Assembly: GCA_964402425.1 (NCBI GenBank)
Contig: CAYOCD010000001.1
Span: forward strand, 82,934-146,933
Direction: 5' to 3'
Length of the DNA: 64,000 nt
Source: an uncultured Gammaproteobacteria bacterium
GTDB taxonomy: Bacteria; Patescibacteriota; Patescibacteriia; UBA9934; GWF2-40-263
In this document: one piece after another, positions 1 to 64,000 of the stretch
Layout: each line of letters starts with the position of its first letter
Position numbering within the stretch: the first letter of the stretch is position 1
The notes under the pieces: generated by a model
What the model saw: the letters and a program-made list of their open reading frames with translations, nothing else
Told to the model about the DNA's origin: nothing
Database searches by the model: none
Position numbers and translations under genes: made by a program

Positions 1-1733
1 CGAGCAAGTGTTGCACCTGTAGCTCCTGTCACCAAATCAGATGATGGAGAATCAGCGCGCTTGGTGAATGTAACATCACCAGCAGCGACTGTTTGTGCAG
101 TTGCGTTGCGAGCAGAGAATGTTGTGTTGTTTGCTTTAACCAAAATTGGTTGTTGGTAATCATATTCTGTGAAGATTGCATCAGCAGCGCTGCGCAAGCT
201 TACAGAAACAGTTCGTGTTGAACCACCAACAACGTCAGCAAGAACCTTGAATGTGTGTGAGTTTGTTGTCAATTTTACAGGTGCAGCAGAGAGGTCAAAT
301 GTGACGTATCCGTTTGCATCTTGTTTTGCAACAGCTGTTCCCTTTTGAACACCAGCTACATACAAACGCCAGTTTTTGATGTCGTCTGCATTAATAGATC
401 CGATGTTGCGGAAACGAATAGATTGAAGCCAAGCTCCGTTTGAGTTGTTTCCAACTGTAACGTTGTTCTCCCAAACCTTGAAATCATTTTCAGGAGATGG
501 AGCTGCGTCACCTGTTGGGTTTGTTGTTGAAGCAAAAGAAACAGTTCCGAATGAACTTGGAGCAGCTGCCACTGTGTGTGTAGCGCTCATAAGTGGGAAT
601 GTTCCTGCTGCAGCAAATGCGCCTACAAATCCGACGTCAGCTGCAGAAGCGAGCTTAAGTCCAACGGTTTGTCCAGCTGCATCTGCAACATCTGTGCGAA
701 CGTTCACTGTCACAGTTCCACCAGCTGGAATTGTGAAGAGACCTGCTGCATCATTCCAAGCAATTGTTCCGCTTGAAACAGATGCAGAGTCAGACAAACG
801 AACATATCCGTTAAAAAGATATACGTTTGAAAGAGTGCTGTCAGATGATACTCCTGTACGTGCAAGCTTAACGCTCTTTACGGAAACAGGAGATGAAGTT
901 GGGTTTGTAAAATCAAGAGCCATCAAGTTTGCTACAGCTTGTCCAGCGATCACTGTTGATGCAGCTGGTGAGCTTGCAGAAAGGGCAACAGATACATTCT
1001 GTGAAACAGTGTATGTAGGTGTTGTTACTTTTTGTGCAGCGTCTGTGAGGTTTGCCATAGCTGCTGTAACGTCAGCACCAGCTGTGAGTCCAGACTTTGT
1101 GAAGCCTGTTCCTGCAAGAACGAATCCTGCATTGTAGCCGTTAGCTGCGAATCCAGCGTCTGTGACTTTTTGATACTTTGTTCCTGCAACAAGGTATTTA
1201 CCTGAAGCGTCTGACCAGAGCATTCCGTCATATCCGGATGCTGCTGTTGTCAAAGAATCTCCAACAGTGTAGTCGGTGAAGAATACATCTGGAACGTCAT
1301 CGATGTGAGCGTTCCAATTGTCTCCGCCGAGTCCTTTAGCTGTTGCTTCGTTTTCAACCCAGCGAACTTTTCCTGAAGTTGAAACAACGTAAACTTTTTT
1401 ATCACTTGTGATTTTGATCCAACGTGCACCTGGGCGGTAAACGATGTTTCCTGCAAGAGTGATGCTTGCGAGTTCTGAATCAGAGATTGTCTTCACGGTG
1501 GAGAAATCTTTGTACCAGCTAAAATAAGTCTTTTCGTTTGGAAACGCGTAGCGTTGTCCGTTTGAACCGTAGTAGTAAACAGTAGAGAGAGAAGTTCCCT
1601 TGATCAAATCACCAAATGAAGCAGCAGAAGCTGTTGTTGGCAAAAAGGCTGAGAGACCAACAGACCAAAGAATGGTTGTAGCCGCAACAGCAACAGAGAA
1701 TGCTTTCTTTACCAATGTTGTAGAATTGGTCAT
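1..1733 (-). CDS. Secreted Thr/Ser/Ala/Val-rich surface protein; N-terminus complete, C-terminus truncated at window edge. Start ATG at 1733; signal peptide MTNSTTLVKKAFSVAVAATTILWSVGLSAFLPTTASA.
   Basis: Manual translation of the minus strand from 1733 stays open to position 1. The ORF track omits edge-truncated ORFs. The listed plus-strand ORF 445..1137 is low-complexity and lies antisense to this reading frame. Beta-rich composition, no enzymatic motifs recognised. Confidence 0.5.
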   Translation of the reverse strand, partial: MTNSTTLVKKAFSVAVAATTILWSVGLSAFLPTTASAASFGDLIKGTSLSTVYYYGSNGQRYAFPNEKTYFSWYKDFSTVKTISDSELASITLAGNIVYRPGARWIKITSDKKVYVVSTSGKVRWVENEATAKGLGGDNWNAHIDDVPDVFFTDYTVGDSLTTAASGYDGMLWSDASGKYLVAGTKYQKVTDAGFAANGYNAGFVLAGTGFTKSGLTAGADVTAAMANLTDAAQKVTTPTYTVSQNVSVALSASSPAASTVIAGQAVANLMALDFTNPTSSPVSVKSVKLARTGVSSDSTLSNVYLFNGYVRLSDSASVSSGTIAWNDAAGLFTIPAGGTVTVNVRTDVADAAGQTVGLKLASAADVGFVGAFAAAGTFPLMSATHTVAAAPSSFGTVSFASTTNPTGDAAPSPENDFKVWENNVTVGNNSNGAWLQSIRFRNIGSINADDIKNWRLYVAGVQKGTAVAKQDANGYVTFDLSAAPVKLTTNSHTFKVLADVVGGSTRTVSVSLRSAADAIFTEYDYQQPILVKANNTTFSARNATAQTVAAGDVTFTKRADSPSSDLVTGATGATLA

Positions 1734-1917
1734 AATAAGTTTTCTGTCGAAATTTTCCCGTTATACGGGAGATTAGAATTAACGATGCACTGCGAGTCTT
1801 GCGACTCTCGACTTTTCAGCGAGGCATCAAATAGACACATTACGACCCGCCAACACCTAAAATAGTGTTTGGCGAGCGAATTCGATCGTCTTCCATTAAA
1901 GAAGACAACCGTGTTCG

Positions 1918-2811
1918 TTACTCTGCAATCACGTGAGCGAATTCAATTTCTTTTAGGAGCTGAAATGCTCGGCGGTAAATCCCTGCTTTTTGTAAAGCGG
2001 TGGCATTTACTAATTTTAACTGTTCTTCTTTTGTTGCAACCAAGCTTGCGTGTGCAAAAGCCTTTTGAAAGGCAAGATCTAGTTCATGTGTATTTTCTGC
2101 TGTTACCGCTTGTTCATGTGCGGTAATAATCACTTCAACAGCCTGTTCTTTTGTTTCAGTAATCATTGTCTTAACCTCATCTACTTGTGTTTGAACATCA
2201 AGTGGAAGAGTTGATGCGGAAGACGCTACTGTACTTGTGTAAACATCCGCCTTACGACCAACAGCTCGTGCGAGCTCTGTTGCCTGAGAGGAGGTTTCTG
2301 TTTTCAGATCAGACTTAATGTTTGCAACATTTTGCTTTACACGATCCACAGCCATGGCAATTTGTGAGATATCAGACTGTTTTCCAGATGCGGCAAGGGC
2401 AACCATTTCTTCTAGGCGTCTGCTGGTGAATTCCATACGAAGCTGAGCTTTTTGTGCATTAGATGTTGTGAGCATCATTTGAACACGTTCCATCCCAAGC
2501 TTTACCGGATACAACTGATCTCCAGGCAATGTTCCAAGAGAAGCGTTTGCAACTCCGAACCACCCACCAATAAAGAGAAAAACGGAAAAGGCTACCGCAC
2601 CAACAGGTTTTAACATGACATGTGTAAAATCCCAGATATAAAACTCCAACCAATCACGCCACGTGTGATTCATGCCGGAAATATCTTCTGGGAATCCACA
2701 ATCCTTTGCGATCCTCTTCCAGTTTTTTTCCGAATCAAAATCACGGCGAAAGATTGGATCATCTTTCACCTTTGCGAAAATTTGTTTTATGTCGTCGTCT
2801 TGGAATTTCAT
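1918..2811 (-). CDS. Putative anti-sigma-factor-like membrane protein: N-terminal cytoplasmic segment, one TM helix, extracytoplasmic Ala/Thr-rich coiled region.
   Basis: Start overlaps the stop of the upstream ECF sigma gene by 4 nt (ATGA). A single hydrophobic helix (VGAVAFSVFLFIGGWFGVANA) follows a 50-aa N-terminal domain. This is the typical sigma/anti-sigma arrangement. Confidence 0.4.
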   Translation of the reverse strand: MKFQDDDIKQIFAKVKDDPIFRRDFDSEKNWKRIAKDCGFPEDISGMNHTWRDWLEFYIWDFTHVMLKPVGAVAFSVFLFIGGWFGVANASLGTLPGDQLYPVKLGMERVQMMLTTSNAQKAQLRMEFTSRRLEEMVALAASGKQSDISQIAMAVDRVKQNVANIKSDLKTETSSQATELARAVGRKADVYTSTVASSASTLPLDVQTQVDEVKTMITETKEQAVEVIITAHEQAVTAENTHELDLAFQKAFAHASLVATKEEQLKLVNATALQKAGIYRRAFQLLKEIEFAHVIAE

Positions 2812-3365
2812 ATACTTCCGAATTTATCCTTTGCTATTTTACGAAGTTTATTGACTGATCTATGTACCATGACCGTGGTTGCATTTTCTGACTTGCCAAT
2901 TGTCTCTGCGATCTCTTTCATGCTTAATTCATCATGATAACGAAGGAGAATGACCTGAGCTTCATCTGCATCCAGTTCTTCAATAACAGATTTAAGAAAA
3001 TTTGCGTCTATCTTATTAATGGTCTCTTTTTCAAATTTGGTTGAGCTATAGCCTTCCATGAAGGTTTCATCAAACACAGCTTCCGAGACACGCCGACCCT
3101 TTGTTCGATAAAATTCAGCAATGACGGATCTTGCGATTGTATAGGCAACCGCTGGAAAAGATTCGATTTTTGTTTGAGTTGTATACCCCCACAAACGAAG
3201 TGCTGTTTCAGAATAAGCGTCTTCCGCATCTTGCACACGAGGAAGCTTGGCTTTCAAAAGCCCCTTAATTCTTGGGGAGACTTCGTTCAGCATCTTTTCA
3301 AAGGATTTGTGATCCTGAAAGGTCCGAACACGAAAGAGGTGAAATTGTTCAGCTGTTTTGTGCAC
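2808..3365 (-). CDS. ECF-type RNA polymerase sigma factor (sigma-70 family, regions 2 and 4).
   Basis: Region 2-like DAEDAYSETALRLWGY...AYTIARSVIAEFYR. Region 4-like LSMKEIAETIGKSENATTVMVHRSVNKLRK. Translationally coupled to the downstream membrane-protein gene. Confidence 0.7.
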   Translation of the reverse strand: MHKTAEQFHLFRVRTFQDHKSFEKMLNEVSPRIKGLLKAKLPRVQDAEDAYSETALRLWGYTTQTKIESFPAVAYTIARSVIAEFYRTKGRRVSEAVFDETFMEGYSSTKFEKETINKIDANFLKSVIEELDADEAQVILLRYHDELSMKEIAETIGKSENATTVMVHRSVNKLRKIAKDKFGSI

Positions 3366-3568
3366 ACGTAAAGATGCCTTTTAAATATTTACATTACAAT
3401 TACCAAACGATACGCTCAATTTAGCAAAAAATCAATGGTTCGTTCCCTATTTTGACTTTTTGGTCATATTTGGCTACACTGGTGTGGACAATAAGGTTAT
3501 TCACAAGGATAAAGAAAGAAATAAGCTAAGGCAGATGCCTCTTCTTTCCCTCACCCCTTCTTTTCCCT

Positions 3569-3847
3569 ATGCAACCCATCATCCGCCTCTCTGTTTCAGA
3601 AGCTTCCAAACTATTTGGAGTAAGCCAAAGAACTATTCGTCGTGCAATTGCATCTCAAGCTGTAACATATGTTGTGGTTCAAGGACGATACAAAATCAAT
3701 TTTGAATCCATTCTTAGATGGTCACAGCACACAACAACGGTTCGCAATAAAAGAGATAAACAAGGAATCGGACAATATGTTGATCAGTGGAAAGTAAAAA
3801 ACAAGCTATTTTCTCCAAATCCAAGTGCTGTTCAACATGATGTATGA
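3569..3847 (+). CDS. Small helix-turn-helix DNA-binding protein (excisionase/AlpA/MerR-like HTH_17 type).
   Basis: LSVSEASKLFGVSQRTIRRAIASQAVTYVVVQGRYKINFESILRW matches the excisionase-family HTH pattern (E-A-a-x-l-l-g-v-s-x-x-t-i-x-r). Ends 4 nt into the next gene. Could be spurious. Confidence 0.35.
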   Translation: MQPIIRLSVSEASKLFGVSQRTIRRAIASQAVTYVVVQGRYKINFESILRWSQHTTTVRNKRDKQGIGQYVDQWKVKNKLFSPNPSAVQHDV

Positions 3848-5868
3848 AACGCGCACTTGTCCTGCTTCTCATTCTTACATTTACCTGCGGCGTCTTTCTG
3901 AAGACGTCTAGTGCTTTTAATCAGCCTAATACCTTTGTTCGCACAGCGAACTATTTTTTGTTATCGGGAACAGAACTAGAAAAACCAGAGACCATTCAAG
4001 CGCTTGCACAATTTAATCTCATTGTGATTCCGCTTGAAGCACAGGTCTACAATAAAAACTTCTTTAAAACGATAAGAAGTCTCAACAAGAATATCATTAT
4101 ATTGGCATATGTTCCAACCGTAAGTTGGAACGATTTATATTGGACGGATCCGTTACATCAAGCACAATATCCTGATATTCAATCAAACTGGTGGCTGCGG
4201 GACGCAAACGGGAACCAAGTTTCCGTTTGGCCAAACACACGCGCACTTAACCTCAATACTGGATGGTCCAATTACCTAGCTCATTATGTGAAAGACATGG
4301 TCTTATCGACCGGGCTCTGGGATGGAATTTTTTATGATGAAGTTCAAGATTCCATTTCCTGGGTTGGTACTACGGATGTTGATCAAAATGGACTCAATGA
4401 TTCCGCCCAAACAGCCGATCAACTCTGGGCAAAAAAATACACAGAACTTTTTGCACAAACACGTGCACTTATTGGACAAGACGCTATCATGATTACAAAC
4501 GGAAGTTCAAACCCTGCGTTTGCGCCATACGTAAATGGCCGCATGTTTGAAACATTCCCTTCTTCCACAAACAACCTTACGGAATGGAAAAAAGCAACAC
4601 AAGATTATCTTTCACAAGCAAAACGTGTCGGATATCAAAATGTAGATATCATAAACGTTAACTCTGAAAACACAGGCATAAAAAATGATTACCAAAAAGT
4701 TCGATTCGGCATTACCACAACCCTGCTTGGAAATGGGTATTTTGGATTCGATTTTGGAACACAAAGCCACAACCAACTTTGGACCTACGATGAATTCCCT
4801 ATTGCCCTCGGTGCCCCAAAAACATCCCTGATGAATGTTTTTGATTCTGCAAAAACGGCAATCGATCAAGGGGTTTGGCAACGAGACTTTGAACGTGGAC
4901 GCGTTGTTGTAAATGCGACGGCAAACACCATAACCATTCCGCTTAACGCGGATTTTGAAAAAATTCACGGAACACAAGACCCTTCCACAAATGACGGATC
5001 AGTCGTTTCAGAAATCACACTTGCGGCCCGCGACGGCATTATTTTATTGCGTCCTATCGATAAAATCATCAACGCTCCTTTTCGCAACGGAGCATTTGCC
5101 CGCATATTCGACACAAACGGAAAAACAACACGCACAGGGTTTTTTGCCTACGATCATCAATTCAAAGGAGGAATTCAAATCGAACACATTGACTGGAATC
5201 ACGATGGAAGATTAGACACAATCGTCGCAGATCAATCAACCGTTCGATTATATGATGCAGACGGTACCCTCTTCTCCACATTCACTCCTTATGGCGATAC
5301 ATACAAAAACGGCGTAAACATCGCCGTAGCACCACTCGAAAAAAACGGTGATTATAAAATCATCACAGGAACACTTCACGAAAAAGCGATTGTGAAAATC
5401 TTCGATCTCACGGGTCGTGTTGTTCATGATGGATTCTATGCGTATGACAAAAACTTCCAAGGAGGCGTAAATATCGCTGTCGCAGATCTAAACGGTGATG
5501 GATCAAAACAAATCATTACATCGGCGGCAGCAAACGGCGGTGCGCATATTCGTATCTTTAACAAAGACGGGAAACTCCTTTCTCCAGGTTTTTTTGCCTA
5601 CGATAAAAAATTCCGTGGGGGTGCATATGTTGCGACCGGAGATGTTGATGGAGACAAAAAAGACGATATTGTCACAGGAATGGGTATCGGGGGCACTCCG
5701 GAAATCCGGATCTTTGATAAATCAGGAAAACTCAAAAAAACATTCCTTGCTTCTCAATCATCAAAAAAAACTGGAATAAAAATTGCCGTAACAGACCTTG
5801 ATGGAAACAATAGAGCGGAAATTATTGCTCTCACAACAGACGTATTTACCTTGAGTGTGTTTAAATAA
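3844..5868 (+). CDS. Secreted protein: N-terminal TIM-barrel glycoside-hydrolase-like domain (GH114/TM1410-like, motif LWDGIFYDEV) plus C-terminal FG-GAP/VCBS-type repeats.
   Basis: Signal peptide MKRALVLLLILTFTCGVFLKTSSA. Six or more repeats of FFAYD..F.GG...A..D.NGDG. in the C-terminal 300 aa. Family assignment of the N-terminal domain is by motif resemblance only. Confidence 0.55.
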   Translation: MKRALVLLLILTFTCGVFLKTSSAFNQPNTFVRTANYFLLSGTELEKPETIQALAQFNLIVIPLEAQVYNKNFFKTIRSLNKNIIILAYVPTVSWNDLYWTDPLHQAQYPDIQSNWWLRDANGNQVSVWPNTRALNLNTGWSNYLAHYVKDMVLSTGLWDGIFYDEVQDSISWVGTTDVDQNGLNDSAQTADQLWAKKYTELFAQTRALIGQDAIMITNGSSNPAFAPYVNGRMFETFPSSTNNLTEWKKATQDYLSQAKRVGYQNVDIINVNSENTGIKNDYQKVRFGITTTLLGNGYFGFDFGTQSHNQLWTYDEFPIALGAPKTSLMNVFDSAKTAIDQGVWQRDFERGRVVVNATANTITIPLNADFEKIHGTQDPSTNDGSVVSEITLAARDGIILLRPIDKIINAPFRNGAFARIFDTNGKTTRTGFFAYDHQFKGGIQIEHIDWNHDGRLDTIVADQSTVRLYDADGTLFSTFTPYGDTYKNGVNIAVAPLEKNGDYKIITGTLHEKAIVKIFDLTGRVVHDGFYAYDKNFQGGVNIAVADLNGDGSKQIITSAAANGGAHIRIFNKDGKLLSPGFFAYDKKFRGGAYVATGDVDGDKKDDIVTGMGIGGTPEIRIFDKSGKLKKTFLASQSSKKTGIKIAVTDLDGNNRAEIIALTTDVFTLSVFK

Positions 5869-5874
5869 ATTTGT

Positions 5875-7704
5875 ATGACCGTTGAACCAAAAAAAAATCA
5901 CTCACTTAAGGGTGAACCGCTTAAAACACCACACTCCTTGTTTGGGCACATGGTGTATCTTTCGATTCATCCGGGTCGATTATTTCTTCTTCCCTTCAAG
6001 CATTGGTTTGAAAAACATTATTCCGGAAAATACAAATTTGATCGAGCGGTTTATTCATTCGACCTTGCATTAATTGGTTCTGTCATTGCCTTATTCTTGA
6101 TCGCCCTTTTTCTCATTCTTGTTCCACCAAAACAATTTCGTGATGATATTTCATTTCGTGCAACCGTTGCTCCTCACGAAATCGTCTCCGGCGCATCCTC
6201 TACACTCGTTCTCACCTATCAAAACAACACAAGCGAGCCATTGCGCAACCCAAAACTCACCCTCTCATTTCCAAAACATTTTCTCTTACAATCCGTTTCC
6301 TCAAACGAAACGAACGTAGATACACAAAATATTCCGCTTCATGATATTCCCATTGACGGAACAGGGACAATTCATATTCGAGGAGTGATGTTTGGAGATG
6401 TGGGTGGAGAACAAACGTTTGGAAGCACTCTTGTCTTTACGCACGGAAAAGAAACAGATGTTATAGATCAAAAAACAGCCTATTATACTTTTTCCCCGAA
6501 ACGTTCCACACTCTCCCTTGATCTCAATCTTCCAAAACAAATTATCTCATCACAAACAATGTCAGGAACAATCACCTATAAAAACACAGGCCTCATTGAT
6601 TACCGAAAGATTCAAATAAAACCAGAATGGCCCGACGGATTCACCTTTAAAGACGCATCAGCACAAATGCAAGACGGAGCGTTCATTGTATCCAACATAA
6701 AAGCAGGCTCAAGCGGTAGTATTCATTTCACAGGAAAACTTGATGATATTCCAAACAATCTCTCGTTTCGCTTCCATCCATCATTTGCTTTTGAAACAGC
6801 CCAATATAAACAAGAAACTCTCGTAAGAGACGCGCCAATTCTTCCTGCACAAATTCAACTCAAACATTTTTTTGAAACAAATGTTCTTACCCCAGGAACA
6901 GAGGCAACCCTTCACGTCACCTACAAACACATTGGAAAAGAAATTCTACGCAATGTTGAAATAATATTTACTTCACGCGATCCATTTATCACCAATCAAA
7001 CACTCCGAGTTTTAGATGTCGACACATTAAACCCCGGAGATGAGAAAGATCTTGTCTTTCAAGTTCCTATTCGAGATTCTGTTGCAACAAATCTTCTCAC
7101 ATCCTATGAAAATCTTCGCGTGCGAACAAACACGATCGCACACTATTCACTTGATCAATTGCCAAATGAACAACTTTCTACCTCAAGCGACGAACTCCAA
7201 ACTCCTCTTACAACCCCACTCAACATAGAATCTTTCGCACGATACACAAGTCCCGGAGGTGATCAAATTGGTCGAGGACCTCTTCCTCCACGCGTGCAAC
7301 AAAAAACAAGCTATTGGATTTTCTGGAATGTGGACGGAACAACAAACCCACTTCAAAACACAATCATTGAGGGCACCCTTCCATCAAACGTCTCTTTTTC
7401 AGGAAACACAACCGCATCTGAAGATGAAGGAGTAACGTTTGATCCTCTAACCAGGAAAATCACTTGGGATCTTGCCCAAGTCCCACCTACACTGAATCCC
7501 GAAAGCAAAGTCTATAGTGTTGCTTTTGAGGTCATTCTCATACCAACAACAGCGCAAATCGGTTCCAGTGCTCCACTCCTGCAAAAGACGTCTTTTACAG
7601 GACAAGATGCGGTAACAGGCGTTACGCGCACCATCTCAAAACCAGACATCACCACAAATCTTCCAAGCGACACAATGGCTAAAAATAAAGCTATTGTCAG
7701 ATAG
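5875..7704 (+). CDS. Large single-pass membrane protein with repeated beta-rich extracellular domains (DUF11/CARDB-like?). Probably co-transcribed with 3844..5868.
   Basis: 7-nt gap from the upstream gene. One TM helix (LALIGSVIALFLIALFLILVP) after a 60-aa cytoplasmic N-terminus. Followed by a clear intrinsic terminator. Confidence 0.5.
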   Translation: MTVEPKKNHSLKGEPLKTPHSLFGHMVYLSIHPGRLFLLPFKHWFEKHYSGKYKFDRAVYSFDLALIGSVIALFLIALFLILVPPKQFRDDISFRATVAPHEIVSGASSTLVLTYQNNTSEPLRNPKLTLSFPKHFLLQSVSSNETNVDTQNIPLHDIPIDGTGTIHIRGVMFGDVGGEQTFGSTLVFTHGKETDVIDQKTAYYTFSPKRSTLSLDLNLPKQIISSQTMSGTITYKNTGLIDYRKIQIKPEWPDGFTFKDASAQMQDGAFIVSNIKAGSSGSIHFTGKLDDIPNNLSFRFHPSFAFETAQYKQETLVRDAPILPAQIQLKHFFETNVLTPGTEATLHVTYKHIGKEILRNVEIIFTSRDPFITNQTLRVLDVDTLNPGDEKDLVFQVPIRDSVATNLLTSYENLRVRTNTIAHYSLDQLPNEQLSTSSDELQTPLTTPLNIESFARYTSPGGDQIGRGPLPPRVQQKTSYWIFWNVDGTTNPLQNTIIEGTLPSNVSFSGNTTASEDEGVTFDPLTRKITWDLAQVPPTLNPESKVYSVAFEVILIPTTAQIGSSAPLLQKTSFTGQDAVTGVTRTISKPDITTNLPSDTMAKNKAIVR

Positions 7705-7715
7705 AAAAAACGTAA

Positions 7716-7741
7716 AAAACGCCCAATTTTGGGCGTTTTTT
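7716..7741 (+). terminator. Rho-independent terminator (10-bp perfect stem AAAACGCCCA/TGGGCGTTTT, 4-nt loop, T-run).
   Basis: Seen directly in the sequence aaaacgcccaattttgggcgtttttt, immediately after the stop of 5875..7704. Confidence 0.6.
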
Positions 7742-7752
7742 ACGTTTAACCA

Positions 7753-7781
7753 TTGACAAAAACCTCATTTTCTGGTATCCT
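7753..7781 (+). promoter_or_regulatory. Sigma-70-like promoter: TTGACA, 17-nt spacer, TATCCT. Lies upstream of the GT4 gene.
   Basis: cattgacaaaaacctcattttctggtatcct, 32 nt upstream of the ATG at 7814. Confidence 0.35.
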
Positions 7782-7813
7782 CCGGCGTTAAAACATGTTA
7801 AAAAACTGGGGAT

Positions 7814-8968
7814 ATGAAGATTGCCATGATTGGACAAAAAGGCATTCCAGCCAAAGCTGGAGGCATTGAGCGCCACGTAGAAGAACTCTCTGTGGAGCTT
7901 GCGCGTCGGGGACATGAAGTCCATGCATTTTGTCGTTCCTGGTATGCATGGCCAATCCAAGATTATCGTGGTGTGCATTGCATAAAAGCACCGACAATTG
8001 CCACAAAACACCTTGATGCGATCGTTCATACGTTTACATCAATTATTTTGGCCGTTCGACAAAATGCAGATATTATTCATATCCACGGGGTTGGCCCTGC
8101 CCTTTTAGCGTGGCTTCCAAAACTCCTTCGACCAAAAACAAAGGTGATTGTCACGTTTCACTGTATTGATCGTCATCACCAAAAATGGAATTGGTTTGCA
8201 CGTTTTATGCTCGCAATCGGAGAACGCTTTGCGTGTTTTGCTCCAGATGCGACCATCGCCGTTTCAAAAACCCTCGAGGCTTACTGCCGCATGAACTACA
8301 GCGTTAACACAAAATATATTCCAAACGGAACGCAAGTTCCAATCATCGAATCGGACAAGTCACATCTTGAAACATTCAAACTCGAGCCACAAAAATATCT
8401 CATGTTCTGTGCACGACTCGTGAAGCACAAAGGGGCGCACGTATTCGTTGAAGCTTGGAAAGAGGTAAAAAAACTTCGACCAGATCTCACACACGACATG
8501 AAAATTGCTATTGTGGGAGGAAGTGCATTTACAGATGATTATGTAAAATCACTTACAACTCTCTCAAAAGACGAACCTTCGATTATTCTCACAGGAACAC
8601 AAATTGGAGACACACTCCACACACTCTTCTCAAACAGTTATGCCGTTGTTCACCCTTCTGAATCAGAAGGACTCCCGATTGCTGTGCTTGAAGCGATGAG
8701 TTATGGAAAATGCGTGCTCTCATCTGACATTCCTGAAAATATGGAATTAACAAAAGACCACGGTCTCACCTTCCGTGTTGGGGATGTCCACGATCTCACA
8801 CAAAAAATCATCATGATGCTCGAAGCTCCGGAGCATGTAGCTGCCGTCGGAAAAGAAGCACGCTTGCATGTTGCAAAACATTACGACTGGAAAGACATTG
8901 CTGAGACAACAGAATATTTGTACGAACTTGTTTCCCTCGATCCATCCTTCGAAGAAGCAAAAGTATAA
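7814..8968 (+). CDS. Glycosyltransferase family 4 (GT-B fold, glycosyl transferase group 1).
   Basis: N-terminal IPAKAGGIERHVEELSVELARRGHEV. C-terminal E-x7-E motif region ESEGLPIAVLEAMSYGKCVLSSD. Confidence 0.75.
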   Translation: MKIAMIGQKGIPAKAGGIERHVEELSVELARRGHEVHAFCRSWYAWPIQDYRGVHCIKAPTIATKHLDAIVHTFTSIILAVRQNADIIHIHGVGPALLAWLPKLLRPKTKVIVTFHCIDRHHQKWNWFARFMLAIGERFACFAPDATIAVSKTLEAYCRMNYSVNTKYIPNGTQVPIIESDKSHLETFKLEPQKYLMFCARLVKHKGAHVFVEAWKEVKKLRPDLTHDMKIAIVGGSAFTDDYVKSLTTLSKDEPSIILTGTQIGDTLHTLFSNSYAVVHPSESEGLPIAVLEAMSYGKCVLSSDIPENMELTKDHGLTFRVGDVHDLTQKIIMMLEAPEHVAAVGKEARLHVAKHYDWKDIAETTEYLYELVSLDPSFEEAKV

Positions 8969-8976
8969 AAAATAAC

Positions 8977-9010
8977 CCCCACCCGTAAGCGAAAGCACGG
9001 GTGGGGTTTT
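8977..9010 (+). terminator. Rho-independent terminator (10-bp stem CCCCACCCGT/ACGGGTGGGG followed by TTTT).
   Basis: ccccacccgtaagcgaaagcacgggtggggtttt, directly after the GT4 stop. Confidence 0.55.
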
Positions 9011-9059
9011 GATTTGCAACAAAAAAAACCGAATACAATGTATTCGGAAGTGTACTCAA

Positions 9060-9551
9060 TCAACAATCGATCGAGGTCTGCCAACGGATCTGATCCGCAG
9101 CACTGAATTCTGTATTCTTCTTGGTTTTACCAGTAACATCGCCACAGCAGTTTGCAAGCGCGAAACTCATTTCAAAATGTGCCTCAAGAACACGTCGTGC
9201 AACATCCGTTCCTTTGAGTCGCATCACCTGTGCCCCGAGCACGGAGTCCGGATCCACGTCAATCTTGAGACCACCGGAAGGCAACCACTCATGACGCAAG
9301 ACTGCGTGAGCGATTTCATGCCCGAACCCATGCATCTGCTCACGCACAAACGCACTCGCATTTTCGATCTTGCTGTTCCACGCCTCAACAAGCAGGTGCG
9401 AGAACTGATAGCCGTACGGCGTATCCGTCTTGATGGCCTCGAGGAGTGCCTCGCTCGCCTGTGCGTCCGTGGCCGTTTCTGGTGTCACACCAAGATTCTG
9501 CAGATTCGTAAGAGCGGAAGGAAACGACATGTCAAACTCCTGAAAGAACAA
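9060..9551 (-). CDS. Putative zinc metallopeptidase (HExxH; ImmA/IrrE/DUF955-like).
   Basis: HEIAHAVLRHE motif with a downstream Glu. No signal peptide. Confidence 0.4.
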   Translation of the reverse strand: MFFQEFDMSFPSALTNLQNLGVTPETATDAQASEALLEAIKTDTPYGYQFSHLLVEAWNSKIENASAFVREQMHGFGHEIAHAVLRHEWLPSGGLKIDVDPDSVLGAQVMRLKGTDVARRVLEAHFEMSFALANCCGDVTGKTKKNTEFSAADQIRWQTSIDC

Positions 9552-9615
9552 GCGCGAATCACCCTATGTGACCCGCGATCAAACAACATTCGTACATTGT
9601 CTCATCGCGAATCAC

Positions 9616-10560
9616 TTATGGATTCAGCATAAAGTCCGGATCAATTTGTTCACTCAAATTTTTCCCAGTTGCCGCATTTCCCCAACTTTCCGCATTCTTC
9701 AAATGAAATTCGCACGCTTGTACATAGAGCTTGTTCCAATTCTTTTTTTGTTGATCGAGGTAAGTGTGCACATGCTCGAGCACAGCTCTATTCTGTTCTT
9801 CGAGTTCCAGAATAGGAAGTGCTACACCGCGATCTTGTTGCTTTACAAAAGACGAGTGCGAGAAACTGGCGATCAATGCATCGCCGATAGATTGTCGCAA
9901 GAACATTTCATCCGATGCATCCAGGATCTTATTTCCAACGGCAACAATCTTTACATCAAATCCTTCTGCGTATTTTTTATACTGATGAAACACAGAAACG
10001 GATTTCTCTGTTGGTTCAACCACAATGCATGTGACGTCAAACTTTGTAAACAATCCGGATGCAAATACATCTGCTCCTGCTGTCATATCCACAAGCACAT
10101 ACTCATCTTCACGATCAATCAGATGATTCAAGACCAGTTCGACAGCGCCTGTTTTTGCATGAAAACATTTTGTTCCCAAATCTTCTTCTTGAAATCCTCC
10201 AACCGAAAGTAGTGAGATGTTTCCCATTATTTGCGCGCATGTATCCATGATGGGATTCCTGTTCGAAATACGAAGCAGGTTCGAGCCAGTTCCGGGCGGC
10301 GTTGTCTTGATCATGGATGCATTATCCGGAATCCGATGATTCTTCCCGCGCAAATACGTTTTGATGAGTGGTATTGAATCTGCAAGCGAAGATTTTTCTG
10401 GATTCGATGAACTACCGAGCGTTTGTGCGAGGTGTTGATTAATATCCGCATCGATCGCAAGCACGGCTCGATCTTGTGCAGATAAAAAACGTGCGAACAA
10501 TCCGCACACCGTTGTCTTTCCGCTTCCACCTTTTCCGACAAACGCGATCCGCATAGACAA
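9616..10560 (-). CDS. ParA/MinD/CooC-family P-loop ATPase (deviant Walker A).
   Basis: MRIAFVGKGGSGKTTV (KGGxGKT[ST]) at the N-terminus and Walker-B-like YVLVDMTAG. Orphan: no parB, minC/E or CODH genes adjacent. Confidence 0.6.
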   Translation of the reverse strand: MSMRIAFVGKGGSGKTTVCGLFARFLSAQDRAVLAIDADINQHLAQTLGSSSNPEKSSLADSIPLIKTYLRGKNHRIPDNASMIKTTPPGTGSNLLRISNRNPIMDTCAQIMGNISLLSVGGFQEEDLGTKCFHAKTGAVELVLNHLIDREDEYVLVDMTAGADVFASGLFTKFDVTCIVVEPTEKSVSVFHQYKKYAEGFDVKIVAVGNKILDASDEMFLRQSIGDALIASFSHSSFVKQQDRGVALPILELEEQNRAVLEHVHTYLDQQKKNWNKLYVQACEFHLKNAESWGNAATGKNLSEQIDPDFMLNP

Positions 10561-10606
10561 TGCAACTTACTTGCATTTACAAAGTACCGTACGCAAAAAC
10601 CTCTGT

Positions 10607-10616
10607 CAAGTACTTG
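10607..10616. promoter_or_regulatory. Perfect 10-bp palindrome CAAGTACTTG within the fur / parA-like divergent promoter region. Candidate operator, next to TTGCAA-17-TATTCT promoter-like hexamers.
   Basis: Seen in sequence. TTGCATTT also recurs twice nearby at about 10570 and 10626. Confidence 0.25.
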
Positions 10617-10724
10617 CAATTTTGTTGCATTTGTGATATTCTGCTGTCATCTCGACCGACCAACGGGAACAGAGAGATCCTCAATTCATCACCGACCCCT
10701 CACTCGGGATGAGACAAAAAAACT

Positions 10725-11159
10725 ATGTCTTGCAAAACACACACAAACAACCACACGCAAACTCTCCGAGCCAACCAACTCAAGGCCACACCCGCTCGAC
10801 TTGGTTTGTTAGACGTGTTCGTTCATGCAAAAAAACCACTTTCCGTAAAAGATCTTGAGGAAATTTCCAACAAAAAAGGTTCCGTAGATCGCGTGACGCT
10901 CTATCGAAACGTAGAACAACTTGAAAAACTTGGACTCATCCGAAAAATTCACCTCCAGGGTCGTGAAGCTCTTTATGAAACAATCGAATCCAACCACCAT
11001 CATCACATGGTCTGTAAATCCTGTGGAATTGTGAAGGATGTTGATTCATGTGGGGTCGAGAAATTCGAAACCTCACTGCTCAAATCAACAGGATTTGCGA
11101 GTGTACTCGATCACTCTCTTGAATTCTTTGGACTTTGTAAATCGTGTAAAAAAAAATAA
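10725..11159 (+). CDS. fur: Fur-family metal-responsive transcriptional regulator.
   Basis: Winged-helix N-terminus (ATPARLGLLDVFVHAKKPLSVKDL), His cluster plus CxxC (HHHHMVCKSCG) and C-terminal CKSC, typical of Fur/Zur/PerR. Confidence 0.7.
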   Translation: MSCKTHTNNHTQTLRANQLKATPARLGLLDVFVHAKKPLSVKDLEEISNKKGSVDRVTLYRNVEQLEKLGLIRKIHLQGREALYETIESNHHHHMVCKSCGIVKDVDSCGVEKFETSLLKSTGFASVLDHSLEFFGLCKSCKKK

Positions 11160-11177
11160 GTCGTGCATAAGCACGCC

Positions 11178-12404
11178 TTATTTTTTTTGTTTCATCCCAA
11201 TCGCCTCTTCATAATACATCAGAAGCTTTCTGTGATGTTGATCAAGCGAAAACCGTGTTTCAACAAGATCACGTGCATTGTGACTTAGTTTCTTTTGTAA
11301 ATCATCATCGTAAAAAATGCGCATCAAACTTTCTGTCCAGGAACGCAAATCAAGCGGCGATACCAAAAATCCATTTACGCCATCCTCCACAACCTCTGGA
11401 ATTCCCCCAACACGAGACGCGATCACCGGTTTTCCATGCGCCATTGCTTCCAAAATGGAGAGTCCAAAAACTTCATGCACCCGAGACGGCGCAAGCACAA
11501 CCGTAGCGTGTGCATACAGCTCTTTAAGCTCTTCCCCCATTCGAAACCCAACAAATTCGATATTTGGACACTTATCCCCAGCACGGTGCAACTTGGCCAT
11601 TTCCGGTCCTCTTCCCACGATTTTAAACGTAATGTCTGGCAAGATGGACGCCAATTGAATAATAGTCTCAATCCCCTTCTCTTCTGAGAGTCGCCCGACA
11701 AAGAGCGCGTATTTTTCATGTGAATAATTTGTGCGCGTGCTATTTGGATCTATTCCATACGGCAACACACGCAATTTCTTTTCCGGAAATCCTCCACGTA
11801 TTAATTGTTGTTGAATATATTTTGAGGGACACAAAAACAAATCAACATTGCGAGCATAGATGTTTAACCATCGATGATATTTATGCGTGATGAGCTGTGC
11901 AAAACTCGCAGCAAAAGAATTTTTGTGAAACTTTGAAAACGTTCCTTTCACAATTCCGATATCACGATTATCAGGTCCGCATCCATCTGCCCACACATTA
12001 TACTGCGGAGAAACAAGATGATGATCATGAACGGTCATCACGGTTGGAACACACTGATCAGACAACGTATGAAGAACAGATGGTGAGAGTTGTGTATAAA
12101 TGTTGTGAATATGACACAGATCCGGTTTTTCCCGAGCAATAAGTGTTGCCAACTTTCTACGCGACTCAAGCGAATACACCATGCGTCCAAGTGTATGCAA
12201 ACCGCGTACATTCAACTTTACATTCTCCGTTTCAACCTCTGACGGAAAATACATTTCATACGGCGTTGAAAGATTCTCTGGGTATTTCATGGCAAACGGA
12301 ATCACCGTGTGATTGTTTGACGCAAGCCACCCTGAAAGAGAGAGCATGTAGTTCTCTGCTCCACCACGAAGATAAAAATACTTGTTCGCTTGAATAATTT
12401 TCAT
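11178..12404 (-). CDS. Glycosyltransferase family 4. Likely start MKIIQ at 12404, which overlaps the stop of the upstream gene (ATGA).
   Basis: GT4 C-terminal motif EVFGLSILEAMAHGKPVIASRVGGIPEVV. The listed ORF extends 16 codons upstream, but the ATG at 12404 gives translational coupling with 12401..13924. Confidence 0.7.
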   Translation of the reverse strand: MKIIQANKYFYLRGGAENYMLSLSGWLASNNHTVIPFAMKYPENLSTPYEMYFPSEVETENVKLNVRGLHTLGRMVYSLESRRKLATLIAREKPDLCHIHNIYTQLSPSVLHTLSDQCVPTVMTVHDHHLVSPQYNVWADGCGPDNRDIGIVKGTFSKFHKNSFAASFAQLITHKYHRWLNIYARNVDLFLCPSKYIQQQLIRGGFPEKKLRVLPYGIDPNSTRTNYSHEKYALFVGRLSEEKGIETIIQLASILPDITFKIVGRGPEMAKLHRAGDKCPNIEFVGFRMGEELKELYAHATVVLAPSRVHEVFGLSILEAMAHGKPVIASRVGGIPEVVEDGVNGFLVSPLDLRSWTESLMRIFYDDDLQKKLSHNARDLVETRFSLDQHHRKLLMYYEEAIGMKQKK

Positions 12405-13924
12405 ATTTTTTTCTTTTCTCCAAGCACAACGACAAACCCGCCATACAACCAAAAATAAAATGCAATCGTACGGATTTCAAATACCGTTGAAGTAAATCCA
12501 TTAAACGAGATGGCGATAACACACGCCGCAAACCCAAGAGCAATCGCTTGTGTAAATGGATCTTTCGATCCGCGATACACATCCATGGCATATCGGAACA
12601 ACACAACAAATATCCAAATGAACAAACCAATCCCAAGCGTTCCTGCTTCACCCCAAATGGAAAACCAGTTGTTATCGATATGTCCTTCCACCCCATACAC
12701 CCCAAACGGCAACCCGAGCTTGTCATACACCTTTGTATTACGAAGCGCCGCTACCGCTCCCCCGCCAAATTGTCCGGGACCCACACCAAAAATCGGAGAC
12801 GAAGGAATAACAGCGAGAGGCGTTTGAACGTCCCAATAAATGCGCCCTAATCCATAATATTCTCCACGCCATCGCGCCGCACTAAACGATTCATAAAAAC
12901 GCTCAATAAACGTTTGCCCCGGCGCTTCTGTAATAGTTCGAACAGCAAGACCCGTTAAAGCAACATATCCAAAAACAACGATAATGAATGATACAAGAGC
13001 GATTGCTACACGACGATCTCGCTTCACCCACAAACCAATAAAAAGAAATCCGAAGAGAAACGCAAACCAAGACGCGCGCGAAAATGTCATCATCAAAGCT
13101 AAACTTCCAAAAGCAAATATCCATGGGATCCATCGCTGAATACGCTTCTCTTGTTTTACAAATAAAAATCCTGTTGCGATGAGCAAAAAGATATAAAGAA
13201 AATTTCCTAATCGATCATATCGTCCGAGCGTTGCAAAAATACGAGAACCAGGATCCCAAAATGCTGTTACTCCGGATGTAAGTGTGATGTCCCCAACAAA
13301 TCTTGCATCTGACGGAAGTAAAAACGTATCCATCCGCTCCCCAATAATGGATTGGGAAAAACCTAGACCGCATTCAAAAAGAACGATCCCAAACAAAATG
13401 AGCGTCAATGTTTGAATGAATTTTTTTGATGGCCTGAGATAAACAGCGAGAAAAAAGACAAGCATGAAACGCACAATCTGGCGCATGCCCAAAATAGCAA
13501 CGGGAGGCTCGACTAAATTAATCACCGCGGATCCGGCAAGTACTGCAAGGAATAAAACAAAGGGTAAATCAATAGGCGTCTGCGGAACTTTGATGATTCT
13601 GACAACAACACGCACAAGAACCACAAGTGCAATCACATAAATCAACAACTCTGAAGCGTACCGGATTAAAACATATGCATCTTGCGGCGTATATTTGAGT
13701 AGAAGTGATTCAAACGGTAGATACACTGCAAGAAACCCCAAAATCCAAAGTGGACGAACAATCGTAAGAAAAATTGTGGCACTCAAAAAAATAAGCGCAA
13801 GAACAATTGTTGGAGAAAAAATCGTCTGAAGCAGAATCAAAAACGCCAAACAGAAAAATAATCCCCCAATGTAAAGTGCGGTGTGTTCTTCTGCATGACG
13901 ATAAACGGAACGAAAGTTAAGCAT
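12401..13924 (-). CDS. Polytopic membrane protein, O-antigen ligase/polymerase-like (Wzy_C-type).
   Basis: At least 10 predicted TM helices and a large periplasmic loop. Sits between two GT4 genes. Family call from architecture only. Confidence 0.45.
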   Translation of the reverse strand: MLNFRSVYRHAEEHTALYIGGLFFCLAFLILLQTIFSPTIVLALIFLSATIFLTIVRPLWILGFLAVYLPFESLLLKYTPQDAYVLIRYASELLIYVIALVVLVRVVVRIIKVPQTPIDLPFVLFLAVLAGSAVINLVEPPVAILGMRQIVRFMLVFFLAVYLRPSKKFIQTLTLILFGIVLFECGLGFSQSIIGERMDTFLLPSDARFVGDITLTSGVTAFWDPGSRIFATLGRYDRLGNFLYIFLLIATGFLFVKQEKRIQRWIPWIFAFGSLALMMTFSRASWFAFLFGFLFIGLWVKRDRRVAIALVSFIIVVFGYVALTGLAVRTITEAPGQTFIERFYESFSAARWRGEYYGLGRIYWDVQTPLAVIPSSPIFGVGPGQFGGGAVAALRNTKVYDKLGLPFGVYGVEGHIDNNWFSIWGEAGTLGIGLFIWIFVVLFRYAMDVYRGSKDPFTQAIALGFAACVIAISFNGFTSTVFEIRTIAFYFWLYGGFVVVLGEKKKI

Positions 13925-13986
13925 GCAGATATTATAGCAGAAATAAAAAAACCCCGAAGAAAATCTTCAGAGTTGAGAGTTCTGCC

Positions 13987-16311
13987 TTATTGGCAGACGA
14001 ACATGACTTCAACCGACTTCGTGGTAACCGCATCAAGGACAACGTTATCCGATCCGATCACACCACCCGAAATGGACGACGTGCCCATCTTGGCGCACGT
14101 ACCCGTAGGCTTGCCAGCTGCAGCAAGCGTCGGGTCATAGTACGTAACCGACGTAGTGCTCGGATTGGCTGAACACGATCCGTGAAGGAGCGCGGCAACC
14201 GTTCCGGTACCTGCCGTAATGATCTGCAAAGAGAACTTGGTCATTCCAGACTGCGGCTTCGGAGCCAAGACGACTTCCGCTGCCGTGAGTTTGGTCTTGA
14301 GTGCCGGACCGGACGAACACTGGTACGTGTCAATGAGCGATGCAGCGGGAGAAGAAGGCCACACAACGGTGTACTTCTGACCACACGGCACCTGAATCAC
14401 GTTCAGGCATTGGTTGCATGAAGAAATCATGCCACCGTTGCCATCAGACTTCTGATCGGTCTTGCCATCGCAATTGTTGTCCACGCTATCACACGTGTCC
14501 GCTGCATCCGGCTTAACATTGCCTTCCGCGTCGTTGCAGTCGCCTTCCTTGCACGCTGCCGTGGAAAGGAATGGCATTGCACTGTCGCAGAAGCCGTCCA
14601 TGTCGTCGTCGCAACCTTCATCGGTATCGCCGTCGCAATCGTTATCTGCGCCATCGCAGAGCTCGGTTGCGTTCAGGTACGAGGACTTGTTGGTGTCGTC
14701 GCAGTCCTTGTCGTTCTTGGAGTACCCACTCGGAAGTGCGCACATCATGACCGACTTGGTCGCGTCACCGTAAGTATCGCCGTCCATGTCCTTGTAGTAG
14801 GGGGTCTGGACTTCTTCGTCCACGAGCCCGTCGCAGTCATTGTCTTTTTCGTCACAGGTCTCCGTATCGGCAAGAGCGCTCGAGCTGCAAACCGCGGCAG
14901 AGCCGTTGTTCAAACACTCCACCTTGCCATTGGCACAGACACCGACGCCGCAGGCTTCGCCCAACTTCTTGGTGCTGCCGTCGTAGTCCTTGGCCGTGTA
15001 GCCTTCATCCATCTGAGCATCACAGTCATCGTCCACGCCGTTGCACTTTTCCGTTGCGCCGGGATAGACCGAATCGTTGCCGTCGTTGCAGTCACCATCG
15101 ACTTTAACGACGTAGCCATTAAACGCTCCGCACTGAAGAGAACCAGAGCCTCCACCGAACGTATCGTTGTCTGCATCTTTGTAGTACACAGACTTCGGCT
15201 CGAGGCCATTGTCAACGATGCCATTGCAATCGTTGTCCTTGCCGTCGCACGATTCACTGGTGGCATTGCCACCAGTGGAACATACTGCCGATTTACCATC
15301 GACTGCACACTGCACGCTGCCGTTTGCACAGACACCGACGCCGCAGGCTTCGCCCAGGGCCTTGGTGCTGTCGTCGTAATCCTTGAAGGAGAACCCTTCA
15401 TCGGTCTGACCGCTGCAGTTGTTGTCAATATTGTCACAAGCTTCCGCAGCCTTCGTATTGACGGCACTCTTTTTGTCGTCGCAATCGTCTGCCGCAGTCG
15501 CAGTAAACGTCGAATTGGTGTCTTCGGGGTCCTTGCCGGCGCCGCAAAGGCACTTAGCAGAAGAACCCTTGGCACCAAAGGTGTCCTTGTCGCCGTCCGG
15601 ATAGAAATCCGTGCAGCCCTGCGCATCCACTTCGTCAGTCAGACCATCACAGTCGTCGTCGACGCCATTGCACGCTTCGGGGAGCTTGTTGGTTTCATTG
15701 TCCGCCGTGACTGAGCACGAGCAAGCACCATTTGCACACGTGCTCTTGCCCTTCTTCGCACACACACCGTTGCCGGCCGTGCACGTTGCAAAAGCATTAA
15801 AGCAGACGCCTGACACACCGTCCGGCTTGAGCGACATCTCGGTCCGCAAGCAAGTCGGATTCATGAGCCAAGTCTTGCTATCGTCCGGATCCGGGAAATA
15901 GGACGGGTATTCGATCTTTGCCTGGCTGATGCAGTCCTGATCCTGCAAGCAGCCGTTGTAGACGCACGTCTTCTGAGAACCGATGCCGCCGAGCATTTCG
16001 TACGTACAGCCGGAATCCGACTCATAGTACGTACACTTTTTGGTATCGGATCCGCACTTGGTCCATTGGCCCGGCCCCTCTGCATTGCAGTTGGGATCGT
16101 CCGTGGGAGTACAGTCTTGCGACTGCCAAATGGTCGCAGTCGGATCATTGGGATCCTGAACCGCCGTCATCGTCAACGCGGGAGTAATCACCGCGAACCC
16201 CGATTTGTCCGATTCGGACGTGTCGGGCTTCTGAGTCGGCGCACCGATGTCGGCACAGGCCGAAGCGAGCAGCGCCAAAAAACAACTGAGATAAAGTGCA
16301 AAACTGCGCAT
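13987..16311 (-). CDS. Secreted Cys/Asp-rich repeat protein with multiple MopE-like putative metal-binding repeats (C..DNDCDG..DE). Likely start MRSFALYL at 16311.
   Basis: More than 8 copies of CxGxDDDCDGxxDE / CDxKDNDCDGLVDE. Signal peptide MRSFALYLSCFLALLASACA. G+C visibly higher than flanks. The listed ORF extends 38 codons upstream; AAGGAG precedes the ATG at 16311. Confidence 0.6.
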   Translation of the reverse strand: MRSFALYLSCFLALLASACADIGAPTQKPDTSESDKSGFAVITPALTMTAVQDPNDPTATIWQSQDCTPTDDPNCNAEGPGQWTKCGSDTKKCTYYESDSGCTYEMLGGIGSQKTCVYNGCLQDQDCISQAKIEYPSYFPDPDDSKTWLMNPTCLRTEMSLKPDGVSGVCFNAFATCTAGNGVCAKKGKSTCANGACSCSVTADNETNKLPEACNGVDDDCDGLTDEVDAQGCTDFYPDGDKDTFGAKGSSAKCLCGAGKDPEDTNSTFTATAADDCDDKKSAVNTKAAEACDNIDNNCSGQTDEGFSFKDYDDSTKALGEACGVGVCANGSVQCAVDGKSAVCSTGGNATSESCDGKDNDCNGIVDNGLEPKSVYYKDADNDTFGGGSGSLQCGAFNGYVVKVDGDCNDGNDSVYPGATEKCNGVDDDCDAQMDEGYTAKDYDGSTKKLGEACGVGVCANGKVECLNNGSAAVCSSSALADTETCDEKDNDCDGLVDEEVQTPYYKDMDGDTYGDATKSVMMCALPSGYSKNDKDCDDTNKSSYLNATELCDGADNDCDGDTDEGCDDDMDGFCDSAMPFLSTAACKEGDCNDAEGNVKPDAADTCDSVDNNCDGKTDQKSDGNGGMISSCNQCLNVIQVPCGQKYTVVWPSSPAASLIDTYQCSSGPALKTKLTAAEVVLAPKPQSGMTKFSLQIITAGTGTVAALLHGSCSANPSTTSVTYYDPTLAAAGKPTGTCAKMGTSSISGGVIGSDNVVLDAVTTKSVEVMFVCQ

Positions 16312-16463
16312 CTTCTTCTCCTTGAGGGAACACACACAGGATACCGCCCGTGCCACGGTGAGGTTGAAATCAACCTCGACAGCAGCTTGCATAAGAAATC
16401 CTTCGCTTTGCTCAGGATGACACACGTAAACTATTGTCGAATTTGATTTGAAAAAATGGGACG

Positions 16464-16502
16464 GGTGTGAGGAAGGCGGAAGAGTACCACTTTCCTCACA
16501 CC
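16464..16502 (-). terminator. Hairpin (10-bp stem GGTGTGAGGA/TCCTCACACC) with a GGCGGAAGAG loop, followed on the minus strand by CCCATTTTTT. Intrinsic terminator after 16520..18148 and a mini-member of the GA-rich repeat family.
   Basis: Seen in sequence: gggtgtgaggaaggcggaagagtaccactttcctcacacc. Confidence 0.5.
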
Positions 16503-16519
16503 ACGTCTAGACCTACTGA

Positions 16520-18148
16520 CTAGAAATTACACGCAGGAACGTCCTTGGCGGTCAGATCGTACTCGATCGTTACACCAACAACAACATTACCAGGCGTTGC
16601 TTTTTTGATTTCAATATTCGTGAAGCTGTCGATAAGCTTCACGAATGTCGTCTCGACCCACACAAACTTCGGATCGAAATCGATCTGGACGAATACACTG
16701 ATGTGTAGGGTCTTACCCTGCTTGAGTTCGGCACACACATCCGCCATGAGAGGCGAAGACGCGACCTTCTCGAACGTCATGACGATCTTCTTGTCCGCGA
16801 TCGCATCACCAAAGTAATACGCCACGCCACACGAATATCCGTCAGACTCCTTGTAGAGATCAGGGTTTGAGCATGTCATTAGGAATTTTCGATCTTCCCA
16901 CTGACACCCCTTGGCACCTTGGCAAAAGTCCTTGGTGAAATTATTACCATCTTCGCAGAGCGCGTCGGGTTCCTTGGGAGGCATCGGGAGGCCGGTGCAG
17001 GCGTTGTCTTTGCCGTCGCAGAGCTCGGGCGCGCCTGGATAGACATCCGAATCCGTGTCATCACAGTCCGCATTCGGACCAAACGCGAGCGCCATGCCAG
17101 CCGGAGCCGAACACGCGAGCGTGGTCTTAGATGTCGGGTTTCCATACCCATCACCGTCTGCATCCATGTGATAAACCATCTGCACACCATCGTCGGTCTG
17201 CCCATTGCAGTTGTCGTCGACTTCGTTGCAGGTTTCAACCGCACCGGGATGAATCTTCTTTCCGGTAACCGGCGTGTCGTTGCAGTCCGTGCTCGTGGTA
17301 GTTGCACCAACGGGCGCGTCACATGCTTCAACCTTCTTATCAGGAGCGCCGTAGCCATCGCCATCGTCGTCCTTAAAGTAGGTCTTTTTAACTTTGTCAC
17401 CATCGTCGACTAGCTTGTTGCAATCGTTGTCGACGTTGTCGCAGACTTCCGGGTTGCCCGGGAAGCGCTTGGCATCGGCATCATCGCAATCAGTGCCTGA
17501 AACAACGACACCCTTTTCAGGCTTGCAAGCCTTGACGGGCTTACTCACTGAACCATGACCATCAAGATCCTGATCAACGAAGAAATCACCCTTCACACCT
17601 TCGTCGGTCTGCCCATTGCAGTTGTCGTCGATGTCCGGCGTGTCGCAAGTTTCCTTCATTCCAGGATTGATGATCTTCAGGTTGTCGTTGCAGTCGTCGC
17701 CGTTTGCGACGTACTTCAGAGCGAAGCCACTGCACGCACCCGACAATTCACTTGCCGGATTGCCATAGCCATCACCATCATTGTCGAAATACCACGACTT
17801 CGTGGTGTCGTCGACCTTATAGTTACAGTCGTTGTCGACCTTGTCGCACTGCTCTTTTGCGTCCGGGTGGACGCTTGGAGCGGCATCATCGCAATCGTTC
17901 ATGTTCAAGACGTGCCCCGGAGGGGGCGCGTTCTTACATGTCACGTATGGCTTCGCAGGATCGCCAAAGCCATCCTTGTCGCCATCGAGGTAAAACGTCT
18001 GCTCGACGCATGGCGTCGGAGTCAGGTTGTTCGAACCTCCCGCGACGAAATCGTCATCGGCCGGAAAGACACCTGTGCCAGAGGCACAGCCAGCGATAGC
18101 CAACGCCATCGCAAGACACTGGAAGCGCAGCTTCATCGCGGTCTCCAT
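16520..18148 (-). CDS. Cys/Asp-rich repeat lipoprotein (MopE-like repeats; lipobox AIAGC).
   Basis: MKLRFQCLAMALAIAGCASG. Repeats CDxVDNDCNxKVDD and CDNVDNDCNKLVDDG. High G+C. Confidence 0.6.
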   Translation of the reverse strand: METAMKLRFQCLAMALAIAGCASGTGVFPADDDFVAGGSNNLTPTPCVEQTFYLDGDKDGFGDPAKPYVTCKNAPPPGHVLNMNDCDDAAPSVHPDAKEQCDKVDNDCNYKVDDTTKSWYFDNDGDGYGNPASELSGACSGFALKYVANGDDCNDNLKIINPGMKETCDTPDIDDNCNGQTDEGVKGDFFVDQDLDGHGSVSKPVKACKPEKGVVVSGTDCDDADAKRFPGNPEVCDNVDNDCNKLVDDGDKVKKTYFKDDDGDGYGAPDKKVEACDAPVGATTTSTDCNDTPVTGKKIHPGAVETCNEVDDNCNGQTDDGVQMVYHMDADGDGYGNPTSKTTLACSAPAGMALAFGPNADCDDTDSDVYPGAPELCDGKDNACTGLPMPPKEPDALCEDGNNFTKDFCQGAKGCQWEDRKFLMTCSNPDLYKESDGYSCGVAYYFGDAIADKKIVMTFEKVASSPLMADVCAELKQGKTLHISVFVQIDFDPKFVWVETTFVKLIDSFTNIEIKKATPGNVVVGVTIEYDLTAKDVPACNF

Positions 18149-18282
18149 TTAAAGAGTGTACTGGCGCAGGCCCGCCCGTACGTTGTTGTGTGTAGATCAC
18201 GGCCTGATTCCATGGCTTAATTAGCACTAGAATCAGCTCACAATCGACCCGGAAAAATATCATGTTTTGAGAAAAATGTCAA

Positions 18283-18413
18283 GGGAAAAGGGCGGAAGTG
18301 GCAGAAAAGGCGGAAGAGGCGGAAAGGAACACAAAGTGGGAAGCGCAAAAAAATGCGCGGAAACAGACATTCCTTTCCGCCCTTTCCGCCTCTTCCGCCC
18401 TTTCTGCCTTTCC
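18283..18413. repeat. GA-rich palindromic element A: arms of about 45 bp (GGAAAAGGGCGGAAGTGGCAGAAAAGGCGGAAGAGGCGGAAAGG / inverted copy) around a 40-nt loop containing the mini-hairpin GCGCAAAAAAATGCGC.
   Basis: Seen in sequence, between two lipoprotein genes. Confidence 0.7.
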
Positions 18414-18478
18414 TTAAAAAATGAAAAATCCCTCAGTTTCTTGCGAAACCAAGGGACGAGTTGAGGGGTCCAGGGCTG

Positions 18479-19438
18479 CTACTTGCAGTCGTGGATTTCG
18501 AGGTTGACCGAGCAGCCGCCTTCAGGGGCAGGCCACTTCTTGACGAGCTTTGTGACGTCGAGGATCGAGCCATCGCCCTTGACCACGAAGATCACGGCGT
18601 CGGGGTTGATCTTGTCGTCCATGCAGAGCCACTCGCTTGCCGGCTTGCCGTGGGCCGTGTTGAAGCGGACACCGCAGGCGTTGCCGTCGGGAACGAGCGT
18701 GAAGACGATGTTGTTGATCGACTCCTGGAACCAGACCCAGTCCTTGCCGATGTCCGCTTGCGCGTAGTACGGCACCGCCATGATCTTCTGACCCATCTTC
18801 TCAGACGGCCAGGAGACGACGAGGGCGAAATTGTCGCCGAGGAGCAGGTCGTCGAACGACTCGCGGGGGGCACAACCTTCGTCGGTCTTGCCGTCGCAGT
18901 CGTTGTCGATGTCGTCGTCACACGTCTCGGTCGCGTCCTGGTTCAACCAGAAGCCGTCGACCTTGCCGTCACTGTTGGCATCCTTCGCCGAGTCGTTGCA
19001 GTCGCCCCCGTGAGCCGAATAGCCCTTGGGAACTTCTGCACCGATGCACACGGTGGTCACTTCCTTCGACAGGCCGTAACCGTCCTTGTCGCCATCGAAG
19101 TAAACTTCTTCGGTCAGGCCTTCATCGGCATGACCGTCGCAGTTGTTGTCGATGCCGTCGCAGATCTCCACGGCGTACTTGTTCACCGCCGGGTTGGTCT
19201 CGTCGCAATCGTTGCCGAGTGCGGGCGAGAAGCCGTCGCCATCCAAGTCACCGTAGACCTTCTTGGGGGTCTCGGTCTCGGTGGGCGTGGTCGCAGCCGG
19301 CGGGTCGACAGTGCTGGTCGTCTCGTCGGTCGCACCTTGCTCGTCGTCCGTCGCATCGAAGACACCGTTGCCACTTTCGCAGGCACCGAAGGAGATAATG
19401 GTCGCGATAGCCAGAAACAGCTTGAGAAACGTATTCAT
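18479..19438 (-). CDS. Cys/Asp-rich repeat lipoprotein (lipobox SFGAC; repeats CDGIDNNCDGHADEG, DNDCDGKTDEGC).
   Basis: MNTFLKLFLAIATIISFGACESG. Paralogous to neighbouring genes. Confidence 0.6.
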   Translation of the reverse strand: MNTFLKLFLAIATIISFGACESGNGVFDATDDEQGATDETTSTVDPPAATTPTETETPKKVYGDLDGDGFSPALGNDCDETNPAVNKYAVEICDGIDNNCDGHADEGLTEEVYFDGDKDGYGLSKEVTTVCIGAEVPKGYSAHGGDCNDSAKDANSDGKVDGFWLNQDATETCDDDIDNDCDGKTDEGCAPRESFDDLLLGDNFALVVSWPSEKMGQKIMAVPYYAQADIGKDWVWFQESINNIVFTLVPDGNACGVRFNTAHGKPASEWLCMDDKINPDAVIFVVKGDGSILDVTKLVKKWPAPEGGCSVNLEIHDCK

Positions 19439-19815
19439 CTGAACTTCCTTTCCCTTGCGGGAGTCTTATCTTGCCTGACAGAACTTTCTGCCCGACCTGA
19501 CTCGACACTCCCCGCAGGGAGATTTTTTTGTTGAAACACCGGGAATCCGGGACAGCAGAGGCTTTTGAGACCCCTACGAATGTGAGTTTGGGTACTGATA
19601 CGAGAATTTCTTTCGATTTATCATCTACATCATCTAGTTCACGCAAACACACATTTGTAAGGACCTCGTTTTCAAGCCTTATTGCTCATTTAGTAACAAG
19701 CAACTATACCATAAAATCGCACTTTTGTCAAGGGTTGCTGGATGCAATTTGGAACAAATATTGGGCTTTTTTGATTATTTGGCTATTTTTGTCAGGGATT
19801 ATGAGACAAAGTAAA

Positions 19816-19920
19816 AGCTGGAGAGGCGAGAGAGGCTGGAGATGCTTGAGAGGCTTTAGAAACGCGCTTTTCCCCTCCCCTTCGGCCTCTCTCGCCTCTC
19901 CAGCCTTTCAAGCCTTCCCC
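19816..19920. repeat. GA-rich palindromic element D (GAGAGGCGAGAGAGGCTGGAGATGCTTGAGAGGC ... GCCTCTCTCGCCTCTCCAGCC). Preceded by the TTTTGTCAGGG leader motif at about 19786.
   Basis: Seen in sequence. Shares the core GATGCTTGAGAGGCTTTAGAAACGCGCTTT with element E. Confidence 0.7.
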
Positions 19921-19997
19921 CCCCTCCTCTTTCCCAAAAAAAACGACCCCACCTCAACAAAGAGATAGGGTCAGAAAGTGGGCCGAAATTGGCCGAG

Positions 19998-20963
19998 TTA
20001 CGGGGTGGGGCACGAGGCGCCGGGCTTGGCGACCAGGAAGTACGCCGAGCAGCCGCCGTCCTTGAGGACCGTCTTCACGCTGGACGTATTATACGTCTGG
20101 CCGAACAGCGTGGCCGTAATCGTGGGTTGCGAGTTGAGAACTGCCGTCGAACTTCCCATGCAGAGCCACCCTTGTGGCTGGTCCACATTGAAGCGCAAAT
20201 ACGTGCAGTTGCTCTGAGTGAGATTGCCAAGGTCGACGCTGAGCGATGCATTCATCGTCCAGGCCTGGGGCTTCCAGTCCGTGAACGAGGTATCGGGCGT
20301 AATGCCATAGCTCAAGCGGCGGTAGGCGCTGTCCGGGTACGTCACCGTGAGGGTGTTGTTGCCCGTAGGTGCCGTGCAGCCTTCGTCGATCAGACCGTCG
20401 CAGTCGTTGTCTTTGCTGTCGGCGCAGACTTCCGCGGTTGCTACGCATGGAGCGACGCAACCTTCGTCCGCCTGGCCATCGCAATCGTTGTCCTTGTTGT
20501 CGCCGCAGACCTCATTGGTCGGGACGCACTGTGCGGCACAACCTTCGTCAACCTGCCCGTTGCAGTTGTTGTCGACGTTGTCGCCGCACTTCTCCGGAAC
20601 ACCCGGATTTACGTTGACGTTGTTGTCATTGCAGTCGCCCTGCTTGGGGGCGGTACTGCAGTAGCCATCGCCGTCACCGTCGGTGCAGTTCGTCGAGACA
20701 CACTGTGACTGGTAGTCGTTGCAGCAGTCCTTGTTGACCACACACTCGGCGTCGCATTGACATTGTGCCTTGTTGTTGTACGCCGTGCCACACTTGCCTT
20801 GGCAAGTGGGCGCCGGCGCCGTGTCGGTCGAGTCGCGGCCGGAGGCCGTCGAGTCGACCGAAACGGCCGTGTCGGACTCCTCGTTGATGTCGAACGGCTC
20901 GTGAGAGCCACAGGCCGCCACGATGGCGAGGGAAAGAATCAAACAAGCGGGGATGTAACGCAT
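19998..20963 (-). CDS. Cys/Asp-rich repeat lipoprotein (lipobox IVAAC; repeats CGDNVDNNCNGQVDEGC, CGDNKDNDCDGQADEGC, CADSKDNDCDGLIDEGC).
   Basis: MRYIPACLILSLAIVAACGS. Three near-identical 25-aa repeats in tandem. Confidence 0.6.
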   Translation of the reverse strand: MRYIPACLILSLAIVAACGSHEPFDINEESDTAVSVDSTASGRDSTDTAPAPTCQGKCGTAYNNKAQCQCDAECVVNKDCCNDYQSQCVSTNCTDGDGDGYCSTAPKQGDCNDNNVNVNPGVPEKCGDNVDNNCNGQVDEGCAAQCVPTNEVCGDNKDNDCDGQADEGCVAPCVATAEVCADSKDNDCDGLIDEGCTAPTGNNTLTVTYPDSAYRRLSYGITPDTSFTDWKPQAWTMNASLSVDLGNLTQSNCTYLRFNVDQPQGWLCMGSSTAVLNSQPTITATLFGQTYNTSSVKTVLKDGGCSAYFLVAKPGASCPTP

Positions 20964-21163
20964 GAAACACTCCAGTCGGACGCATGAAGCGCGCGACGTT
21001 CTGTTGCCCGGCCCTGATGCCGGAGCAGTTGCCTGCTTTCACCGAAACCATATCGGCTGCATCAGGACAAACATCGATACAACAATGTTCTATCGATATT
21101 TATCACGACACAATTTATGTAAAATGTACCTTAATGAACGTTGAATAGTATCACAATTCTCTG

Positions 21164-21288
21164 ATTTTGTCAAGGGGAAGGGCTGAAAAGGCGAGAGAGG
21201 CTTGAGATGCTTGAGAGGCTTTAGAAACGCGCTTTCTTCGACATCTCAAACCTCTCAAGCCTTTCTTACAGCCTTCCCCAAAAAAAAC
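21164..21288. repeat. GA-rich palindromic element E with leader TTTTGTCAAGGGG. Core shared with elements D, F and H.
   Basis: ttttgtcaaggggaagggctgaaaaggcgagagaggcttgagatgcttgagaggctttagaaacgcgcttt...acatctcaaacctctcaagcctttc. Confidence 0.7.
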
Positions 21289-21362
21289 AGCTCTCTCAAT
21301 CCATTCCCGAAGGAAATTCATGAGAGAGCCGAGAGGGCCACCAACGTCGCGAGAGTCTGCGA

Positions 21363-22901
21363 CTACTTGGGGCCGAAGCCAAAGTTGATGCCGGCCGAGA
21401 AGGCGGCGAACGGGCTGGTATCGCTACCCTTGCCCGCGCCGTAACTCTCGACACCCACGGTCGCACGAGCTTGGAAGCCAACCTTGAAGTTAGTGCCGGA
21501 AGTCGTGGAGACGTAGGAGAGGCCAGCACCGCCGCCGCGCGAATAAGAGTTCGCGCCAACGACCGAGCCTCCCGCATCGTGCTGAAGGAACATGGCGTGG
21601 ACACCGAAGCCGTAGAGCGCCTTGAAGGTCACTTCCGCACCACCTTGGTAGGCGATGCTCGATTCCCAACCCTTCGGACCGTCATCCGCAAGCGGAAGCA
21701 GGTTGAAGAAGCCGTTGAACCGACCAGTCTCGTTGGCGTAGCCCAGGTTCAGACCGACGTAGCCACCCGGTGACGTGTTGCCACGCATCTGGTAGACCTT
21801 GCCGTTCTTGGTGACGTGAGCGTCGTGACCGAGGAGCGCTGCACCACCGAGCGAAAGCTCAACGAGGACACCCTGCTTCTCCAGTTCCGTGACGGTCGCG
21901 ATGACCTGGTCGGCCTTTGCTTCAGCTTCGGTCGAACGATCGATCGCGGCTTGCGCCTTGGTGTCGATCGCCGCTTCCGCCGCCTTCGCACGAGCTTCCT
22001 CGTTCGCGATGGCCGTCTTCTGCTCCGCGAGGGCCGTGTCAAAAGCACTAAGCTGCTCGGTGTGACCCTGCAGCGCCGCGTCGAAGGTGTTGACCTTGGC
22101 CGAAGCCGCGTCCGCAACCTTCTTCGCATCGTCCGCCGTGGCCTGAGCCTTGGCGATCGGAGCGCTGTAGTCGACGCCGCGCACTGCCTTGGCCGAAGCC
22201 TTGGGAGCGGGAGCAGCGGGATCTGCCGGCGTCACCGAGCCCGGGAGGGGCGCGGCGGCGGACGGAGTGCGACGAACAGCCTTGGCCTTAGGAGCGCCGG
22301 GGCAGGTCGGACACGCGGTGGGACGAACCTTCTTGCACTTGTCCTGATCCTGCAGCGTCGGGCTGTACGAGTCAGGAACGAAGTTCAACACTCCGTCACA
22401 ATCCACATCCACCGAACGGTAACCAGTTGCCGGAGTCAGCTTGCCACCCGTGAAGTCCACGGTGCAGTTGCCAGCCTTGCACGCCAGGATGTCCTTGAGG
22501 AGCCGAAGCTCCGAGGACGACTTGGGCGTGATCGAACGGCCGAGGCCACGCGCGAAACGCGCAACCACATCCGGACCACCGACGACGTTCAGCGACGCAG
22601 TGTCGCCGCTCGCCGTCTCCCAAGCACTCACCTTGCAGTCATTGTTCAGGCCATCGTCCCACAACTTGGGGTCGGCGGCCTCGTTGATGCCGGGGTTGAT
22701 ATCGGCATGCTGATCGTCGCAGTCACCACACTTAATGGCGCCGGGGGGCAGAACATTGCAGACAGCGTCGCACACTGCGTACTTGTCGCCATCATCATTC
22801 TTGCACTCCACCGGAGCCGCGAAAGCGGACGAGGAAACGATCGTGGCCGCGAGGGCCAACAACAACAGGGAAAACTTCTTCATCGGGAACTCCTTGGGCA
22901 T
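21363..22901 (-). CDS. Secreted protein: Cys-rich N-terminal module, Ala/Lys-rich coiled-coil, C-terminal Gly/aromatic-rich beta-strand domain of about 170 aa (possible beta-barrel-like anchor).
   Basis: Signal peptide MKKFSLLLLALAATIVSSSAFA. Middle region KAQATADDAKKVADAASAKV...EARAKAAEAAIDTKAQAAI. C-terminus has alternating hydrophobic patterns and ends FGFGPK. Confidence 0.5.
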   Translation of the reverse strand: MPKEFPMKKFSLLLLALAATIVSSSAFAAPVECKNDDGDKYAVCDAVCNVLPPGAIKCGDCDDQHADINPGINEAADPKLWDDGLNNDCKVSAWETASGDTASLNVVGGPDVVARFARGLGRSITPKSSSELRLLKDILACKAGNCTVDFTGGKLTPATGYRSVDVDCDGVLNFVPDSYSPTLQDQDKCKKVRPTACPTCPGAPKAKAVRRTPSAAAPLPGSVTPADPAAPAPKASAKAVRGVDYSAPIAKAQATADDAKKVADAASAKVNTFDAALQGHTEQLSAFDTALAEQKTAIANEEARAKAAEAAIDTKAQAAIDRSTEAEAKADQVIATVTELEKQGVLVELSLGGAALLGHDAHVTKNGKVYQMRGNTSPGGYVGLNLGYANETGRFNGFFNLLPLADDGPKGWESSIAYQGGAEVTFKALYGFGVHAMFLQHDAGGSVVGANSYSRGGGAGLSYVSTTSGTNFKVGFQARATVGVESYGAGKGSDTSPFAAFSAGINFGFGPK

Positions 22902-23262
22902 CGCCCAGGTGATGGGAACACTACTGTCCCCTCGGGGTGTAGAGTTTGGGAAACCTATCCCTTACTCCACTCACGTCACCCCGAGGGGTTGACGCGTAGC
23001 CTTGGAATCCATTCTTTTGAAGAACTTCATCCGCGACCAGTGCAAATAAACCAATGATTTACTTGAATTGATCGCGGACTCAAGTGGTTCGGCTTCTTTT
23101 ACAACAAGGAGGAATGTGTGAAAGAGGTCAAACCGCTTGAAAACACGAGTTTTACTAAATTGCTTGGAAATGAACTGTTCACTGCCTCATTACTGAACGG
23201 AGAACTATATCATAATTTTGCAATTTTGTCAAGAGATCCATGACATCATCCACAGGTGTGGG

Positions 23263-23291
23263 TTGACCAAAAAGGCACAATTCTTTATACT
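23263..23291 (+). promoter_or_regulatory. Near-consensus sigma-70 promoter: TTGACC, 17-nt spacer, TATACT. It reads toward, and antisense to, the four-helix-bundle gene.
   Basis: ggttgaccaaaaaggcacaattctttatactattgg. No convincing downstream plus-strand CDS. Confidence 0.3.
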
Positions 23292-23440
23292 ATTGGGGTC
23301 TTCTGAAGCTCTTTTCCCAAAAGAAAAACAGCCCGTCGGACAACAAAAAGAACGCTCCTATGGCTTGGGAGCAGCGGTTTCCGCGTCTCCTCCTCGCGAA
23401 AACATGCCAGTCCCAAGCTCTAAGAGGGTTTTTTTATTTG

Positions 23441-23930
23441 GGAAGGCGAGAGAGGTTTGAGAGACTGGAGATGCTTGAGAGGCCGAAGAGAAGGCCAAAA
23501 AAACAGTCAATTGTCTGGATAGACGATTGACTGTTTGTATTTTCTAAGAAGAAAGTCTGCTCTGGCTCTAATATCTTCCAAAAATTCGTAGGATATCTCA
23601 TCAAGAAAACCTAATGAATATGAGATCTCGAGAAAAAAAGCACATTCTTTCGAAGAACCCTCTGCAATATTTAAATATCGAATAAAGTCTTTTTGTGATT
23701 GTGTAGCTCGTCCTTCAACAATATTCGCAGGAATAGAGAGTGCTGCCCGACGCAACTGTGACGTAATTCCAAATATCTCCTGTTTAGGAAATGACTCTGT
23801 TTTTTTATAAACCTCAATGACAAACTTATTGGCTTCCTGCCAAGCTAATATTTTATGATACGGCTGTTGTTTCATATTTTCTTCGGCCTCTCAAACATCT
23901 CCAACCTCTCTCGCCTCTCCAGCCTTCCCC
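23441..23930. mobile_element. Putative full-length member of the GA-rich palindromic element family. Its inverted arms (23441-23506 and 23881-23930) flank a four-helix-bundle protein gene as cargo. No transposase.
   Basis: The reverse complement of the right arm, ggggaaggctggagaggcgagagaggttggagatgtttgagaggccgaag, nearly equals the left arm gggaaggcgagagaggtttgagagactggagatgcttgagaggccgaag. Confidence 0.35.
23507..23875 (-). CDS. Four-helix-bundle protein of the 23S rRNA intervening-sequence protein family (TIGR02436/PF05635-like).
   Basis: LAWQEANKFVIEVYKKTESFPKQEIFGITSQLRRAALSIPANIVEG...IRYLNIAEGSSKECAFFLEISYSLGFLD matches the characteristic pattern of this family. Recognised from memory, no search run. 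Confidence 0.6.
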   Translation of the reverse strand: MKQQPYHKILAWQEANKFVIEVYKKTESFPKQEIFGITSQLRRAALSIPANIVEGRATQSQKDFIRYLNIAEGSSKECAFFLEISYSLGFLDEISYEFLEDIRARADFLLRKYKQSIVYPDN

Positions 23931-24571
23931 TACTCTTCATGCACAAACTGGTGACGGCGGCGGATGCGCTCAAGATGTAAAAGGATATTTGCGACTCCGA
24001 CCAATCCCCCAAGAAAAAACCCAGATGCAATGTTTGCAAGAATATTTGGCTTCACAGGCCACTGTGAACTAAGCGGAGCATCAACCAAACGCATTTGGAC
24101 ACTTCCACCAGACGTATATTCTTTTACATGCTGCGTCAGAACAAACGCGATTGCACGAACCAATTGTTCTGCTTGTGTGACATCTGTGTGATAAGCGGTA
24201 ATGGTGAGCAATCCTGTTCCGTGCGAGACGGCTGCATCAACCGTACGCGCCCATTCGCGACGTCGTTTAATATCATCTTTTGGAAAGTTCTTTGTATCAA
24301 CTTGGAATCCACTTGAAAATACTTGATCAAAGAAAGTACTTGTATACACAATTGTTGAAAGATTTTCTGCAATGCGCTCTTCTGAACGTGAGGCTGTATA
24401 GGCATCAACAGATGATCCAAGATCTTGCAAAATAAGCAATCGAACTGTGGACGAATATCTGAGAGGTTGAATAAACGAAATAATAAGTGCAAGGACGAGT
24501 CCAAGCAATCCAAACAAAATAATTGTTTGCCATCGTCGAAAAAGTTCTCGTGTGTAGTTAAAAGAAGCCAT
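23930..24571 (-). CDS. Wzz/chain-length-determinant-like protein (N-terminal TM, periplasmic domain, C-terminal TM).
   Basis: Two terminal TM helices (IILFGLLGLVLALIISFI and IASGFFLGGLVGVANILL) with a 150-aa domain between them. Its stop abuts a repeat arm. Confidence 0.45.
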   Translation of the reverse strand: MASFNYTRELFRRWQTIILFGLLGLVLALIISFIQPLRYSSTVRLLILQDLGSSVDAYTASRSEERIAENLSTIVYTSTFFDQVFSSGFQVDTKNFPKDDIKRRREWARTVDAAVSHGTGLLTITAYHTDVTQAEQLVRAIAFVLTQHVKEYTSGGSVQMRLVDAPLSSQWPVKPNILANIASGFFLGGLVGVANILLHLERIRRRHQFVHEE

Positions 24572-24588
24572 ACACTAGATAGTATATC

Positions 24589-25677
24589 CTATTTATTATA
24601 TTCCCCCAAAACAACCTCGATTATTTTCTTTTCTCCAGCACGGTCAATCGTGAGACTGATCATATCTCCCGGACGTGTAGACAAAAGACGTTCACTTAAT
24701 CCACGCGAATAATTTATCTCTTGTTCGTCCATCGCAAGAAGAATATCTCCTTCCCTTAATCCAGCCTTTGCTGCTGGACTTCCCTTTTTTATTGCAGCTG
24801 GACCAGCAATATACGCTCCAACCTGATGCCCACGACGCAAGGCATCAGAAAAACCAACTGTGTGTGCAAGATCAAGATAAGTAATTCCAAGTGCTGGGTG
24901 AGAAAGATTTTTCTTTTCAAGAAGCGCATTGAGCGAAGGTAAAACGTGCTCAAATGGAACCAAGATTACTTGTGAATCTTTTTTAGATGCAAATCCAACA
25001 AATGATCCAGACAAATCAAAAATTGGAGCGCTTGCGCTATTTACACTTGTAGAAAGCAACAGATTACGTGAAGGAATATCCGACGACAGAAGTGTTCCTT
25101 GTTGCCAGAGATGTTGAGCAACGAACGCTTGAGAGAATTGATCTACGCGCATACTCACAAACAACTGATCCCCCACAGACAAATCAAACGCATTTCCAAA
25201 ACGAACCACTGATAAATTGTTCGCTGCGCATTTCAAAAAAACAGTCTGCGTTAATGGATCAACCACAACACGCGTAACATCAAGCACCTGATCTTTTATT
25301 TGAACGGAAAGCGCATCTGCAGAAAGTTGCGAAAGCATGGGGGCAATAATCCATCCATCAGAAGTCACCACAACCCCTGTTCCAATCGATGCATCTTGTG
25401 TATATCCATACGCTGTTTTTGCCGACGTTGGAAAAATAGAAACAACACTCGCAAGCGTCACATCTGAAAAATGCTTCGTTGCTTCTGCATAGGAATTAGG
25501 GAATGCTTTTGGACCAGTTTCATCCAAATTCAATGGACGTGTTAATTGATTCAATTGAAGTGCATAATCAGACAAATACGAATTTGTCATGGCTGTCGCA
25601 AGCACTCCACTTGCTGCACCAAGAGCAATCGATAAGAGAACAACATGAGCGATTCTGGAGGTGAACATTTTTTTCAT
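24589..25677 (-). CDS. HtrA-like trypsin-fold plus PDZ protein that appears catalytically inactive (pseudo-protease).
   Basis: The PDZ region (GSPAAKAGLREGDILLAMDEQEI) is conserved. The His motif is replaced (GTGVVVTSDGWIIAPMLS versus GTGFFVTQDGLILTNRHVV in the genuine HtrA at 36412). The Ser motif reads NSASAPIF versus GNSGGPLIN. Confidence 0.5.
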   Translation of the reverse strand: MKKMFTSRIAHVVLLSIALGAASGVLATAMTNSYLSDYALQLNQLTRPLNLDETGPKAFPNSYAEATKHFSDVTLASVVSIFPTSAKTAYGYTQDASIGTGVVVTSDGWIIAPMLSQLSADALSVQIKDQVLDVTRVVVDPLTQTVFLKCAANNLSVVRFGNAFDLSVGDQLFVSMRVDQFSQAFVAQHLWQQGTLLSSDIPSRNLLLSTSVNSASAPIFDLSGSFVGFASKKDSQVILVPFEHVLPSLNALLEKKNLSHPALGITYLDLAHTVGFSDALRRGHQVGAYIAGPAAIKKGSPAAKAGLREGDILLAMDEQEINYSRGLSERLLSTRPGDMISLTIDRAGEKKIIEVVLGEYNK

Positions 25678-25695
25678 AAAGTATTTACAAAATAA

Positions 25696-26460
25696 CTACA
25701 GCCATTTTGAGCTCACAGCGACAATTAAAAGAAGAATGATCGAAGTGAATACATAACGCTTAATCACCTCACGTGAGAGCTTATGTAAAGCTTCCGTTCG
25801 CGTCAACCCAAAAAAGGCGTACGAGAAAATTGTCATGAATGCGGCGTTCGTATAAAAACCCGTCGGGAAAAAAGTAATACAGACAAATAATTCCGTAAGA
25901 ATAATCGCTCCAAACAACGCGTACAGATGTGAACGGAATGATTCTGCTTTTGTAACCCACAAAACACCATACACCAAGAAAAAACTCAGCAGAAAAAAGA
26001 GCAGTGCCAAAAATGAAAGGGGAATCTGAATTAATAATCGTGTAGCAAAGGCAAAACTGCTAAAGAAAAAAATCGAGAGAAGATTTAATAACGACGCAAG
26101 ATGCTCTAAAGAAAATGGTTGATAATGCGATGGAAGGTGAGTATAAAGAAAAACGAACTCTGTAAATAAAACTAAAAGGAACGTGCTTACGACAGCAAGA
26201 GCAATACTGACCCATAAGGTTTCAAACAAAAAGAGCATGCCAAACGAGGACAGAAAAAAGAAACAGGCAATTCCAAGAAAAAACCAAAAGGAAAATTCCT
26301 GCGCGCGCCAGCGCAATAATCTTGCGACAAGCAAAGCAACGCACACAAAACTTACCCCCAAGGCAACAACAGGATGTATTACACGAAACACGAACATCGC
26401 ATACCCCAAAAGAGCAACGATTGCGACCAGAAATGGGGTGATACGATAAAGTAAGATCAT
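25696..26460 (-). CDS. Polytopic integral membrane protein, hypothetical (at least 7 TM).
   Basis: Highly hydrophobic Phe/Leu-rich sequence throughout. Confidence 0.45.
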   Translation of the reverse strand: MILLYRITPFLVAIVALLGYAMFVFRVIHPVVALGVSFVCVALLVARLLRWRAQEFSFWFFLGIACFFFLSSFGMLFLFETLWVSIALAVVSTFLLVLFTEFVFLYTHLPSHYQPFSLEHLASLLNLLSIFFFSSFAFATRLLIQIPLSFLALLFFLLSFFLVYGVLWVTKAESFRSHLYALFGAIILTELFVCITFFPTGFYTNAAFMTIFSYAFFGLTRTEALHKLSREVIKRYVFTSIILLLIVAVSSKWL

Positions 26461-26464
26461 ACAA

Positions 26465-27229
26465 CTATTTTTGAATCTGAACAGTAAATGTTCCAGATGC
26501 GCTTAAAATTCCTTTTTGTGTTGTGAGCGAATCAACATGCATATATGAACTAAGCGATTTGTTCAATGTACCCAATTCACGGTTCACAAACGGTTGAACA
26601 AATGAAGCAATCAACATGTTTGGAACATGAAAAGAGCCAAGTTTGACATCTATCAAATTTAAAGCAAAAACACCTTGATCTGCATGCAGAGAAAAACGTA
26701 TTGCAAGCGCCGTAATATTTTTATTGGGTTGTATCGGCAAAAACAGTTCAAATTCCTGCCCTTCTAATACAGCAATCTGTGCACGATTGGCAACTATGCG
26801 CGTTTCCCCTGATTGCTTTAATCCGTTTTGCAGCGAAGTTGTCAGAGAAGACTCTGGCAATGCAAGGACAATGGAACGATCTGCCAAAACGCCTCCCCCA
26901 TCCTGTAATCGTTTTAAAAGCGTTGCTTTAAAAAACGATTCGGAATGTTGTTCTACAGAAACACCCGGTTTAATCACACGAACAGGCCGAACATCAGAAT
27001 AGGCAAGCGTGGAAAAAACAGGAATCGTAATAAGTCCCGTTGCTGCCACTTGCCAAGCAAGGAACCCAACAAAAAGAATGAAACAAGCAAAAATAAAAGA
27101 CAAACAAGAAAAACGTCCACCTGTTTTTTTCTTTTGTTCTCCAAACGTTTCCACAACCTCATCCTTTATGTACGAGGAGGGTTTTTGTGATTCGTCTATT
27201 TTTTCAACACGACTCATAGGCTTAACCAA
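26465..27229 (-). CDS. Single-pass membrane protein, hypothetical.
   Basis: One TM helix (FSCLSFIFACFILFVGFLAWQVA) after a charged N-terminus. Confidence 0.4.
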   Translation of the reverse strand: MVKPMSRVEKIDESQKPSSYIKDEVVETFGEQKKKTGGRFSCLSFIFACFILFVGFLAWQVAATGLITIPVFSTLAYSDVRPVRVIKPGVSVEQHSESFFKATLLKRLQDGGGVLADRSIVLALPESSLTTSLQNGLKQSGETRIVANRAQIAVLEGQEFELFLPIQPNKNITALAIRFSLHADQGVFALNLIDVKLGSFHVPNMLIASFVQPFVNRELGTLNKSLSSYMHVDSLTTQKGILSASGTFTVQIQK

Positions 27230-27624
27230 TTCGTTTGTGAAATGATTTGTTTTATTTGCATATATCCCTCCATAACATCTTGCGGATTTGCCACAAAGCC
27301 CTGCTTCATTTTCTGAAGAAAAATAGCAAGAGTGAGGTGGAGATCTTTTTCTTGCACCGGAACGCGCATTGTGAGAAGTGTGCTAAGTGTTTGATCTGTT
27401 AGTTGTGCACGCACAGATAGATCCTGTGTTGTATCAAATGCTGTCACAAATTTTTTCAACACAATTTTAAGTGCCTCTTGATATTGCTTATCTGATACAG
27501 GTGGTGTTTGTATAACAACATCTTTTTGTCCTGCAAGTTTTGGCGAAGCGGAAAAAACAAATCCTGTTACAAGGATAAGCGTAAGTGCAAGCACGAGAAA
27601 AGGAAAGAACGATGTGTGTTTCAT
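27214..27624 (-). CDS. Small secreted or membrane-anchored protein, hypothetical.
   Basis: N-terminal hydrophobic signal/anchor FFPFLVLALTLILVTGFVFSA. Overlaps neighbouring genes by 4-16 nt, consistent with an operon. Confidence 0.4.
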   Translation of the reverse strand: MKHTSFFPFLVLALTLILVTGFVFSASPKLAGQKDVVIQTPPVSDKQYQEALKIVLKKFVTAFDTTQDLSVRAQLTDQTLSTLLTMRVPVQEKDLHLTLAIFLQKMKQGFVANPQDVMEGYMQIKQIISQTNWLSL

Positions 27625-28670
27625 AAACGCGTTTGTTGAACAAATAAATCTTCTGCTATAACGGTAAGCATCATCGCAACAGGAATCGCAAAAAATGCAC
27701 CAGGAATTCCTCCTAGTTTTACTCCGATAAGAAGCGCAATAATACTCACAATCGGATTCAATCCTGTTGCTCTTTGCATAACCTTTGGAACAAGGATGTG
27801 ATTTTCAATTTGCTGAATAATCACATACAACCCAAGAACAATTAACCCGAGTGTGGGAGATTGTGTAAAGGCAATCATTACAGCGGGAATCGCCGAAAAA
27901 ATAGGACCAACATATGGAACCATCTCAAATAATCCCGCAATCACAGCAAGCAACAATGCATACCGAACGTTTAAAAGAGATAACCCAATATAACTCACAA
28001 ATCCGATCACAAATCCAAGAAATAACTGTCCACGAAGCCATGCCCCAATTTTTACCTGCATTTTTTTCATGAGCTCTGAAAGATATGGTTGATATTCAAT
28101 CGGTGCAAGAGATTTAAAATATCTTTGCATCTTCTCCCCTTCTGCAACCATATAAAACGTCAGCACTAAAATCACCAATCCTGTAACCAATCCTCCAAAA
28201 AACCCTTTCACGGTTGAAAAAAAAGATTGAGAAGTTTGAGAGACAGCTCCTTCAATTCCTTGAAGAGTCTTTAAAATATCTTGTGATAGTCCATGTTGAA
28301 CGGAAAATGTTTGCAATCGCGCAAATGTTTGTTCAATCTCAATAAAAAACGAACTCGCACTTGAAGTCACTTGAGTAAATTGTTCTGTCACAATTGGTGT
28401 AAGTCCAAGAAAAACCAAAATAACAACCGTCAACAACACAATATACACAATCAAAACGGAAAGCGCGCGAGGAATATTCTTTTTTGAAAACCAATCTGCA
28501 AATGGCTCAATAAGTGCCGCAAGAAGAAGCGATGCAAAAAAGATAATAACGATTTCATGGATGTACCACAAAAATCCCATCAAAAGAACAATAAGAGCGG
28601 CTTTTATAAATGTTCCTGTGGAAATCGTGACTTGATGATTCGACTTCATAATAATGACAGTATAACACAA
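27621..28670 (-). CDS. AI-2E family transporter (UPF0118/PerM-like permease).
   Basis: 8-TM architecture with the conserved N-terminal helix pair (LLLAALIEPFADWFSKKNIPRALSVLIVYIVLL) and C-terminal GLNPIVSIIALLIGVKLGGIPGAFFAIPV. Confidence 0.55.
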   Translation of the reverse strand: MCYTVIIMKSNHQVTISTGTFIKAALIVLLMGFLWYIHEIVIIFFASLLLAALIEPFADWFSKKNIPRALSVLIVYIVLLTVVILVFLGLTPIVTEQFTQVTSSASSFFIEIEQTFARLQTFSVQHGLSQDILKTLQGIEGAVSQTSQSFFSTVKGFFGGLVTGLVILVLTFYMVAEGEKMQRYFKSLAPIEYQPYLSELMKKMQVKIGAWLRGQLFLGFVIGFVSYIGLSLLNVRYALLLAVIAGLFEMVPYVGPIFSAIPAVMIAFTQSPTLGLIVLGLYVIIQQIENHILVPKVMQRATGLNPIVSIIALLIGVKLGGIPGAFFAIPVAMMLTVIAEDLFVQQTRL

Positions 28671-28697
28671 AACCCATCACGTGCATGATGGGTTTTG

Positions 28698-29088
28698 TGG
28701 TGGAATTGGGGGGAATTGAACCCCCGTCTGATAAGTGTTTTTGAACGGACGTTTGCAAGTTGAGTCTCGCTTGAATAATCCTATGTATTTGAAGCGAGAC
28801 GAAACACACATAAGATCATCGATCGCAATTTTGACACGCAGGAGACCGAACACCCTACGTGCGAGCTCAATAAATATAGCACCCGCATTTCCTTATTGAG
28901 CATCAGGAAGACGGATGGGTTTTACGCAATTAAGCGAAAACCGGAGCGAATGCAGGTGCGCGGAAAGCGTCCTTGATCATCGCCATGACGTTTTTTGCAT
29001 TTGGCGTCTGTGTGATGGATTTATGAGGTATCACACACCCTCAACTTGATCACGAACAAATCGACTCTCATCGATACCGATCAATCCC
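28698..29088 (-). ncRNA. ssrA: tmRNA (ssrA). 5' GGGAUUGAUCGGUAUCGAUG..., 3' ...GGGGGUUCAAUUCCCCCCAAUUCCACCA. The acceptor stem has a G3:U70 pair. Putative tag ORF ends ...AFRAPAFAPVFA-stop (TAA).
   Basis: T-arm and ACCA-3' seen at 28698-28730. Complementary 5' strand found at 29082-29088. UAUCGAUG (UUCGAC-like) element present. smpB lies 1.3 kb away. Tag boundaries uncertain. Confidence 0.55.
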
Positions 29089-29239
29089 GTTTTATCCTTA
29101 AGAACAAGAGCAAAACGTGACAGATCGATGACAGAAGGATAGTGCAAAAAATCAATTTTGTCCAGTCATCATTGACAAAAACCATTTTTCCGGATATCTT
29201 GAGACGTTTCTTGGCTGCAAACAACAGGAGGTCCTGCTA

Positions 29240-30340
29240 ATGAAACATGTGCCTTTCTTGACGACTCTTTTCACGATCATTGTTTTTTCGATGCTCATCT
29301 CGAACCTGGCTTTCGCAGAACTTCCGCCGCACATGAGCGGAATGTGCATGTTCACGTTCAAGTCGAGCGTGTCGGCTGCAGAAAGCCCGCAAGCGGCGCG
29401 CATATATCTGCAGCTGATAAAAAACAAGGGCTACCCTTGTGTGATCATCAAGAGCCACGACGGCGACAACTGGGGTACAAAGGTGAACGGCAAATTTGTG
29501 CCGGCATTTTCAAAGCACCTGGTTGACGCGGGGCATGAGCTCAACATGCGCGTGTACAGCTACTTCACTGCTCGACTGAATCACGACTCCGTGATCGAAG
29601 AATCCGTCATTCTCGCCGAACGCACACTCAACATGGGTGCCGACGGCGTTGTCATTGACGATCTTGCACTCGAACGCACGGGAGTCGATCCAACAAAGTG
29701 GAGAAAGGTTTTTCCTCTGCTTCGTGCAATGACAGACAGACACAAGGGAACCATCTTGGCTTCGTCTACACACCCACACCAATCGGCAAACGGAAGGTTC
29801 CCGACACTCTGGGGTATTGCCTTCGAGCACTCGGACTTTTTCCTTCCCCAAGCCTACTGGATGGAATTTCTTGCCTACAAAGATGGTAAGGCTGTGAAGA
29901 TGACACCTCAGGATGCACTCGCCTATGCACAGGCGCAATTCGATATTGTGAAGACACGTTTTCCGAACGCGAGAAACTGCAAGCTTATCCCCATCGGCAG
30001 AACGTATGGAAAGAACGTGACGGCCGAACAGGTCAAAACGTTCATCCAAACGGCCATGCCCTTCTACAAAGGCGCCGGTCTGTTTGTGATTGAACAGGAA
30101 CCGCCAAAGGGTGGATGGAACGCAATCAAAGATGCGGTAACGGCATTCAATAAGCCGGGCCGAACGGTAAAATCCATTTCGCCGTACGACCAAGTCAACG
30201 ATCCTTCTGAAACGGAAATTGTCGACTCTTCCCCCACTCCCAAGAAACCCGCAACGGAAAAAATGGGTGGAACCAAAAAAATCGATCAGCCGATTCGGAA
30301 ACAACCCGACTCGTCCTCTCGATGTGGAGCCTGTCCCTAA
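29240..30340 (+). CDS. Secreted protein with possible TIM-barrel hydrolase-like core (MGADGVVIDDL motif), Pro/Lys-rich linker and C-terminal SRCGACP motif.
   Basis: Signal peptide MKHVPFLTTLFTIIVFSMLISNLAFA. Higher G+C than flanks. Terminal residues ...DSSSRCGACP-stop. Confidence 0.55.
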   Translation: MKHVPFLTTLFTIIVFSMLISNLAFAELPPHMSGMCMFTFKSSVSAAESPQAARIYLQLIKNKGYPCVIIKSHDGDNWGTKVNGKFVPAFSKHLVDAGHELNMRVYSYFTARLNHDSVIEESVILAERTLNMGADGVVIDDLALERTGVDPTKWRKVFPLLRAMTDRHKGTILASSTHPHQSANGRFPTLWGIAFEHSDFFLPQAYWMEFLAYKDGKAVKMTPQDALAYAQAQFDIVKTRFPNARNCKLIPIGRTYGKNVTAEQVKTFIQTAMPFYKGAGLFVIEQEPPKGGWNAIKDAVTAFNKPGRTVKSISPYDQVNDPSETEIVDSSPTPKKPATEKMGGTKKIDQPIRKQPDSSSRCGACP

Positions 30341-30393
30341 TCTTAGCACCCTTCGACTTCGCTCAGGGTGCTTTTTCTTTTTCTCCAAAAAAA

Positions 30394-30834
30394 TTATTGA
30401 CGCAAATGTTCTTTCATCTGACGATCAACATCGCGCTTCTTAATCGCTTCTCGCTTTTCATATTTCTTTTTTCCCTTTGCAACCGCAAACACAAGCTTTA
30501 CCAAATTTCCTTTTGTGTAGATACGAAGCGGAACAAGTGTTAATCCTTCTGTCTGTTTTTTCCCCATCAGTCGTTTGAGCTCACGCTTGTGAACCAAGAC
30601 TTTTCGGTCTCGATCTGACTGAACCTCTTGATTCCCTGCTGGCTTATATGGACTGATGAATACATTCTTAAGCCAGAGTTCGCCGTTATGAATATGAAGA
30701 AAGGCTCCCTTTAACTGGACATGCCCGGCTTTTGCCGACTTCACTTCCCAACCCTGCAACACCAAACCTGCTTCAAATTCTTCTTGAAGATCAAAGTCAA
30801 AACCAGCTTTTTTGTTCGTGGCGAGGCTCGGCAT
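30394..30834 (-). CDS. smpB: SsrA-binding protein SmpB. Likely start MPSLATNKKA at 30834; the listed ORF extends 20 codons upstream.
   Basis: LATNKKAGFDFDL...EAGLVLQGWEVKS...GAFLHIHNGELWL...RDRKVLVHKRELKRL...LTLVPLRIYTKGNLVKLVFAVAKGKKKYEKRE is a textbook SmpB pattern. Confidence 0.8.
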   Translation of the reverse strand: MPSLATNKKAGFDFDLQEEFEAGLVLQGWEVKSAKAGHVQLKGAFLHIHNGELWLKNVFISPYKPAGNQEVQSDRDRKVLVHKRELKRLMGKKQTEGLTLVPLRIYTKGNLVKLVFAVAKGKKKYEKREAIKKRDVDRQMKEHLRQ

Positions 30835-30909
30835 ACCAGCAGAGTATAACGAAACGCTTGATATTTTGAAAGTTCTTTTGTATAGTAGCGACAACTTATT
30901 CTATCAATT

Positions 30910-30958
30910 CGGCCTTTTAAGCCTCTCCGGCCTCTCTCGCCTCTCAAGCCTTTCCCCA
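30910..30958. repeat. Solo arm (pyrimidine-rich strand CTCTCGCCTCTCAAGCC) of the GA-rich palindromic element family, in the smpB/infC divergent region.
   Basis: cggccttttaagcctctccggcctctctcgcctctcaagcctttcccc. Responsible for the spurious N-terminal extension of the infC ORF. Confidence 0.6.
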
Positions 30959-30961
30959 CCT

Positions 30962-31513
30962 ATGCGCATCCACCGCCACCGTGCCCGCCAATCCAACCTT
31001 CATGTCCAAAAATTTCGGATGAATGAAAAAATCACCGCACCGGAAGTGCGTGTTGTTGATGATGAAGGAAAACCACTCGGAATCCTGAAAACAGAGGATG
31101 CAATCGTAATTGCAAGAACAAAAGAACTTGATTTGGTTGAGGTTTCCCCTAAAGCAGAACCTCCTGTTTGTAAAATTCTTGATTACGGGGCATTTAAATA
31201 TCAAAAAGAAAAAGAAGCCCGAAAACAAAAAGCTCAATCAAAAGAAGTAGACACAAAAGGCATTCGTCTCACCTTCCGCATTGGAGCTCACGACTTTGAC
31301 GTTAGATTAGCTCAAGCGGGAAAATTTCTTGACCGAGGCGATAAAGTAAACGTAGAACTTCCATTACGAGGTCGTGAAAAAGCCCACAAAGACGTCGCGG
31401 AAGCGGTCATTACACGTTTTGTCGAAAGCTTAAAAGCCAAATACAACCTTCGTATTGAACAGGCGGTCACCTATCAAGGTGGAAAACTTACGGCTATCGT
31501 AACAAAAGCCTAA
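30962..31513 (+). CDS. infC: Translation initiation factor IF-3. Start uncertain: ATG at 30962 or ATG at 31019 (MNEKITAPEVRVV). IF-3 genes often use unusual start codons.
   Basis: INEKITAPEVRVVDDEGKPLGIL...ARTKELDLVEVSPKAEPPVCKILDYGAFKYQ...RLTFRIGAHDFDVRLAQAGKFL. Followed by rpmI-rplT, a conserved operon. Confidence 0.75.
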   Translation: MRIHRHRARQSNLHVQKFRMNEKITAPEVRVVDDEGKPLGILKTEDAIVIARTKELDLVEVSPKAEPPVCKILDYGAFKYQKEKEARKQKAQSKEVDTKGIRLTFRIGAHDFDVRLAQAGKFLDRGDKVNVELPLRGREKAHKDVAEAVITRFVESLKAKYNLRIEQAVTYQGGKLTAIVTKA

Positions 31514-31545
31514 TTTTTTCCTCACTTTTTTACTAACACCCCATC

Positions 31546-31574
31546 TTGACGCTTTTCACTCCTTCTTATATACT
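31546..31574 (+). promoter_or_regulatory. Internal sigma-70-like promoter: TTGACG, 17-nt spacer, TATACT. Lies upstream of rpmI.
   Basis: cttgacgcttttcactccttcttatatact, then GGAG and ATG at 31590. Confidence 0.35.
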
Positions 31575-31589
31575 TCCGGAGACTTTCCT

Positions 31590-31787
31590 ATGAAAACGAA
31601 AACACACCAGGCGACTGCAAAGCGCCTCAAAGTAACAAAAACAGGAAAAGTGATAAAGCGCTATGCAGGGCAGGATCATTTTAATAGCCGAGATCCAGGC
31701 AAAATCACCCGCAAAAAACGCCGAGACACTTCCCTTTCTGAGTCTTACACAAAGACCGTTAAGATGTTAATCCAGAAACAGGGATAA
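31590..31787 (+). CDS. rpmI: 50S ribosomal protein L35.
   Basis: MKTKTHQATAKRLKVTKTGKVIKRYAG, basic, 65 aa. Positioned between infC and rplT. Confidence 0.75.
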   Translation: MKTKTHQATAKRLKVTKTGKVIKRYAGQDHFNSRDPGKITRKKRRDTSLSESYTKTVKMLIQKQG

Positions 31788-31813
31788 TTACAGAACGGGA
31801 ATACTAAAATCAT

Positions 31814-32158
31814 ATGCCTCGAGTAAAACGTGGAACCCAGCATGTTAAGCGCCGCAAAAACTTGCTGAAAAAAGTAAAAGGAATGATGTGGAAGCGCAAA
31901 TCAAGCATCAAGCTTGCGCGCCCTGCTTTTTTGAAGGCGGGTGTAAATGCCTATCGCGATCGCCGCAATAAGAAACGTGCGTTTCGTCGCCTTTTCCAAG
32001 TTCGCATCAATGCTGGAGTTCGACCGTTCGATCTCAGCTACAGCAAATTCATGGATATGGCAAAAAAGGCAAACATTGCATTGGATCGCAAAATCCTTTC
32101 AACTCTTGCAAAAGACCACCCATCCGTATTTGCAAAGATTGTAGAAAAAGTGAAATAG
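31814..32158 (+). CDS. rplT: 50S ribosomal protein L20.
   Basis: MPRVKRGTQHVKRRKNLLKKVKG...YRDRRNKKRAFRRLFQVRINAGVR...LSYSKFMDMAKKANIALDRKILS. Confidence 0.85.
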   Translation: MPRVKRGTQHVKRRKNLLKKVKGMMWKRKSSIKLARPAFLKAGVNAYRDRRNKKRAFRRLFQVRINAGVRPFDLSYSKFMDMAKKANIALDRKILSTLAKDHPSVFAKIVEKVK

Positions 32159-32208
32159 CGCACCACTATTTCATCCTGAGTGCAACGAAGGATCCCTTCA
32201 AAAAAAGA

Positions 32209-32236
32209 ATCACCTAGAAACAGGTGGTTTTTTGTT
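32209..32236 (+). terminator. Rho-independent terminator after rplT (stem CACCT/AGGTG, T-run).
   Basis: aatcacctagaaacaggtggttttttg. Confidence 0.4.
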
Positions 32237-32365
32237 TTCACAATATCTCATGCACAAACAACACATCTTGACCTTTCCTCTTTTCCATGTTAGTTTTACG
32301 TGTCCAATCAATACAGGACTTCATGATAATCATGTCATGAATCACACATTTCACATGGAGGTGTC

Positions 32366-33175
32366 ATGCCGCGGACGTTCTTTCTTTCTCCAGACCCAAA
32401 GCCAAACCATCGATTTGAGGCAACCTTTGTCATCGAAGGGACTGATGATGACAAAAAACCTCTAGCGGTTGTTGGAGATGAATACATCATCGCTGCACCG
32501 CCAGGATGTATTCTCTTTGAGACACATTCGCTGAAAATCAAAAATGTAGATGAGAAATCAAACCACCGAGCAGAACTGGTTTTTGTCTCTCGGGAAGGCT
32601 TTACTCAAAGCGGTCAATTCAACCTGGTGTGCTCACTTGCACACGACCCGAGTCTGCGTGAAGAAACACTTGTAAGTGTTGCCACAGCCTTAAAACTCGT
32701 CGCACCGCCACGTGTCATCATCAATATTCCTGACAACGAAACCCCGCCTGCAAAGACGGAAAATCCCATTCCAGCAGCAACTCCCGTTGTTGTCACCCCA
32801 GCTGTCGTCGCTCCAGTTGTTGCGGCGCCTATCGCACCACCAGCTAGATCTTTTCGTAAACAAATCATCACAGCCTTTCTTGTAGGACTGGCATTGTCCA
32901 CAATGGTCGGTACTATTGTGATCAAATTCGATTCTATCTTGAAATCGCTTCCGCCTTTCTCAACCCACGCACGCGTGATTCAAAAGACAGAGCCTGTCGT
33001 CATTCCTGTCGTAACTGAGACTCCACAAGATGCCGTACAGGAACCTGAAGCGCCTGATGTTGTAGCAATACAACCAACACACACCCAGCAAGATACCGCG
33101 GCTCCAGAGCCAGAAGTCGTGATTCCAACCACCCCACCTCCCAATCCAGCTTCAAGATGCGGCGCTTGTCCGTAA
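32366..33175 (+). CDS. Hypothetical bitopic protein: N-terminal 130-aa domain, Pro/Val/Ala-rich segment, one TM helix, Pro-rich tail ending in SRCGACP.
   Basis: Strong SD GGAGGT 7 nt upstream. TM IITAFLVGLALSTMVGTIVI. Terminal ...PPPNPASRCGACP-stop. Confidence 0.5.
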   Translation: MPRTFFLSPDPKPNHRFEATFVIEGTDDDKKPLAVVGDEYIIAAPPGCILFETHSLKIKNVDEKSNHRAELVFVSREGFTQSGQFNLVCSLAHDPSLREETLVSVATALKLVAPPRVIINIPDNETPPAKTENPIPAATPVVVTPAVVAPVVAAPIAPPARSFRKQIITAFLVGLALSTMVGTIVIKFDSILKSLPPFSTHARVIQKTEPVVIPVVTETPQDAVQEPEAPDVVAIQPTHTQQDTAAPEPEVVIPTTPPPNPASRCGACP

Positions 33176-33275
33176 CAGATAAACTCCTCCTTGCACCAAT
33201 CGATCCGATTTGGTGCTTTTTATTTCAGGATGGTTTATTGCCAAAACCCCTCAGATCGACTATCCTCACTCACAT

Positions 33276-34064
33276 ATGTCCGAACCTGTCCGCATCAACA
33301 AATATCTCGCAGATCATCATTATTGCTCACGTCGTGAAGCAGATCGATTAATTGCCTCTGGCAATGTTTTTTTGAACAATCGACCCGCTAAACTTGGGGA
33401 CAAGGTTGGTGATTCTGATACGGTTCGTGTAAACGGACGCGATCGAGGACAAAAGAGCACGAGTCGTGTTTACCTCATGATGAACAAACCTGCTGGAATT
33501 TCTTTACAGAAAAAAACAGAACACACTGTTTACGATCTGATTGATCTGCAACAAGCGTTTTTTCCGGTTGGAGAAATGAGTATGCGCGATGAAGGTCTAT
33601 TGATTTTGACAAACGATTCTTTTTTTTCAAAACGCTTATCTCTCCCAAAATATACACTTGATCAAGAATTTGTTGTCGAGGTCAACAAACCCATTTCACG
33701 TGGAGATATTGTAAAATTACAAAACGGTATCCAGCTTAAAGACGGCATGACAAAACCTGTTAAAGCCCGTCAACTCGACTCACATCGTTTTGCCATCATT
33801 CCCTCAGAGACGAAGCAGGATCTCATTCGTCGGATGTGTGCAGAACTCGGCTATGAAGTGGAAACACTCATGCGCACAAGAATTCTCACCCTTAAGATGA
33901 TTTCAACATACCCCGTTGGAAACTGGCGCAACCTGACAGAATCAGAAGTTGAGGATTTAAAAAAAGCCGCAGGGATTACATTGACCCAAAAAGCCCCAAA
34001 GCAAAAACCTTGGACCGAAAACAAAAAAAAGAAACTGGCGCGAGAGCGTAAATCCCCTCGATAA
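33276..34064 (+). CDS. S4-domain pseudouridine synthase of the RsuA/RluB family with a divergent catalytic motif. Likely start MSEPVRINKYL at 33276.
   Basis: S4-like N-terminus (RINKYLADHHYCSRREADRLIASGNVFLN). GLLILTNDS matches the family, but the expected GRLDxDSEG reads GEMSMRDEG. Confidence 0.55.
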   Translation: MSEPVRINKYLADHHYCSRREADRLIASGNVFLNNRPAKLGDKVGDSDTVRVNGRDRGQKSTSRVYLMMNKPAGISLQKKTEHTVYDLIDLQQAFFPVGEMSMRDEGLLILTNDSFFSKRLSLPKYTLDQEFVVEVNKPISRGDIVKLQNGIQLKDGMTKPVKARQLDSHRFAIIPSETKQDLIRRMCAELGYEVETLMRTRILTLKMISTYPVGNWRNLTESEVEDLKKAAGITLTQKAPKQKPWTENKKKKLARERKSPR

Positions 34065-34166
34065 ATCCCTGAATTATCCAAGTTTTTCTCGAGGGTTCTT
34101 GCTCTTGCATAAGATCAACCCCCATGCTATTATTTCGTCACATTTCGGAACAAATCTGTGGCTGTT

Positions 34167-34244
34167 GGACTGGTGGTGTAGCCCGGTTAACACGTCTCCC
34201 TGTCACGGAGAAGATCGCGGGTTCGAATCCCGTCCGGTCCGCCA
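34167..34244 (+). tRNA. tRNA-Asp (anticodon GTC), CCA encoded.
   Basis: GGACTGGTGGTGTAGCCCGGTTAACACGTCTCCCTGTCACGGAGAAGATCGCGGGTTCGAATCCCGTCCGGTCCGCCA. The 7-bp acceptor stem closes. Anticodon loop CTGTCAC. T-loop GGTTCGAATCC. Confidence 0.85.
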
Positions 34245-34261
34245 GCCAAAGATTTGTTCAA

Positions 34262-34290
34262 AAAAACCTCAGGTCAACCTGAGGTTTTTT
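34262..34290 (+). terminator. Rho-independent terminator after tRNA-Asp (stem CCTCAGG/CCTGAGG, TTTTTT).
   Basis: aaaaaacctcaggtcaacctgaggtttttt. Confidence 0.55.
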
Positions 34291-34324
34291 GTTCGATAAA
34301 AAAACCGCCCGTATATAGAGGCGA

Positions 34325-34858
34325 TTAGGGAACATAGAGTCTTTTATCGAGCAACTGACTTCGACACTCAAGTTCAGTTATGACAGTTGCATCCTTGCAA
34401 AGTTCCACAAACCATTGATCTTCGTTTGGTGTTTTTCGATCAGCTTTTTCTGTATCATCGAAAATAAGTACCCGACAAGGCACGCCTTTGTACGCCCCAT
34501 GATCAAACAAGATTCGCGTAAGCGCGTCATGCGGCGCATTCACAAAAACAAACAGACGATCTGGCGAATACCCTTGAATGAGCGCCGCCTGATTATCGAT
34601 TGCAGATTTGAAGGAATAACAACCACCATGCACAAACTCAACAAGCACAGTTGCGCGCCCCATAGGCTTACAATCCTTTGGAGAACGCGCATCGCACTCT
34701 CGTTTCAGCCAGTCGTTCAGGGCACGATTCTCCCACGTCGGCTTACACTTCACAACAGGAGGAAGCGGCTCTATAGGAGGTTGAGATGTACAAGCGATCA
34801 AACTGAGCAAGAACAATAAAGCACAAACAGCACGCATGGATTTATCTCCCTTTTTCAT
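34325..34858 (-). CDS. Lipoprotein, hypothetical (lipobox LSLIAC), Cys-rich.
   Basis: MKKGDKSMRAVCALLFLLSLIACTSQPP. Start among M1/M6/M13 uncertain. Confidence 0.45.
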   Translation of the reverse strand: MKKGDKSMRAVCALLFLLSLIACTSQPPIEPLPPVVKCKPTWENRALNDWLKRECDARSPKDCKPMGRATVLVEFVHGGCYSFKSAIDNQAALIQGYSPDRLFVFVNAPHDALTRILFDHGAYKGVPCRVLIFDDTEKADRKTPNEDQWFVELCKDATVITELECRSQLLDKRLYVP

Positions 34859-34988
34859 CAGTCTTATATACACCGCCTTCTTTATGAAGACATGTGATCC
34901 TATTCGATTTTGGGATTTGTGTCAATAACCTTCCGATGATATCAAAACAAAAAAGTGAACACTTCGTGTCCACTTTTTTGTTTTGTCA

Positions 34989-36386
34989 TTACACAACGAT
35001 ATGATCGAATCCTTCTCCATGAGTTCCTCCCATCACGACAGCAAGCTTCATCCTTTTTTTTATCCATTTCCTTTTCTTGAGCTCTGCAAGAGCGAGCTTT
35101 ACAAACGTTTTCTCATTTGCGTTTTTGAGAACAAATGGAATGGCCCCCCATCGAAGAACAGTTTGTTGTTCGAGTCCTTTATTCGGTACAGCCATAAACA
35201 ATGGAATTTCTGGATGTGATCTAAGAACTGTTTCTGACCATGGTGCCAACTCTTGTGAAACAAGAACTCCATCTACTGATTTTTGTATGGCGAGCAATTT
35301 AATCGCATGCGCAACAGAAGCTGGTTGATCTGTTGGTGGCTCAACGGACAATGGAACATGAACAAAGACAGATCCCTCCGCTTCTTTAATAATCTGTGCC
35401 ATCATTTTTACCGCTGCGAGCGGGTACTTTCCTGACGCGGATTCTCCTGAAAGCATAACACCATCTGTGTGATCAAACACCGCGTTCGCCACATCAGAAA
35501 CCTCCGCACGTGTTGGACGAGGATTACGAATCATGGAATCAAGCATTTGCGTTGCAACCACAACAGGCTTCCCTGCTTCACGACATTTTTCAATGATTTC
35601 TTTTTGGCGAATTGGAACTTCTTCTGCTGGAATTTCCACACCAAGATCTCCACGGGCAACCATAACTGCGTCCGTTGCTTTCATGATTTCGTCAAAGCGC
35701 TCAATAGCCTCATGCTTTTCAATCTTAACAATAATGCGAGGAAGGACCTGATTTGGTTTTGCAGCAGCTTTAATAAGCTGTCGAAGCAATTTCACATCCT
35801 CTGCGGATGTTACAAATGAGAGCGCCATCCAATCCACCTCTTGCTCAACACCAAATTTCACATCATCACGATCTTTCTGTGTAAGCGATGAAACTTTGAG
35901 TGTTGAATCTGGGAAATTCATTCCTTTGTGTGAGGTAACCATCCCACCATTTATCATTTTTGCATGAATGTTTTTTCCAACAACTTTTGTGACTTCAGCC
36001 TCAAGGAGACCATCATCAATCAACAATCGATGACCCGCCTTCACATCCTTATGAAGATTCGCATATGTCACAGGAATGATTCCGTCTTTATATGCGCTCG
36101 TTGACGTTGAAAAAACAACGGATGATCCGGTTGGAATCGATACACCCGTTTCCGGCAAAACACCAAGACGAATCTTTGGACCTTGAAGATCTCCAATGAT
36201 TGCGATGGGTTTATTTAATTTCTTTGCTGTTCTACGCACAAGTCGCAAAAGTTTTGCGTGACCTTCATGTGTTCCGTGAGAAAAATTCAATCGAGCAACA
36301 TCCATTCCGGCTTTCATCATGGATGAAAGCATGGATTCTTTGTTAGAAGCAGGGCCAATAGTACAAACGATTTTTGTGCGTTTCAT
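34989..36386 (-). CDS. pyk: Pyruvate kinase.
   Basis: MKRTKIVCTIGPASNKESMLSSMMKAGMDVARLNFSHGTHEGH...IIGDLQGPKIRLG...MVARGDLGVEIP. Confidence 0.85.
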   Translation of the reverse strand: MKRTKIVCTIGPASNKESMLSSMMKAGMDVARLNFSHGTHEGHAKLLRLVRRTAKKLNKPIAIIGDLQGPKIRLGVLPETGVSIPTGSSVVFSTSTSAYKDGIIPVTYANLHKDVKAGHRLLIDDGLLEAEVTKVVGKNIHAKMINGGMVTSHKGMNFPDSTLKVSSLTQKDRDDVKFGVEQEVDWMALSFVTSAEDVKLLRQLIKAAAKPNQVLPRIIVKIEKHEAIERFDEIMKATDAVMVARGDLGVEIPAEEVPIRQKEIIEKCREAGKPVVVATQMLDSMIRNPRPTRAEVSDVANAVFDHTDGVMLSGESASGKYPLAAVKMMAQIIKEAEGSVFVHVPLSVEPPTDQPASVAHAIKLLAIQKSVDGVLVSQELAPWSETVLRSHPEIPLFMAVPNKGLEQQTVLRWGAIPFVLKNANEKTFVKLALAELKKRKWIKKRMKLAVVMGGTHGEGFDHIVV

Positions 36387-36411
36387 AACGTTATGACAAA
36401 TAAAATTCTGA

Positions 36412-37665
36412 TTACTTCTTTTCTTGCTTGGCTTCTCCTAAAACGATCGTTGTATCAAACAACTTACCGTCTCTAATATATTGAACCTTGATTTTATCAC
36501 CTGATCTGTGAGGAGCAATGAGTTCCGCAAGTGCTTTTCCCTGTTCAAACTCCACCCCATCAACAGCAATGATAATGTCATGTTCTTTTAATCCCGCCTC
36601 TTCTGCAGGACTATTTTTGATCACGGCATCTTCTGATGCAGCATTCCCTTTTGCCAGTTTTGCGCCAAAAGTAAATGGAGGTTTGGCATTCTCACCCCTC
36701 ACAAACACATAGCGAACCCCGATCCATGGACGAGCAATATATCCGATTGTTTTAACATCTTCAATTGCACGTTTCACTTGATTGATAGGGATTGCAAATC
36801 CAACAGCTTGACCATCAACGCTCACAGCTGTGTTTATCCCAATCACCTCTCCTAGCAAGTTGATGAGTGGGCCACCTGAATTTCCAGGATTGATGGCCGC
36901 GTCTGTTTGAATCGCTTTTTCAATCACTTCTGAACCACCGATATTAAACCCAGCTGTTACACGGCGATTCATTCCAGAGACAACTCCTTTTGTCACAGTA
37001 TTGCGAAATTCTGAAAGGGTATTTCCAATCGCAATAACCGTTTGTCCAATGCGGATCTTATCCGAGTCTGCAAGTGTTACGATAGGAAATTTTGGAAGTT
37101 GATTTTCTTCTGACGAAGGTTCGACACGCAACAACGCGATATCAAGAAACATATCTGTGTCCACAAGTTTTGCAGGATATTCTTTTCCTTCATTTGTGAC
37201 AATGAAAAACTGTGTCCCTGGTGCGTCTACAACATGACGATTCGTTAAAATCAATCCATCCTGCGTCACAAAAAAACCGGTTCCACTTGAAACATCAACC
37301 ATTTTTAACCCCTCTTCATCTGAAAGCGTTTCATTAAAGAAAAACGCACGAGAGCCATACGGTTGTTGACGAAACGATTTAACAACATCCGCACGCGATT
37401 TTCTGACAATGACACTAACAACAGCTGGTGTTACTTCATCCACAACATGAATCGTTGCGCTTTCTTCTTCTATCAAATTAACAATAGTGCTTGCATTTTT
37501 TGGATCAATATTTGTTCCTACTTTATATTGTGCCACAACGCTTGGATAGACACTTGCGACAATCCACGCACCGAATCCTCCAAAAAAAAGACTTATTCCT
37601 ACACACAACAAAATAAGACGAGAAGTATTCATACAACATGTTTTACTTAGAAAGTTTTTTCCCAA
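36412..37665 (-). CDS. htrA: HtrA/DegP-family serine protease (trypsin fold plus PDZ), catalytic triad intact.
   Basis: GTGFFVTQDGLILTNRHVV (His), DIALLRV (Asp), GNSGGPLINLLGEVIGINTA (Ser), PDZ GSPAEEAGLKEHDIIIAVDG. An N-terminal TM anchor is present; exact start is ambiguous (M1 or M12). Confidence 0.8.
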   Translation of the reverse strand: MGKNFLSKTCCMNTSRLILLCVGISLFFGGFGAWIVASVYPSVVAQYKVGTNIDPKNASTIVNLIEEESATIHVVDEVTPAVVSVIVRKSRADVVKSFRQQPYGSRAFFFNETLSDEEGLKMVDVSSGTGFFVTQDGLILTNRHVVDAPGTQFFIVTNEGKEYPAKLVDTDMFLDIALLRVEPSSEENQLPKFPIVTLADSDKIRIGQTVIAIGNTLSEFRNTVTKGVVSGMNRRVTAGFNIGGSEVIEKAIQTDAAINPGNSGGPLINLLGEVIGINTAVSVDGQAVGFAIPINQVKRAIEDVKTIGYIARPWIGVRYVFVRGENAKPPFTFGAKLAKGNAASEDAVIKNSPAEEAGLKEHDIIIAVDGVEFEQGKALAELIAPHRSGDKIKVQYIRDGKLFDTTIVLGEAKQEKK

Positions 37666-38137
37666 CAGGGAGTATTTTTTGTGATTTTGTTCCGATCAAT
37701 TTATTTAATTCACGTTCAAATGTTTTTACATCTTCAAACGATCGATAAACAGATGCAAAACGGATGTATGCAACCTTATCAAAGGTCTTCAATTGATTCA
37801 TGACAATATCTCCTAGCTCGGCCGTTGTAATCTGTCCGTGAGTCTTTTTTTGAATATGACGTTCAATTCTATGAATCAAACTTTGAAAAGACTGATCTGT
37901 GTATGGACGCTTTTGGAGCGCTCGCTCAAGCCCGCGAACCATTTTTTCTCTTGAATAGGTTTCACGTCGCCCATCTCGTTTTACAACTGTTAAATCTAAA
38001 AGTTCCAGCTCTTCCAACGTAGAAAATCGAAAACTACATTTTTCGCACTCACGACGTCTGCGCACACTTGCACCATCAGAAGACATGCGCGAATCAACAA
38101 CTTTTGAGTCTTTGTGATTACAAACGGGACAATACAT
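37643..38137 (-). CDS. nrdR: Transcriptional repressor NrdR. Start MYCPVCNH at 38137; the listed ORF extends 44 codons upstream into repeat element B.
   Basis: Zn-ribbon CPVC...CEKC followed by an ATP-cone (VVKRDGRRETYSREKMVRGLERA). Confidence 0.8.
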   Translation of the reverse strand: MYCPVCNHKDSKVVDSRMSSDGASVRRRRECEKCSFRFSTLEELELLDLTVVKRDGRRETYSREKMVRGLERALQKRPYTDQSFQSLIHRIERHIQKKTHGQITTAELGDIVMNQLKTFDKVAYIRFASVYRSFEDVKTFERELNKLIGTKSQKILPVGKKLSK

Positions 38138-38138
38138 A

Positions 38139-38292
38139 AAGGAAGGGCGGAAAAGGATGAAAAGGCGGAAGGGGCGGAGAGGAACGTAAATGGCATGCAG
38201 GGATGATAACAAAAAAAAGCAAAAAGAAAAAACGGATAAACCGTTCTTCTTCTCATTCCTTTCCGCCACCTCCGTCTTTTCCGCCCTTTTTC
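38139..38292. repeat. GA-rich palindromic element B (GGCGGAA type): arms GGAAGGGCGGAAAAGGATGAAAAGGCGGAAGGGGCGGAGAGGAACG / TTCCTTTCCGCCACCTCCGTCTTTTCCGCCC. The loop contains the mini-hairpin AACGGATAAACCGTT. Abuts the ftsZ stop codon.
   Basis: Seen in sequence between ftsZ and nrdR. Confidence 0.7.
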
Positions 38293-39671
38293 TAAATCAT
38301 TTTCTTTCTAATAAATGCCGGGATCTCAATCTCGTCTTCTTGTGCTTGTTGTGGGGACGGTGAGATAGGAGCAGGTCTTGGCGCAACACGCATTGGGACC
38401 TCTTGCAGTTGTTGCGGCTGTTGTTGCGGTTGTTGTTGCGGTTGTTGTTGATGATGTTGCATCATTGGTTGAGGAATGGGCGCCGCAATAGGTTGTGGTG
38501 TCATCATGGTTGGTGCTGGTTGACTGTAAAACTCTCTACGCATTTCCATTTGTGGAGGCCTTACTTCCATTTGCGGTTTTGGAGGTTGAAAATTTACTTT
38601 TGGTCGTGGAGCTGGACGCTGCAAACTTTCTTCTTCTCGCACACGCAAAAAGGTGTTTGGCGCCCATGTGCCTTGTGCTTGAACTTCTACAACACCAGGT
38701 GACGTTGTGCGGCGTTCACGTGAATCAAAACCTGTTGCGACAACCGCAATACGAATCTCATCACCCAACGAGTCATCAATGTTCGCTCCGAAAATGACTT
38801 TTGCGTCTTCATCCGCAGAACTTGTAATAATCTTTGCAGCCTCTGCAACCTCATGCATTCCAAGATCACTTCCACCCGTAATGGTAAATAAGATTCCACG
38901 CGCCCCATCAATCGACAACTCAAGCAACGGACTTGCAATCGCTTGTTTTGCTGCCTCGACAGCTCTGTTCTCACCACTTGCACGACCGATTCCCATTAAG
39001 GCTGATCCGGAAGATTCCATGATCGCTTTTACATCGGCGTAGTCAACGTTAATCAAACCAGGAACGGTAATTAACTCGGCGATCCCTTGCACACCTTGGC
39101 GCAAGACATCATCCACAACCTTAAACGCATCCATGAGAGAAGTTTTTTTATCGATGATTTGAAGAACACGATCGTTTGGGATGGTGATGATGGCGTCCAC
39201 GTACTTCATGACTTTCTCAAAACCTTCATCTGCAATGCGACGGCGTTGTGCGCCTTCAAAGGTAAATGGTTTTGTGACAACAGCAACGGTGAGTGCTCCA
39301 ATATCCTTTGCGAGTTTGGCAACTTCTGGAATGGCACCCGTTCCAGTTCCACCTCCGAGTCCGCACGTAAGAAAGACCATGTCTGAACCCATGAGCGCTT
39401 CACGAATTTCATTTTGTGTTTCTTCTGCTGCGCGCGCACCAACCTCTGGATTCATTCCAGCACCGAGTCCGCGTGTAATGGTTTTTCCAATAGCGATCTT
39501 TGTTGCGGCAAGATTCTGATTCAACGCTTGAACATCTGTATTAATAACAATAAATTCAACACCTTTAATGTTGTCAGAGATCATGCGGTTAATAGCCGCA
39601 CTTCCACCACCACCAATTCCAACAACTTTAATTTTTGCGAACGTTTCAATATCTGGTTTTACTTGAGCCAT
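38292..39671 (-). CDS. ftsZ: Cell division GTPase FtsZ with a long Pro/Gln-rich C-terminal linker. Start MAQVKPDIE at about 39671; the listed ORF extends 59 codons upstream.
   Basis: GIGGGGSAAINRM...NTDVQAL...GLGAGMNPEVGARAAEE...FLTCGLGGGTGTGAIPEVAKLAKDIGALTVAVVTKPFTFEG. The tail carries (QQPQQ)n. Confidence 0.9.
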   Translation of the reverse strand: MAQVKPDIETFAKIKVVGIGGGGSAAINRMISDNIKGVEFIVINTDVQALNQNLAATKIAIGKTITRGLGAGMNPEVGARAAEETQNEIREALMGSDMVFLTCGLGGGTGTGAIPEVAKLAKDIGALTVAVVTKPFTFEGAQRRRIADEGFEKVMKYVDAIITIPNDRVLQIIDKKTSLMDAFKVVDDVLRQGVQGIAELITVPGLINVDYADVKAIMESSGSALMGIGRASGENRAVEAAKQAIASPLLELSIDGARGILFTITGGSDLGMHEVAEAAKIITSSADEDAKVIFGANIDDSLGDEIRIAVVATGFDSRERRTTSPGVVEVQAQGTWAPNTFLRVREEESLQRPAPRPKVNFQPPKPQMEVRPPQMEMRREFYSQPAPTMMTPQPIAAPIPQPMMQHHQQQPQQQPQQQPQQLQEVPMRVAPRPAPISPSPQQAQEDEIEIPAFIRKKMI

Positions 39672-39833
39672 ACAATTGGTATTCAATCGAATAAATTTTG
39701 TGCAAAGATGAACACTATTATTGTTCAACAAATCATCATTTGTACACAAAAATTGTAACAACACTGTAACATCGCCAAAGGGGAAGTCAAGAAAAAATGA
39801 GAACAACTGTGGATAGAACGATTGAGTGAACGA

Positions 39834-39862
39834 TTGACAAAATCGCAAAAATCGAGTACTCT
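39834..39862 (+). promoter_or_regulatory. Sigma-70-like promoter: TTGACA, 17-nt spacer, TACTCT. Lies upstream of 39931..40407.
   Basis: cgattgacaaaatcgcaaaaatcgagtactct. Strong SD AAGGAGG 5 nt before the ATG at 39931. Confidence 0.35.
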
Positions 39863-39930
39863 CTTCCGGTCAAGGTGACCCTTATGAACGACCGAGGAGT
39901 GGTCGAGTTCATCCAACCAAGGAGGAAACG

Positions 39931-40407
39931 ATGAGCGATTTGAACCCCCAAGAAATGAGCGTGGAACAGCTGCGCTCCAAAATCCTGGAGCGGACAGCCG
40001 CGAACAAAGATGATCAAGAAAAGCGCAAACAGCGCGGTCGCGAAATTCACGAATTATCCAAGGCTCTTGCTGCCAAGACAGCGATTGGCTACATTGTCAT
40101 CACAACATCATCGATGCCAGACGTTTTGTTGTCTGCCTCCCCAGAAACAACAACCTTTCATGAGTGGATCTCCTTCCGTGCATTGAGCGGAGACCCTCCC
40201 CTCATCGAAATGCAACTCATCACCAATCGCGATGAGAAAATCACCTTTCGCCTTGCACTAGGCGACACAATCCGTTTCCAACACGAATACAACAGTTCGA
40301 AAAACGGCGGAACACCATCTGTTCATGATTACACCGTCAAAACGTTCAAGACAGAAAACGAACTTCTTGGATGGGCCTACAGGAAACATGTTTGTCTACC
40401 AACCTGA
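39931..40407 (+). CDS. Hypothetical cytoplasmic protein (158 aa), encoded between ftsA and ftsZ on the opposite strand.
   Basis: Strong RBS. Followed by two hairpins with T-runs (40410-40440 and 40450-40480). No recognisable motifs. Confidence 0.5.
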   Translation: MSDLNPQEMSVEQLRSKILERTAANKDDQEKRKQRGREIHELSKALAAKTAIGYIVITTSSMPDVLLSASPETTTFHEWISFRALSGDPPLIEMQLITNRDEKITFRLALGDTIRFQHEYNSSKNGGTPSVHDYTVKTFKTENELLGWAYRKHVCLPT

Positions 40408-40480
40408 CACCCCTTTTGGGCGGGTGTCTTTTTCTTTTATCAGAAAACACGTGACCGATCGGTCGCGTGTTTTTATTTTT

Positions 40481-40528
40481 ATTCCTTTCAGACCTTTCCG
40501 CTCCTTCCGCCTTCTCCGCCCTTCCCCT
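40481..40528. repeat. Solo arm C of the GGCGGAA-type GA-rich element (CCTTTCCGCTCCTTCCGCCTTCTCCGCCCTTCCCC) abutting the ftsA stop codon.
   Basis: Seen in sequence. Confidence 0.6.
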
Positions 40529-41786
40529 ACGGTTTCAACTGTTTCAGCATTTTCATGAATCCACTTCCGACTTTTTCTAATCCGCCGATCTTTGACATGA
40601 TTTGTCCAAGACCTTTTGTGTTTGTAACACCCCTCATGTGTTTCCCCCAAAGAACAAGTCCGATAGCTGTTGTCATGCCGGGGTCATTGATGCGATCAAT
40701 CACAGACGAAACACCAATTGGCGTTCCAAGTGAGATAGGCAAACGGAGAGTCGCCTTCCCTGCCTCTAACATACCAACAAGTTTTGCGCCACCACCCGTA
40801 AGAATAATACCGGCTGGCAACATTCCTGAGCGATCAATTTTTTGAAGTTCGCGATCAACAAGTTCGAAGATCTCTGATACGCGCGCTTCCGTAATATCGG
40901 CGACAAATCTTCGGCCTACCCATTCTTCTTCTGGACTTCCGAGTTCTGCAAGGTTGATATCATCTTTTTTTCCGACTTCTTCTGGAAGACAGGTGGCATA
41001 ACGAAGTTTCATTTGTTCCGCAACATCAATAGAAGTTCTAAGTCCAATCGCAATGTCTGACGTAATATGATCAGACCCGATTGGCAACACGGCTGTATGG
41101 AGAATATCTCCTTCTTCAAACACCACGAGACTGGTTGTTGATGCTCCAATATTCACAACACAAACCCCAAGTTCTTTTTGACGATCTGTAATAACAGCTT
41201 CTGCTGTTGCAAGAATGGAGAATACCAAATCTTCAATATCAAGACCGGTTCTGTAAACCGCCTTTGTCATGTTTTTAATTTGCGAGCCAAGTCCTTGAAT
41301 AATGAGAGCGTCCACCTCAAGACGAATACCGTTCATTCCGACAGGATCCTTAATTCCCCGCTGGCCATCTACAATGAAGCTTTTTGGAATGACGTGAATG
41401 ATTTCATAATTGGTTGGCGTAGCGACCGTTCTTGCGGCTTCAATGGAGCGCTCGACGTCTTCTTCCCGAATCTCACCATCAGACCTTCCGACACCAATAA
41501 CCCCTCTGGATTCCTGCGAGATGATGTGACTTCCACTAATCCCCACCCAAGCTTTGTTCAAAGGCAATCCTGTAATGCGTTCCGCTTGTTCAAGTGCACG
41601 CGAAACAGAAGACACCGCATCTTCCAAATTGGTGATGGTGCCTTTGTTGATACCAGCAGATGGGACTTCCACTGCCCCAACGATATGAATTTGTTCTTTT
41701 CCGTCCGCGGATGGAACAATTTTTCCAACAGCAACACGCACGGCACAAGAACCAATATCGAGACCAGTGAATACTTCTTCAGACAT
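40527..41786 (-). CDS. ftsA: Cell division protein FtsA (actin-like ATPase).
   Basis: FTGLDIGSCAVRVAVGKI...HIVGAVEVPSAGINKGTITNLEDAVSSVSRALEQAE... . The C-terminal amphipathic tail is ...GLEKVGSGFMKMLKQLKP. Confidence 0.85.
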   Translation of the reverse strand: MSEEVFTGLDIGSCAVRVAVGKIVPSADGKEQIHIVGAVEVPSAGINKGTITNLEDAVSSVSRALEQAERITGLPLNKAWVGISGSHIISQESRGVIGVGRSDGEIREEDVERSIEAARTVATPTNYEIIHVIPKSFIVDGQRGIKDPVGMNGIRLEVDALIIQGLGSQIKNMTKAVYRTGLDIEDLVFSILATAEAVITDRQKELGVCVVNIGASTTSLVVFEEGDILHTAVLPIGSDHITSDIAIGLRTSIDVAEQMKLRYATCLPEEVGKKDDINLAELGSPEEEWVGRRFVADITEARVSEIFELVDRELQKIDRSGMLPAGIILTGGGAKLVGMLEAGKATLRLPISLGTPIGVSSVIDRINDPGMTTAIGLVLWGKHMRGVTNTKGLGQIMSKIGGLEKVGSGFMKMLKQLKP

Positions 41787-41857
41787 AAGAAAGCCGAGGG
41801 TTAGATGCAGGAAAGAAAAAAATGAAAAAACTTAATACGAAAATTATAGCGCAAAAA

Positions 41858-42226
41858 TCATGAAAACAACAAACGGAGATAGGGATAAAAAATCAGAACC
41901 CCAATAATAAAGGCAAACAACGACATAAGGAGTACTGCTGCGGCCATCATGTCTTTGGCTTCCTTTACAATTGGATGCAAACGAGGTTTGAACGCGTCCA
42001 GAACTCGTTCAAAAATACTGTTGATCAGCTCCAAAACAAGAACAGATGCAATCAAAAGTAAAAGAACGATATATTCCGAATTGGAAACTCTAAATCCGAT
42101 TGCAAACACAAGAACACCTACAGCCATGACAATTTGCAAACGAAAACTTTGCTCAGACCGAAAAACGGTCAAAAGGCCGTTTGTTGCATACCCGAAACTT
42201 TTTTTTAGCTGTTTCCAAAGAATCAT
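41858..42226 (-). CDS. dgkA: Diacylglycerol/undecaprenol kinase (DgkA family).
   Basis: Three TM, 122 aa. Motifs GYATNGL..VFRSEQSFR and ELINSIFERVLD...HPIVKEAKDMMAAAVL. Confidence 0.75.
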   Translation of the reverse strand: MILWKQLKKSFGYATNGLLTVFRSEQSFRLQIVMAVGVLVFAIGFRVSNSEYIVLLLLIASVLVLELINSIFERVLDAFKPRLHPIVKEAKDMMAAAVLLMSLFAFIIGVLIFYPYLRLLFS

Positions 42227-42660
42227 ATTCTGGGATCAACTCCAAGTTTCAGTAAAATTTTTGTTTGGAGTGGAAACATTTTTTTTGCATCAAATTCTTG
42301 TTCGTGGTCGAACCCGAAAACATGCAAAAGTCCGTGCACGATAAGGAACGTAAGCTCGTCACGCACGGAATGTTTCATTTCTTTTGCTTGTCGCTTGGCC
42401 TGCTCGTAACTCAACAAAATTTCTCCAAAATAATCTTCGTTATCAAGGGTAAAGGATAAAACATCTGTAACAGAATTTTTTCCTCGATGTTGCAAATTCA
42501 ACTTTTTCATTTCTTTTTCGGAAATAAATGCAATGGAAACGTTGTGTTTGCGCTTAAGTTTAAGGGCTTTTGAAACCTCCTCATCAATCTGAATAAGGCG
42601 CGTTTCTGGAAACCGCATCCCTCCTTTCAATCGCTGTTGATTCAGATCAATTTGGATCAT
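42223..42660 (-). CDS. ybeY: rRNA maturation endoribonuclease YbeY.
   Basis: Zinc-binding H-x3-H-x5-H motif FLIVHGLLHVFGFDHE. 4-nt overlaps with both neighbours. Confidence 0.8.
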   Translation of the reverse strand: MIQIDLNQQRLKGGMRFPETRLIQIDEEVSKALKLKRKHNVSIAFISEKEMKKLNLQHRGKNSVTDVLSFTLDNEDYFGEILLSYEQAKRQAKEMKHSVRDELTFLIVHGLLHVFGFDHEQEFDAKKMFPLQTKILLKLGVDPRI

Positions 42661-43652
42661 AATTTTTCCACACTATTCACCATCATTTGAACCGTTTGGA
42701 GATAATCAATGGTGGCTTTTGTTGAGGTGTCGTAAATAAGCGTCACAACTTGGCTTCCAAGATCAATATATGAACTCAACTGGTTTTTTGCGACAAGCAT
42801 TGGATATCCTTTTTTGCTTTTTGAAGCAGAGGGAGTTCCGTCTGTGACATTTTGCTGATACCAATCAACAAGGGTCAATGATGCATCTTTTGCTACAACC
42901 TGCACAGTCATATTTTCCCCCGTATTCGTTGTGATAACAGATCCTATCCCCACCTCCAAAGGTGCAGAAACCCATTTTGCAGGATACAACAACTGAAATC
43001 CATCTACCTGAAGCATTTGTGCGAGCCCTGCTAAAACTAACGTGCCCGGAGCTGTTCCGTTCGGGTTATACCCGTGATAAACCTCATTCCCATCCAAAAA
43101 TCCATCACTGTCAGAATCAGGTAAATTTGGATTTGTGGAGTAGACAATCGTCTCTTCCCCATCTGTTAATCCATCAGAGTCTGTGTCAACTCCCGGAGTT
43201 GCCGCTGGTGGAAATGGATTTGTAGATATCTCTGTACTTGGGGGTGTTGTAACAGGCGGTGTTGTTTGTGTGACGTCAGGCGTCTCTTTAGGTGTTTCTG
43301 TTACAATTGGTTGCTCTAAAATCACAGCTTCATTATTTTTTTGAACACTTCGGAAAAAGAGATATCCTCCGATCATAAGTGCCACAAGAACAATGAATCC
43401 CGCAATCAATAAACCTTTTTTGGTATGTGTTGGTTGATTCATTTGAGCTGCCACTGGAATTGGTGGAAGTGTTTTTGGTGGAGCAGGAGGCTGAACAACT
43501 GTAACAGGAGTTACAGCAACCTTTTGAGGTTCAACCATGTTTACAACAGCCCCATGACGATAGCGTGCCGGCATCGCAAATACACGCACCGGATCAGAGA
43601 TGCTTTCATTTGGAGGTTGCATAATCATCGATTGTGTATGTGCGTCCGCCAT
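42657..43652 (-). CDS. Single-pass membrane protein with C-terminal Asp-rich Ca-binding-like repeats (DTDSDG..DGEE..NPN.PDSDSDGFLDGNEV..GYNPNG; TSP3/dockerin-like) and an extracellular beta-rich domain.
   Basis: TM GLLIAGFIVLVALMIGGYLFF. Thr/Pro-rich linker. Paralogous C-terminus shared with the next two genes. Confidence 0.55.
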   Translation of the reverse strand: MADAHTQSMIMQPPNESISDPVRVFAMPARYRHGAVVNMVEPQKVAVTPVTVVQPPAPPKTLPPIPVAAQMNQPTHTKKGLLIAGFIVLVALMIGGYLFFRSVQKNNEAVILEQPIVTETPKETPDVTQTTPPVTTPPSTEISTNPFPPAATPGVDTDSDGLTDGEETIVYSTNPNLPDSDSDGFLDGNEVYHGYNPNGTAPGTLVLAGLAQMLQVDGFQLLYPAKWVSAPLEVGIGSVITTNTGENMTVQVVAKDASLTLVDWYQQNVTDGTPSASKSKKGYPMLVAKNQLSSYIDLGSQVVTLIYDTSTKATIDYLQTVQMMVNSVEKL

Positions 43653-43666
43653 ATGTTTTACGATTC

Positions 43667-44299
43667 CTATTTTTTTGGAATTTGAAGGAGTTGACCTGGC
43701 CCGCTTGGGTTATATCCTTTTTTAACCTCGTCACCATCTTTGTAGGTATCGCCATCTGTGTCTGGATTCAATGGGTTGGTTTGATAAACATCTACTTCTT
43801 CTTTATCAAAGAGTCCATCTGCATCTGTGTCTGGACTATTTGGATCTGTTCCCAAAAGAGCTTCACGTGCGTCCGGCAATCCGTCTTTGTCTGTATCTGC
43901 CGTTTGATCTTCTGCAGGAACTTGCACAGCCTCTTCCAAAGGAGCTGGTGTTGGCGTTGGTGTTTCAATCTCTGATGTTTCTAGTGACTCAGATGTAACA
44001 ACAGGAGCCGGTGGAGTCACAGGTGTACGAGAATTCAAAATTCTCATGGAGAGAAAAAACGCGAGTCCGACAACAGCGACAATCGCCACAAACAGAACGA
44101 TGAGCTTCCAAGGAAACGCTCGTTTCTCCCCCATTTCCGATCCCATCTCCATGCTTTTCATGGATGGCGGTTGAGGAGTTGCCATTGGTGCAAGAGAAGA
44201 TTCTGATTGCACACTCATGGTTGGAGGATTCATTTGAGGGGCGGTCGCATCGGTCTGAGCAAAAACATCTTCAGGTTCCTTTTGGAGTTCGTCGAACAT
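43667..44299 (-). CDS. Single-pass membrane protein with DxDxDG Ca-binding-like repeats (paralog 2).
   Basis: TM WKLIVLFVAIVAVVGLAFFL. DTDKDGLPDAREALLGTDPNSPDTDADGLFDKEEVDVYQTNPLNPDTDGDTYKDGDEVKKGYNPSG. Confidence 0.55.
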   Translation of the reverse strand: MFDELQKEPEDVFAQTDATAPQMNPPTMSVQSESSLAPMATPQPPSMKSMEMGSEMGEKRAFPWKLIVLFVAIVAVVGLAFFLSMRILNSRTPVTPPAPVVTSESLETSEIETPTPTPAPLEEAVQVPAEDQTADTDKDGLPDAREALLGTDPNSPDTDADGLFDKEEVDVYQTNPLNPDTDGDTYKDGDEVKKGYNPSGPGQLLQIPKK

Positions 44300-44354
44300 A
44301 TGTGGGGGAAAGTAGTAAGTAGAGAGAAGAAAGTAGAAAGGGGGAAAATGGAAA

Positions 44355-45158
44355 TTACTTCTTTAAAGGATCATACCCAGCATTTATCTCTTGTCCATCA
44401 AGAAAGGAATCGCCGTCTGTATCTGGATTGCGTGGATTTGTTCCATACAGAACGATTTCTTGTGTTGAGTCAATACCATCAAGATCCGGATCATTCACCA
44501 AAACTTGCGCTCGACATTCTGCAGAACGTTTTGGATCAAGTACGGCACAAACTTCCGCATCTTGTACTTGATTTGCTGCCGCAAGAACACGAACAAAGAA
44601 ACAATCTCCCTCATTATTCTCGCAAACCTGTGTTGTTGCAGATGCAATGACCTGCTTACAACTTATTTTCATTTGTCCATCCACTATTTTATCACACAAT
44701 GCCGTATCTGACGCAGTAATCGCCTTCAACACATTCAATTCATTCACACATCCTGACAACCAATCTTTATTTGCTATTTTTTCACAAATCGAAACATCTT
44801 CATTTACACGTGCCACACTCCAAAAACAATCATCTTTGTCTTCTTCTGTCAGAACATCACAGCTTTCTGATTTTTTTTCCGTGATCGCACGTTCTTTTGT
44901 TTTCAACACCTTACACGCCTCAGAATCTTCCGACACTTCACAAGACGCTTCTGCCGAAACAGATGTTGTGACTTGCTCCGATATTGTCCCAAAGACGCTC
45001 GCTGCTCCTGTCGCTTGCGTTGCTTGAGGAGTACGGTCACGAATGACATAAAGGACCCCTCCAATGATTCCCAGAGCCAAAACAACCCCGCCCGCAATGA
45101 TCGCGATCAGTTTCCAGGGGGTTTGTTTTGACTCGGATGGTTGGTCACCAAAATCCAT
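44355..45158 (-). CDS. Single-pass membrane protein with a Cys-rich ectodomain and C-terminal DxDxDG repeats (paralog 3).
   Basis: TM WKLIAIIAGGVVLALGIIGGVLYVI. About 14 Cys. C-terminus DPDLDGIDSTQEIVLYGTNPRNPDTDGDSFLDGQEINAGYDPLKK. Confidence 0.55.
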   Translation of the reverse strand: MDFGDQPSESKQTPWKLIAIIAGGVVLALGIIGGVLYVIRDRTPQATQATGAASVFGTISEQVTTSVSAEASCEVSEDSEACKVLKTKERAITEKKSESCDVLTEEDKDDCFWSVARVNEDVSICEKIANKDWLSGCVNELNVLKAITASDTALCDKIVDGQMKISCKQVIASATTQVCENNEGDCFFVRVLAAANQVQDAEVCAVLDPKRSAECRAQVLVNDPDLDGIDSTQEIVLYGTNPRNPDTDGDSFLDGQEINAGYDPLKK

Positions 45159-45162
45159 ACGT

Positions 45163-48100
45163 TTAATTTACGGGACAATAGGTGAATTCAATATTACTCA
45201 GAGTGACAGATGCACTTGTTGGATTCAATTTAACATTAATTGGAAGAGAAAATGGAGCATCCTGACAGATAAACTTGCTTGGAAGTGGCAACTTCAATCC
45301 GTTTCCGATCTCAAGCAAAGAAGTTCCTGTTTGTGGAAGTGTATATTTTCCATTTGCATCTTTAAATGTTGCTGCAATTAACGACACGGTATTTCCAGCA
45401 TTCAAAAGTGAACTTGATGAAGAAACATTTGCCGTAATTCCGACCCCAACTCGGCATGCTGGAAGCAACAAACTTGCACGATCTGGTGTTTTTCCTTCTG
45501 TATTTTCCAAACTAAATAAGGTGATACTGCTTGATGGTTGAGATTCGGCTACATTTCCTTGCACTTGAAGAGCAACTTTTTGGAATGCGGTCGGACAAGA
45601 ACTATTACAACTCGATGAACAAGTTGGCAGTACACATGTTCCTACACCTATACATTTTTCATTATTAGCCGTATTGCAATCACCGTTCCAGTTACAAGTA
45701 CTACCGGATGTTTCACAATATCCATCACAATTATTTTGATAAGCTGCGCATTTTTTTCCATTCTCCCCACGAAGAGAGCCTCCATTACAAGTACCCACAA
45801 TGCGACATGAATACCCCTTATCACAGGAAGTTCCGTGCCACGTTGATGTTGAACCATCATCTTTCTTCCCGTTAGCTGTGCCATCTGAGGTTAGTCCGAC
45901 ATCTTTTGAATCACACGGACCCTTTAGATCCATTTCATCCGCACTGATTGATTTTGTACATGTTCCATTTAACTTCGTACCATCACAATATTCGCCACCA
46001 TTGATTGCTCCATCTCCACAATACGGACCAGATTGTGTTTTGTACTGACAGTATTGATTACAGAAGTTACAGCTTGATCCGTACGCCGCATTACAAGCGA
46101 TTCCGTTTGCCTTACCGCTGTCACACGACTCGATTCCAACGTTTACAAAGTTATCGCCACACACGTTTGTCTTACAGGCGTTTGTACAACTGTCATTGCT
46201 GGAACTGTTTCCGTCATCGCATTCTTCTGTTCCTTCTTTCTTTCCATTACCACATTGTTGTGGACCACCAGCACACGCACCCCATCCACCACCGGCAAGA
46301 TTTGTGATCCACTGACAGCTGTTTGAAGATGGATTGTTGTAATTCTGACAGGTGCGTGTTCTGGTGAGGTCATATTGTTCTGCTGAACATTTTCCACCTG
46401 CCCCACAAGAAGCATCATCTGTACAAATCGCACCAATTGTTGTTCCGGCGGTACAAATCTTTGCTTTTGCACAAGCCGCAACAGGACATCCAGATGAAGC
46501 CGTACATTTTGTTCCATCGTTATTCAATGCACCAGCATACGTTTCTGTATTTCCATCGCATTTTTCTGATGAATCATTAATCAAATTGTCCCCGCACATT
46601 GGTCCTGGAGCTTTACACTCTGCAGTACAATTTTTTCCATCTTTGTCGTAATTTCCGTTATAGGTTGCACAATGATTACCGGACTTTGCCCAACTTGTTC
46701 CCGCAAGTGTCGACCAATTTGATGGCGTTCCGCAATCACATTGTTCATTCCCCGCGAGGTACCCGTCACCACACGCAAAATTAGAAACAACTTTACAATC
46801 TTTACCACAGTGGCCGTACGTACCATTCAGCGCAGTACCATCATCACAGACTTCACCAAGCGCTTTATCAATCACACCATCTCCACAAGAAAATGGCTTA
46901 CATGTTCCACCGGCTTTTTTTGCAGCATCCTCAGCGGCTGCATCTGTTGCATAATTTTTACAATCATTTTTACAAGTAACATTGATGAACCCTGCGTTGT
47001 TTGCGCAAGCAATCGATTTGACTTCACCAATTTCACAATCTTCACCCACACCCTTTACTCCATCACCACAAATCGTAGAGCTTCCAAAAACAGTTGCGTT
47101 GCAATAAGCGGAAGTTGAGACAAATCCTGGCAGGAGATTTGCAGGAGCTTTCCCGTTTAGATAAGCCGCTTTAATGGTCGCTTGATCACCAGATGCGTCT
47201 ATTTTATTGTTCCACGCAACCGTACTGTATTCCAATTCTGTTGTGAGGACATATGCTTCCCCACCAAAATTTTGATATCCGTACACATGAGAACCGTTTG
47301 GACAAAGAGATTTTCCTTGTGCGCTATTCCAACACGTTGCGGAATCATATCCTTCACCTACATTTTTACACTGTCCCCAGAATTGGTTGAGCGGATCTGT
47401 TGGCAGAGCACCCCCAACCTCATTTCCAAGCGTACTGTTCCAAGATGGCCAGATACTGTTACTTACAGAAGGAACAAACGTTCCTGCTTGAATAGTTGGA
47501 TAGCTCGGGATACATGTTTCTGTTCCTGGACAAGCAGAATTCGCTCCTGTACCCGCTTTACTGTTTTGAGAAACAACACAGGCTTGACTCTTGGTTACCG
47601 CACAACGACCGTTTGTGTTTCCGTATTTTTCAAATGTGGTCACCATCTCTGTGACATCTGTCAATCGTTTTGTGTCTCTGATCAATTTTTGTTTGTCTGC
47701 ATCACAGAACATGTTTGGATCAGCTACTGCACATTCCGCATTTCCTAATTTTGGATTACAAACTTTATCCGAAACGGAACATTTTCCATCTGGCTTACAT
47801 TGATCCAAACAGTCTCCATCCCATGAACATGTGGTAAACGGACCACTTGGTGGAACATAGGCACTTCCACTCTTACAAAGACCAACGTGCGACACTCCAG
47901 TTACACCAGTATCATTCGCGTTTAATCGGAAATTTTGTAAGACAAGATCAAAAATCTGTTGCGCATCTTTTCCGGCATCTGCGTTAAATGAGATAACGTA
48001 AATATTTGAATAGAGATTTGATCCGTTGCGATTTGCCGCTGCTGCATAAATCGTTGTTCCTGTTTGCACAGCTTCATATCCATCCAACTTGGCCGCCTTT

Positions 48101-51100
48101 GGTATTCCAGTAAATCCCTGTGATTTAAACCAAGCCATTGGTGACAGATAATTTGGATTTGAGAGAACACGCACTCCAATAGAGTCTTTTGTTCCAGAAA
48201 CGCGGAACACTAATTCTTTCAAGACATCTGTTGTAATGAGTTGATTTACATCTGGTGTTGCATCTGTTGGAGGAAGTTCAAGAGCAGGCAGCTTCTTTCC
48301 TTCTTCTGGTTTTCCAACATCTCGACAATAGAATAAGGAGAAGTTTGTGTTCGCTCCATTTTCAACAAATGGAACCCCGTGTGCCAAATCCGGCCATGGA
48401 TTTTCACACAAGAACGCAACCTCTGACACATGACCAGATACAGCCGAACCAACCGTTGATTTTGCACTTATTGTATCTGCAGAGATTGTTGCGGTTGCAA
48501 TAACATTTCCTGAACCGTTCTTTCCAAGGGCTTTATATTGCGCTGTTTGTGCGATGCTTGGTCCAACAATTCCTAAAATATCCATTTTAGTTGCCGTATC
48601 TTTCACGTTTGCAGCCCAGACCCACGTCCAAGCGTATACACCTGAAATTGAAGAGATTTCTTCAAGTGTTCCTGTGTTTTTGCGATAAGAAAACGGCTTT
48701 GTTGTAAATGCGTGGACTTCATTTGTCTTAGAATAATATCCGGGGCTCTTTGAGAGATACGAAGGTGGAGTTGGGGTGATTCCACCATCTGTTGTTTCCA
48801 CAACGTCAAGCAAACAAACATCCGCACCGGTTGTGAAAGTACTTGAGAGAGAAACAACGGAGCAAGTTGTGCCATTGTCACCAAGACAAACACTGACCTT
48901 GTTTTTACTAAGAACTCCCTTTGACGTTTCTCCGTTTTTTGTTTTTACCGTCAATTTATATTGCGCATTTGGAAGTAATTGTTCTGTGTAACGAAGATAA
49001 ACTTGATGTGTACCTGGGTCTTGTTCAAACGAAACAGGAACAAAACATTGCGTGGTTGCATTTGCCATGGCAGATTGCCCAAAAGCATCTTTAACCCAAT
49101 TCCAAACAAAAGAGAAAATATTTTTTGCACGCATGAATCCAACAGGCTTTGGATAATACGGACAGTTAACTGCTGTTACAGCCTCATTGATACCTAAACT
49201 ATTTTTCTTCGTAATCAGCTCAAGCTGAAGATTTGGATCTGTTTCTGCCGCACTTAATTTTCCATCTCCGTCAGTATCTACGGAACCAAACGTACTCGCA
49301 TCCATTTCTTGATCAAACGCAATGGAAATAGCCGTATTGCGACAAATGTTTGTTGCATTATTTCCAGGAACCATCGCTGTAATCGTTGGGCGCTCAAAAC
49401 AACACTTTTCCACACCGCAACCAAGCGATTTTGAAGATTCCCCTGTTTTTGTTCCACACTGATTATCGGAAGCACAGGAACAAAGCAATTTCACTTCGCC
49501 TGTACCTGTCTTTCCTCCAACGGAGACCTGTACATTTGAAACAGCATATCCGTATGTTGCTTTTTTCTCATCTTTTTCTACCTCAAGCGACGCTCCACTT
49601 GAAACTTCTGCAACACCATAAGCACCAACGGTATATGTTGCGGAAGCAGCTGCTTCACACTGCTCGCCCGGTTCAAGAGCTCCCCCATTTCCACAAACAG
49701 AAGGGATAGCATAATTTGGATTTGAACCCATCTTTAAACAACTCTTTGAACATCCAGGAGCGATAGATCCAACACCAAGATCACATCCTGCATCTTCCCC
49801 GGAATCTGTAACACCGTTTCCACAGACAAATTTTGCTGGATCTTTTCCAGGACTTGTTCCGCGATTCAAACAAAGATCTGTACAAGCCACTGTGGTACGA
49901 ACCTCACATTTTGAACCATCCTGACACGCTGCACCACCAATGGTACAGACAGCCCCATCCGCACAATGCGTTCCTGGATCACATGTCTCTCCAACACTAG
50001 CAATTCCATCTCCACAACGTGCATTTGAATACGCAACAACACCTCCTTCAAACAAACAATTTGAGGAACATCCATCTCCTTCTTTTATGTTTCCGTCATC
50101 ACAGGCTTCCCCACCATTTGTCTTTGAGTTATCAGCAACTCCGTCTCCACAAATAGATTTAATAGAGGAAACCCCTTCAAACAAACACTTTGCAGAACAT
50201 CCATCTCCACCCAAAACTTTTCCATCATCACATTGTTCACCCGCATCCACAACGTTATTTCCACACGTTGGAGCAACCGTTCCTTCTTTCAAACAACTTG
50301 ATGAACAGCCGTCTTTGTCATTTGTGTTTCCATCATCACAAGACTCCCCGTAATTTACTGCCCCATTTCCACAAACAGCTTGTCCGACTTTGATTGGGTT
50401 TCCTGTATACAAACAGTTTCCTCCACACATTTTTGGGAGTGTGTTTGTAAGAGCAAGCGAACCATTATTCAACAAAAACGCAGTGATCTCATTGTATTTA
50501 TGATCTGCTCCTATTACATACGATGCTGCACCGATCTTGTTTGGTGTATCTGTTGCACCCCATCCACCCCATCCACTTGCTTGCAAGGCTTGCCCTGTTA
50601 CAGAACATTCGTCCGGAGCTCCATATGCAATCGCGTTGTATTCTTGACGTTGACCAACATATTTAAGTATTGCCGACTTTGGAGAAAGCCCAACACGATC
50701 AACGGCACATGAGGTGAGCGAATCTTTTGACTTAAATTTCCAAGAAAACGCACCTGGATAAAATTTATTTTCAGGAGTTCCGTAATTAGATCCAGATTCT
50801 GAAAGAGATGAGGACACACTCGATTTAATCCAATCTGCGACAACAACTCGATACCACGTATTTGACACAAACGCAGCGCCATCTGTCACAATTGATGCTC
50901 GATATGTTGCAGAATCATATATGACACTCGTAACATGATTCCATGCGGTCAACTGACTCTTTTCACAAAGGGCATTTTCACATTGAAAAATACGAATTGC
51001 ACCCGCAATATTAAAGACAGCTGGATTCATTGGAACATTAAATGAAACCCACGGCTTCACGTTTGCACATGCGGCAGAACAGTTTGGAAAATAATCACTT

Positions 51101-54100
51101 ACTTTTGGTGTTGCAAGCGCGATGGTCAGAAGTCCTTTATTCGTTGGTTTATTTCCAACATCCGTAACCGTTGCACTAATTTCTGCAGGGATTCCAATAG
51201 GGGTGTTATAAAGAGGATTGACATTTACGGTACAAACACCGGCTGCAGGATTACTTGTTAATGTGTCACCCGGTAGGAATTTTGCTGCCTGTTGTGAAGA
51301 ACTCCAACTTACCGAATGTCCAGCACACGCAAGCACAACACACTTGTCTTTGTTTGAAAGTAATTGTGCAAGATATCCAACAGCATCTCCGGCATTTTTT
51401 GCCGTGAACGTTGCTGGAGAAACACTCACTCCACCAACACCACATGGCGCATTTGAGGAGGATGTTCTGAATTCCCAAGAATAATCTTTTGCCATGGAAG
51501 CACCCGAAACAAGTCCATTCACCTTAGATTTTACCCCACCCCCAGGAGCAGATGCCCCTTTGATGGTAACGCGATGCAAAGTACTTGTATCAAAATGATT
51601 ATTTGGAGACCATTGAAATGTATATTCACCTGGTGTCTGAAAAGAACCTGGCACCACTTGCCAATCTGCTGCTACACATGTTCCATTTACCTCTTTGGCT
51701 ATTGGACATTTTTCTATAACGATATTTGTGTTTCCGATACCGATCGTTGCAGGATCCATTGGAACCGCAAACGAAGCTGTCACTGCAGCTGAAACACAGA
51801 TATCATTTTGCGTACTCCAAAGTGGTGATGGGGATGGTGATGGCTTTGGAAATTTTGGATCCGCACAATTCACAACAACCGTTGGCGCAACAGGAATTGG
51901 GCTCGTTGAAACCTTGTAAACAAATTGAGAAAATTTCGGCCCATCGCTTGGACAGGCTTGGCCTACAAGTGAACACGAGCCATCTCCACAGCATGCCTGA
52001 CCAGCCGTACAGAGACTTGGAGTTTGCAGACAATTTCCAACCGCAAAATTTACCGAGTTTGATTGTTTCAGCGCAGCATCTACCACATAAACAGGACCTG
52101 ACTTTGTTCCAACAGGAACGCTCGCTGATCCGATTTCAGTTCCTGTCCAGGAACCAGGATCTTCGGAAAGATTTGTTGTAAACACAACCGCTCCTTTTTG
52201 ATCTCCAAAATTTTCTCCAAAAATATCAATCGATGTTCCGGCAGGACCCGCGTTTTTGCTTAAAAGACAAATTCCTGGTGTTGGTTTTCCATCCACAACG
52301 GTAAATGGTTTTGCATCAGAAGCATTTCCGGTCTGAGGCACAACACTCACTTCATAATTACCAGGTTTGATAGGACTCTTATCTAGATTAAATGGAACTT
52401 TTACCGTAACCGAATTAGTGTGCCAAAAAAGATCTCCACAAGCTTTTGGGAACTCTACATTTCCGTTTATAACCTCATTTGAAGTAAGATTTTTAAATTT
52501 AACGTATCCTGTAGATGACCCAAAATTGGATCCATAAATGGTTACATATTGTCCAGAAGGACCCCATGCTGACTGCGATTTACAAGAACCAGCTACGCCA
52601 CCACAATCCTTATCCGTAGAACAATATTGATTTGCTATCGCTCCTCCATTACAGACTTTCCAACCTGTATCAATTGTAGCGATCGTTGCTTTTTCTACAT
52701 TTGGTGTGTTTGTTGCAACAAATTTCTTTGTATTAGAACCAACGCGAACATCCATACATGTTCCACCCGCAGCTCCACAAGCCGTATTATCCTGACAATA
52801 TTGAAGCGTCTCAGAACACCAGGACATTCCACACTTATATGCTGCATCTACTTTTGTACAATCCGCATTTGAAAAACAAGAAAGCGCTGGACTCACTTTT
52901 GCCCCACTCGCATTCAAACAGAAATAATCACCTGTAAAAACTTGGGCATTATACGTTCCGCTTGCAACTCCTGGTACATTTCCTTTCAATTCCGTCGCTC
53001 CCCACAAAGAAGGCGTCAACTGAAAATTTGAAAGATAAACAGAAGACGAACCTTGTCCAGCACCAAACGCAAGACCAGTCAGAGTAATTAACGTATTCAC
53101 TTCCGCAGCTGGTGTAATCGAACACAAACCAGGGCGCTTAATTGCGTTTACATCAAATTTAGATATGACGGGTCCAACAGCATCATCAGTTCTTTCTGAC
53201 TGTGCTGCTGCCCCCAGAGCACCTGCTGGAATATTGATTTTTAACGGACCATCAATAGCACCAGCCGGTACTTTCACAACAATTTCCTTTTCTTTCCAAG
53301 AAGAAGTTCCGCCACACTGGAATGCGTTTGCCACTTTTGTCGTTCCATCTTTTTCTGCTCCAAGAAATTCAACCGTACCGGGCGTTGTCCCAAATCCAGA
53401 ACCTGTAATCGTGATTAAGTTTTCTACAGCACCATTGTCTGGAGAGATAGATTGAATAACAGGGACATCCTGACATCTTCCTGCAATACAAAACCCAGAA
53501 GAACATTGTGCATTACTCGTACACGCAGACGGCTTACAGAGCCCGCAAAAATATTCGCTTGTTGCGTCTCCACCACAATCACACGCATCACCAACTGCAC
53601 ATGTTCCCGTTTCTCCATACGGAGCACTTGCATCTTGCGTGCCATTGTCACAGTTTGGCGCACGAAGCATGACAGAAACTTTTCTGGAAATTTGTGTAGA
53701 TCCCGCACAATCAGTAGCCATTGCCCAAACGGCATATGACTTATTTGCAACAAATCCAACCGGAGTCCATTCTCCATTAAAAAATGCTGTTGTGAGTCCA
53801 TTTAATGCCGTAGGATTCACCGCAATAGAAGATGTATCAACAGAAGTTTCTCCGTCTGCAGCAAAAAATTCAACACTGGCCACTCCTGTATCATCAACCG
53901 TTCTTACTTGAAGTGGTTTGCTTAATCCCAAAATAGCTTTTGCTCCAGCTTGTGGTTCTACAAACGAAACTTCTTGAGGTGGTTTTGTGTCCACAACAGA
54001 GCCTGTTGTGAAATCAAACGAACAAGGATTCACTCCCCCCTCCGTCTTACAAGTAAGCGTTGCACCGCTTGCTGATTTAACTTGTGCAGGATCTACCTCA

Positions 54101-54816
54101 ACATGAAATGCGGCGTTTGGTGCAAAACAAGACAAAGATTCATTTGGAGTCGGACATTTTTCTTCTGGCGTGAACATGACTTTTCTGCCAGAAAACGTAA
54201 AAGACCCGGGAACATCCACCCCGTCTCTTGTGATCTTTATTCCCTTTTCATCTTTCACGGATTTTGAAAAAACAAGGGATAATTTAAGGTTACGAACACC
54301 CGCAGCACATTGGATAATGGACGTTGGCGGATTTAATGAGAATACAGGAGTTGGTGACGGAAACGGTGAAGTTTTTAAACAAGATAGATCTGTAGGATTT
54401 TTTTTACAAAACGCAATAATATCTGCATTCGATGTTGCTCCCACCAACTTTGAAATGACGAATTGTGCAATCGCAAACGATGACAAAACAATCACAAGAC
54501 CGATTAAACCGTTTTTAATGGAGTTCTTTGCTTTTTTGAGACGATCTTCGTTTCCACCCGCCGTCATGTACATGAATCCTCCGTACAGAACAATCATGAC
54601 CGCAATAATTCCAAGAAACGAAATGACTGTGCGAATCAAACGCGCAATAATGACGGTAATGGAAGGCCCTGTTGAAAACCCCGCGTTGGCCGCAAAAGAA
54701 GCAAACGCATCTGGATCTACAGGACTTGCAGCGAGGATTGGTTGAGCAAAAAAGATTCCCGTGCAAAGGAGAACGGTTAGAATAAACATCGATTGAAGCA
54801 ATCTGCGGAGGTTCAT
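45163..54816 (-). CDS. Giant (3217 aa) cysteine-rich cell-surface protein. N-terminal signal peptide plus two-helix membrane hairpin domain, SbsA-type Ig-like / beta-rich regions, and at least 10 Myxococcus-type cysteine-rich repeats (CGNGxxxxGExCDDGNxxxGDGCSxxC).
   Basis: Single uninterrupted ORF. N-terminus MNLRRLLQSMFILTVLLCTGIFFAQPILAAS...IIARLIRTVISFLGIIAVMIVLYGGFMYMTAGGNEDRLKKAKNSIKNGLIGLVIVLSSFAIAQFVI. Repeats such as CGNGAVNYGESCDDGNTNDKDGCSSSCLKEG, CGNNVVDAGEQCDDGKVLGGDGCSAKCLFEG and CGDGAINGGEYCDG. Confidence 0.7.
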   Translation of the reverse strand: MNLRRLLQSMFILTVLLCTGIFFAQPILAASPVDPDAFASFAANAGFSTGPSITVIIARLIRTVISFLGIIAVMIVLYGGFMYMTAGGNEDRLKKAKNSIKNGLIGLVIVLSSFAIAQFVISKLVGATSNADIIAFCKKNPTDLSCLKTSPFPSPTPVFSLNPPTSIIQCAAGVRNLKLSLVFSKSVKDEKGIKITRDGVDVPGSFTFSGRKVMFTPEEKCPTPNESLSCFAPNAAFHVEVDPAQVKSASGATLTCKTEGGVNPCSFDFTTGSVVDTKPPQEVSFVEPQAGAKAILGLSKPLQVRTVDDTGVASVEFFAADGETSVDTSSIAVNPTALNGLTTAFFNGEWTPVGFVANKSYAVWAMATDCAGSTQISRKVSVMLRAPNCDNGTQDASAPYGETGTCAVGDACDCGGDATSEYFCGLCKPSACTSNAQCSSGFCIAGRCQDVPVIQSISPDNGAVENLITITGSGFGTTPGTVEFLGAEKDGTTKVANAFQCGGTSSWKEKEIVVKVPAGAIDGPLKINIPAGALGAAAQSERTDDAVGPVISKFDVNAIKRPGLCSITPAAEVNTLITLTGLAFGAGQGSSSVYLSNFQLTPSLWGATELKGNVPGVASGTYNAQVFTGDYFCLNASGAKVSPALSCFSNADCTKVDAAYKCGMSWCSETLQYCQDNTACGAAGGTCMDVRVGSNTKKFVATNTPNVEKATIATIDTGWKVCNGGAIANQYCSTDKDCGGVAGSCKSQSAWGPSGQYVTIYGSNFGSSTGYVKFKNLTSNEVINGNVEFPKACGDLFWHTNSVTVKVPFNLDKSPIKPGNYEVSVVPQTGNASDAKPFTVVDGKPTPGICLLSKNAGPAGTSIDIFGENFGDQKGAVVFTTNLSEDPGSWTGTEIGSASVPVGTKSGPVYVVDAALKQSNSVNFAVGNCLQTPSLCTAGQACCGDGSCSLVGQACPSDGPKFSQFVYKVSTSPIPVAPTVVVNCADPKFPKPSPSPSPLWSTQNDICVSAAVTASFAVPMDPATIGIGNTNIVIEKCPIAKEVNGTCVAADWQVVPGSFQTPGEYTFQWSPNNHFDTSTLHRVTIKGASAPGGGVKSKVNGLVSGASMAKDYSWEFRTSSSNAPCGVGGVSVSPATFTAKNAGDAVGYLAQLLSNKDKCVVLACAGHSVSWSSSQQAAKFLPGDTLTSNPAAGVCTVNVNPLYNTPIGIPAEISATVTDVGNKPTNKGLLTIALATPKVSDYFPNCSAACANVKPWVSFNVPMNPAVFNIAGAIRIFQCENALCEKSQLTAWNHVTSVIYDSATYRASIVTDGAAFVSNTWYRVVVADWIKSSVSSSLSESGSNYGTPENKFYPGAFSWKFKSKDSLTSCAVDRVGLSPKSAILKYVGQRQEYNAIAYGAPDECSVTGQALQASGWGGWGATDTPNKIGAASYVIGADHKYNEITAFLLNNGSLALTNTLPKMCGGNCLYTGNPIKVGQAVCGNGAVNYGESCDDGNTNDKDGCSSSCLKEGTVAPTCGNNVVDAGEQCDDGKVLGGDGCSAKCLFEGVSSIKSICGDGVADNSKTNGGEACDDGNIKEGDGCSSNCLFEGGVVAYSNARCGDGIASVGETCDPGTHCADGAVCTIGGAACQDGSKCEVRTTVACTDLCLNRGTSPGKDPAKFVCGNGVTDSGEDAGCDLGVGSIAPGCSKSCLKMGSNPNYAIPSVCGNGGALEPGEQCEAAASATYTVGAYGVAEVSSGASLEVEKDEKKATYGYAVSNVQVSVGGKTGTGEVKLLCSCASDNQCGTKTGESSKSLGCGVEKCCFERPTITAMVPGNNATNICRNTAISIAFDQEMDASTFGSVDTDGDGKLSAAETDPNLQLELITKKNSLGINEAVTAVNCPYYPKPVGFMRAKNIFSFVWNWVKDAFGQSAMANATTQCFVPVSFEQDPGTHQVYLRYTEQLLPNAQYKLTVKTKNGETSKGVLSKNKVSVCLGDNGTTCSVVSLSSTFTTGADVCLLDVVETTDGGITPTPPSYLSKSPGYYSKTNEVHAFTTKPFSYRKNTGTLEEISSISGVYAWTWVWAANVKDTATKMDILGIVGPSIAQTAQYKALGKNGSGNVIATATISADTISAKSTVGSAVSGHVSEVAFLCENPWPDLAHGVPFVENGANTNFSLFYCRDVGKPEEGKKLPALELPPTDATPDVNQLITTDVLKELVFRVSGTKDSIGVRVLSNPNYLSPMAWFKSQGFTGIPKAAKLDGYEAVQTGTTIYAAAANRNGSNLYSNIYVISFNADAGKDAQQIFDLVLQNFRLNANDTGVTGVSHVGLCKSGSAYVPPSGPFTTCSWDGDCLDQCKPDGKCSVSDKVCNPKLGNAECAVADPNMFCDADKQKLIRDTKRLTDVTEMVTTFEKYGNTNGRCAVTKSQACVVSQNSKAGTGANSACPGTETCIPSYPTIQAGTFVPSVSNSIWPSWNSTLGNEVGGALPTDPLNQFWGQCKNVGEGYDSATCWNSAQGKSLCPNGSHVYGYQNFGGEAYVLTTELEYSTVAWNNKIDASGDQATIKAAYLNGKAPANLLPGFVSTSAYCNATVFGSSTICGDGVKGVGEDCEIGEVKSIACANNAGFINVTCKNDCKNYATDAAAEDAAKKAGGTCKPFSCGDGVIDKALGEVCDDGTALNGTYGHCGKDCKVVSNFACGDGYLAGNEQCDCGTPSNWSTLAGTSWAKSGNHCATYNGNYDKDGKNCTAECKAPGPMCGDNLINDSSEKCDGNTETYAGALNNDGTKCTASSGCPVAACAKAKICTAGTTIGAICTDDASCGAGGKCSAEQYDLTRTRTCQNYNNPSSNSCQWITNLAGGGWGACAGGPQQCGNGKKEGTEECDDGNSSSNDSCTNACKTNVCGDNFVNVGIESCDSGKANGIACNAAYGSSCNFCNQYCQYKTQSGPYCGDGAINGGEYCDGTKLNGTCTKSISADEMDLKGPCDSKDVGLTSDGTANGKKDDGSTSTWHGTSCDKGYSCRIVGTCNGGSLRGENGKKCAAYQNNCDGYCETSGSTCNWNGDCNTANNEKCIGVGTCVLPTCSSSCNSSCPTAFQKVALQVQGNVAESQPSSSITLFSLENTEGKTPDRASLLLPACRVGVGITANVSSSSSLLNAGNTVSLIAATFKDANGKYTLPQTGTSLLEIGNGLKLPLPSKFICQDAPFSLPINVKLNPTSASVTLSNIEFTYCPVN

Positions 54817-54826
54817 GTAAAAAAGA

Positions 54827-56737
54827 TTACGGTGCGATCACAGGATAGGGACACGCGGGACTTGAAACTGAGCTCGATGGTTCTCCGTTACAGCAATAAG
54901 GCTTCGTTTCATCTGTTCCGTTACAATTTTTTGCTGAACTTGCGGCTGTTGCCGCTGACGGGAACATACAAATCTGATACACACTTTTGACATCTTGTGT
55001 GACAGATGGCCAATAAGATGACCCACCTTCTGCATTTGAAATAAACGCTGGATGAGAAATATGTACGACGGATTTAGTTGGGATATCTGTTTTAAGCGCA
55101 TTCGGAAGATCTGTTTTTGATACCGAGTACCACATGGGATATTTTGGATCCGGCAACAAAGAGATGTTTGTTGCATTGACTGTTGAGGCTTTGAGCAACG
55201 TATTAAACGAAAGTGTAACATCTGCCGATACATCAATGTTTCCTTCAAGGATATCTGGTGCAAGCGCTTCAATTTTTGGAACCGTGTCATTAATGATGTT
55301 TGTTGTCTTAAAACTCCATGCGTAATCATCATTTGCTTGCGTTCCGGAACACGCAACACTATCTTTTGAACTTCCGCATGCTTTACCATCATTATTTCCG
55401 TCTAACGAATTTCCTGCGGCATCCACAACTCCATCATAACTTACCCCAGTCAAAACACCTTGTGGGACGTTTGTAGGATCAATACTTGCTGCTTTAGCCG
55501 TAACGGTTATTTGTTTTCCTCCTGGCAAACAATAAATCTTTCCACCACACGGATCTTTTCCACAATCATCTGTTGTTGTGAAACTCACTGTTTTATATCC
55601 GTTACTGATATCATAAGTACCGTTTATTGGGTTTGCTCCACCATCACTTGATGCGATACGCTGAAATGCCTTTAGCTCTCCCCCTCCCGCAAGATATGTT
55701 CCTGATACAGCGATCGGATCCATTGGTTCATTAAATGTCAGTTCTATGGAAATGTTTCGTGCAAATTCTGAAAGTGATTGACCTTCTTGTAAAGGCTTCA
55801 CGGATGGAATGACAGAAATAATCGTTGGTGGTGTTAAATCAACATTGGTTGAAACGGTGAAATTCCATCCATATCCTGCCGAATTCACACCGGTAAATGC
55901 AGCACCACCCGCTTGTTTTTCAATACTTGGTTTAAGAGCAACGGTAAAAGATGCATTTGTTTGAGGATTTCCAAGATATGTAACTGGCTTGAACACAAAT
56001 GTCTTGAAATCCTCACTCACAGTTACCACAACTTTATCACTCGCAAGTTTTGTTGTTTCACCTTTTGCTGTCTCAAAAATGGAGACGGCGTTTGTTTTTA
56101 ACTTTGTGCTACACAAAGGAACGGTTTGATTAGCTGCAACTGTATACGTACAAGGTGATTTGTAGCCATCAATAATGGTCTCAGGTTTAATTGGCTCTTT
56201 GAAGGTAACAAAGATTTTTGTGTTACGTGGAACATCTGAAGCGTTTCTGACAGGAAAATGACTTTCAAGAATACCCGCCCCAAGTGAACCCGCAAGCGGC
56301 TCTGTATATTTTTTTGCAACAGACACAATCGAGCCTGGGCCATAAGCAGCATTAAGCAATTTTCCAAGAATCCATGAAGCGATGGAATAGGAAGAAAGAA
56401 TAATGACAAGACCGATGACTGCGTTTGAAATGATCTTTTTTGCTTTTGCAACTTTTGCCAAATCTCCGGAAGCGGTCATGTACATGAACCCGGCAGAAAT
56501 AACCAAAAGAACCATCACAATTCCAAGAACCCCAAGAACTGCCCGAATGATGCGCGCAATGAAAATAGGCAAGCTTGTTTGTGGGAGTCCTGCTCCCTCA
56601 CCCAAAGACTGAAGAGCATCCGCTGCAAATACCCCGTGCGGAATCAAAAAAGATCCGATGACAACAAAGAACAGCACACCAAAAAAAGCTACTCTGTAAG
56701 CCGGAAGTTTATTTGTAAGACGGAAAAATCGCTTCAT
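54827..56737 (-). CDS. 636-aa surface protein with the same N-terminal two-helix hairpin domain as the giant protein, followed by Ig-like (SbsA_Ig-type) domains and a Cys-containing C-terminus.
   Basis: N-terminus ...FIARIIRAVLGVLGIVMVLLVISAGFMYMTASGDLAKVAKAKKIISNAVIGLVIILSSYSIASWIL. Ig-like signature TPPTIISVIP...ISIELTFNEPMDPIAV. 10-nt gap to the giant gene. Confidence 0.65.
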   Translation of the reverse strand: MKRFFRLTNKLPAYRVAFFGVLFFVVIGSFLIPHGVFAADALQSLGEGAGLPQTSLPIFIARIIRAVLGVLGIVMVLLVISAGFMYMTASGDLAKVAKAKKIISNAVIGLVIILSSYSIASWILGKLLNAAYGPGSIVSVAKKYTEPLAGSLGAGILESHFPVRNASDVPRNTKIFVTFKEPIKPETIIDGYKSPCTYTVAANQTVPLCSTKLKTNAVSIFETAKGETTKLASDKVVVTVSEDFKTFVFKPVTYLGNPQTNASFTVALKPSIEKQAGGAAFTGVNSAGYGWNFTVSTNVDLTPPTIISVIPSVKPLQEGQSLSEFARNISIELTFNEPMDPIAVSGTYLAGGGELKAFQRIASSDGGANPINGTYDISNGYKTVSFTTTDDCGKDPCGGKIYCLPGGKQITVTAKAASIDPTNVPQGVLTGVSYDGVVDAAGNSLDGNNDGKACGSSKDSVACSGTQANDDYAWSFKTTNIINDTVPKIEALAPDILEGNIDVSADVTLSFNTLLKASTVNATNISLLPDPKYPMWYSVSKTDLPNALKTDIPTKSVVHISHPAFISNAEGGSSYWPSVTQDVKSVYQICMFPSAATAASSAKNCNGTDETKPYCCNGEPSSSVSSPACPYPVIAP

Positions 56738-56809
56738 GTAATATCAAAAATACGACACAAACATTGTATCGTATTTTTCTTCAATCGAATAGAAAAAGAT
56801 GGGGATAAA

Positions 56810-56946
56810 GAGTAAGGCTATAAAGGCAATAGAGGCTTGAGATGCCGAAGGGAACAAAAAAAAGAACGCGGTCAACGCGTTCTTTATTTTCTTGTTTCTT
56901 TTTTTCGGCATCTCAAGCCTCTCCAGCATCTCTCGCCTCTCTAGCT
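56810..56946. repeat. GA-rich palindromic element H: 16-bp perfect inverted repeat GAGGCTTGAGATGCCG/CGGCATCTCAAGCCTC plus CTCTCGCCTCTC arm. Loop carries the hairpin GAACGCGGTCAACGCGTTC. Abuts the stop of the yqeY-fusion gene.
   Basis: Seen in sequence between 56737 and 56941. Confidence 0.7.
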
Positions 56947-57714
56947 TATCTGATTCAATACCGCCGTTGTGACAAAAAACAACGCCACAACAACTCCCAT
57001 ATTCATAAATCCACCCATGATTTTCTGTTCCGCTTTATCTCTTACAACATCTCGTGCGGACCCAACAGTCATTTCAATCCCACCACGAATAATTTCAATG
57101 ATAGAAAAAAGTCCGGCGAACAAGAACATGACACGCACAAGACGAATCCCCATTTCAAGATATGGCAAATACGAATAGGTTCCGAATTCTGGCAATGTTA
57201 TCATGCCGATTTCCGCATGCGCAGAAGAGACGACTATCGTATTTACCAAAACAGCAAAGATAAACACTCCAAGCAACTTCTCAACGAGTCCTTTCACACG
57301 TGTACCGTCAGCACGCCCTGCAACGGCCTTCATGACAAATCCCATCGCCTTGCCCATGTCCGCTTTTGATGCAGCTCCCGATTGCAAAACAGCTTCACGA
57401 ACCACCATTTCAAGATCGGCATCAGACAATTCTGCTGGCATGTATTTTTTTAACACTTCAAGCTCAAGTTTATTCCCTTCTGCAAGATCGGCTCGTCCGC
57501 CAGCCTCAAACTGATCAATCGCTTCTTTCAATTGTTTTGCCTGAGACTTAATCACATCCGATACCTCCGCATCCGTAAGCGGACGCATAAGATCAATCTC
57601 TTTATTTTTAAGAGCAGACTTAAGCATGCGAAGTGTGGAAAGTGTTGATTCGTCTTTTGCACGCATGGCGTCTTTAAGGTCTGAACCGATTTGTTCAAGA
57701 AGAGTCATAGACAA
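56941..57714 (-). CDS. yqeY: GatB/YqeY-domain protein (N-terminal 150 aa) fused in frame to a C-terminal signal-peptide-like segment plus a third copy of the two-helix hairpin domain. Possibly two genes sharing a frame (internal GTG start).
   Basis: YqeY pattern LKDAMRAKDESTLSTLRMLKSALKNKEIDL...LTDAEVSDVIKSQAKQLKEAIDQFEAGGRADLAEGNKLELEVLKKYMP. The tail LLGVFIFAVLVNTIVVSSAHAEIG...IRLVRVMFLFAGLFSIIEIIRGGIEMTVGSARDVVRDKAEQKIMGGFMNMGVVVALFFV aligns with the N-termini of 54827..56737 and 45163..54816. Confidence 0.6.
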   Translation of the reverse strand: MSMTLLEQIGSDLKDAMRAKDESTLSTLRMLKSALKNKEIDLMRPLTDAEVSDVIKSQAKQLKEAIDQFEAGGRADLAEGNKLELEVLKKYMPAELSDADLEMVVREAVLQSGAASKADMGKAMGFVMKAVAGRADGTRVKGLVEKLLGVFIFAVLVNTIVVSSAHAEIGMITLPEFGTYSYLPYLEMGIRLVRVMFLFAGLFSIIEIIRGGIEMTVGSARDVVRDKAEQKIMGGFMNMGVVVALFFVTTAVLNQIS

Positions 57715-57764
57715 ATTATTATAAACGAAAAAGAGGGGCGGATAAACCGCTCCCTCATTTTACC

Positions 57765-58007
57765 CTATCTGCGTTTCTGTGTACGAGGTTCATCCACAAG
57801 CTGTCCGATACGTGCCAAGTATTCGCGCTTATCGCGAATTTCAAGACGACGAATCGCACTTACTTTTTGTTTGTTTTTGGTTGGTGCTGGGATATAAGAA
57901 CGGAGCTTGCGTGCTTCAAGCGCGTTTCCAGACTGCTGGAGACGACGAGAGTAGCGACGGAGCAAACTTTCGAAACTTTCACCTTTGCGACGTTTAACAT
58001 CTACCAC
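57765..58007 (-). CDS. rpsU: 30S ribosomal protein S21.
   Basis: MVDVKRRKGESFESLLRRYSRRLQQSGNALEARKLRSYIPAPTKNKQK, basic, 80 aa. Immediately upstream of yqeY, as in Firmicutes. Confidence 0.7.
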   Translation of the reverse strand: MVDVKRRKGESFESLLRRYSRRLQQSGNALEARKLRSYIPAPTKNKQKVSAIRRLEIRDKREYLARIGQLVDEPRTQKRR

Positions 58008-58119
58008 AAATTTTTCACTTCCTTTCAGTGGTTACGAATAATGGCGAAATAATACAGAAAATAGGCGAATGCGTCAAGAACCTCAAACCTGTCTACAAAC
58101 AAGAGGATCTTAACGAATT

Positions 58120-58650
58120 TTAGCGAGATGCTGTAATCGTTGTGGTTGTAGCAGCTTCAGATTCACAGGCTGTAACGGTTGCGATTCCATTTGAATCAAC
58201 GGAGAGTGCGTATCCTGTTCCTTTTGAGGATCCGCTATCCCAAGTTGTTGCACCTTTTGGACTAATTGGAACGCTCTTCAAGTATCCTCCCGAAACAAGA
58301 CCAGTCAAATCTACACAGTTACCGGTTGCTGCGATTGTTGCGTCACATGTTGAATTACAACCAGACGCCATCGGTTCTCCTGTAATCATGTAATTTGTTC
58401 CGGCTGTTAATGCTGCAACAGAAGCAAGATACGATCCCCCATTATCAACTTGCTGCAATTTAATAGCCGATAAAACTTCTTGCACGGCATTTTGTCTCAC
58501 AGAATCACGAGCTTGTTGAAAACGTGCTGCTGGATTTAACGCCACAAAAATAACCCCGACCAAAACTCCCACAATAGCAATAACAACAAGAAGCTCGATT
58601 AAGGTAAACCCTTCATTTGAACGCATGACGGACACTTTTTGAGTATTCAT
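58120..58650 (-). CDS. Type IV pilin / pseudopilin (class III signal, N-methylation motif).
   Basis: SNEGFTLIELLVVIAIVGVLVGVIFVAL matches G|FTLIEL with E+5. Confidence 0.75.
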   Translation of the reverse strand: MNTQKVSVMRSNEGFTLIELLVVIAIVGVLVGVIFVALNPAARFQQARDSVRQNAVQEVLSAIKLQQVDNGGSYLASVAALTAGTNYMITGEPMASGCNSTCDATIAATGNCVDLTGLVSGGYLKSVPISPKGATTWDSGSSKGTGYALSVDSNGIATVTACESEAATTTTITASR

Positions 58651-59642
58651 ACTGACACATTAAAAAAATTATGTTGAGAGATATATGTATGAGGCTGCGC
58701 CGCACGAAGCCCCGCACCAATGGACGCCGCAAAAATCTGACATTCGGTTTTTTTCATTTTTGAATGTTTTAACAAGTCTCCTGCGTATGAGGGAGAAATC
58801 TGCGGAAGACGTGTTTTGATTGCTTGAACCATGTTTGCCGTCCGCGCCTCTGTTCCGGCAAGCAAAAACAGATTCACAAAATAATTCTGCGACTGGAAGT
58901 ATAACACGGCTCCTTCTGTTATCCCAATCAAACTATCCACAATCTCATCCAAAAGCTCACCCGGAATATTTGCAGAAATGTTCTGTTGTTTATAAGAAAT
59001 TGTACGAGAAAATAGACGCGATCCGTTTTGTGTACAAAATGAAAGTGTAGCCCATGCATGTCCAATATCTAAAACGCCGTCACACATTTTTTGATCACGT
59101 TTTTTGACAGCCGTTTTCTGAAACACGTGCTTTAAACGAAAAATAGATTGGATATTTGATTCAATCGCCATGAGATGCAACCCAGTTTCAACAAAACTTG
59201 TTTCAATCCCCTGAACAACAGGTGCATCAACAGCATAAACGGTTGTCTGTACCTCTTGCGATTCTTTTTCTCCAAACGAAACATCTATACGAGCAGATTC
59301 AAAATTCAACGGAATTTCTTTTTGCGCACGCACGTGCGCCAACTCTTCCAACTCTTCTTTTTTTAATGTGGCATCTGATAAAAACGAATGAGAAAATACG
59401 CGCGATTCTGGAATCAAACAAACCGTGCGCATGTGCTTTGTTGAAAGCCCCATTTCAGATACGGTTTTTTTCACAATAGCCTGAAAGGCTTTTGTATCCA
59501 CAATCTGTTCATCAAGCACAATCCCTTCATCTAAAACAACTTCCTTACACTGAAGAACATGACCAAAAAGACCAACATGTGCAAAACGCACATGGTGTTC
59601 GGAAAAATCAATGCCTATTCCTGAAAAATATTTTTCAAACAT
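58647..59642 (-). CDS. PilM-like type IV pilus assembly protein (actin-like fold, no TM).
   Basis: N-terminal GIGIDFSEHHVRFAHV resembles the PilM/FtsA phosphate-1 motif. 331 aa. Embedded among pilin genes with 4-nt overlaps. Confidence 0.4.
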   Translation of the reverse strand: MFEKYFSGIGIDFSEHHVRFAHVGLFGHVLQCKEVVLDEGIVLDEQIVDTKAFQAIVKKTVSEMGLSTKHMRTVCLIPESRVFSHSFLSDATLKKEELEELAHVRAQKEIPLNFESARIDVSFGEKESQEVQTTVYAVDAPVVQGIETSFVETGLHLMAIESNIQSIFRLKHVFQKTAVKKRDQKMCDGVLDIGHAWATLSFCTQNGSRLFSRTISYKQQNISANIPGELLDEIVDSLIGITEGAVLYFQSQNYFVNLFLLAGTEARTANMVQAIKTRLPQISPSYAGDLLKHSKMKKTECQIFAASIGAGLRAAQPHTYISQHNFFNVSV

Positions 59643-59645
59643 ACG

Positions 59646-60047
59646 TTAATCAACTTCTTGCCAACTCGTTAATGTAACAAGCGAACCTGATTTTACAAGA
59701 GTTGTTTGCAAACGCCGCGTATATGGCCCTGTAACGGATGAAATATTTACCGTACAGCTCCCGCAAGGAGTTCCCTGAACCACAATTGTACAAACAGCAT
59801 TTCCAACAGGAAGAGTGCCGCCATTATAACTTGCATTTCGTTTAATGCGAAGGATGGCTTCTTCTGCACAACTCTCGGCAGACATAATCGATTCAGTACT
59901 TCGCCATTCAGAATACCCTGTCTCTAAATCATCCACTCCAAAAAACATCACTCCACCCAACATCAGTGAAATAATAGCAAGAACAATCATCACAACAATG
60001 AGTCCAGCTGATCCAGTTTGATTAGAGCGAAGAGATGACAACATACT
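59646..60047 (-). CDS. Pilin-like protein with a degenerate prepilin signal (NQTGSAGLIVVMIVLAIISL; lacks F+1 and E+5). Likely start MLSSLRSNQ at 60047.
   Basis: The listed ORF 59646..60140 overlaps the upstream gene by 94 nt. The internal ATG at 60047 removes the overlap and yields a leader paralogous to MRNQKGFTLFE of the neighbour. Confidence 0.4.
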   Translation of the reverse strand, partial: SMLSSLRSNQTGSAGLIVVMIVLAIISLMLGGVMFFGVDDLETGYSEWRSTESIMSAESCAEEAILRIKRNASYNGGTLPVGNAVCTIVVQGTPCGSCTVNISSVTGPYTRRLQTTLVKSGSLVTLTSWQEVD

Positions 60048-60568
60048 CAAGGGAGAGGTGGAATGCGAAATGAGGACTGAAATGATTTTGTTGCAGAATA
60101 AAAGGGGGTATTCGATGGGTTGAGCGTAGATAAATCCCATTCTGCCCGTACAACCCCTTTATCTTTTACTGTTGTAAGATTTGTAAACACAAGATTTGTC
60201 ACAGAAATCTTTGCGGTTGTTAGAGAAACAAACGCACCCCCTTGTTCACTCACTTCAAGTGTGCCGTTATCTTGATTAAGCCTGAATACGGTTGGATTTT
60301 TAAGAGGGTCAATCATTTCAAGCGAAAGAACACCTGGATCCGTCCCAAAAACAGAAGATCCAACTTGGATGGATTTTGCATGGCGCACAGCGTCTGAAAG
60401 ACGTTCTTCAAACAAACGTGAGGAATGCATAATTTCTGATTGTGCTTGGATTTTTACTCGTGCATTCATGAGCTGCATGACAAAGGAAGATAGGGTTACC
60501 AAAATAAACCCAATGAGGGATACGTATAAAATGGCTTCAAATAATGTAAACCCTTTTTGATTACGCAT
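60047..60568 (-). CDS. Type IV pseudopilin (prepilin motif KGFTLFEAILYVSLIG).
   Basis: MRNQKG|FTLFE with E+5. Confidence 0.7.
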   Translation of the reverse strand: MRNQKGFTLFEAILYVSLIGFILVTLSSFVMQLMNARVKIQAQSEIMHSSRLFEERLSDAVRHAKSIQVGSSVFGTDPGVLSLEMIDPLKNPTVFRLNQDNGTLEVSEQGGAFVSLTTAKISVTNLVFTNLTTVKDKGVVRAEWDLSTLNPSNTPFYSATKSFQSSFRIPPLP

Positions 60569-60569
60569 A

Positions 60570-63407
60570 TTACGGAGAATAAGAGGCGCTCACATCTAAC
60601 AGACTTGGTGCGTTTGATCCATCACCAGATAAAATAGCCTGAAATTGGATCCAGCGTTTTCCTGTTGCCGCAGGGTCTGTCACCACAGCTGTTCCTGAAA
60701 CGGTATAATGTGAGGCAGATGTTCCGAGTGGACCAACCCATTTTGCTGTTTGAAGATTCGCTTCTGAATCCGCTGTCCGGATCATGAACTCAACCGTTCC
60801 CGTTCCAGACGTGGTCCATTCAAGCGAATCCCATGTAGCAACAGACGTTGCATCATACGCCTGAGAAGTAAAAATAGCTTCATGTGCATAATTTGGAAGT
60901 GTGAGGGGTCCCAAAATCTGAAGTGTTTGTGTTGTACTAGATGTAACCACGAAAACAGTTGATCCTTTATCGATAATTTCAACCCCACTTGATCCTAAAT
61001 TTTCTATTGAAACAAGAAGGGGGCTTGCGGGATTTGAAATATCCCATCGTTGATACTGTGCACCTGTTTGTGCCGTTGCTACCTGTAACGCACTACTATC
61101 TGTTTGCGAAAGTCCGACAACATCCCCTGTCGTTTGTGCTGATCCAAGCAAAGAAGGAGTCGCAGAGGTAATGTTCAACAGCGAAATCTCTGGATCCGTA
61201 CCATTTAATCGTCCCAAAGCAAGCGTAGAAGAATAAATCGAAATAGCCGCACCATCTTGGTTTCCAGAAGCATTATAAAGGGAAAGTACGGAGGGTGCGG
61301 AAGGTGTCGCAATATTTACAATGGCTATTTCCCCTGAATTGTTTGTAGATGCAGCATATAATCTTGTGGAATAAATACCGAGATCTAAGATATTTCCTGT
61401 TAAGTTCACACTCCCAATAACAGATGGCGTAGCTGGGTTTGTGATATTCACAACATACATCTCTGGACTTGAACTTGTATTGACCCCCACATACAAGTTT
61501 GTTCCTGATAAAGCCAGAGCGTTAGCCGCTTGTGAACCGGAAAGATTAACGCTTGATATCAGTGTTGGTGCCGCCTTATTTGTGATATTCAAAATTCTCA
61601 CTTCAGAAGATGTATTTGCTGTTGCAAGATAGGCATAATTTCCGCTTACAATAATACGATTAACCGATGATCCAACCAGATACGACCCAACATACGTCGG
61701 CGTGCTTGGATTTGAGATATTATAAATCGTAAATTCAGGTTTTGAACTTCCCGATGTTGTTCCAACGTATGCGTAAATACCATCCACAAACAAAGCAGAA
61801 CCTGGGCGAGGATTACTTTGGTTTATTGTGCTCGACACCTGCGGATTACTCCACCCTGCGTTTATCACGCCATACACAAGTATTTCCGAACTGTTGTCAT
61901 CGCTTCCGAAATAAACATTTGTTCCGTAAATAGCCGCAACTTTTCCACCTCCGGCAACCGAAGCATCTATTGTCTGATAAAGAGCGAGGGTTGCAGGATC
62001 CACAAGCACAAGTTCATTTGTCAAACCACTCGTTGCAAGCGCAAGGGTTGTTTTTTGTTTATTAAAGGATATTTTATTTACAGATGAACCAAGCTCAAGT
62101 CCACTCAATGTTGGCATACCGTTTTCAGGCATAGAGCCATCCAATCGCACAAATTCAACACCCGCCCCAGACGCACGACCAACAAAGATCGTCGTTCCAT
62201 CTACGGCAACAGAAAGAGCGTCTGTTGCCGTAGGCATATCAAGCGTATTCAAAATCGACATTGTTAATGCCTGTATCGCTGTAAGCTCTGCCGAATTTGC
62301 ATTTGATACAACAAAGACATGTTGATGATTCAATGCAATACTCGTTACATCATATCCAAGCTCCGTACTTCCAATAAGCGCAGGAGTGACTGGATTTGTT
62401 ATGTCATAATAAAACACCTCTTGTGTACTCACACTGCTCATACGCCCAATCACGAGCCAGTTTCCATTCAGAGCTAAAGCTGTTGCCTTTGCATTTTGCG
62501 GAAGATCGATCGTTGCGACCGTAGCCATGGTAAATAAATCCACGACCACAATTTCCGCTCCTTCTGAACCATCATCATCCGCTGACACAATGACATAATC
62601 CCCTTTGACAACAAAACTTGTTCCTTGCGTTATGTTTTTTCCTCGTAACAAGACAGGTGCTGCATTTGAAATATTTGAAGCATCATAAACCTGCAGTTCA
62701 TTTCCAGTAGTTGAGTCTTGTAATGTAATGAGTACATTATGCGATTCATCAAAAAACATGTCGATCATGTCACCAGATCCATTTGCGTTTATACCGAATC
62801 GTGATCCTATGCTATTCCAGTTTGCACTTGCCGGAGCAAGAGTCACCTCCCCTCCGGAAATTGTTGTTGCGACAGAACCGTTATTGATTCCCGCGCTAAA
62901 ATCTGCAAGGAGTGTTTGTACCCACGCCAAAGAAGTCCAGTTTGTAATGTAAAAAACGGAAGTCAAACTTTTTACCTTTGATGCAAACAGTGTCCAAATA
63001 ACGTTGATAGATACTTTTTTTGTTTTTGTATCCAAAACACCCGTAGGGGCGATGTCCCCCGTTAAACTTCCGTTTCTATAAACATCCTCAACCATCACCG
63101 TTCGTGTAAATCCACCAGGTAAAGATTCAGACGTGCCGCTAAATTCAAATTTGGATCCGTTTGTTGTGAGTCCATGTGCACCATTTGTGACATTTGCCCA
63201 TGCTTGATCACGAATAGATCTCACAGCTTCCAACCCTTCCCCCATGTACCCACGCGCAACAATATAATCACCCCCCTGTTTTGAGGAATGCAATCCGGAA
63301 AGAAGCGTGGAAACAATTCCTGTTCCGATAACCGCAAAAAGACCGGTGATCAAAATGATCTCGATCATGGACTCTCCTTTTTGATTATTCAATCTTGCCC
63401 GCAGCAT
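60570..63407 (-). CDS. Large pilin-like protein (945 aa): prepilin N-terminus (NNQKG|ESMIEIILITGLFAVIG) fused to a beta-propeller of at least 8 LVIVD-like repeats. Candidate pilus tip adhesin.
   Basis: Repeats YDITNPVTPALIGSTELG, VNITNPATPSVIGSVNLTGN, VNIATPSAPSVLSLYNASGN, LNITNKAAPTLISSVNLSGS, YNISNPSTPTYVGSYLVGSS, WDISNPASPLLVSIENLGSS, each followed by YA..A or VAT hydrophobic strands. Confidence 0.6.
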   Translation of the reverse strand: MLRARLNNQKGESMIEIILITGLFAVIGTGIVSTLLSGLHSSKQGGDYIVARGYMGEGLEAVRSIRDQAWANVTNGAHGLTTNGSKFEFSGTSESLPGGFTRTVMVEDVYRNGSLTGDIAPTGVLDTKTKKVSINVIWTLFASKVKSLTSVFYITNWTSLAWVQTLLADFSAGINNGSVATTISGGEVTLAPASANWNSIGSRFGINANGSGDMIDMFFDESHNVLITLQDSTTGNELQVYDASNISNAAPVLLRGKNITQGTSFVVKGDYVIVSADDDGSEGAEIVVVDLFTMATVATIDLPQNAKATALALNGNWLVIGRMSSVSTQEVFYYDITNPVTPALIGSTELGYDVTSIALNHQHVFVVSNANSAELTAIQALTMSILNTLDMPTATDALSVAVDGTTIFVGRASGAGVEFVRLDGSMPENGMPTLSGLELGSSVNKISFNKQKTTLALATSGLTNELVLVDPATLALYQTIDASVAGGGKVAAIYGTNVYFGSDDNSSEILVYGVINAGWSNPQVSSTINQSNPRPGSALFVDGIYAYVGTTSGSSKPEFTIYNISNPSTPTYVGSYLVGSSVNRIIVSGNYAYLATANTSSEVRILNITNKAAPTLISSVNLSGSQAANALALSGTNLYVGVNTSSSPEMYVVNITNPATPSVIGSVNLTGNILDLGIYSTRLYAASTNNSGEIAIVNIATPSAPSVLSLYNASGNQDGAAISIYSSTLALGRLNGTDPEISLLNITSATPSLLGSAQTTGDVVGLSQTDSSALQVATAQTGAQYQRWDISNPASPLLVSIENLGSSGVEIIDKGSTVFVVTSSTTQTLQILGPLTLPNYAHEAIFTSQAYDATSVATWDSLEWTTSGTGTVEFMIRTADSEANLQTAKWVGPLGTSASHYTVSGTAVVTDPAATGKRWIQFQAILSGDGSNAPSLLDVSASYSP

Positions 63408-63819
63408 TCAGGTTTAAAGTTATGGTTTTACCCGTTGATCCTTGTGTAAGAACAATATCACCTGTTGTACTTGGAGTTCCTGTGCGTGCCGAAAACAGCA
63501 CTTCCGTAAGCCCCGATAATACCAGATCTTCCGGAAAAGAATGTGCTTGATCAAGTGCTGTCACACGTGCCGCATACGTATCCCCTGCAAACAAGACCAT
63601 CTGCGAAGCATTAAACTTAACCCCCCATGTTTCATCTTTTGTTCCTGTAATTGCTTTACTTTGCGCCCGACGAACGGTTTGTAAAACAATGGCGGATTCT
63701 ATGGAAAGTTGCGTGCGTGGAAACGCAGCAACAGACAAAGACCCAACGATTGAAAATAAAATCGCTGAAATGGTAAGAACGATAATCAACTCAATAAGGG
63801 TAAAACCTTTTTGATTCAT
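63385..63819 (-). CDS. Type IV pilin/pseudopilin (GspH-like). Start MNQKGFTLIEL at 63819; the listed ORF extends 34 codons upstream.
   Basis: MNQKG|FTLIELIIVLTISAILFSIVG. The stop of the pilC fragment lies 1 nt upstream. Confidence 0.7.
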   Translation of the reverse strand: MNQKGFTLIELIIVLTISAILFSIVGSLSVAAFPRTQLSIESAIVLQTVRRAQSKAITGTKDETWGVKFNASQMVLFAGDTYAARVTALDQAHSFPEDLVLSGLTEVLFSARTGTPSTTGDIVLTQGSTGKTITLNLNAAGKIE

Positions 63820-63821
63820 AC

Positions 63822-64000
63822 TAAGCTGTAAGTCCGTTTGTGATGGAATAAATTGGAGTGAAAATGGCAAGGGCAATAAATCCCACACACAATCCAACAA
63901 ACAAAAGCAACAAAGGCTCAATAATACTCGAAATATTCTTTGCTTGAATTTCTACCTTTTGTTCATAAAATCGAGCAAGATACAAAAGGGCCTTACTCAG
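63822..64000 (-). CDS. pilC: C-terminal fragment of the type IV pilus / T2SS platform protein PilC/GspF (N-terminus outside the window).
   Basis: Manual translation of the minus strand 64000..63822: ...LSKALLYLARFYEQKVEIQAKNISSIIEPLLLLFVGLCVGFIALAIFTPIYSITNGLTA-stop matches the conserved GspF C-terminal helix. Confidence 0.55.

Follow-up and report, generated by a model that had tools for sequence, protein, structure and literature searches.

Few gene orders in bacteria are as conserved as the adjacency of ftsA and ftsZ. In the canonical dcw cluster, as in E. coli and B. subtilis, the order is ftsQ-ftsA-ftsZ, and ftsZ is served by promoters that lie within ftsA or upstream of it. The DNA analysed here, a 64-kb stretch (the window) of one Uhrbacteria genome of the candidate phyla radiation, has a 158-aa open reading frame (ORF) on the opposite strand between the two genes. 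Is this ORF a gene, how did it come to lie there, and what did its presence do to ftsZ transcription? A preliminary description had listed ftsZ, ftsA, the plus-strand ORF with its Shine-Dalgarno (SD) site, two hairpins, and flanking repeat arms, and we found all of them where it had placed them (Table 1). A literature search returned no report of an opposite-strand gene between ftsA and ftsZ.

Table 1. Genes, candidate signals, and repeat arms of the ftsA-ftsZ-nrdR region (window positions)
Feature	Position	Strand	Details
ftsA	40527..41786	minus	Pfam FtsA 3e-33, SHS2_FTSA 4e-28; stop codon 40527-40529
Repeat arm C	40484..40526	minus	half element, about 4.8 nine-nt units, purine-rich GGGAAGGGCGGAGAAGGCGGAAGGAGCGGAAAGGTCTGAAAGG
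Hairpin 2, predicted bidirectional terminator	40443..40474	both	14-bp stem
Hairpin 1, putative cassette terminator	40406..40438	plus	GACACCCC..GGGCGGGTGTC then TTTTTCTTTT; stem 40406-40428, then T-run
158-aa ORF	39931..40407	plus	homologues, dN/dS, AlphaFold2 model
Cassette SD	39921-39925	plus	GGAGG, 5 nt 5' of ATG
Cassette 5'UTR, putative	39869..39930	plus	about 62 nt, three predicted stem-loops
Cassette promoter, predicted	39834..39862	plus	-35 TTGACA 39834-39839, 17-nt spacer, -10 TACTCT 39857-39862
DnaA-box-like motif CTATCCACAG	39807..39816	minus	consensus TTATNCACA
ftsZ promoter, predicted	39763..39790	minus	TTGACT, 16-nt spacer, TG-extended TACAGT
ftsZ leader, putative	39672..39756	minus	conserved across relatives; palindrome TTGAACA-N7-TGTTCA, 39709-39728
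ftsZ	38292..39671	minus	Pfam Tubulin 7e-46, FtsZ_C 3e-35; stop codon 38292-38294
Full palindromic element	38143..38288	both	occupies whole ftsZ-nrdR spacer
Purine arm B	38288-38247	minus-strand order	ends 3 nt from ftsZ stop codon
ftsZ terminator hairpin, predicted	38249-38227	minus	within full palindromic element
Candidate extended -10 TGTTATCAT	38211-38203	minus	within full palindromic element
Pyrimidine arm A	38184-38143	minus	ends 5 nt before nrdR ATG
nrdR	37643..38137	minus	Pfam Zn_ribbon_NrdR, ATP-cone

The flanking genes are ftsA and ftsZ. FtsZ has the tubulin/FtsZ GTPase and FtsZ_C domains and FtsA has its actin-like fold with the SHS2 insert, with Pfam E-values of 7e-46 to 4e-28 and every score above the gathering score. 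FtsA of the window is 97% identical to that of the related locus L001, and a 320-aa core of FtsZ is 100% identical between the window and L001, L002, L003, and L089. The order ybeY-dgkA-ftsA-ftsZ-nrdR is kept in most of 80 related loci; the ancestral arrangement is ybeY-dgkA-ftsA-ftsZ-nrdR-htrA. Among related Uhrbacteria loci in which both ftsA and ftsZ were found, the gap between them is mostly about 120 to 300 nt. In the window, it is 855 nt.

We considered whether the ORF might be no gene but an open frame that arose by chance in inserted non-coding DNA. Its family matched nothing in Pfam, NCBIfam, PHROG, or PADLOC, and the first protein search, a word-indexed search of 5.8 billion proteins, returned a single match for the ORF and four for its L002 homologue; the lack of a known family and the single match would agree with such a reading. 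However, homologues of similar length (149 to 181 aa) occur in at least eight loci. Every one begins with Met-Ser, and all have an SD, which is strong in each except the second L083 copy. A profile search of 1.8 billion representatives gave eight matches: two spurious repeat proteins and six true members, all from the same ftsZ locus. The dN/dS was 0.33 to 0.45 for pairs of these ORFs, counting only pairs free of synonymous-site saturation and with too few sequences for site-wise tests, versus 0.01 to 0.02 for ftsZ. The AlphaFold2 model was confident (pLDDT 85, pTM 0.74), from only 6 sequences. We therefore rejected the chance-frame reading on the conservation pattern; it is almost certainly wrong. 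The opposite-strand ORF, as the preliminary description had supposed, is a real gene. The homology search that it had called for showed how tiny the family is. Its proteins are only 25 to 63% identical among themselves, and the family is small, undescribed, and fast-evolving.

The predicted fold consists of a helical hairpin, an eight-strand β-sandwich, and a C-terminal helix. The model suggests, with low confidence, a soluble, folded protein of the cytoplasm. A Foldseek search with the model gave nothing significant. FHA-like β-sandwiches are known from the EssC N terminus, the cytoplasmic domains of PrgH/YscD, and FHA-1 of Rv1747, and the FHA domain itself (PF00498) is an 11-strand β-sandwich with conserved phosphothreonine-binding residues. 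The 158-aa protein does not belong there: it has no Pfam FHA match and has 8 strands versus 11, and the invariant residues of the family lack the G-R / S-x-x-H / N-G phosphothreonine-binding signature of FHA domains.

The gene has its own set of control signals, and we refer to gene and signals together as the cassette. Here and below, promoters, transcription starts, and terminators were inferred from sequence and conservation. Upstream regions were read for 8 cassette units, and 7 of these keep the promoter pattern TTGACA-N17-TAYTCT; the exception is the first L082 unit (151-aa ORF), where the upstream region differs. A consensus promoter scan of the window did not list the cassette promoter, because its -10 hexamer matches at only three of six positions. 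The -10 (TACTCT) is a weak one. The 5'UTR aligns across cassettes with a mean column identity of 79%, and it had no match in Rfam. Its first predicted stem-loop is GUCAnnnUGAC. The second contains one pair that covaries (four sequences have CG, four have GC). In the third, GUUCAUC pairs with GAUGAGC, which places the start codon in the stem and the SD in the loop.

Downstream of the ORF, the stem of hairpin 1 begins within the TGA stop codon (-12.9 kcal/mol, z -3.4). This terminator motif occurs once per cassette copy and is confined to cassette-bearing loci, apart from a lone match in L014. Hairpin 2 is more stable, with -21.1 kcal/mol and z -6.8 on the plus strand and -16.0 kcal/mol on the minus strand. 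It appears positioned to end the ftsA transcript and the cassette transcript alike, and a similar hairpin occupies the same place in L002, L081, L082, and L089. Thus, in the cassette copies, promoter, 5'UTR, and terminator are conserved around a strongly divergent coding sequence.

The preliminary description took the interruption to imply that ftsZ has a promoter of its own between 39672 and 39930. We found a predicted ftsZ promoter in that interval (TTGACT-16-TACAGT). About 44 bp separate its -35 hexamer from that of the divergent cassette promoter. Between the two back-to-back promoters lies a DnaA-box-like motif, a candidate site only; cassette-bearing and cassette-free relatives alike keep its position 5' of the ftsZ -35. 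Together with an ftsA terminator, the ftsZ promoter and its leader are kept in about 26 of 30 informative aligned Uhrbacteria loci, cassette or not; two further rows that do not cover the promoter were left out of the 30. The insert-free close relatives L001, L003, and L005 have the same promoter and leader, with an ftsA terminator hairpin just upstream. Because these insert-free loci share all three elements, ftsA and ftsZ have separate predicted transcription signals across the Uhrbacteria lineage, and the separate ftsZ promoter is ancestral. The promoter thus holds up, but not its origin in the insertion. If the signals are separate throughout Uhrbacteria, the insertion would have taken place without rewiring of ftsZ expression.

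The arrangement resembles the canonical dcw cluster in that the two genes share a strand, with ftsA 5' of ftsZ, and in that promoters are dedicated to ftsZ. Unlike in that cluster, a predicted intrinsic terminator follows ftsA in Uhrbacteria, ftsZ is preceded by one strong predicted promoter and a long, conserved, putative leader, and an Uhrbacteria subclade has the interposed opposite-strand gene.

All family members with known context lie on the opposite strand, either in the ftsA-ftsZ spacer or directly 5' of ftsZ (L002, L081-L089, L090, and L108). The window, L081, and L089 have one cassette, and tandem paralogues occur in L082, L083/L084, and L086. The motifs of the regulatory shell occur once in the 64-kb window and elsewhere only beside ftsZ. 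Most cassette contigs are short metagenome fragments of 2 to 8 kb, and 64 kb of the window genome was covered; therefore, other genomic cassette copies could be missed. On the ftsZ tree, cassette-bearing loci (the window, L002, L089, L086, and L081) have sisters that lack the cassette (L001, L003, and L005), which makes for a patchy distribution. An ancestral presence, which the preliminary description had considered as the opposite of its own view, is partly borne out. The family does occupy the same site in several lineages, with or without repeats, but it is not universal.

We then asked about the repeats. The preliminary description held that arm C abuts the ftsA stop and arm B the ftsZ stop, and indeed arm C is 1 base and arm B 3 nt away. 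It suggested that the gene arrived with these elements. A mobile element with arms A/B as its boundary on the ftsZ side and arm C on the ftsA side could have carried the gene in: related repeats bracket ftsZ and the ORF (arms C and B share 78% identity, and arm C shows 79% complementarity to arm A), the closest relative, L001, has neither the gene nor arm C, and the GC3 of the ORF is atypical. However, the bracketed segment would take in ftsZ, which is essential and vertically inherited. Arms A and B together form a complete element, and the same kind of element occurs in L001, L004, and L086, of which L001 is cassette-free. The cassettes of L089 and L081 have no 9-nt array on their ftsZ side. 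L081 has none on the ftsA side either, a side that in L089 is cut off by the contig end. The sole spacer arm of L002 and L086 is a pyrimidine arm that precedes the ftsZ promoter; compared with arm C, it lies on the opposite side of the cassette. There is no transposase in or beside the 855-nt spacer and no target-site duplication at the insert edges by comparison with L001. The arm family, moreover, has at least eight sites within 64 kb. A transposon, IS, or MITE that carried the ORF segment is also not what we see, and the sole inverted pair, A/C, encloses ftsZ. The arrival of the gene with the repeats is therefore largely refuted and, in our estimate, very unlikely: cassettes lack the arrays in L081 and L089, the arms are dispersed, and the arm sides differ between loci. 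The palindromic arms are instead an independent dispersed repeat family that is no part of the cassette.

What, then, are the arms? Arm C, purine-rich on the ftsA sense strand, begins right at the end of the ftsA stop codon. It is missing at the same position in L001, L002, L003, and L086. It is present in the 99%-identical strain L085. Arms A and B are 74% complementary over 42 nt, and the 161-nt segment that contains them folds at -62.6 kcal/mol (z -7.2). A scan of the window with 15-mers from two 9-nt units gave 15 matches versus 0.35 expected by chance. Periodic arrays with a purine or pyrimidine bias were specific to lag 9, with 9 arrays versus 0 to 3 across lags 6 to 12. The family occupies many unrelated intergenic positions. 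At the ftsZ-nrdR site, L001, L004, L086, and L081 have the same architecture with different 9-nt units; in L002, L003, L005, L006, and L089, the spacer is instead plain and 60 to 75 nt long. The arms are thus intergenic, occur in multiple copies as imperfect palindromes, and show polymorphism between orthologous sites. Filled and empty ftsZ-nrdR sites have no spacer sequence in common; therefore, a target duplication is not readable there. nrdR has no SD, and the sequence directly 5' of its ATG is the pyrimidine arm. In Rfam, the A/B hairpin had only sub-threshold matches to plant miRNA precursors (26 to 27 bits versus gathering scores of 85 to 135).

Bacteria have MITE-like intergenic palindromes such as the Correia repeat-enclosed elements (CREE/NEMIS) and REP/BIME. 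The arms are like them in being dispersed, intergenic, imperfect palindromes of 80 to 150 nt whose presence varies at orthologous sites of close relatives. As in those elements, terminators and outward promoters lie within or beside the arms, and the arms form long hairpins that are possible RNase III substrates. They are unlike them in their tandem 9-nt units and strict purine/pyrimidine strand asymmetry, in a unit sequence that changes from genome to genome at one site, in the abutment of purine arms on stop codons and pyrimidine arms on start codons, and in the replacement of the whole spacer by the element. [quoted passage not shown] The arms are a different thing: their period is 9 nt, their near-identical units leave no variable spacers, the two arms are inverted relative to each other, and the sites are single elements scattered along the DNA. 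No Tas-like gene was among the proteins scanned.

With the repeats set aside, the content of the spacer itself offers an account of the locus. A MazE/PIN pair occupies the same spacer, together with the cassette in L002 and alone in L006, and unrelated ORFs fill it in L034, L054, L058, and L078. One site is thus empty or holds cassettes, MazE/PIN, or other ORFs in different relatives; therefore, the spacer between ftsA and ftsZ is probably a variable-gene hotspot in this Uhrbacteria subclade. In Neisseria, minimal mobile elements (MMEs) hold different genes in different strains, swapped by homologous recombination in the flanks; such sites between two conserved genes were reportedly described by Saunders and Snyder in 2002. 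The alternative content expected of an MME hotspot is present here. As in MMEs, two highly conserved genes flank a site of fixed position, its content varies among relatives (empty, one or two cassettes, MazE/PIN, or other ORFs), and the insert has no mobility gene. Base composition and dS hint at lateral exchange. The cassette GC3 is 0.53 versus 0.28 to 0.39 in native genes, and an excess over the flanks is also seen in L002 and L082, though not in L086 or L081. For the same genome pairs, the dS of the cassette (0.68 to 0.94) is lower than that of ftsZ (1.27 to 1.54), about half for class-I pairs, with values near saturation. Unlike MMEs, one family recurs here with a conserved promoter/5'UTR/terminator shell and tandem paralogues, the flanking genes ftsA and ftsZ serve cell division, and exchange is putative. 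With dS near saturation and the protein tree of the cassette family confounded by paralogy, vertical inheritance with repeated loss would look much like lateral exchange.

We propose the following scenario. The cassette would be a single self-contained unit, with its own promoter, a structured 5'UTR of about 62 nt, a strong SD, the 158-aa ORF, and its own terminator, inserted between the ftsA-ending hairpin and the ancestral ftsZ promoter and divergent from ftsZ. Its regulatory shell would stay conserved while its coding sequence diverges very fast. Patchiness would result from long residence at the site combined with the loss of paralogues, with cassette exchange through homologous recombination in the near-invariant flanking ftsA and ftsZ, or with both. 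We infer that long residence with loss and/or recombination best explains the distribution.

The function of the protein is a more tentative matter. At low confidence, our best guess is that the protein has an accessory role and that its expression is linked to the region of the ftsZ promoter. That role might be to modulate division, or it might lie in conflict with phages or hosts. A conflict-type accessory gene (defence, anti-defence, immunity, or addiction), stabilised by linkage to essential genes, would fit the fast evolution (dN/dS 0.33 to 0.45), the tandem paralogues, the patchy presence and absence, the atypical base composition, the MazE/PIN toxin-antitoxin pair that shares the spacer in L002 and L006, and the unrelated ORFs in other lineages. 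However, PADLOC and PHROG gave no match, no phage match was obtained by sequence, fold, or 5'UTR motif, the overall dN/dS is below 1, and this is a lone gene with no recognisable effector domain. We therefore regard a conflict role as doubtful. The ftsA-ftsZ spacer of the window does not contain a toxin-antitoxin module, being limited to a single gene with no match in Pfam, NCBIfam, or PADLOC.

A lineage-specific division regulator that binds FtsZ or FtsA and is co-regulated from the shared divergent promoter region would account for the cassette being locked to this locus. The fixed position of every member with known context speaks for it, as do the back-to-back promoters that flank the conserved DnaA-box-like motif and the predicted soluble, folded protein. 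However, the FtsZ core is 97 to 100% identical and FtsA is near-invariant, versus 25 to 63% identity among cassette proteins, and such a rate mismatch is unexpected for a dedicated partner. Close sisters live without the cassette, and searches of Pfam and NCBIfam showed no likeness to SepF, ZapA, MinC, or other known FtsZ partners. We consider a dedicated division regulator unlikely. The protein falls in none of the families of known FtsZ-binding regulators (SepF, ZapA-D, MinC, SulA, EzrA, and MciZ).

A partner role for the cassette can also be linked to a second idea about the repeats. The cassette protein would be a locus-locked partner of FtsZ or FtsA, diversifying fast and co-regulated with ftsZ from the shared divergent region with its DnaA-box-like site. 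The 9-nt palindromes would be functional intergenic modules, not selfish repeats. The purine arm starts at the upstream stop codon and the pyrimidine arm ends at the SD-less downstream start, the loop holds a terminator and sometimes a promoter, and the unit sequence changes while the architecture is kept. If true, a long stem would join stop and start codons and could couple or gate neighbours such as ftsZ and nrdR. We judge this pair of linked readings improbable.

The variable-gene hotspot remains our preferred account of the locus. It suggests that the ftsA-ftsZ pair is already two transcription units in one lineage of the candidate phyla radiation and that, therefore, the spacer may serve as a tolerated landing or retention site for accessory genes. 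It also advises caution: nearby palindromes should not be taken as the boundaries of a cassette. The 9-nt elements that reach from stop to start codon are a lead on the organisation of intergenic signals in reduced genomes. The undescribed small-protein family has an unusual signature: it keeps to one locus, its regulatory shell is conserved, and its coding sequence is hypervariable. It is a concrete candidate for a division- or conflict-linked function in organisms that are not culturable alone.

The source of the window is Candidatus Uhrbacteria (Patescibacteria, or candidate phyla radiation); the Uhrbacteria MAG RIFOXYB2_FULL_45_11 has an FtsZ 95% identical to the one encoded here. We fetched 80 related loci for comparison, designated here by L numbers. 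The order ybeY-dgkA-ftsA-ftsZ-nrdR-htrA is kept among them, and the ftsA-ftsZ gap is 855 nt in the window, compared with mostly about 120 to 300 nt in the related loci. The preliminary description had placed a 158-aa opposite-strand gene with a strong SD in this gap, followed by two hairpins. The ORF was confirmed, with GGAGG 5 nt ahead of the ATG, as were the hairpins, the first of which is followed by a T-run. We found no description of this interposed-gene arrangement in the literature. The gene had also been taken to imply a separate promoter for ftsZ. A promoter scan did find one. However, L001, L003, and L005, which lack the insert, share this promoter and its leader of about 85 nt, as do about 26 of the 30 Uhrbacteria loci that were informative in the alignment. 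A terminator likewise follows ftsA in L001, L003, and L005, and an ftsA terminator hairpin lies directly upstream of the ftsZ -35 box in many aligned loci. The inference of a separate ftsZ promoter was therefore right, but since the promoter and leader are kept in relatives without the insert, it is the ancestral state and no consequence of the interposed gene. The alignments argue that ftsA and ftsZ have separate transcription signals across the whole lineage.

The ftsZ leader contains a palindrome, TTGAACA-N7-TGTTCA(A), that is kept in nearly all aligned Uhrbacteria and may serve as an operator or form an RNA stem. In the closest relatives of the window, another conserved pair, TTTTTGTGC ... 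GCACAAAA, lies on either side of it. A DnaA-box-like motif, CTATCCACAG, lies at a conserved position between the promoters of ftsZ and of the interposed gene. At equivalent positions in L001-L028 it reads TTATCCMCA or TTATACACA (consensus TTATNCACA); across the Uhrbacteria it is found about 20 to 30 nt upstream of the ftsZ -35 box, and in many species it is the loop of the ftsA terminator hairpin. DnaA-like boxes were not enriched across the window (3 matches versus 0.8 expected). The C-terminal linker of FtsZ, the part of the protein that varies among otherwise identical relatives, includes a QQQP-repeat tract encoded by a 12-nt tandem repeat, GTTGTTGCGGTT (3.6 copies).

The window ORF had a single match, 99% identical, among 5.8 billion proteins. 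In L002, whose FtsZ is 91% identical, an opposite-strand ORF occupies an enlarged ftsA-ftsZ spacer. Its promoter, 5'UTR, and terminators align with those of the window; the protein is only 26% identical (E = 9e-9). Queries with the L002 protein and, in a second step, with a profile of the family run against 1.8 billion representatives gave eight matches. P0007 and P0010, which are large repeat proteins (HYR/PKD, RTX), were rejected as spurious multi-stretch matches. All members with readable contigs (L081-L089) are on the opposite strand and lie either within the ftsA-ftsZ spacer or immediately upstream of ftsZ. Two tandem paralogues are present in L082, L083/L084, and L086. Nei-Gojobori dN/dS is 0.33 to 0.45 for the less saturated pairs, compared with 0.01 to 0.02 for the ftsZ core. 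The ORF is a real gene, and its tiny family was seen only beside ftsZ.

The ORF and its relatives had no meaningful match in Pfam, NCBIfam, PHROGs, or PADLOC, a sequence profile search of the PDB returned nothing, and a tblastn search for a phage origin had no match among phage genomes. An AlphaFold2 model built from six sequences was confident (pLDDT 85, pTM 0.74), with a helical hairpin (residues 11 to 49), eight β-strands, and a C-terminal helix, and is further evidence that the ORF is coding. Foldseek searches of the PDB and of viral models with this fold gave nothing at an E value of ≤0.001. The product is predicted to be a soluble protein composed of a helical hairpin and a β-sandwich. 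A conflict-type accessory role and a division-linked role both seem unlikely, the second slightly more so.

The gene comes with its own promoter, 5'UTR, and terminator, a shell with which it forms a cassette. The promoter, TTGACA-N17-TAYTCT, is present in seven of the eight cassette units read, the exception being the first unit of L082. Three stem-loops (SL1 to SL3) are predicted in the 5'UTR. SL1 is invariant, and SL2 has one covarying pair (CG in four sequences and GC in four). SL3 is predicted to pair GUUCAUC with GAUGAGC, which would place the start codon in the stem and the SD in the loop; this pairing may be the reason why all family members start with Met-Ser. The terminator, GACAC(C/T)CC...GGGYGGGTGTC-TTTTTCTTTT, begins at the stop codon, and hairpin 1 of the window starts inside that codon. 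Hairpin 2 has a 14-bp stem and folds on either strand. No locus without a cassette combines the shell motifs, and the 64-kb window has them once. When metagenomes were scanned with the 5'UTR motif, 46 stretches matched. Only 2 of these had the family ORF or the remaining shell, and both match the L002 cassette region exactly and adjoin ftsZ. The other 44, with neither, look like chance matches. The motif had no match in viral contigs, and an Rfam search found no family. We infer that the cassette is transcribed autonomously, as a unit of its own. It and ftsZ would diverge back to back, about 44 bp apart, across the DnaA-box-like motif, and its transcript would be ended by its own hairpin and a hairpin common to ftsA. 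In this arrangement, ftsZ transcription would be neither interrupted nor created by the cassette.

In a tree from ftsZ-core nucleotides, the cassette carriers are the window, L002, L089, L086, and L081, and the respective sisters L001, L003, and L005 do not have it. The nearest homologue of the window protein, in L086, is 42% identical; FtsA is 94% identical and the FtsZ core 97% identical between these two loci. The L002 copy is of a different paralogue class, grouped with L081, L082, and L083. An old tandem array with differential loss, recombination exchange via the nearly invariant flanks, or both would explain this distribution. Cassette GC3 is 0.53, compared with 0.28 to 0.39 in native genes; the cassettes of L002 and L082 show a similar excess, and those of L081 and L086 do not. 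In the same genome pairs, dS is roughly half as high for the cassette as for ftsZ, with dS close to saturation. GC3 and dS are only hints of lateral exchange. The same spacer in L002 and L006 carries a MazE(AbrB)-antitoxin/PIN-toxin pair that is codirectional with ftsA and that in L002 adjoins the cassette and shares a bidirectional hairpin with it. Unrelated ORFs occupy the spacer in L034, L054, L058, and L078. We suggest that the ftsA-ftsZ spacer is a variable-gene hotspot and not the site of a repeat-borne insertion. The closest known concept is that of the Neisseria sites termed "minimal mobile elements." The ftsA-cassette spacer of L086 and L082 also contains, next to the ftsA stop, the motif GTCATCCTGAGCGGAGCGAAGGATC or its reverse complement, which may be another dispersed repeat.

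Repeat arms were confirmed at both stop codons: arm C reaches that of ftsA, and arm B (38247-38288) ends 3 nt short of that of ftsZ. The proposal that the gene arrived with these repeats was not supported. In L001 the ftsZ-nrdR spacer contains a full element, and the cassette is missing. There is no 9-nt array on the ftsZ side of the cassette in L089 and L081, nor on the ftsA side in L081. L002 and L086 lack the purine arm at the ftsA stop and have, in its place, a pyrimidine arm on the side of the ftsZ promoter. The bracket formed by arms A and C encloses the essential ftsZ as well. The repeats and the cassette are thus independent of each other.

Together, arms A and B make an inverted repeat of 42 nt, and the folding energy of this segment is -62.6 kcal/mol (z, -7.2). 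We looked for a strand bias in this folding, which would suggest an RNA-level role, and found none (-62.6 versus -61.8 kcal/mol). The arms are tandem arrays of 9-nt units; in full elements each arm has 4 to 5 units, of the type GGCGGAARR or GGCKNGAGA. Two-unit 15-mers matched 15 times in the window, compared with 0.35 times in shuffles (about 40-fold), and periodic purine- or pyrimidine-biased arrays in the window were specific to lag 9. The window has at least eight elements, which form a dispersed intergenic family. Full elements run from a purine arm through a loop, which often contains a terminator and sometimes a -10 box, to a complementary pyrimidine arm, on either strand. A recurring rule is that purine arms adjoin stop codons and pyrimidine arms adjoin start codons; the starts of nrdR, infC, and L001 ftsA at pyrimidine arm ends have no SD.

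Coordinates of features in the window and in related loci (L numbers)
Feature	Position	Strand	Remark
nrdR	37643-38137	-	Pfam
ftsZ	38292-39671	-	Pfam
ftsZ 12-nt tandem repeat	38403-38459
ftsZ-leader palindrome	39709-39728	-
ftsZ promoter	39790-39763	-	promoter scan: TTGACT, 16-nt spacer, TG-extended TACAGT
DnaA-box-like motif	39807-39816
Cassette ORF	39931-40407	+	158 aa
Hairpin 1	40406-40428
Hairpin 2	40443-40474
ftsA	40527-41786	-	Pfam
9-nt element	18287-18414
9-nt element	19815-19920
9-nt element	21181-21262
9-nt element	23889-23925
9-nt element	30919-30956
9-nt element	38143-38288		arms A/B
9-nt element	40484-40526		arm C
9-nt element	56814-56951
9-nt elements, relatives	L001:7348-7531 and about 4395-4510; L004:1263-1406; L086:333-480
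9-nt elements, relatives	L081:560-690; L055:7188-7243; L020:755-815
Purine arm at stop, window			ftsA, ftsZ, gene ending at 23930, yqeY at 56941
Purine arm at stop, relatives			ftsZ of L001, L004, L086, L055
Pyrimidine arm at start, window			nrdR; infC at 30962
Pyrimidine arm at start, relatives			nrdR and ftsA of L001; nrdR of L004, L086; a gene in L020
MazE/PIN pair	L002:4493-5130; L006:1200-1837
GTCATCCTGAGCGGAGCGAAGGATC motif	L086:3270-3300; L082:2490-2530
High-GC island	13987-23000
PF05635 gene	23507-23875	-
3217-aa ORF	45163-54816	-
636-aa protein gene	54827-56737	-

The ftsZ-nrdR spacer of the window is entirely filled by an element, in the order ftsZ stop, purine arm, ftsZ terminator, extended -10 box, and pyrimidine arm, with the nrdR ATG a few bases on. 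The extended -10 box is conserved (TGYTATGAT; TGTTATCAT in the window). The same architecture, built from different 9-nt units, is found in L001, L004, L086, and L081. In L002, L003, L005, L006, and L089 the spacer is plain, 60 to 75 nt long, with a simple terminator; in L002, L003, and L089 this spacer also has a TATACT box.

Elements also lie at other loci of the window. In the high-GC island (GC, 0.52 to 0.63, compared with about 0.42 elsewhere), tandem minus-strand genes, four of them for MopE-type cysteine-rich repeat proteins (Pfam Cu-binding_MopE), have three 9-nt palindromic elements between successive genes; at the elements starting at 18287 and 21181, a TTGACA -35 box beside the arm is aimed at the downstream gene. 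A gene of the "23S rRNA intervening sequence protein" family (PF05635) is preceded by a purine 9-nt array, which begins at the stop codon of the upstream gene and ends 8 nt ahead of the ATG. Elsewhere, the 3217-aa ORF is directly upstream of the gene for a 636-aa protein with a T4SS-pilin/TrbC-like N terminus and Big_5 domains, and this pair may be a surface or pilus locus.

The 9-nt elements had no family match in Rfam, and we found no description of these repeats in the literature. TIGR arrays were ruled out as their identity by period and architecture. In their distribution and polymorphism, the elements are similar to those of the REP/BIME or Correia type, from which they differ in their 9-nt periodicity, strand asymmetry, and stop-to-start placement. 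Overall, the preliminary observation was correct and its interpretation partly wrong. The cassette represents a new and narrowly distributed gene family, and its setting, a hotspot flanked by conserved genes, is of a known kind. The 9-nt-periodic stop-to-start elements are the most novel loose end of the locus.

Follow-up and report, generated by a model that had tools for sequence, protein, structure and literature searches.

A conserved module of putative surface proteins between yqeY and ybeY in Candidatus Uhrbacteria

In the 64,000-nucleotide stretch of DNA analysed here (the window), five genes for putative surface proteins separate rpsU and yqeY from ybeY and dgkA, which raises the question of how such a module came to lie among housekeeping genes. 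An earlier note regarded the intervening genes as accessory, inserted into a housekeeping operon and co-transcribed with ribosome-biogenesis genes. Its gene assignments are supported by HMMs for rpsU, yqeY, ybeY and dgkA, and their open reading frames lie exactly at the positions it gave, on the minus strand (Table 1). The intervening genes, for a 636-aa protein (p636), a 3217-aa protein (the giant) and three membrane proteins with DxDxDG repeats (tsp267, tsp210 and tsp331), were likewise all found via Pfam matches and TM-like segments. The module is placed as described, though with 14.28 kb between the yqeY stop and the ybeY start instead of about 14.6 kb.

Table 1. Features of the rpsU–ftsA region, with positions in the window
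Feature	Coordinates	Strand	Remarks
Sigma-70-like match	58049..58077	-	TTGACG-17-TATTAT; 42 nt upstream of rpsU; 10/12 positions, best of the region
rpsU (ribosomal protein bS21)	57765..58007	-	80 aa; Pfam Ribosomal_S21 27.5 bits, cut-off 27
Hairpin in rpsU-yqeY gap	57735..57753	-	GC-rich, with T-run; read from sequence
yqeY	56941..57714	-	Pfam YqeY, residues 7-148, 154.7 bits
YqeY cytoplasmic domain	57271..57714	-	YqeY/GatB-like, residues 1-148; Pfam, homologue alignment, AF2
YqeY C-terminal extension	56941..57270	-	Full copy of VirB2-like T4SS_pilin domain; hhalign, PF18895, AF2
Composite palindromic repeat element	56815..56945		Arms of 9-nt units (GAGAKGCNN) around terminator-like hairpin
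AU-rich hairpin with U-run	56746..56778	-	8 nt upstream of p636 ATG; possible regulatory role
p636	54827..56737	-	636 aa; Pfam T4SS_pilin, Big_5
Giant	45163..54816	-	3217 aa; Pfam T4SS_pilin, TIG, Big_5, DUF4215/myxo_disulf repeats
tsp267	44355..45158	-	267 aa; N-terminal TM helix, Cys-rich ectodomain, C-terminal TSP3 repeats
tsp210	43667..44299	-	210 aa; Pfam TSP3_bac 48.3 bits
tsp331	42657..43652	-	331 aa; one TM helix, two TSP3 repeats; stop overlaps ybeY start
ybeY (endoribonuclease, rRNA maturation)	42223..42660	-	Pfam YbeY 123.9 bits
dgkA (prokaryotic diacylglycerol/undecaprenol kinase family)	41858..42226	-	Pfam DAGK_prokar 101.6 bits
ftsA	40527..41786	-	71 nt downstream of dgkA; part of conserved ybeY-dgkA-ftsA-ftsZ-nrdR block
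Hairpin after ftsA	40443..40474		14-bp palindromic, terminator-like; likely 3' end of the transcription unit

The Pfam score of rpsU is borderline and TIGR00030 reaches 19.6 bits, under its cut-off; the assignment is backed by its conserved position and by phmmer matches, since an orthologue precedes yqeY in 60 of 62 related loci. The true start of yqeY is likely the ATG at 57708 (MTLLEQ..., matching homologues), and its YqeY domain is modelled by AF2 as a helical bundle with a pLDDT of 80-92. Spacing is 50 nt between rpsU and yqeY and 203 nt between yqeY and p636. Within the module, the gaps are 10 nt (p636-giant), 4 nt (giant-tsp267), 55 nt (tsp267-tsp210) and 14 nt (tsp210-tsp331), while tsp331/ybeY and ybeY/dgkA overlap by 4 nt each (ATGA at the tsp331 stop and ybeY start). 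Relatives show these stop/start overlaps at tsp331/ybeY/dgkA too.

Homologue searches return sequences named Candidatus Uhrbacteria as the nearest relatives of YqeY, YbeY and p636. Judged by sequence, the source organism is a member of Candidatus Uhrbacteria (CPR/Patescibacteria), an ultra-small groundwater bacterium, and a Firmicute is ruled out. The Firmicutes order rpsU-yqeY-(phoH)-ybeY-dgkA-era, used as a reference by the earlier note, is wrong for this host. The Firmicutes cluster rpsU-yqeY ... phoH-pgpH-ybeY-dgkA does share the outer frame and the orientation on one strand, but its inner genes are unrelated: in Firmicute L047, about 8 kb with NfeD, FloA, YqfD, PhoH and PgpH lies between yqeY and ybeY. 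Neither phoH nor era was seen in the present cluster, where ftsA-ftsZ-nrdR follows dgkA.

Loci of relatives were retrieved via similarity to the YqeY of the window, so that Uhrbacteria with a very divergent YqeY may be missed. Among 80 YqeY loci from species-representative genomes, p636 follows yqeY in 62, with rpsU upstream in 60 of these and the giant next in 56; the 16 negative loci are all non-Uhrbacteria. Orthologues of p636 and the giant follow yqeY in 62/62 informative Uhrbacteria-type genomes. On the ybeY side, 6/6 relatives (YbeY 56-62% identical) have the giant followed by three small TM/TSP3 proteins, ybeY, dgkA, ftsA and ftsZ, and in the reverse test rpsU-yqeY precedes p636 in all three p636-centred loci. 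One contig (L013 and L090) carries the whole block, with 16.1 kb from yqeY to ybeY and identities of 46% for p636, 40-42% for the giant, 41-52% for the TSP3 proteins, 61% for YbeY and 84% for FtsA. By gene order, rpsU, yqeY, the five-gene module, ybeY, dgkA, ftsA, ftsZ and nrdR constitute a synteny block conserved across Uhrbacteria. Every related genome examined shows this layout, which makes the module a long-established, fixed trait of the lineage rather than a recent insertion of accessory genes; the comparison of gene order proposed by the earlier note found its 'accessory' genes to be the conserved arrangement.

The composition of the module, which the earlier note had also proposed to check, argues against the accessory reading as well. 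GC3 (0.28-0.35) and codon distance (0.04-0.08) are both like those of host genes, in contrast to a deviant block elsewhere in the window (0.64-0.83 and 0.22-0.34, respectively), and the module borders have no integrase, transposase or tRNA. In terms of position and composition, the module genes are core genes with host-like composition rather than an accessory island.

Outgroups have a shorter arrangement: rpsU-yqeY-ybeY-ftsA without spacer in L052, yqeY-ybeY-dgkA-ftsA-ftsZ..nrdR in L046 and yqeY-ybeY in L083, a Daviesbacteria MAG. The distance from yqeY to ybeY is 0-104 nt in three different non-Uhrbacteria lineages. The idea of an insertion is therefore upheld by the adjacency of yqeY and ybeY in outgroups, but the event is ancient, its product is kept lineage-wide, and the palindrome at the junction is unrelated to it. 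The five genes were inserted once, no later than the common ancestor of the Uhrbacteria sampled, and have been vertically inherited since; the direction, insertion versus repeated loss in outgroups, is given by parsimony over a few outgroup loci with partly unreliable taxonomy labels.

The p636 protein consists of a signal/TM helix, a VirB2-like helical hairpin, three beta-sandwich (Ig-like) domains and a Cys-containing C-terminus. Its AF2 model (pLDDT 79, pTM 0.72) is similar to chains of BIg/cadherin-like domains in tandem and bears a weak likeness to the EA1 S-layer protein; Foldseek returned generic tandem Ig-like matches only, with no specific functional clue. The orthologue family spans 600-660 aa, and among the matches listed its members are named Uhrbacteria or Patescibacteria, except for one 'Chloroflexi' label (a 2.4-kb contig) and generic 'bacterium' labels, all of them full-length orthologues. 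The giant starts with the same VirB2-like domain, continues with TIG, Big_5 and Cys-rich repeats (171 Cys) and is colinear over its whole length with an orthologue of about 40% identity. Giant orthologues of 2300-3800 aa were present in every relative checked, several of them containing VWA domains. The three small proteins each combine one TM-like segment with TSP3_bac/DxDxDG motifs. For tsp210 (orthologues 51-52% identical), a cytoplasmic N-terminus, one TM helix, a Pro/Thr-rich linker and three TSP3 repeats of the Ca-binding type are predicted, and for tsp331 a cytoplasmic N-terminus, a Pro/Thr linker and, C-terminally, an uncharacterised domain of some 130 aa; tsp267 orthologues occur in L090-L095.

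The yqeY reading frame continues without a stop into the two-helix domain of the module, as the earlier note had observed. The profile of the YqeY C-terminal extension aligns with that of the p636 and giant N-termini with 98.5% probability (hhalign, E = 1.6e-15), and an HMM of the extension detects the giant (2.4e-14), p636 (4.3e-12) and nothing else in the window. The extension contains a hydrophobic helix, a conserved A-H-A signal-peptidase-like site at its end and a two-helix hairpin (residues 183-217 and 222-256 in the AF2 model). PF18895 is matched by 4/19 fused homologues, and sequence searches with the pilin-domain profile found no solved structure. The same VirB2/TrbC-like T4SS_pilin domain is hence present in three consecutive genes, C-terminally in YqeY and N-terminally in p636 and the giant. 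The fusion belongs to this subclade and is maintained in-frame across 20 species-level genomes, with identities as low as 37%, a conservation that excludes an insertion scar; it is also found in about 100 of 120 protein clusters among the matches listed. YqeY is unfused in two thirds of the module-bearing genomes, and L034 contains a stand-alone small pilin gene homologous to the extension. The fusion most likely originated when yqeY lost the stop codon that separated it from such a pilin gene; L034 still has this gene.

The palindrome noted at the yqeY junction is real: its outer arms, at 56831-56849 and 56904-56922, are 19 nt long and match perfectly, and the hairpin inside them (56861-56885) has an A-run on one side and a T-run on the other. 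RNA folding of the yqeY-p636 spacer yields -82.8 kcal/mol (z = -10.35). Related copies are located at about 19821-19909, 21195-21265, 23450-23901 and 30912-30954, and the element is absent from the orthologous spacer of the two closest genomes, L010 and L012. On this comparison, a repeat element with a terminator-like core was inserted here recently and in this lineage only. A link to the origin of the module was rejected, as both genomes have the module without the palindrome. The AU-rich hairpin in front of p636 belongs to 75 nt of sequence with about 95% conservation in the same two genomes.

Operon boundaries were drawn from hairpins and gene spacing. Co-transcription of rpsU-yqeY with the module is doubtful here because the palindrome resembles a strong terminator. 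A terminator-like hairpin follows yqeY in 14 of 19 scorable fused-clade loci. The genes ybeY and dgkA are probably co-transcribed with the last gene of the module, in line with the ATGA overlap with tsp331. Probably, rpsU-yqeY forms its own unit, stopped by the inserted palindromic terminator; in Francisella, rpsU-yqeY has been reported as an independent transcription unit (PMC13374519). The next unit would run from p636 through tsp331, ybeY and dgkA to ftsA. No convincing p636 promoter was found between the palindrome hairpin and the AU-rich hairpin. The hairpin in the rpsU-yqeY gap is a possible attenuator or terminator, with a TATAAT downstream of it, just upstream of the yqeY ATG. The sigma-70-like sequence upstream of rpsU is to be read as a consensus match only, since promoter-like matches are overall not commoner than in shuffles.

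The best overall explanation, with a probability of about 0.7, is a conserved Uhrbacteria block that arose by a single ancient insertion, encodes a surface assembly and is transcribed as two units. A recent accessory or mobile island of this genome, with the palindrome as scar and the yqeY read-through as by-product, would suit the adjacency of yqeY and ybeY in outgroups and the palindromic repeat, and an extra 1-7 kb between yqeY and p636 in 7/62 relatives indicates that the junction accepts insertions. It is nonetheless contradicted and highly improbable: the module occupies the same position in 62/62 genomes, colinear down to about 40% protein identity, with host-like composition and borders free of integrase, transposase and tRNA, the nearest relatives have it without the palindrome, and the YqeY fusion is conserved in 20 species-level genomes. 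Also quite unlikely is a deeper origin, with the arrangement already present in the ancestor of a much larger group (CPR or beyond) and repeated loss of the module in outgroups. The rpsU-yqeY ... ybeY-dgkA frame is ancient, and because it encloses about 8 kb of membrane-associated genes in the Firmicute too, the yqeY-ybeY slot appears old and often filled. Its contents are unrelated between phyla, however, the listed p636 homologues are named Uhrbacteria or Patescibacteria apart from the labels mentioned above, and yqeY and ybeY nearly abut in three different non-Uhrbacteria lineages.

Functional coupling is unlikely. Here, YqeY would be a cytoplasmic, membrane-tethered component or regulator, adjacency and fusion would reflect physical interaction, and the module would be co-expressed with ybeY, dgkA and ftsA, e.g., for envelope growth at division. 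The invariable adjacency in 62 genomes, the Rosetta-stone-type fusion with its conserved in-frame linker in 20 genomes, the recurrent stop/start overlaps and the action of dgkA and ftsA at the membrane are consistent with this. On the other hand, a conserved AxA site lies between the domains, and cleavage there by signal peptidase, as predicted, would part the pilin from YqeY; most module-bearing genomes have an unfused YqeY, the hairpin after yqeY is common in the fused clade, and small reduced genomes retain gene order for non-functional reasons.

VirB2-like pilin arrays occur widely among Patescibacteria (PMC12102498), and one is essential in the cultivated Ca. Southlakia epibionticum (PMC10633639). 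The module shares with these VirB2/TrbC-like arrays the phylum, the PF18895 domain (above cut-off in p636 and the giant), the signal peptide with two-helix hairpin, divergent copies in consecutive genes and the absence of a relaxase. Unlike in the arrays, two of the three copies are extended by ectodomains (500 and 3100 aa), the remaining copy follows cytoplasmic YqeY in a fusion, virB4, virB6 and virB3 are missing within 64 kb, and the module has a fixed place in a housekeeping cluster instead of a T4SS locus. In modular type IV pilins, a functional module is grafted onto the pilin, for example the vWA of Streptococcus sanguinis PilB. There too, a large adhesive module is attached to a small N-terminal pilin domain that polymerises or anchors, and the VWA domains of some giant orthologues add to the likeness; type IV pilins, however, have a class III signal peptide and PilD/PilB where this module has a VirB2-like hairpin, and nothing here indicates polymerisation.

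The DxDxDG-type TSP3 repeats (Pfam PF18884) recall the Ca-binding Myxococcus proteins CglD and MtsD, but the weak NCBIfam matches are limited to the repeats and far under the cut-offs (17.8-29.3 versus 400 bits for CglD, 18.1 versus 800 for MtsD). In the module, the TSP3 proteins are small and cross the membrane once instead of being large lipoproteins, and gliding machinery is absent. Giant Ig-like-repeat adhesins and S-layer proteins have similarly long beta-sandwich chains (Big_5, TIG), but are anchored via LPXTG, SLH or T1SS signals instead of a VirB2-like hairpin. In contrast to typical strain-variable adhesins, the giant occurs in a single copy, is colinear and keeps its position throughout the lineage.

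No VirB4, VirB6, VirB3 or other T4SS gene was found in the window; the assembly of a VirB2-type pilus thus lacks support, and the domain may do no more than anchor the proteins in the membrane. The preferred reading is that the five-gene cluster encodes a cell-surface assembly, in which the shared pilin-like hairpins would serve as membrane anchors or co-assemble, either within the membrane or as a short VirB2-like fibre. As Ca-binding proteins, the three single-pass TSP3 proteins would be their partners in the membrane. Long Ig-like and Cys-rich chains, in some relatives together with VWA domains, would be displayed outside the cell and may function in adhesion or as an envelope structure. 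Since they lie in one putative unit with the module, ybeY and dgkA would be expressed from the transcript of these surface genes.

The genes named in the earlier note were all recovered exactly at the coordinates it had given, every one on the minus strand, and Pfam supports the assignments of rpsU, yqeY, ybeY and dgkA, that of rpsU (bS21) only marginally. The rpsU product scores under the cut-off of TIGR00030 in NCBIfam; the gene is nonetheless the conserved upstream neighbour of yqeY in 60 of the 62 related loci in which an orthologue of the 636-aa protein follows yqeY. The interval from ybeY to yqeY measures 14.28 kb and contains five genes, here called the module: p636, encoding the 636-aa protein, the giant gene, and tsp267, tsp210 and tsp331. 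The last three encode the membrane proteins with DxDxDG repeats already noticed from the sequence; they are 267, 210 and 331 aa long and have a single TM-like segment apiece. Gaps between genes are 4-55 nt, except for a 203-nt spacer between yqeY and p636, and tsp331 overlaps ybeY by 4 nt, as ybeY does dgkA. DxDxDG motifs occur in all three TSP3 proteins alike; with TSP3_bac (PF18884, cut-off 25 bits), Tsp210 scores 48.3 bits, and Tsp331 (24.6 bits) and Tsp267 (19.1 bits) fall slightly under. NCBIfam returned only sub-threshold matches, to the Mycoplasma ICE pilin-like family NF045849 and, via the TSP3 repeats, to CglD/MtsD, and a tandem-repeat search of the module gave nothing beyond the arms of a palindrome at the yqeY junction.

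Coordinates of the main features of the locus and its surroundings
Feature	Position	Strand	Description
MopE block	13987-22901		9 kb, 54-63% G+C
GAGAKGCNN inverted repeats	19821-19909, 21195-21265, 23450-23901, 30912-30954, 56815-56945		arms of tandem 9-nt units
23S-rRNA-intervening-sequence protein gene	23507-23875		122 aa, four-helix bundle; Pfam 107.5 bits
tmRNA gene	28698-29088		tag AKNVMAMIKDAFRAPAFAPVFA
smpB	30394-30894
tRNA-Asp	34167-34244
ftsA-ftsZ spacer	39849-40526		about 680 nt
ORF in ftsA-ftsZ spacer	39931-40407	opposite	158 aa, no Pfam match
Palindrome after ftsA	40443-40474		14 bp
dgkA	41858-42226	minus	Pfam DgkA, 101.6 bits
ybeY	42223-42660	minus	Pfam YbeY, 123.9 bits
giant	45163-54816	minus	3217 aa; T4SS_pilin, TIG, Big_5, Cys-rich DUF4215/myxo_disulf repeats; 171 Cys
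p636	54827-56737	minus	636 aa; T4SS_pilin and Big_5
AU-rich hairpin	56746-56778		8 nt before p636 ATG
Conserved p636 leader	56746-56820		75 nt
yqeY	56941-57714	minus	Pfam YqeY at residues 7-148, 154.7 bits
TATAAT region	57708-57760		upstream of likely yqeY ATG
GC-rich hairpin and T-run	57735-57753		between rpsU and yqeY
rpsU (bS21)	57765-58007	minus	Pfam 27.5 bits, cut-off 27; marginal
Promoter-like site	58077-58049		best match of consensus scan; upstream of rpsU
Type IV pilus/pseudopilin-like cluster	58120-63921	as rpsU	directly upstream of rpsU

YqeY, YbeY and p636 have their closest homologues in Candidatus Uhrbacteria, uncultivated bacteria that NCBI places in Candidatus Uhriibacteriota within the Parcubacteria group of the Patescibacteria. 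The Firmicutes operon, against which the locus had appeared to be split by accessory genes, is the wrong yardstick here. An alignment of YqeY homologues was run against GTDB representatives, one genome per species, and the 80 loci returned were annotated with the proteins of the window. A p636 orthologue follows yqeY in 62 of the 80, with a median gap of 82 nt, and the giant gene comes next in 56 of these 62, the remainder being cut by contig ends. The module is missing from 16 loci, every one of them non-Uhrbacteria, and two loci are too short for a decision. At the ybeY end, all six relatives compared (YbeY 56-62% identical) show the giant gene, three small TM/TSP3 proteins, ybeY, dgkA, ftsA and ftsZ, usually followed by nrdR and pyk; their giant orthologues have 2300-3800 aa and are sometimes split in two. 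The entire block lies on one contig (L013 and L090), where yqeY and ybeY are 16.1 kb apart, and in the reverse direction rpsU-yqeY precedes p636 in three of three loci found through distant p636 homologues. Identity to the L013/L090 genome is 46% for p636, 41-52% for the TSP3 proteins and 40-42% for the giant protein, evenly over its full length, compared with 61% for YbeY, 84% for FtsA and 81% for FtsZ. Judged by these alignments, the module proteins are orthologous and colinear across relatives. In the Uhrbacteria sampled, yqeY is thus followed by p636 and not directly by phoH or ybeY; conservation of the intervening genes in related genomes, the outcome that the earlier note had itself set against its view of them as accessory, is what was found.

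Several explanations for this layout have been considered. An assembly chimera is ruled out by ten same-species metagenome contigs from independent samples, which contain an identical ybeY gene with the same upstream gene order; the five compared at the DNA level align colinearly to the window (99.85-99.99% identity). The layout is thus not an assembly artefact. The apparent absence of the giant gene from contigs L002 and L009, where small ORFs are called instead, is a gene-calling difference, the DNA being 99.98% identical and the frame open in L002. A genomic island or other recent horizontal acquisition is ruled out by conservation in relatives, by module borders at which neither an integrase nor a tRNA gene was found, and by composition. 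The proposed check of G+C and codon usage revealed a host-like module: GC3 is 0.28-0.35, and the distance from host genes in synonymous-codon usage is 0.04-0.08, like that of pyk, ftsA and htrA. This composition agrees with antiquity.

Insertion into a housekeeping operon survives as a description of deep evolutionary time only, the genes concerned being core and not accessory: the module was probably once inserted between yqeY and ybeY, long ago. Outside Uhrbacteria, rpsU-yqeY-ybeY-ftsA occurs spacer-free (L052), another locus reads yqeY-ybeY-dgkA-ftsA-ftsZ...nrdR (L046), and a Daviesbacteria MAG has yqeY-ybeY (L083). The frame is also present in a Firmicute locus (L047), where it is filled by about 8 kb of unrelated genes, most of them membrane-associated (NfeD, FloA, a SASP, YqfD, PhoH and PgpH). 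Because of the outgroup adjacency and the unrelated Firmicute contents, the rpsU-yqeY...ybeY-dgkA frame is taken to be old and its interior lineage-specific, and Uhrbacteria would have filled this interior one single time, with the module. The window shares with the Firmicutes cluster rpsU directly upstream of yqeY and ybeY directly upstream of dgkA, all on one strand, but has tsp331 before ybeY and ftsA after dgkA, where Firmicutes have phoH/pgpH and era, respectively; neither PhoH nor PgpH was seen among the window ORFs scanned.

The palindrome at the yqeY junction was confirmed as a highly stable composite hairpin (spacer fold -82.8 kcal/mol, z = -10.35). Its outer arms are 19-nt perfect repeats composed of 9-nt units, and its inner part, a 10-bp GC-containing hairpin with an A-run on one side and a T-run on the other, resembles an intrinsic terminator of the bidirectional type. 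The supposed tie to insertion of the module dissolved on comparison with the two closest genomes, whose orthologous spacer (71-79 nt) lacks the stretch of about 125 nt; the palindrome is an unrelated, recent and lineage-specific insertion. Inverted repeats with arms of three to four tandem 9-nt units (GAGAKGCNN) form a family with 21 matches, compared with 0.04 expected by chance. One copy (23450-23901) flanks the gene for a 23S-rRNA-intervening-sequence protein, and the remaining copies enclose short hairpins only, a pattern suggestive of a small cassette, mobile or recombinogenic, and of miniature forms derived from it. The yqeY-p636 junction is a recurrent insertion point: 7 of the 62 related genomes (L018, L035, L049, L061, L065, L071 and L088) have an extra 1.1-7 kb there, which in L061 includes two homologues of a 945-aa LVIVD/beta-propeller protein of the window. 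No structured RNA was matched in the yqeY-p636 spacer by Rfam, a gathering scan of the whole window returning only the tmRNA and one tRNA.

Three consecutive genes, yqeY (in an extension), p636 and giant, have a VirB2/TrbC-like domain in common. Family membership was judged with the pilin models PF18895 and PF04956; p636 scores 32.6 bits and the giant protein 28.5 bits with PF18895 (cut-off 26.6), and the YqeY extension is related to PF18895 at the profile level only, 4 of 19 fused YqeY homologues matching the model independently. A signal peptide, a predicted cleavage site and two hydrophobic helices, as in VirB2, are indicated by a hydrophobicity scan and by helical hairpins in AF2 models, and the AxA motif is conserved in all three protein alignments. 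Mature VirB2 proteins have about 70-120 aa, whereas p636 has 636 aa, the giant protein 3217 aa and the YqeY fusion 257 aa; a stand-alone form (137 aa) occurs in one relative only, L034. Pfam domains of T4SS machinery (VirB4, VirB6, VirB3 and others) were not found in the long window ORFs scanned, which comprise most of those with 150 aa or more. As the proteins are not small and no T4SS machinery was found in the 64 kb, they are called VirB2-like-domain proteins and not pilins.

In the AF2 model of p636 (pLDDT 79, pTM 0.72), a TM/signal helix is followed by a long helical hairpin and by three beta-sandwich domains. With this model, Foldseek against the PDB returned only generic tandem Ig-like structures (LdtMt2 BIg domains, cadherins, Fabs and CopC) and no specific function; a PDB sequence search with the pilin-domain profile gave no match at E <= 1. 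Giant orthologues have gained and lost VWA and DUF4215 modules, and some are split, with the N-terminal domain and overall colinearity kept. VWA domains occur in those of L093-L096, and two ORFs replace one in L092 (2327 + 1504 aa) and L094 (2425 + 1653 aa). VirB2-like pilin arrays are common across Patescibacteria and essential for epibiotic growth in the single system tested (PMC12102498, PMC10633639); the window locus differs from them by its giant modular members, the YqeY fusion and a fixed housekeeping address. The module probably encodes a cell-surface assembly, in which pilin-like hairpins would anchor or co-assemble the module proteins, Ig-like, Cys-rich and VWA chains would be exposed outside the cell, and the TSP3 proteins would serve as Ca-binding membrane partners.

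That the yqeY frame continues into a copy of the module's domain, as first noticed from the sequence, is upheld by profile alignment and HMM search. A profile of the YqeY C-terminal extension aligns with that of the p636 and giant N-termini over 97 columns (hhalign, 98.5% probability, E = 1.6e-15), spanning the hydrophobic leader, the AxA site and both helices, and the extension HMM matches only giant and p636 in the window. In the AF2 model of the fusion (mean pLDDT 75.6), the YqeY bundle is followed by a helix that runs into the membrane segment, then by a linker predicted as disordered and finally by a helical hairpin (183-217 and 222-256). The fusion is in frame in 20 species-level genomes, down to 37% identity, and occurs in about 100 of 120 protein clusters among the matches listed; on these comparisons it is not an insertion scar. 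Ordinary YqeY of about 147 aa is encoded in 42 other module-bearing genomes, and in some of these a small pilin ORF separates p636 from giant. In L034 (Uhrbacteria MAG UBA12432), a separate 137-aa gene (3230-3643) with its own signal peptide starts 7 nt past the TAA of an ordinary yqeY. Its product is homologous to the YqeY extension (hhalign 98%, E = 1.7e-13) and looks like the unfused counterpart of the fusion. In the simplest history, yqeY would have lost the stop codon that parted it from a small stand-alone pilin gene. A terminator-like hairpin distinct from the palindrome follows yqeY in 14 of 19 scorable relatives of the fused clade; gaps after yqeY in the unfused clade are mostly short and hairpin-free.

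In the window genome, the module is likely to share a transcript with its ribosome-biogenesis neighbours on the ybeY side; on the rpsU side this is doubtful. The TTG start of yqeY at 57714 is probably two codons too long and ATG 57708 likelier; this ATG is preceded, at about 12 nt, by a perfect TATAAT. Together with the hairpin between rpsU and yqeY, this layout may represent an rpsU attenuator plus a near-leaderless yqeY transcript. The 75 nt before p636 are about 95% identical in the nearest genomes, where the flanking proteins are just 71-88% identical, so that the leader is more conserved than the adjacent coding sequence, which points to a regulatory leader, either attenuator or promoter. 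A consensus scan gave 28 promoter-like matches compared with 33.7 expected from shuffles; since matches are not enriched, no promoter is claimed for p636, and none was identified. Between p636 and the end of ftsA no credible terminator was found until the 14-bp palindrome after ftsA. From the layout of hairpins and spacing, rpsU-yqeY is read as one unit, and p636 through tsp331, ybeY, dgkA and ftsA would form the next. In Francisella, rpsU-yqeY has been reported as its own transcription unit (PMC13374519).

Elsewhere in the window, a block of high G+C in a genome of about 42% encodes four Cys-rich MopE-motif repeat proteins, one with Somatomedin_B, and a 512-aa protein without Pfam match. Its GC3 (0.64-0.83) and codon distance (0.22-0.34) are far from those of host genes, and it is real, since independent assemblies show the same junction with genes of normal GC (Wzz, PDZ). 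The block is a much better candidate than the module for foreign or compositionally aberrant DNA. A MopE protein also lies near rpsU in another Uhrbacteria contig. Among the genes of the pilus-like cluster are those for N_methyl pilins of 176, 173 and 178 aa, for a PilM-like protein of 331 aa and for the 945-aa LVIVD/beta-propeller protein; the position of the cluster is occupied by signal peptidase I and hisS in more distant relatives. The tmRNA gene and smpB are 1.3 kb apart. The ftsA-ftsZ spacer is unusually long and contains a purine-rich GGCGGAGAA-like repeat beside the ftsA terminator, and its ORF is annotated by gene callers in same-species contigs.

No description of a YqeY-pilin fusion or of this locus was found in the literature searched. 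That YqeY takes a functional part in a VirB2-like surface assembly, either as a membrane-tethered cytoplasmic subunit or as a polyprotein leader, is a joint claim that we consider unlikely, at a probability of roughly 0.15. In the polyprotein form, YqeY would be an oversized leader, and the mature pilin freed by signal peptidase would serve the 636-aa and giant "modular pilins" as nucleus or anchor. If true, VirB2-like hairpins would be used independently of T4SS for a fixed, lineage-defining surface structure, expressed with ybeY, dgkA and ftsA.

For genome scans, the locus is a caution that what looks like a "split operon" by comparison with Firmicutes can be an old gene order passed on vertically. 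In the sampled Uhrbacteria, the giant, Ig-domain-rich protein set with its leading VirB2-like domains belongs to the fixed core and keeps an invariant address, and it extends the known pilin arrays of Patescibacteria by modular giants and by a fusion with a translation-associated protein. The locus thereby makes a useful marker and a leading candidate for a structure used in host contact or envelope building.

Follow-up and report, generated by a model that had tools for sequence, protein, structure and literature searches.

Putative calcium-binding TSP3 membrane proteins encoded next to a giant protein gene in Candidatus Uhrbacteria

Three neighbouring genes (p3, p2 and p1) in the genome of an uncultivated member of the Uhrbacteria (candidate phyla radiation) encode single-pass membrane proteins. 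Judging from their sequences, we read these as Ca2+-binding TSP3 proteins, a lineage-specific variant of known Ca2+-binding surface proteins. Because the three genes always lie right after the gene of a giant surface protein, their products probably belong to that protein's surface structure as accessory components. We propose that, anchored in the membrane, they serve the giant surface complex as accessory subunits by organising, stabilising or tethering it in a Ca2+-dependent manner, and we give this reading a probability of roughly one half. Most Patescibacteria are uncultivated; attachment to other cells is their presumed way of life, but almost nothing is known of the surface structures involved.

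Analysis covered a 64-kb stretch of DNA, here called the window, whose relevant features are collected in Table 1. An ORF check found p3, p2 and p1 directly downstream of the giant gene and on its strand, at exactly the coordinates of the initial annotation. Intergenic gaps, given there as 4–55 nt throughout, measured 4 nt (giant–p3), 55 nt (p3–p2) and 14 nt (p2–p1), but the end of p1 overlaps the start of ybeY by 4 nt (ATGA). The hairpin in the yqeY/g636 interval is probably the upstream end of the transcription unit, and the hairpin behind ftsA is probably the downstream end of a unit that runs g636-giant-p3-p2-p1-ybeY-dagK-ftsA in the Uhrbacteria lineage. A possible internal promoter is placed at 44370–44397. 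Elsewhere in the window, a high-GC stretch at 14–23 kb was considered as an rRNA operon and rejected: Rfam gave only a tmRNA and a tRNA, and the stretch is a cluster of MopE-repeat proteins.

Table 1. Features of the g636–p1 locus, with positions numbered along the window and residues along each protein.
Feature	Position	Strand	Description
g636	54827..56737	-	636 aa; VirB2-like T4SS_pilin N-terminal anchor and Big_5 Ig-like domains; opens the conserved module
giant	45163..54816	-	3217 aa; VirB2-like N-terminal anchor, TIG, Big_5, DUF4215 Cys-rich repeats; 171 Cys
p3	44355..45158	-	267 aa; 17-residue N-tail, TM, linker, helical repeat domain (six Cys pairs), two TSP3 loops
p3 TM helix	45033..45116	-	residues 15-42 (AF2 helix); hydropathy peak 18-36
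p3 putative TPR-like alpha-solenoid	44505..44954	-	residues 69-218; 12 Cys as six pairs, 6-11 residues apart
p3 TSP3 module	44367..44492	-	residues 223-264; loops DPDLDGIDSTQE and DTDGDSFLDGQE
p2	43667..44299	-	210 aa; conserved peptide at the N-terminus, TM, linker rich in Pro/Thr/Glu, three TSP3 loops
p2 cytoplasmic N-terminal peptide (predicted)	44249..44299	-	MFDELQKEPEDVFAQTD; family consensus MFD...KEPEDIF..TD
p2 TM helix	44048..44104	-	residues 66-84; mean Kyte-Doolittle 3.04 over 19 residues
p2 TSP3 module	43706..43897	-	residues 135-198; loops DTDKDGLPDARE, DTDADGLFDKEE and DTDGDTYKDGDE
p1	42657..43652	-	331 aa; conserved motif (predicted cytoplasmic), TM, linker, two TSP3 loops, PsbP-like domain at the C-terminus
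p1 cytoplasmic motif FAMPARYRHG (predicted)	43551..43580	-	residues 25-34; 45-sequence alignment
p1 TM helix	43338..43424	-	residues 77-105 (AF2); hydropathy peak 81-99
p1 TSP3 module	43062..43187	-	residues 156-197; loops DTDSDGLTDGEE and DSDSDGFLDGNE, short helix after each
p1 C-terminal PsbP/Mog1-like alpha-beta domain	42660..43040	-	residues 205-331
Palindromic terminator-like hairpin, yqeY/g636 interval	56861..56885		10-bp stem, T-runs on both strands; consensus match only
Terminator-like hairpin just 3' of ftsA	40443..40474		14-bp palindrome; consensus match only

Hydropathy gave a single TM helix in each protein, as annotated, and we infer a bitopic topology in which the N-terminus would be cytoplasmic and the ectodomain outside. 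The N-termini had been called short in all three proteins, which is true of p3 only; those of p1 and p2 span 80 and 65 residues. The claim that the proteins are paralogous was borne out by BLASTP, which aligned p1 with p2 over ~220 residues (E = 8e-17), p2 with p3 across the repeat module (E = 2e-13) and p1 with p3 (E = 5e-12). A second p2–p3 segment (E = 2e-4) comprised the TM helix together with the juxtamembrane 'PWKLI' region.

The shared feature of the three proteins is a set of EF-hand-like DxDxDGxxDxxE loops, repeated in tandem with a period of ~22–23 residues. There are two loops in p1 (starting at residues 156 and 179), three in p2 (135, 157 and 180) and two in p3 (223 and 246). D1, D3, D5, D9 and E12 are present in six of these seven DxDxD-type loops, and six fit DxDxD[GST]xxDxxE. 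When all six frames of the window were searched with DxDxD[GST]xxDxx[ED], 6 of the 7 occurrences fell inside p1, p2 and p3. Composition-preserving shuffles reached the observed loop count 0 times in 20,000 for p1, 0 in 20,000 for p2 and 9 in 20,000 for p3; the loops far exceed what chance would give. In the AF2 models a 12-residue Ca2+ loop is followed by a short helix. The repeat modules lack Cys, which is absent altogether from p1 and p2. Two details of the initial annotation did not survive inspection. The common pattern written for the modules fails in p1 (NLPD in place of.NPD), in the final loop of p2 and that of p3 (T or S for G) and at the end of p3 (GYDP), and the module is C-terminal in p2 and p3 but not in p1, where it precedes the 205–331 domain.

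Profile searches identified the repeats as bacterial TSP3, for p2 above the cut-off and for p1 and p3 at the family level. Pfam TSP3_bac (PF18884, gathering threshold 25 bits) matched three repeats of p2 at 48.3 bits (E = 8.6e-13), and p1 (24.6 bits) and p3 (19.1 bits) scored just under the threshold as single proteins. Among their relatives, 36/45 for p1 (best E = 8e-09) and 23/23 for p3 (best E = 3.6e-11) matched at E ≤ 0.01. Neither eukaryotic TSP_3 (PF02412) nor dockerin (PF00404) matched p1, p2 or p3 with the limit set as loosely as E ≤ 1. The earlier label 'TSP3/dockerin-like' thus keeps its first half, in the bacterial sense; because no dockerin or cohesin HMM matched, 'dockerin-like' denotes only a resemblance of EF-hand-type loops with a helix after each.

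A literal cohesin–dockerin system, in which the TSP3 modules would be dockerins plugging into cohesin-like modules of the giant, is barely credible on these data. The paired or tripled 22–23-residue segments, each a Ca2+ loop plus short helix in the AF2 models, do resemble a duplicated F-hand, and type I dockerins of the cellulosome likewise combine a duplicated ~22-residue Ca2+ loop and helix with Ca2+-dependent docking to a large scaffold, as proposed here. However, TSP3_bac was matched in place of Dockerin_1, the residue at loop position 12 is the Glu typical of EF-hands, p1 carries its module internally, and there are up to three repeats; p1, p2 and p3 are not members of the dockerin family. 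Nor was the suggested cohesin-type partner found in the giant: its Pfam scan at E ≤ 1 returned only TIG, Big_5, DUF4215, T4SS_pilin and a weak EF-hand_5 hit, and no cohesin (PF00963).

Close parallels exist in Myxococcus xanthus, where the gliding-motility adhesin CglD and the cell–cell cohesion protein MtsD carry the same 22–23-residue DxDxDG Ca2+-loop repeat (PF18884). The NCBIfam models for CglD and MtsD aligned locally to the repeat regions of p1, p2 and p3 at ~20–30 bits against cut-offs of 400–800, which indicates shared repeats and not orthology. CglD, itself located at the cell surface, assists a larger surface adhesion machine as a Ca2+-dependent accessory protein (bioRxiv 10.1101/2023.10.19.562135). 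It is an outer-membrane lipoprotein of 1130 aa from a diderm, with ~12 repeats and a VWA domain, whereas p1, p2 and p3 are small bitopic Patescibacteria proteins with 2–3 repeats, different heads and conserved cytoplasmic tails. Type 3 repeats of eukaryotic thrombospondin and COMP (PF02412) are likewise tandem extracellular DxDxDGxxDxxD/E Ca2+ loops, but these number 13 in a 'wire', against 2–3 here, and the repeats of p1, p2 and p3 lack flanking disulfide Cys. The p2 module also gave weak sequence matches to the Ca2+-binding region of S. aureus Bap and to C2 toxin component II.

The domains that accompany the repeats differ among the three proteins. Between its TM helix and repeats, p3 has a 150-residue Cys-rich helical domain in which 11 of the 12 Cys, arranged in pairs, are invariant or nearly so; such paired, conserved Cys point to an extracytoplasmic ectodomain. 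Full-length p3 homologues occurred only in Uhrbacteria-like genomes. The 127-residue C-terminal domain of p1 was confidently modelled and structurally matches solved PsbP/Mog1 members (PsbP/LpqN/DcrB type), a fold that likewise suggests an extracytoplasmic location. This fold is shared by cyanobacterial PsbP, BT_1490, mycobacterial LpqN and Apa, DcrB and the T6SS immunity proteins Tsi3/TplEi, with marginal sequence similarity: p1 reached 14.3 bits against the Pfam PsbP (PF01789) cut-off of 23.5, and 2 of 45 relatives matched at E ≤ 0.01. There are 355 p1 homologues, the named ones from Candidatus Uhrbacteria or Patescibacteria, and the fusion of TM helix, TSP3 and PsbP-like domain appears confined to p1's lineage.

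The N-terminal motifs are conserved in both Uhrbacteria and a sister Patescibacteria lineage. In the p1 motif (45 sequences), F25, M27, P28 and Y31 are invariant and R32 and G34 nearly so, and a related h-x-MP motif is found in the sister lineage's p1-like proteins and their 64–66-aa TM proteins. The p2 peptide is kept across 41 orthologues; its sister-lineage form is MFN(D/N)LN....VDDIFAETDK.

Upstream of p3, both the giant and g636 begin with a T4SS_pilin domain (PF18895; 28.5 and 32.6 bits, cut-off 26.6). This VirB2-like anchor consists of a signal-like helix and two TM helices (residues ~5–23, 52–70 and 102–120); g636 has three hydrophobic helices within its first 120 residues and a Big_5 match of 49.9 bits. 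Orthologues of g636 immediately precede the giant in L092, L111, L137, L141 and L149. The giant is orthologous over its whole visible length at ~33% identity (62 species loci) and is, by this measure of sequence, a conserved orthologue and not a hypervariable adhesin. The same pilin domain characterises the VirB2-like arrays of Patescibacteria, but here it anchors ectodomain proteins of 636 and 3217 aa in place of small pilins. The scanned ORFs of the window included no identifiable virB4 or other T4SS gene. Tandem VirB2-like genes have been described in CPR genomes (bioRxiv 10.1101/2025.01.22.634366); that paper does not mention TSP3 partners ('thrombospondin' and 'giant' occur 0 times). Literature on TSP3, PF18884 and Uhrbacteria surface proteins yielded no published description of the g636–giant–TSP3 module.

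Co-occurrence of the giant and the TSP3 genes held in both directions. In 80 GTDB species loci retrieved with a p1 profile, the giant was directly upstream in 63/63 loci with upstream sequence, the other 17 ending at a contig break; median gaps were 3 nt (giant–p3), 31 nt (p3–p2) and 10 nt (p2–p1). A reverse set of 59 metagenome loci was retrieved with a giant-specific segment, residues 1951–2350, using a profile from 10 sequences; a 30-sequence giant alignment contained no stretch conserved enough for a scan. At least 1.5 kb followed the giant in 50 of the 59 loci, and TSP3 TM proteins came next in 46. Considered as giants lacking TSP3 genes, the remaining four turned out to be artefacts. L094 matches L092 at 100% identity up to an abrupt break inside the giant, i.e., an assembly break, and the giants of L103, L111 and L137 are frameshifted and extend to the contig end or as far as the TSP3 genes. 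All 46 interpretable loci therefore keep the TSP3 proteins.

These counts must be weighed against the possibility that p3, p2 and p1 are generic lineage-specific envelope proteins of a Ca2+-stabilised wall, S-layer or matrix, for which adjacency to the giant is conserved gene order with no functional partnership. Nearly all of the 80 species loci share the gene order yqeY...giant...ybeY-dagK-ftsA-ftsZ-nrdR-htrA-pyk, so that conservation of adjacency is not specific, and the p1 type is directly upstream of ybeY in 73/80. Since in Uhrbacteria the three genes are joined as tightly to ybeY-dagK-ftsA, the giant is not set apart by sharing an operon with them. TSP3-only membrane proteins also occur in unrelated neighbourhoods without a giant, in a proteobacterium (P0140) and in a Parcubacteria genome (P0143), which makes the module itself generic, and a fusion to an L,D-transpeptidase domain, seen in one relative, hints at an association of the TSP3 module with the cell wall. 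We nevertheless consider this explanation unlikely. The 3–4 nt gap to the giant is conserved, the linkage has 0 exceptions in 63 + 46 informative loci, and in the four sister-lineage loci (L149, L150, L151 and L152) both flanks differ and the TSP3 genes still follow the giant genes directly on the same strand.

In those four loci the order is a pilin-anchored large protein, a second large protein, a ~105-aa TM protein, a TSP3 protein, (a 64-aa TM protein) and a p1-like protein. Downstream of the block are clpP (opposite strand), secDF and Wzy, with relA upstream in L149; ybeY and dagK are absent. The break in synteny is partial, because ftsA and ftsZ are only ~8 kb away.

The proximity of ftsA raises a further alternative, namely that the three proteins are accessories of cell division or envelope growth, a lineage-specific analogue of FtsQ/FtsL/FtsB whose N-terminal peptides bind FtsA. 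FtsA and PilM are bound by peptides of FtsN and PilN, a possible analogy for the N-terminal peptides of p1 and p2; a PilN-like gene, sought beside the window's pilM for comparison of the motif, was not evident. This explanation we find very doubtful. The C-terminal domain of p1 is PsbP-like and not POTRA or FtsQ-like, which rules out the FtsQ/DivIB identity suggested by its position upstream of ftsA, and no Pfam match to FtsQ, FtsL or FtsB was found in p1, p2 or p3. Moreover, ybeY and dagK intervene before ftsA, and the sister lineage has clpP on the opposite strand and ~8 kb before ftsA and yet keeps the link to the giant.

Our preferred reading remains that of accessory subunits of the giant complex. 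Each protein would carry, on a flexible stalk rich in Pro and Thr, a short TSP3 module that binds Ca2+, paired with a disulfide-stapled, putatively TPR-like solenoid in p3, with no head in p2 and with a PsbP/Mog1-like protein-binding domain in p1. The three genes would be co-transcribed, and probably translated, as one unit with VirB2-anchored g636 and giant, making a five-gene module that is core and vertically inherited in Candidatus Uhrbacteria and the sister lineage. Conserved adjacency hints at a possible physical contact with the giant, and the cytoplasmic N-terminal peptides would then link the giant complex to a cytoplasmic partner. A tether is not obviously needed, as the giant carries a membrane anchor itself. 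A bolder version, which we hold to be quite improbable, is that the five genes encode an undescribed envelope-spanning organelle, a core trait of both lineages. In it, the bases of VirB2-anchored giant fibres would be clamped by three Ca2+-dependent bitopic adaptors, and the invariant FxMPxxYRHG and EPEDIFxxTD peptides of these adaptors would couple the organelle to an FtsA/PilM-type actin-like or other cytoplasmic machine.

If the link to the giant is merely positional, p3, p2 and p1 are an ordinary set of lineage-specific envelope proteins. The bacterial TSP3 family gains two new architectures, TM–TSP3–PsbP-like and TM–Cys-stapled solenoid–TSP3, and the module offers small expressible targets, three ectodomains and two cytoplasmic peptides, for studies of Ca2+ binding and interaction and for cryo-ET labelling. 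Conserved in sequence at full length across the lineage, the giant is a strong candidate for a core surface structure, always accompanied by the same small set of putative Ca2+-binding membrane adaptors with conserved cytoplasmic tails. Were the organelle reading true, host attachment would be positioned or regulated from inside the cell.

Three membrane proteins with Ca-loop repeats (p1, p2 and p3), which the initial annotation had placed directly downstream of a giant protein, proved real at 42657–45158: each is encoded by an ORF and shows a single 19-residue stretch of strong hydrophobicity. A six-frame scan of the 64-kb window for the stricter Ca-loop pattern DxDxD[GST]xxDxx[ED] gave seven occurrences, of which p1–p3 account for six. 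Shuffled p1, p2 and p3 essentially never attained the observed loop counts. We therefore concluded that the observation was not due to chance. The loops are EF-hand-like and 12 residues long, with Glu at position 12 and a 22–23-residue spacing, and a short helix follows each loop in the predicted structures (AF2 models).

The Pfam profile for the bacterial TSP3 repeat, PF18884 (cut-off 25 bits), matched p2 at 48.3 bits with three repeats, p1 at 24.6 bits and p3 at 19.1 bits. Relatives scanned singly matched at E ≤ 0.01 in 36 of 45 members of the p1 family and 23 of 23 of the p3 family, which upheld the proposed TSP3 relationship. A literal cohesin-dockerin system is a rival explanation for such Ca-loop proteins, and the dockerin-like relationship proposed at first did not survive the same search: eukaryotic TSP_3 and dockerin gave no match in p1–p3 at E ≤ 1. 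The repeats also showed weak sequence similarity to C2 toxin component II, an OmpA-family protein and the part of S. aureus Bap that binds Ca.

Coordinates of features in the window
Feature	Coordinates	Strand	Remarks
g636	54827-56737	-	VirB2-like T4SS_pilin N-terminus; upstream neighbour of giant
giant	45163-54816	-	3217 aa
p3	44355-45158	-	267-aa ORF; loops DPDLDGIDSTQE, DTDGDSFLDGQE
p2	43667-44299	-	210-aa ORF; loops DTDKDGLPDARE, DTDADGLFDKEE, DTDGDTYKDGDE
p1	42657-43652	-	331-aa ORF; loops DTDSDGLTDGEE, DSDSDGFLDGNE
ybeY	42223-42660	-	downstream of p1
dagK	41858-42226	-	downstream of ybeY
ftsA	40527-41786	-	downstream of dagK
Sigma-70-like match	44397..44370	-	putative
Terminator-like palindrome	56861-56885		consensus match only
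Terminator-like palindrome, strong hairpin	40443-40474		consensus match only
158-aa ORF	39931-40407	+	between ftsA and ftsZ
MopE-repeat region	13987-22901	-	GC 0.52-0.59
Type IV pilus-like cluster	58120-63407	-	just upstream of yqeY
PilM	58647-59642	-	type IV pilus-like cluster
N-methyl prepilin-type protein	58120-58650	-	type IV pilus-like cluster
tmRNA gene	28698-29088	-	tag peptide AKNVMAMIKDAFRAPAFAPVFA
tRNA-Asp	34167-34244	+

The three proteins are paralogues, as first suggested, and their similarity extends beyond the repeats: p1 and p2 align at E=8e-17 across tail, TM helix and repeats, and p2 and p3 share a juxtamembrane ‘PWKLI’ segment. The claim that the repeat module is C-terminal in all three failed for p1, where a 127-residue domain (pLDDT above 90 in the AF2 model) comes after the repeats. 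This domain is rare (176 matching clusters among 1.84 billion representatives) and nearly always lies at the C-end of proteins of 300–450 aa. In p3, ~150 residues separate the TM helix from the repeats and contain 12 Cys as six pairs, 11 of the 12 being invariant or nearly so; the p2 ectodomain comprises only a stalk and three repeats. The cytoplasmic motif of the p1 family is F-x-M-P-x-x-Y-R-H-G, with four of six positions invariant and two nearly so among 45 sequences of 35–83% identity, and that of the p2 family is M-F-D...K-E-P-E-D-I-F-x-x-T-D. We infer an N-in/C-out topology for p1–p3, because a signal peptide is absent, the Cys pairs are conserved, and Ca-binding and PsbP-like domains are typically extracytoplasmic.

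Two relatives carried other domains. A p1-type protein (L148, 14920–16128) has four ‘CGDGxCExxExxxxCPxDCGPPPP’ Cys-rich repeats between TM helix and TSP3 module, which shows that ‘heads’ are shuffled among these paralogues. The 268-aa protein P0147 joins TSP3_bac repeats to a YkuD L,D-transpeptidase domain, a hint from sequence that the module can be coupled to peptidoglycan-acting enzymes.

In the direction of transcription the gene order is giant, p3, p2, p1, ybeY, dagK, ftsA. The TAA stop of giant is followed by ‘acgt’ and the ATG of p3; the p3/p2 spacer is 55 nt of almost pure pyrimidine (C/T-rich) on the coding strand, the p2/p1 gap is 14 nt, and p1 and ybeY overlap as ATGA. The best sigma-70-like match in 44300–44397 (-), TGGACA-16-TATGAT (10/12), lies within the p3 3' end, from where it may drive p2-p1-ybeY as an internal promoter. 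The two terminator-like palindromes bracket a putative 16-kb unit from g636 to ftsA. Both giant and g636 open with PF18895 (VirB2-like T4SS_pilin), in which two TM helices follow a signal-like helix; TIG, Big_5 and DUF4215 modules come next.

Of 80 species-representative loci retrieved with a profile of the p1 family, 63 include upstream sequence, and in all 63 a giant orthologue (~33% identity over the whole visible length) lies directly upstream; the other 17 are cut by contig ends. Because this set was chosen by p1, a reverse test was needed; a giant-specific segment (residues 1951–2350) retrieved 59 metagenome loci, of which 50 carry 1.5 kb or more of downstream sequence. In 46 of these 50, TSP3 membrane proteins came next after giant; of the four exceptions, one reflects a break in the assembly and three have frameshifted giants. 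The co-occurrence of the genes held in both directions. The commonest block was Cys-type, p2-type, p1-type; some clades had two p1-types, or two p2-types then one p1-type. Median gaps were 3, 31 and 10 nt (giant-p3, p3-p2, p2-p1), with a 4-nt overlap into ybeY. Identical genes were present in several metagenomes, and named homologues of p1 and p3 belong to Candidatus Uhrbacteria or Patescibacteria. Many species-representative MAGs with the Uhrbacteria-type locus (L008–L087) are titled ‘uncultured Gammaproteobacteria bacterium’ in public records, at odds with the genes they carry and apparently through bulk mislabelling.

Two further rival explanations are that pure synteny accounts for the adjacency and that p1–p3 have an accessory role in the divisome. 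The most divergent locus, L149 of a sister Patescibacteria lineage (L149–L152), reads relA (opposite strand), g636-like, giant as two ORFs, a 110-aa TM protein, a TSP3 protein and a p1-like protein (hhalign probability 99.4% to the p1 profile), then clpP (opposite strand), secD, secF and Wzy. Searching with this p1-like protein yielded a second large Patescibacteria family, and three further members on contigs of 98–822 kb had the same arrangement; ybeY and dagK were absent from those three loci, and ftsA lay ~8 kb downstream. The TSP3 genes therefore stay linked to the giant genes rather than to ybeY, dagK or ftsA. The lineage also keeps the cytoplasmic motifs, in the forms VDDIFAETDK and h-x-N-M-P. 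Its two giant genes (~1900–2130 aa and 1000–1660 aa) both match the Uhrbacteria giant; therefore either the 3217-aa gene arose by fusion or the two sister-lineage genes arose by a split. Between the TSP3 and p1-like genes sit genes for 64–66-aa proteins consisting only of a ‘...SLNLHTMPQT...’ motif and a TM helix (L150 9797–9997, L151 9792–9986, L152 9785–9979), which resemble a stand-alone copy of the cytoplasmic motif and anchor of p1.

The GC-rich region (GC is ~0.42 elsewhere in the window) encodes proteins, and rRNA was excluded. Four tandem ORFs (812, 542, 319 and 321 aa) are packed with PF11617 ‘Cu-binding_MopE’ repeats rich in Cys and Asp, and one of them also has a Somatomedin_B domain; a 512-aa ORF had no Pfam match, and Wzy_C and Wzz/GNVR genes flank the region. 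With this cluster the genome encodes a second tandem family of paralogous surface proteins. The 158-aa ORF, on the opposite strand and without Pfam match, terminates at the strong hairpin and is also gene-called in near-identical metagenome contigs (L001–L004, 150–158 aa). A 945-aa protein with LVIVD and beta-propeller repeats and two small ORFs whose N-termini resemble pilins also belong to the pilus-like cluster, in which no PilN-like gene was evident.

The reading that the evidence supports best is a conserved surface module of five genes, in which three putative bitopic Ca-binding adaptors would accompany two pilin-like-domain-anchored proteins. Among systems with experimental data, M. xanthus CglD comes closest in function: it is TSP3/COMP-like and serves, in a Ca-dependent way, as a surface accessory to a larger adhesion machine (bioRxiv 10.1101/2023.10.19.562135), although p1–p3 and CglD are not orthologues. 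CPR VirB2-like arrays have been described without mention of TSP3 partners (bioRxiv 10.1101/2025.01.22.634366). We concluded that the finding is real: p1–p3 are a well-conserved variant, specific to the lineage, of known surface proteins with Ca-binding repeats; they combine domains in new ways, and their genes are robustly linked to giant in the genome. The finding is moderately interesting, and would be far more so if the reading as an envelope-spanning organelle were true.
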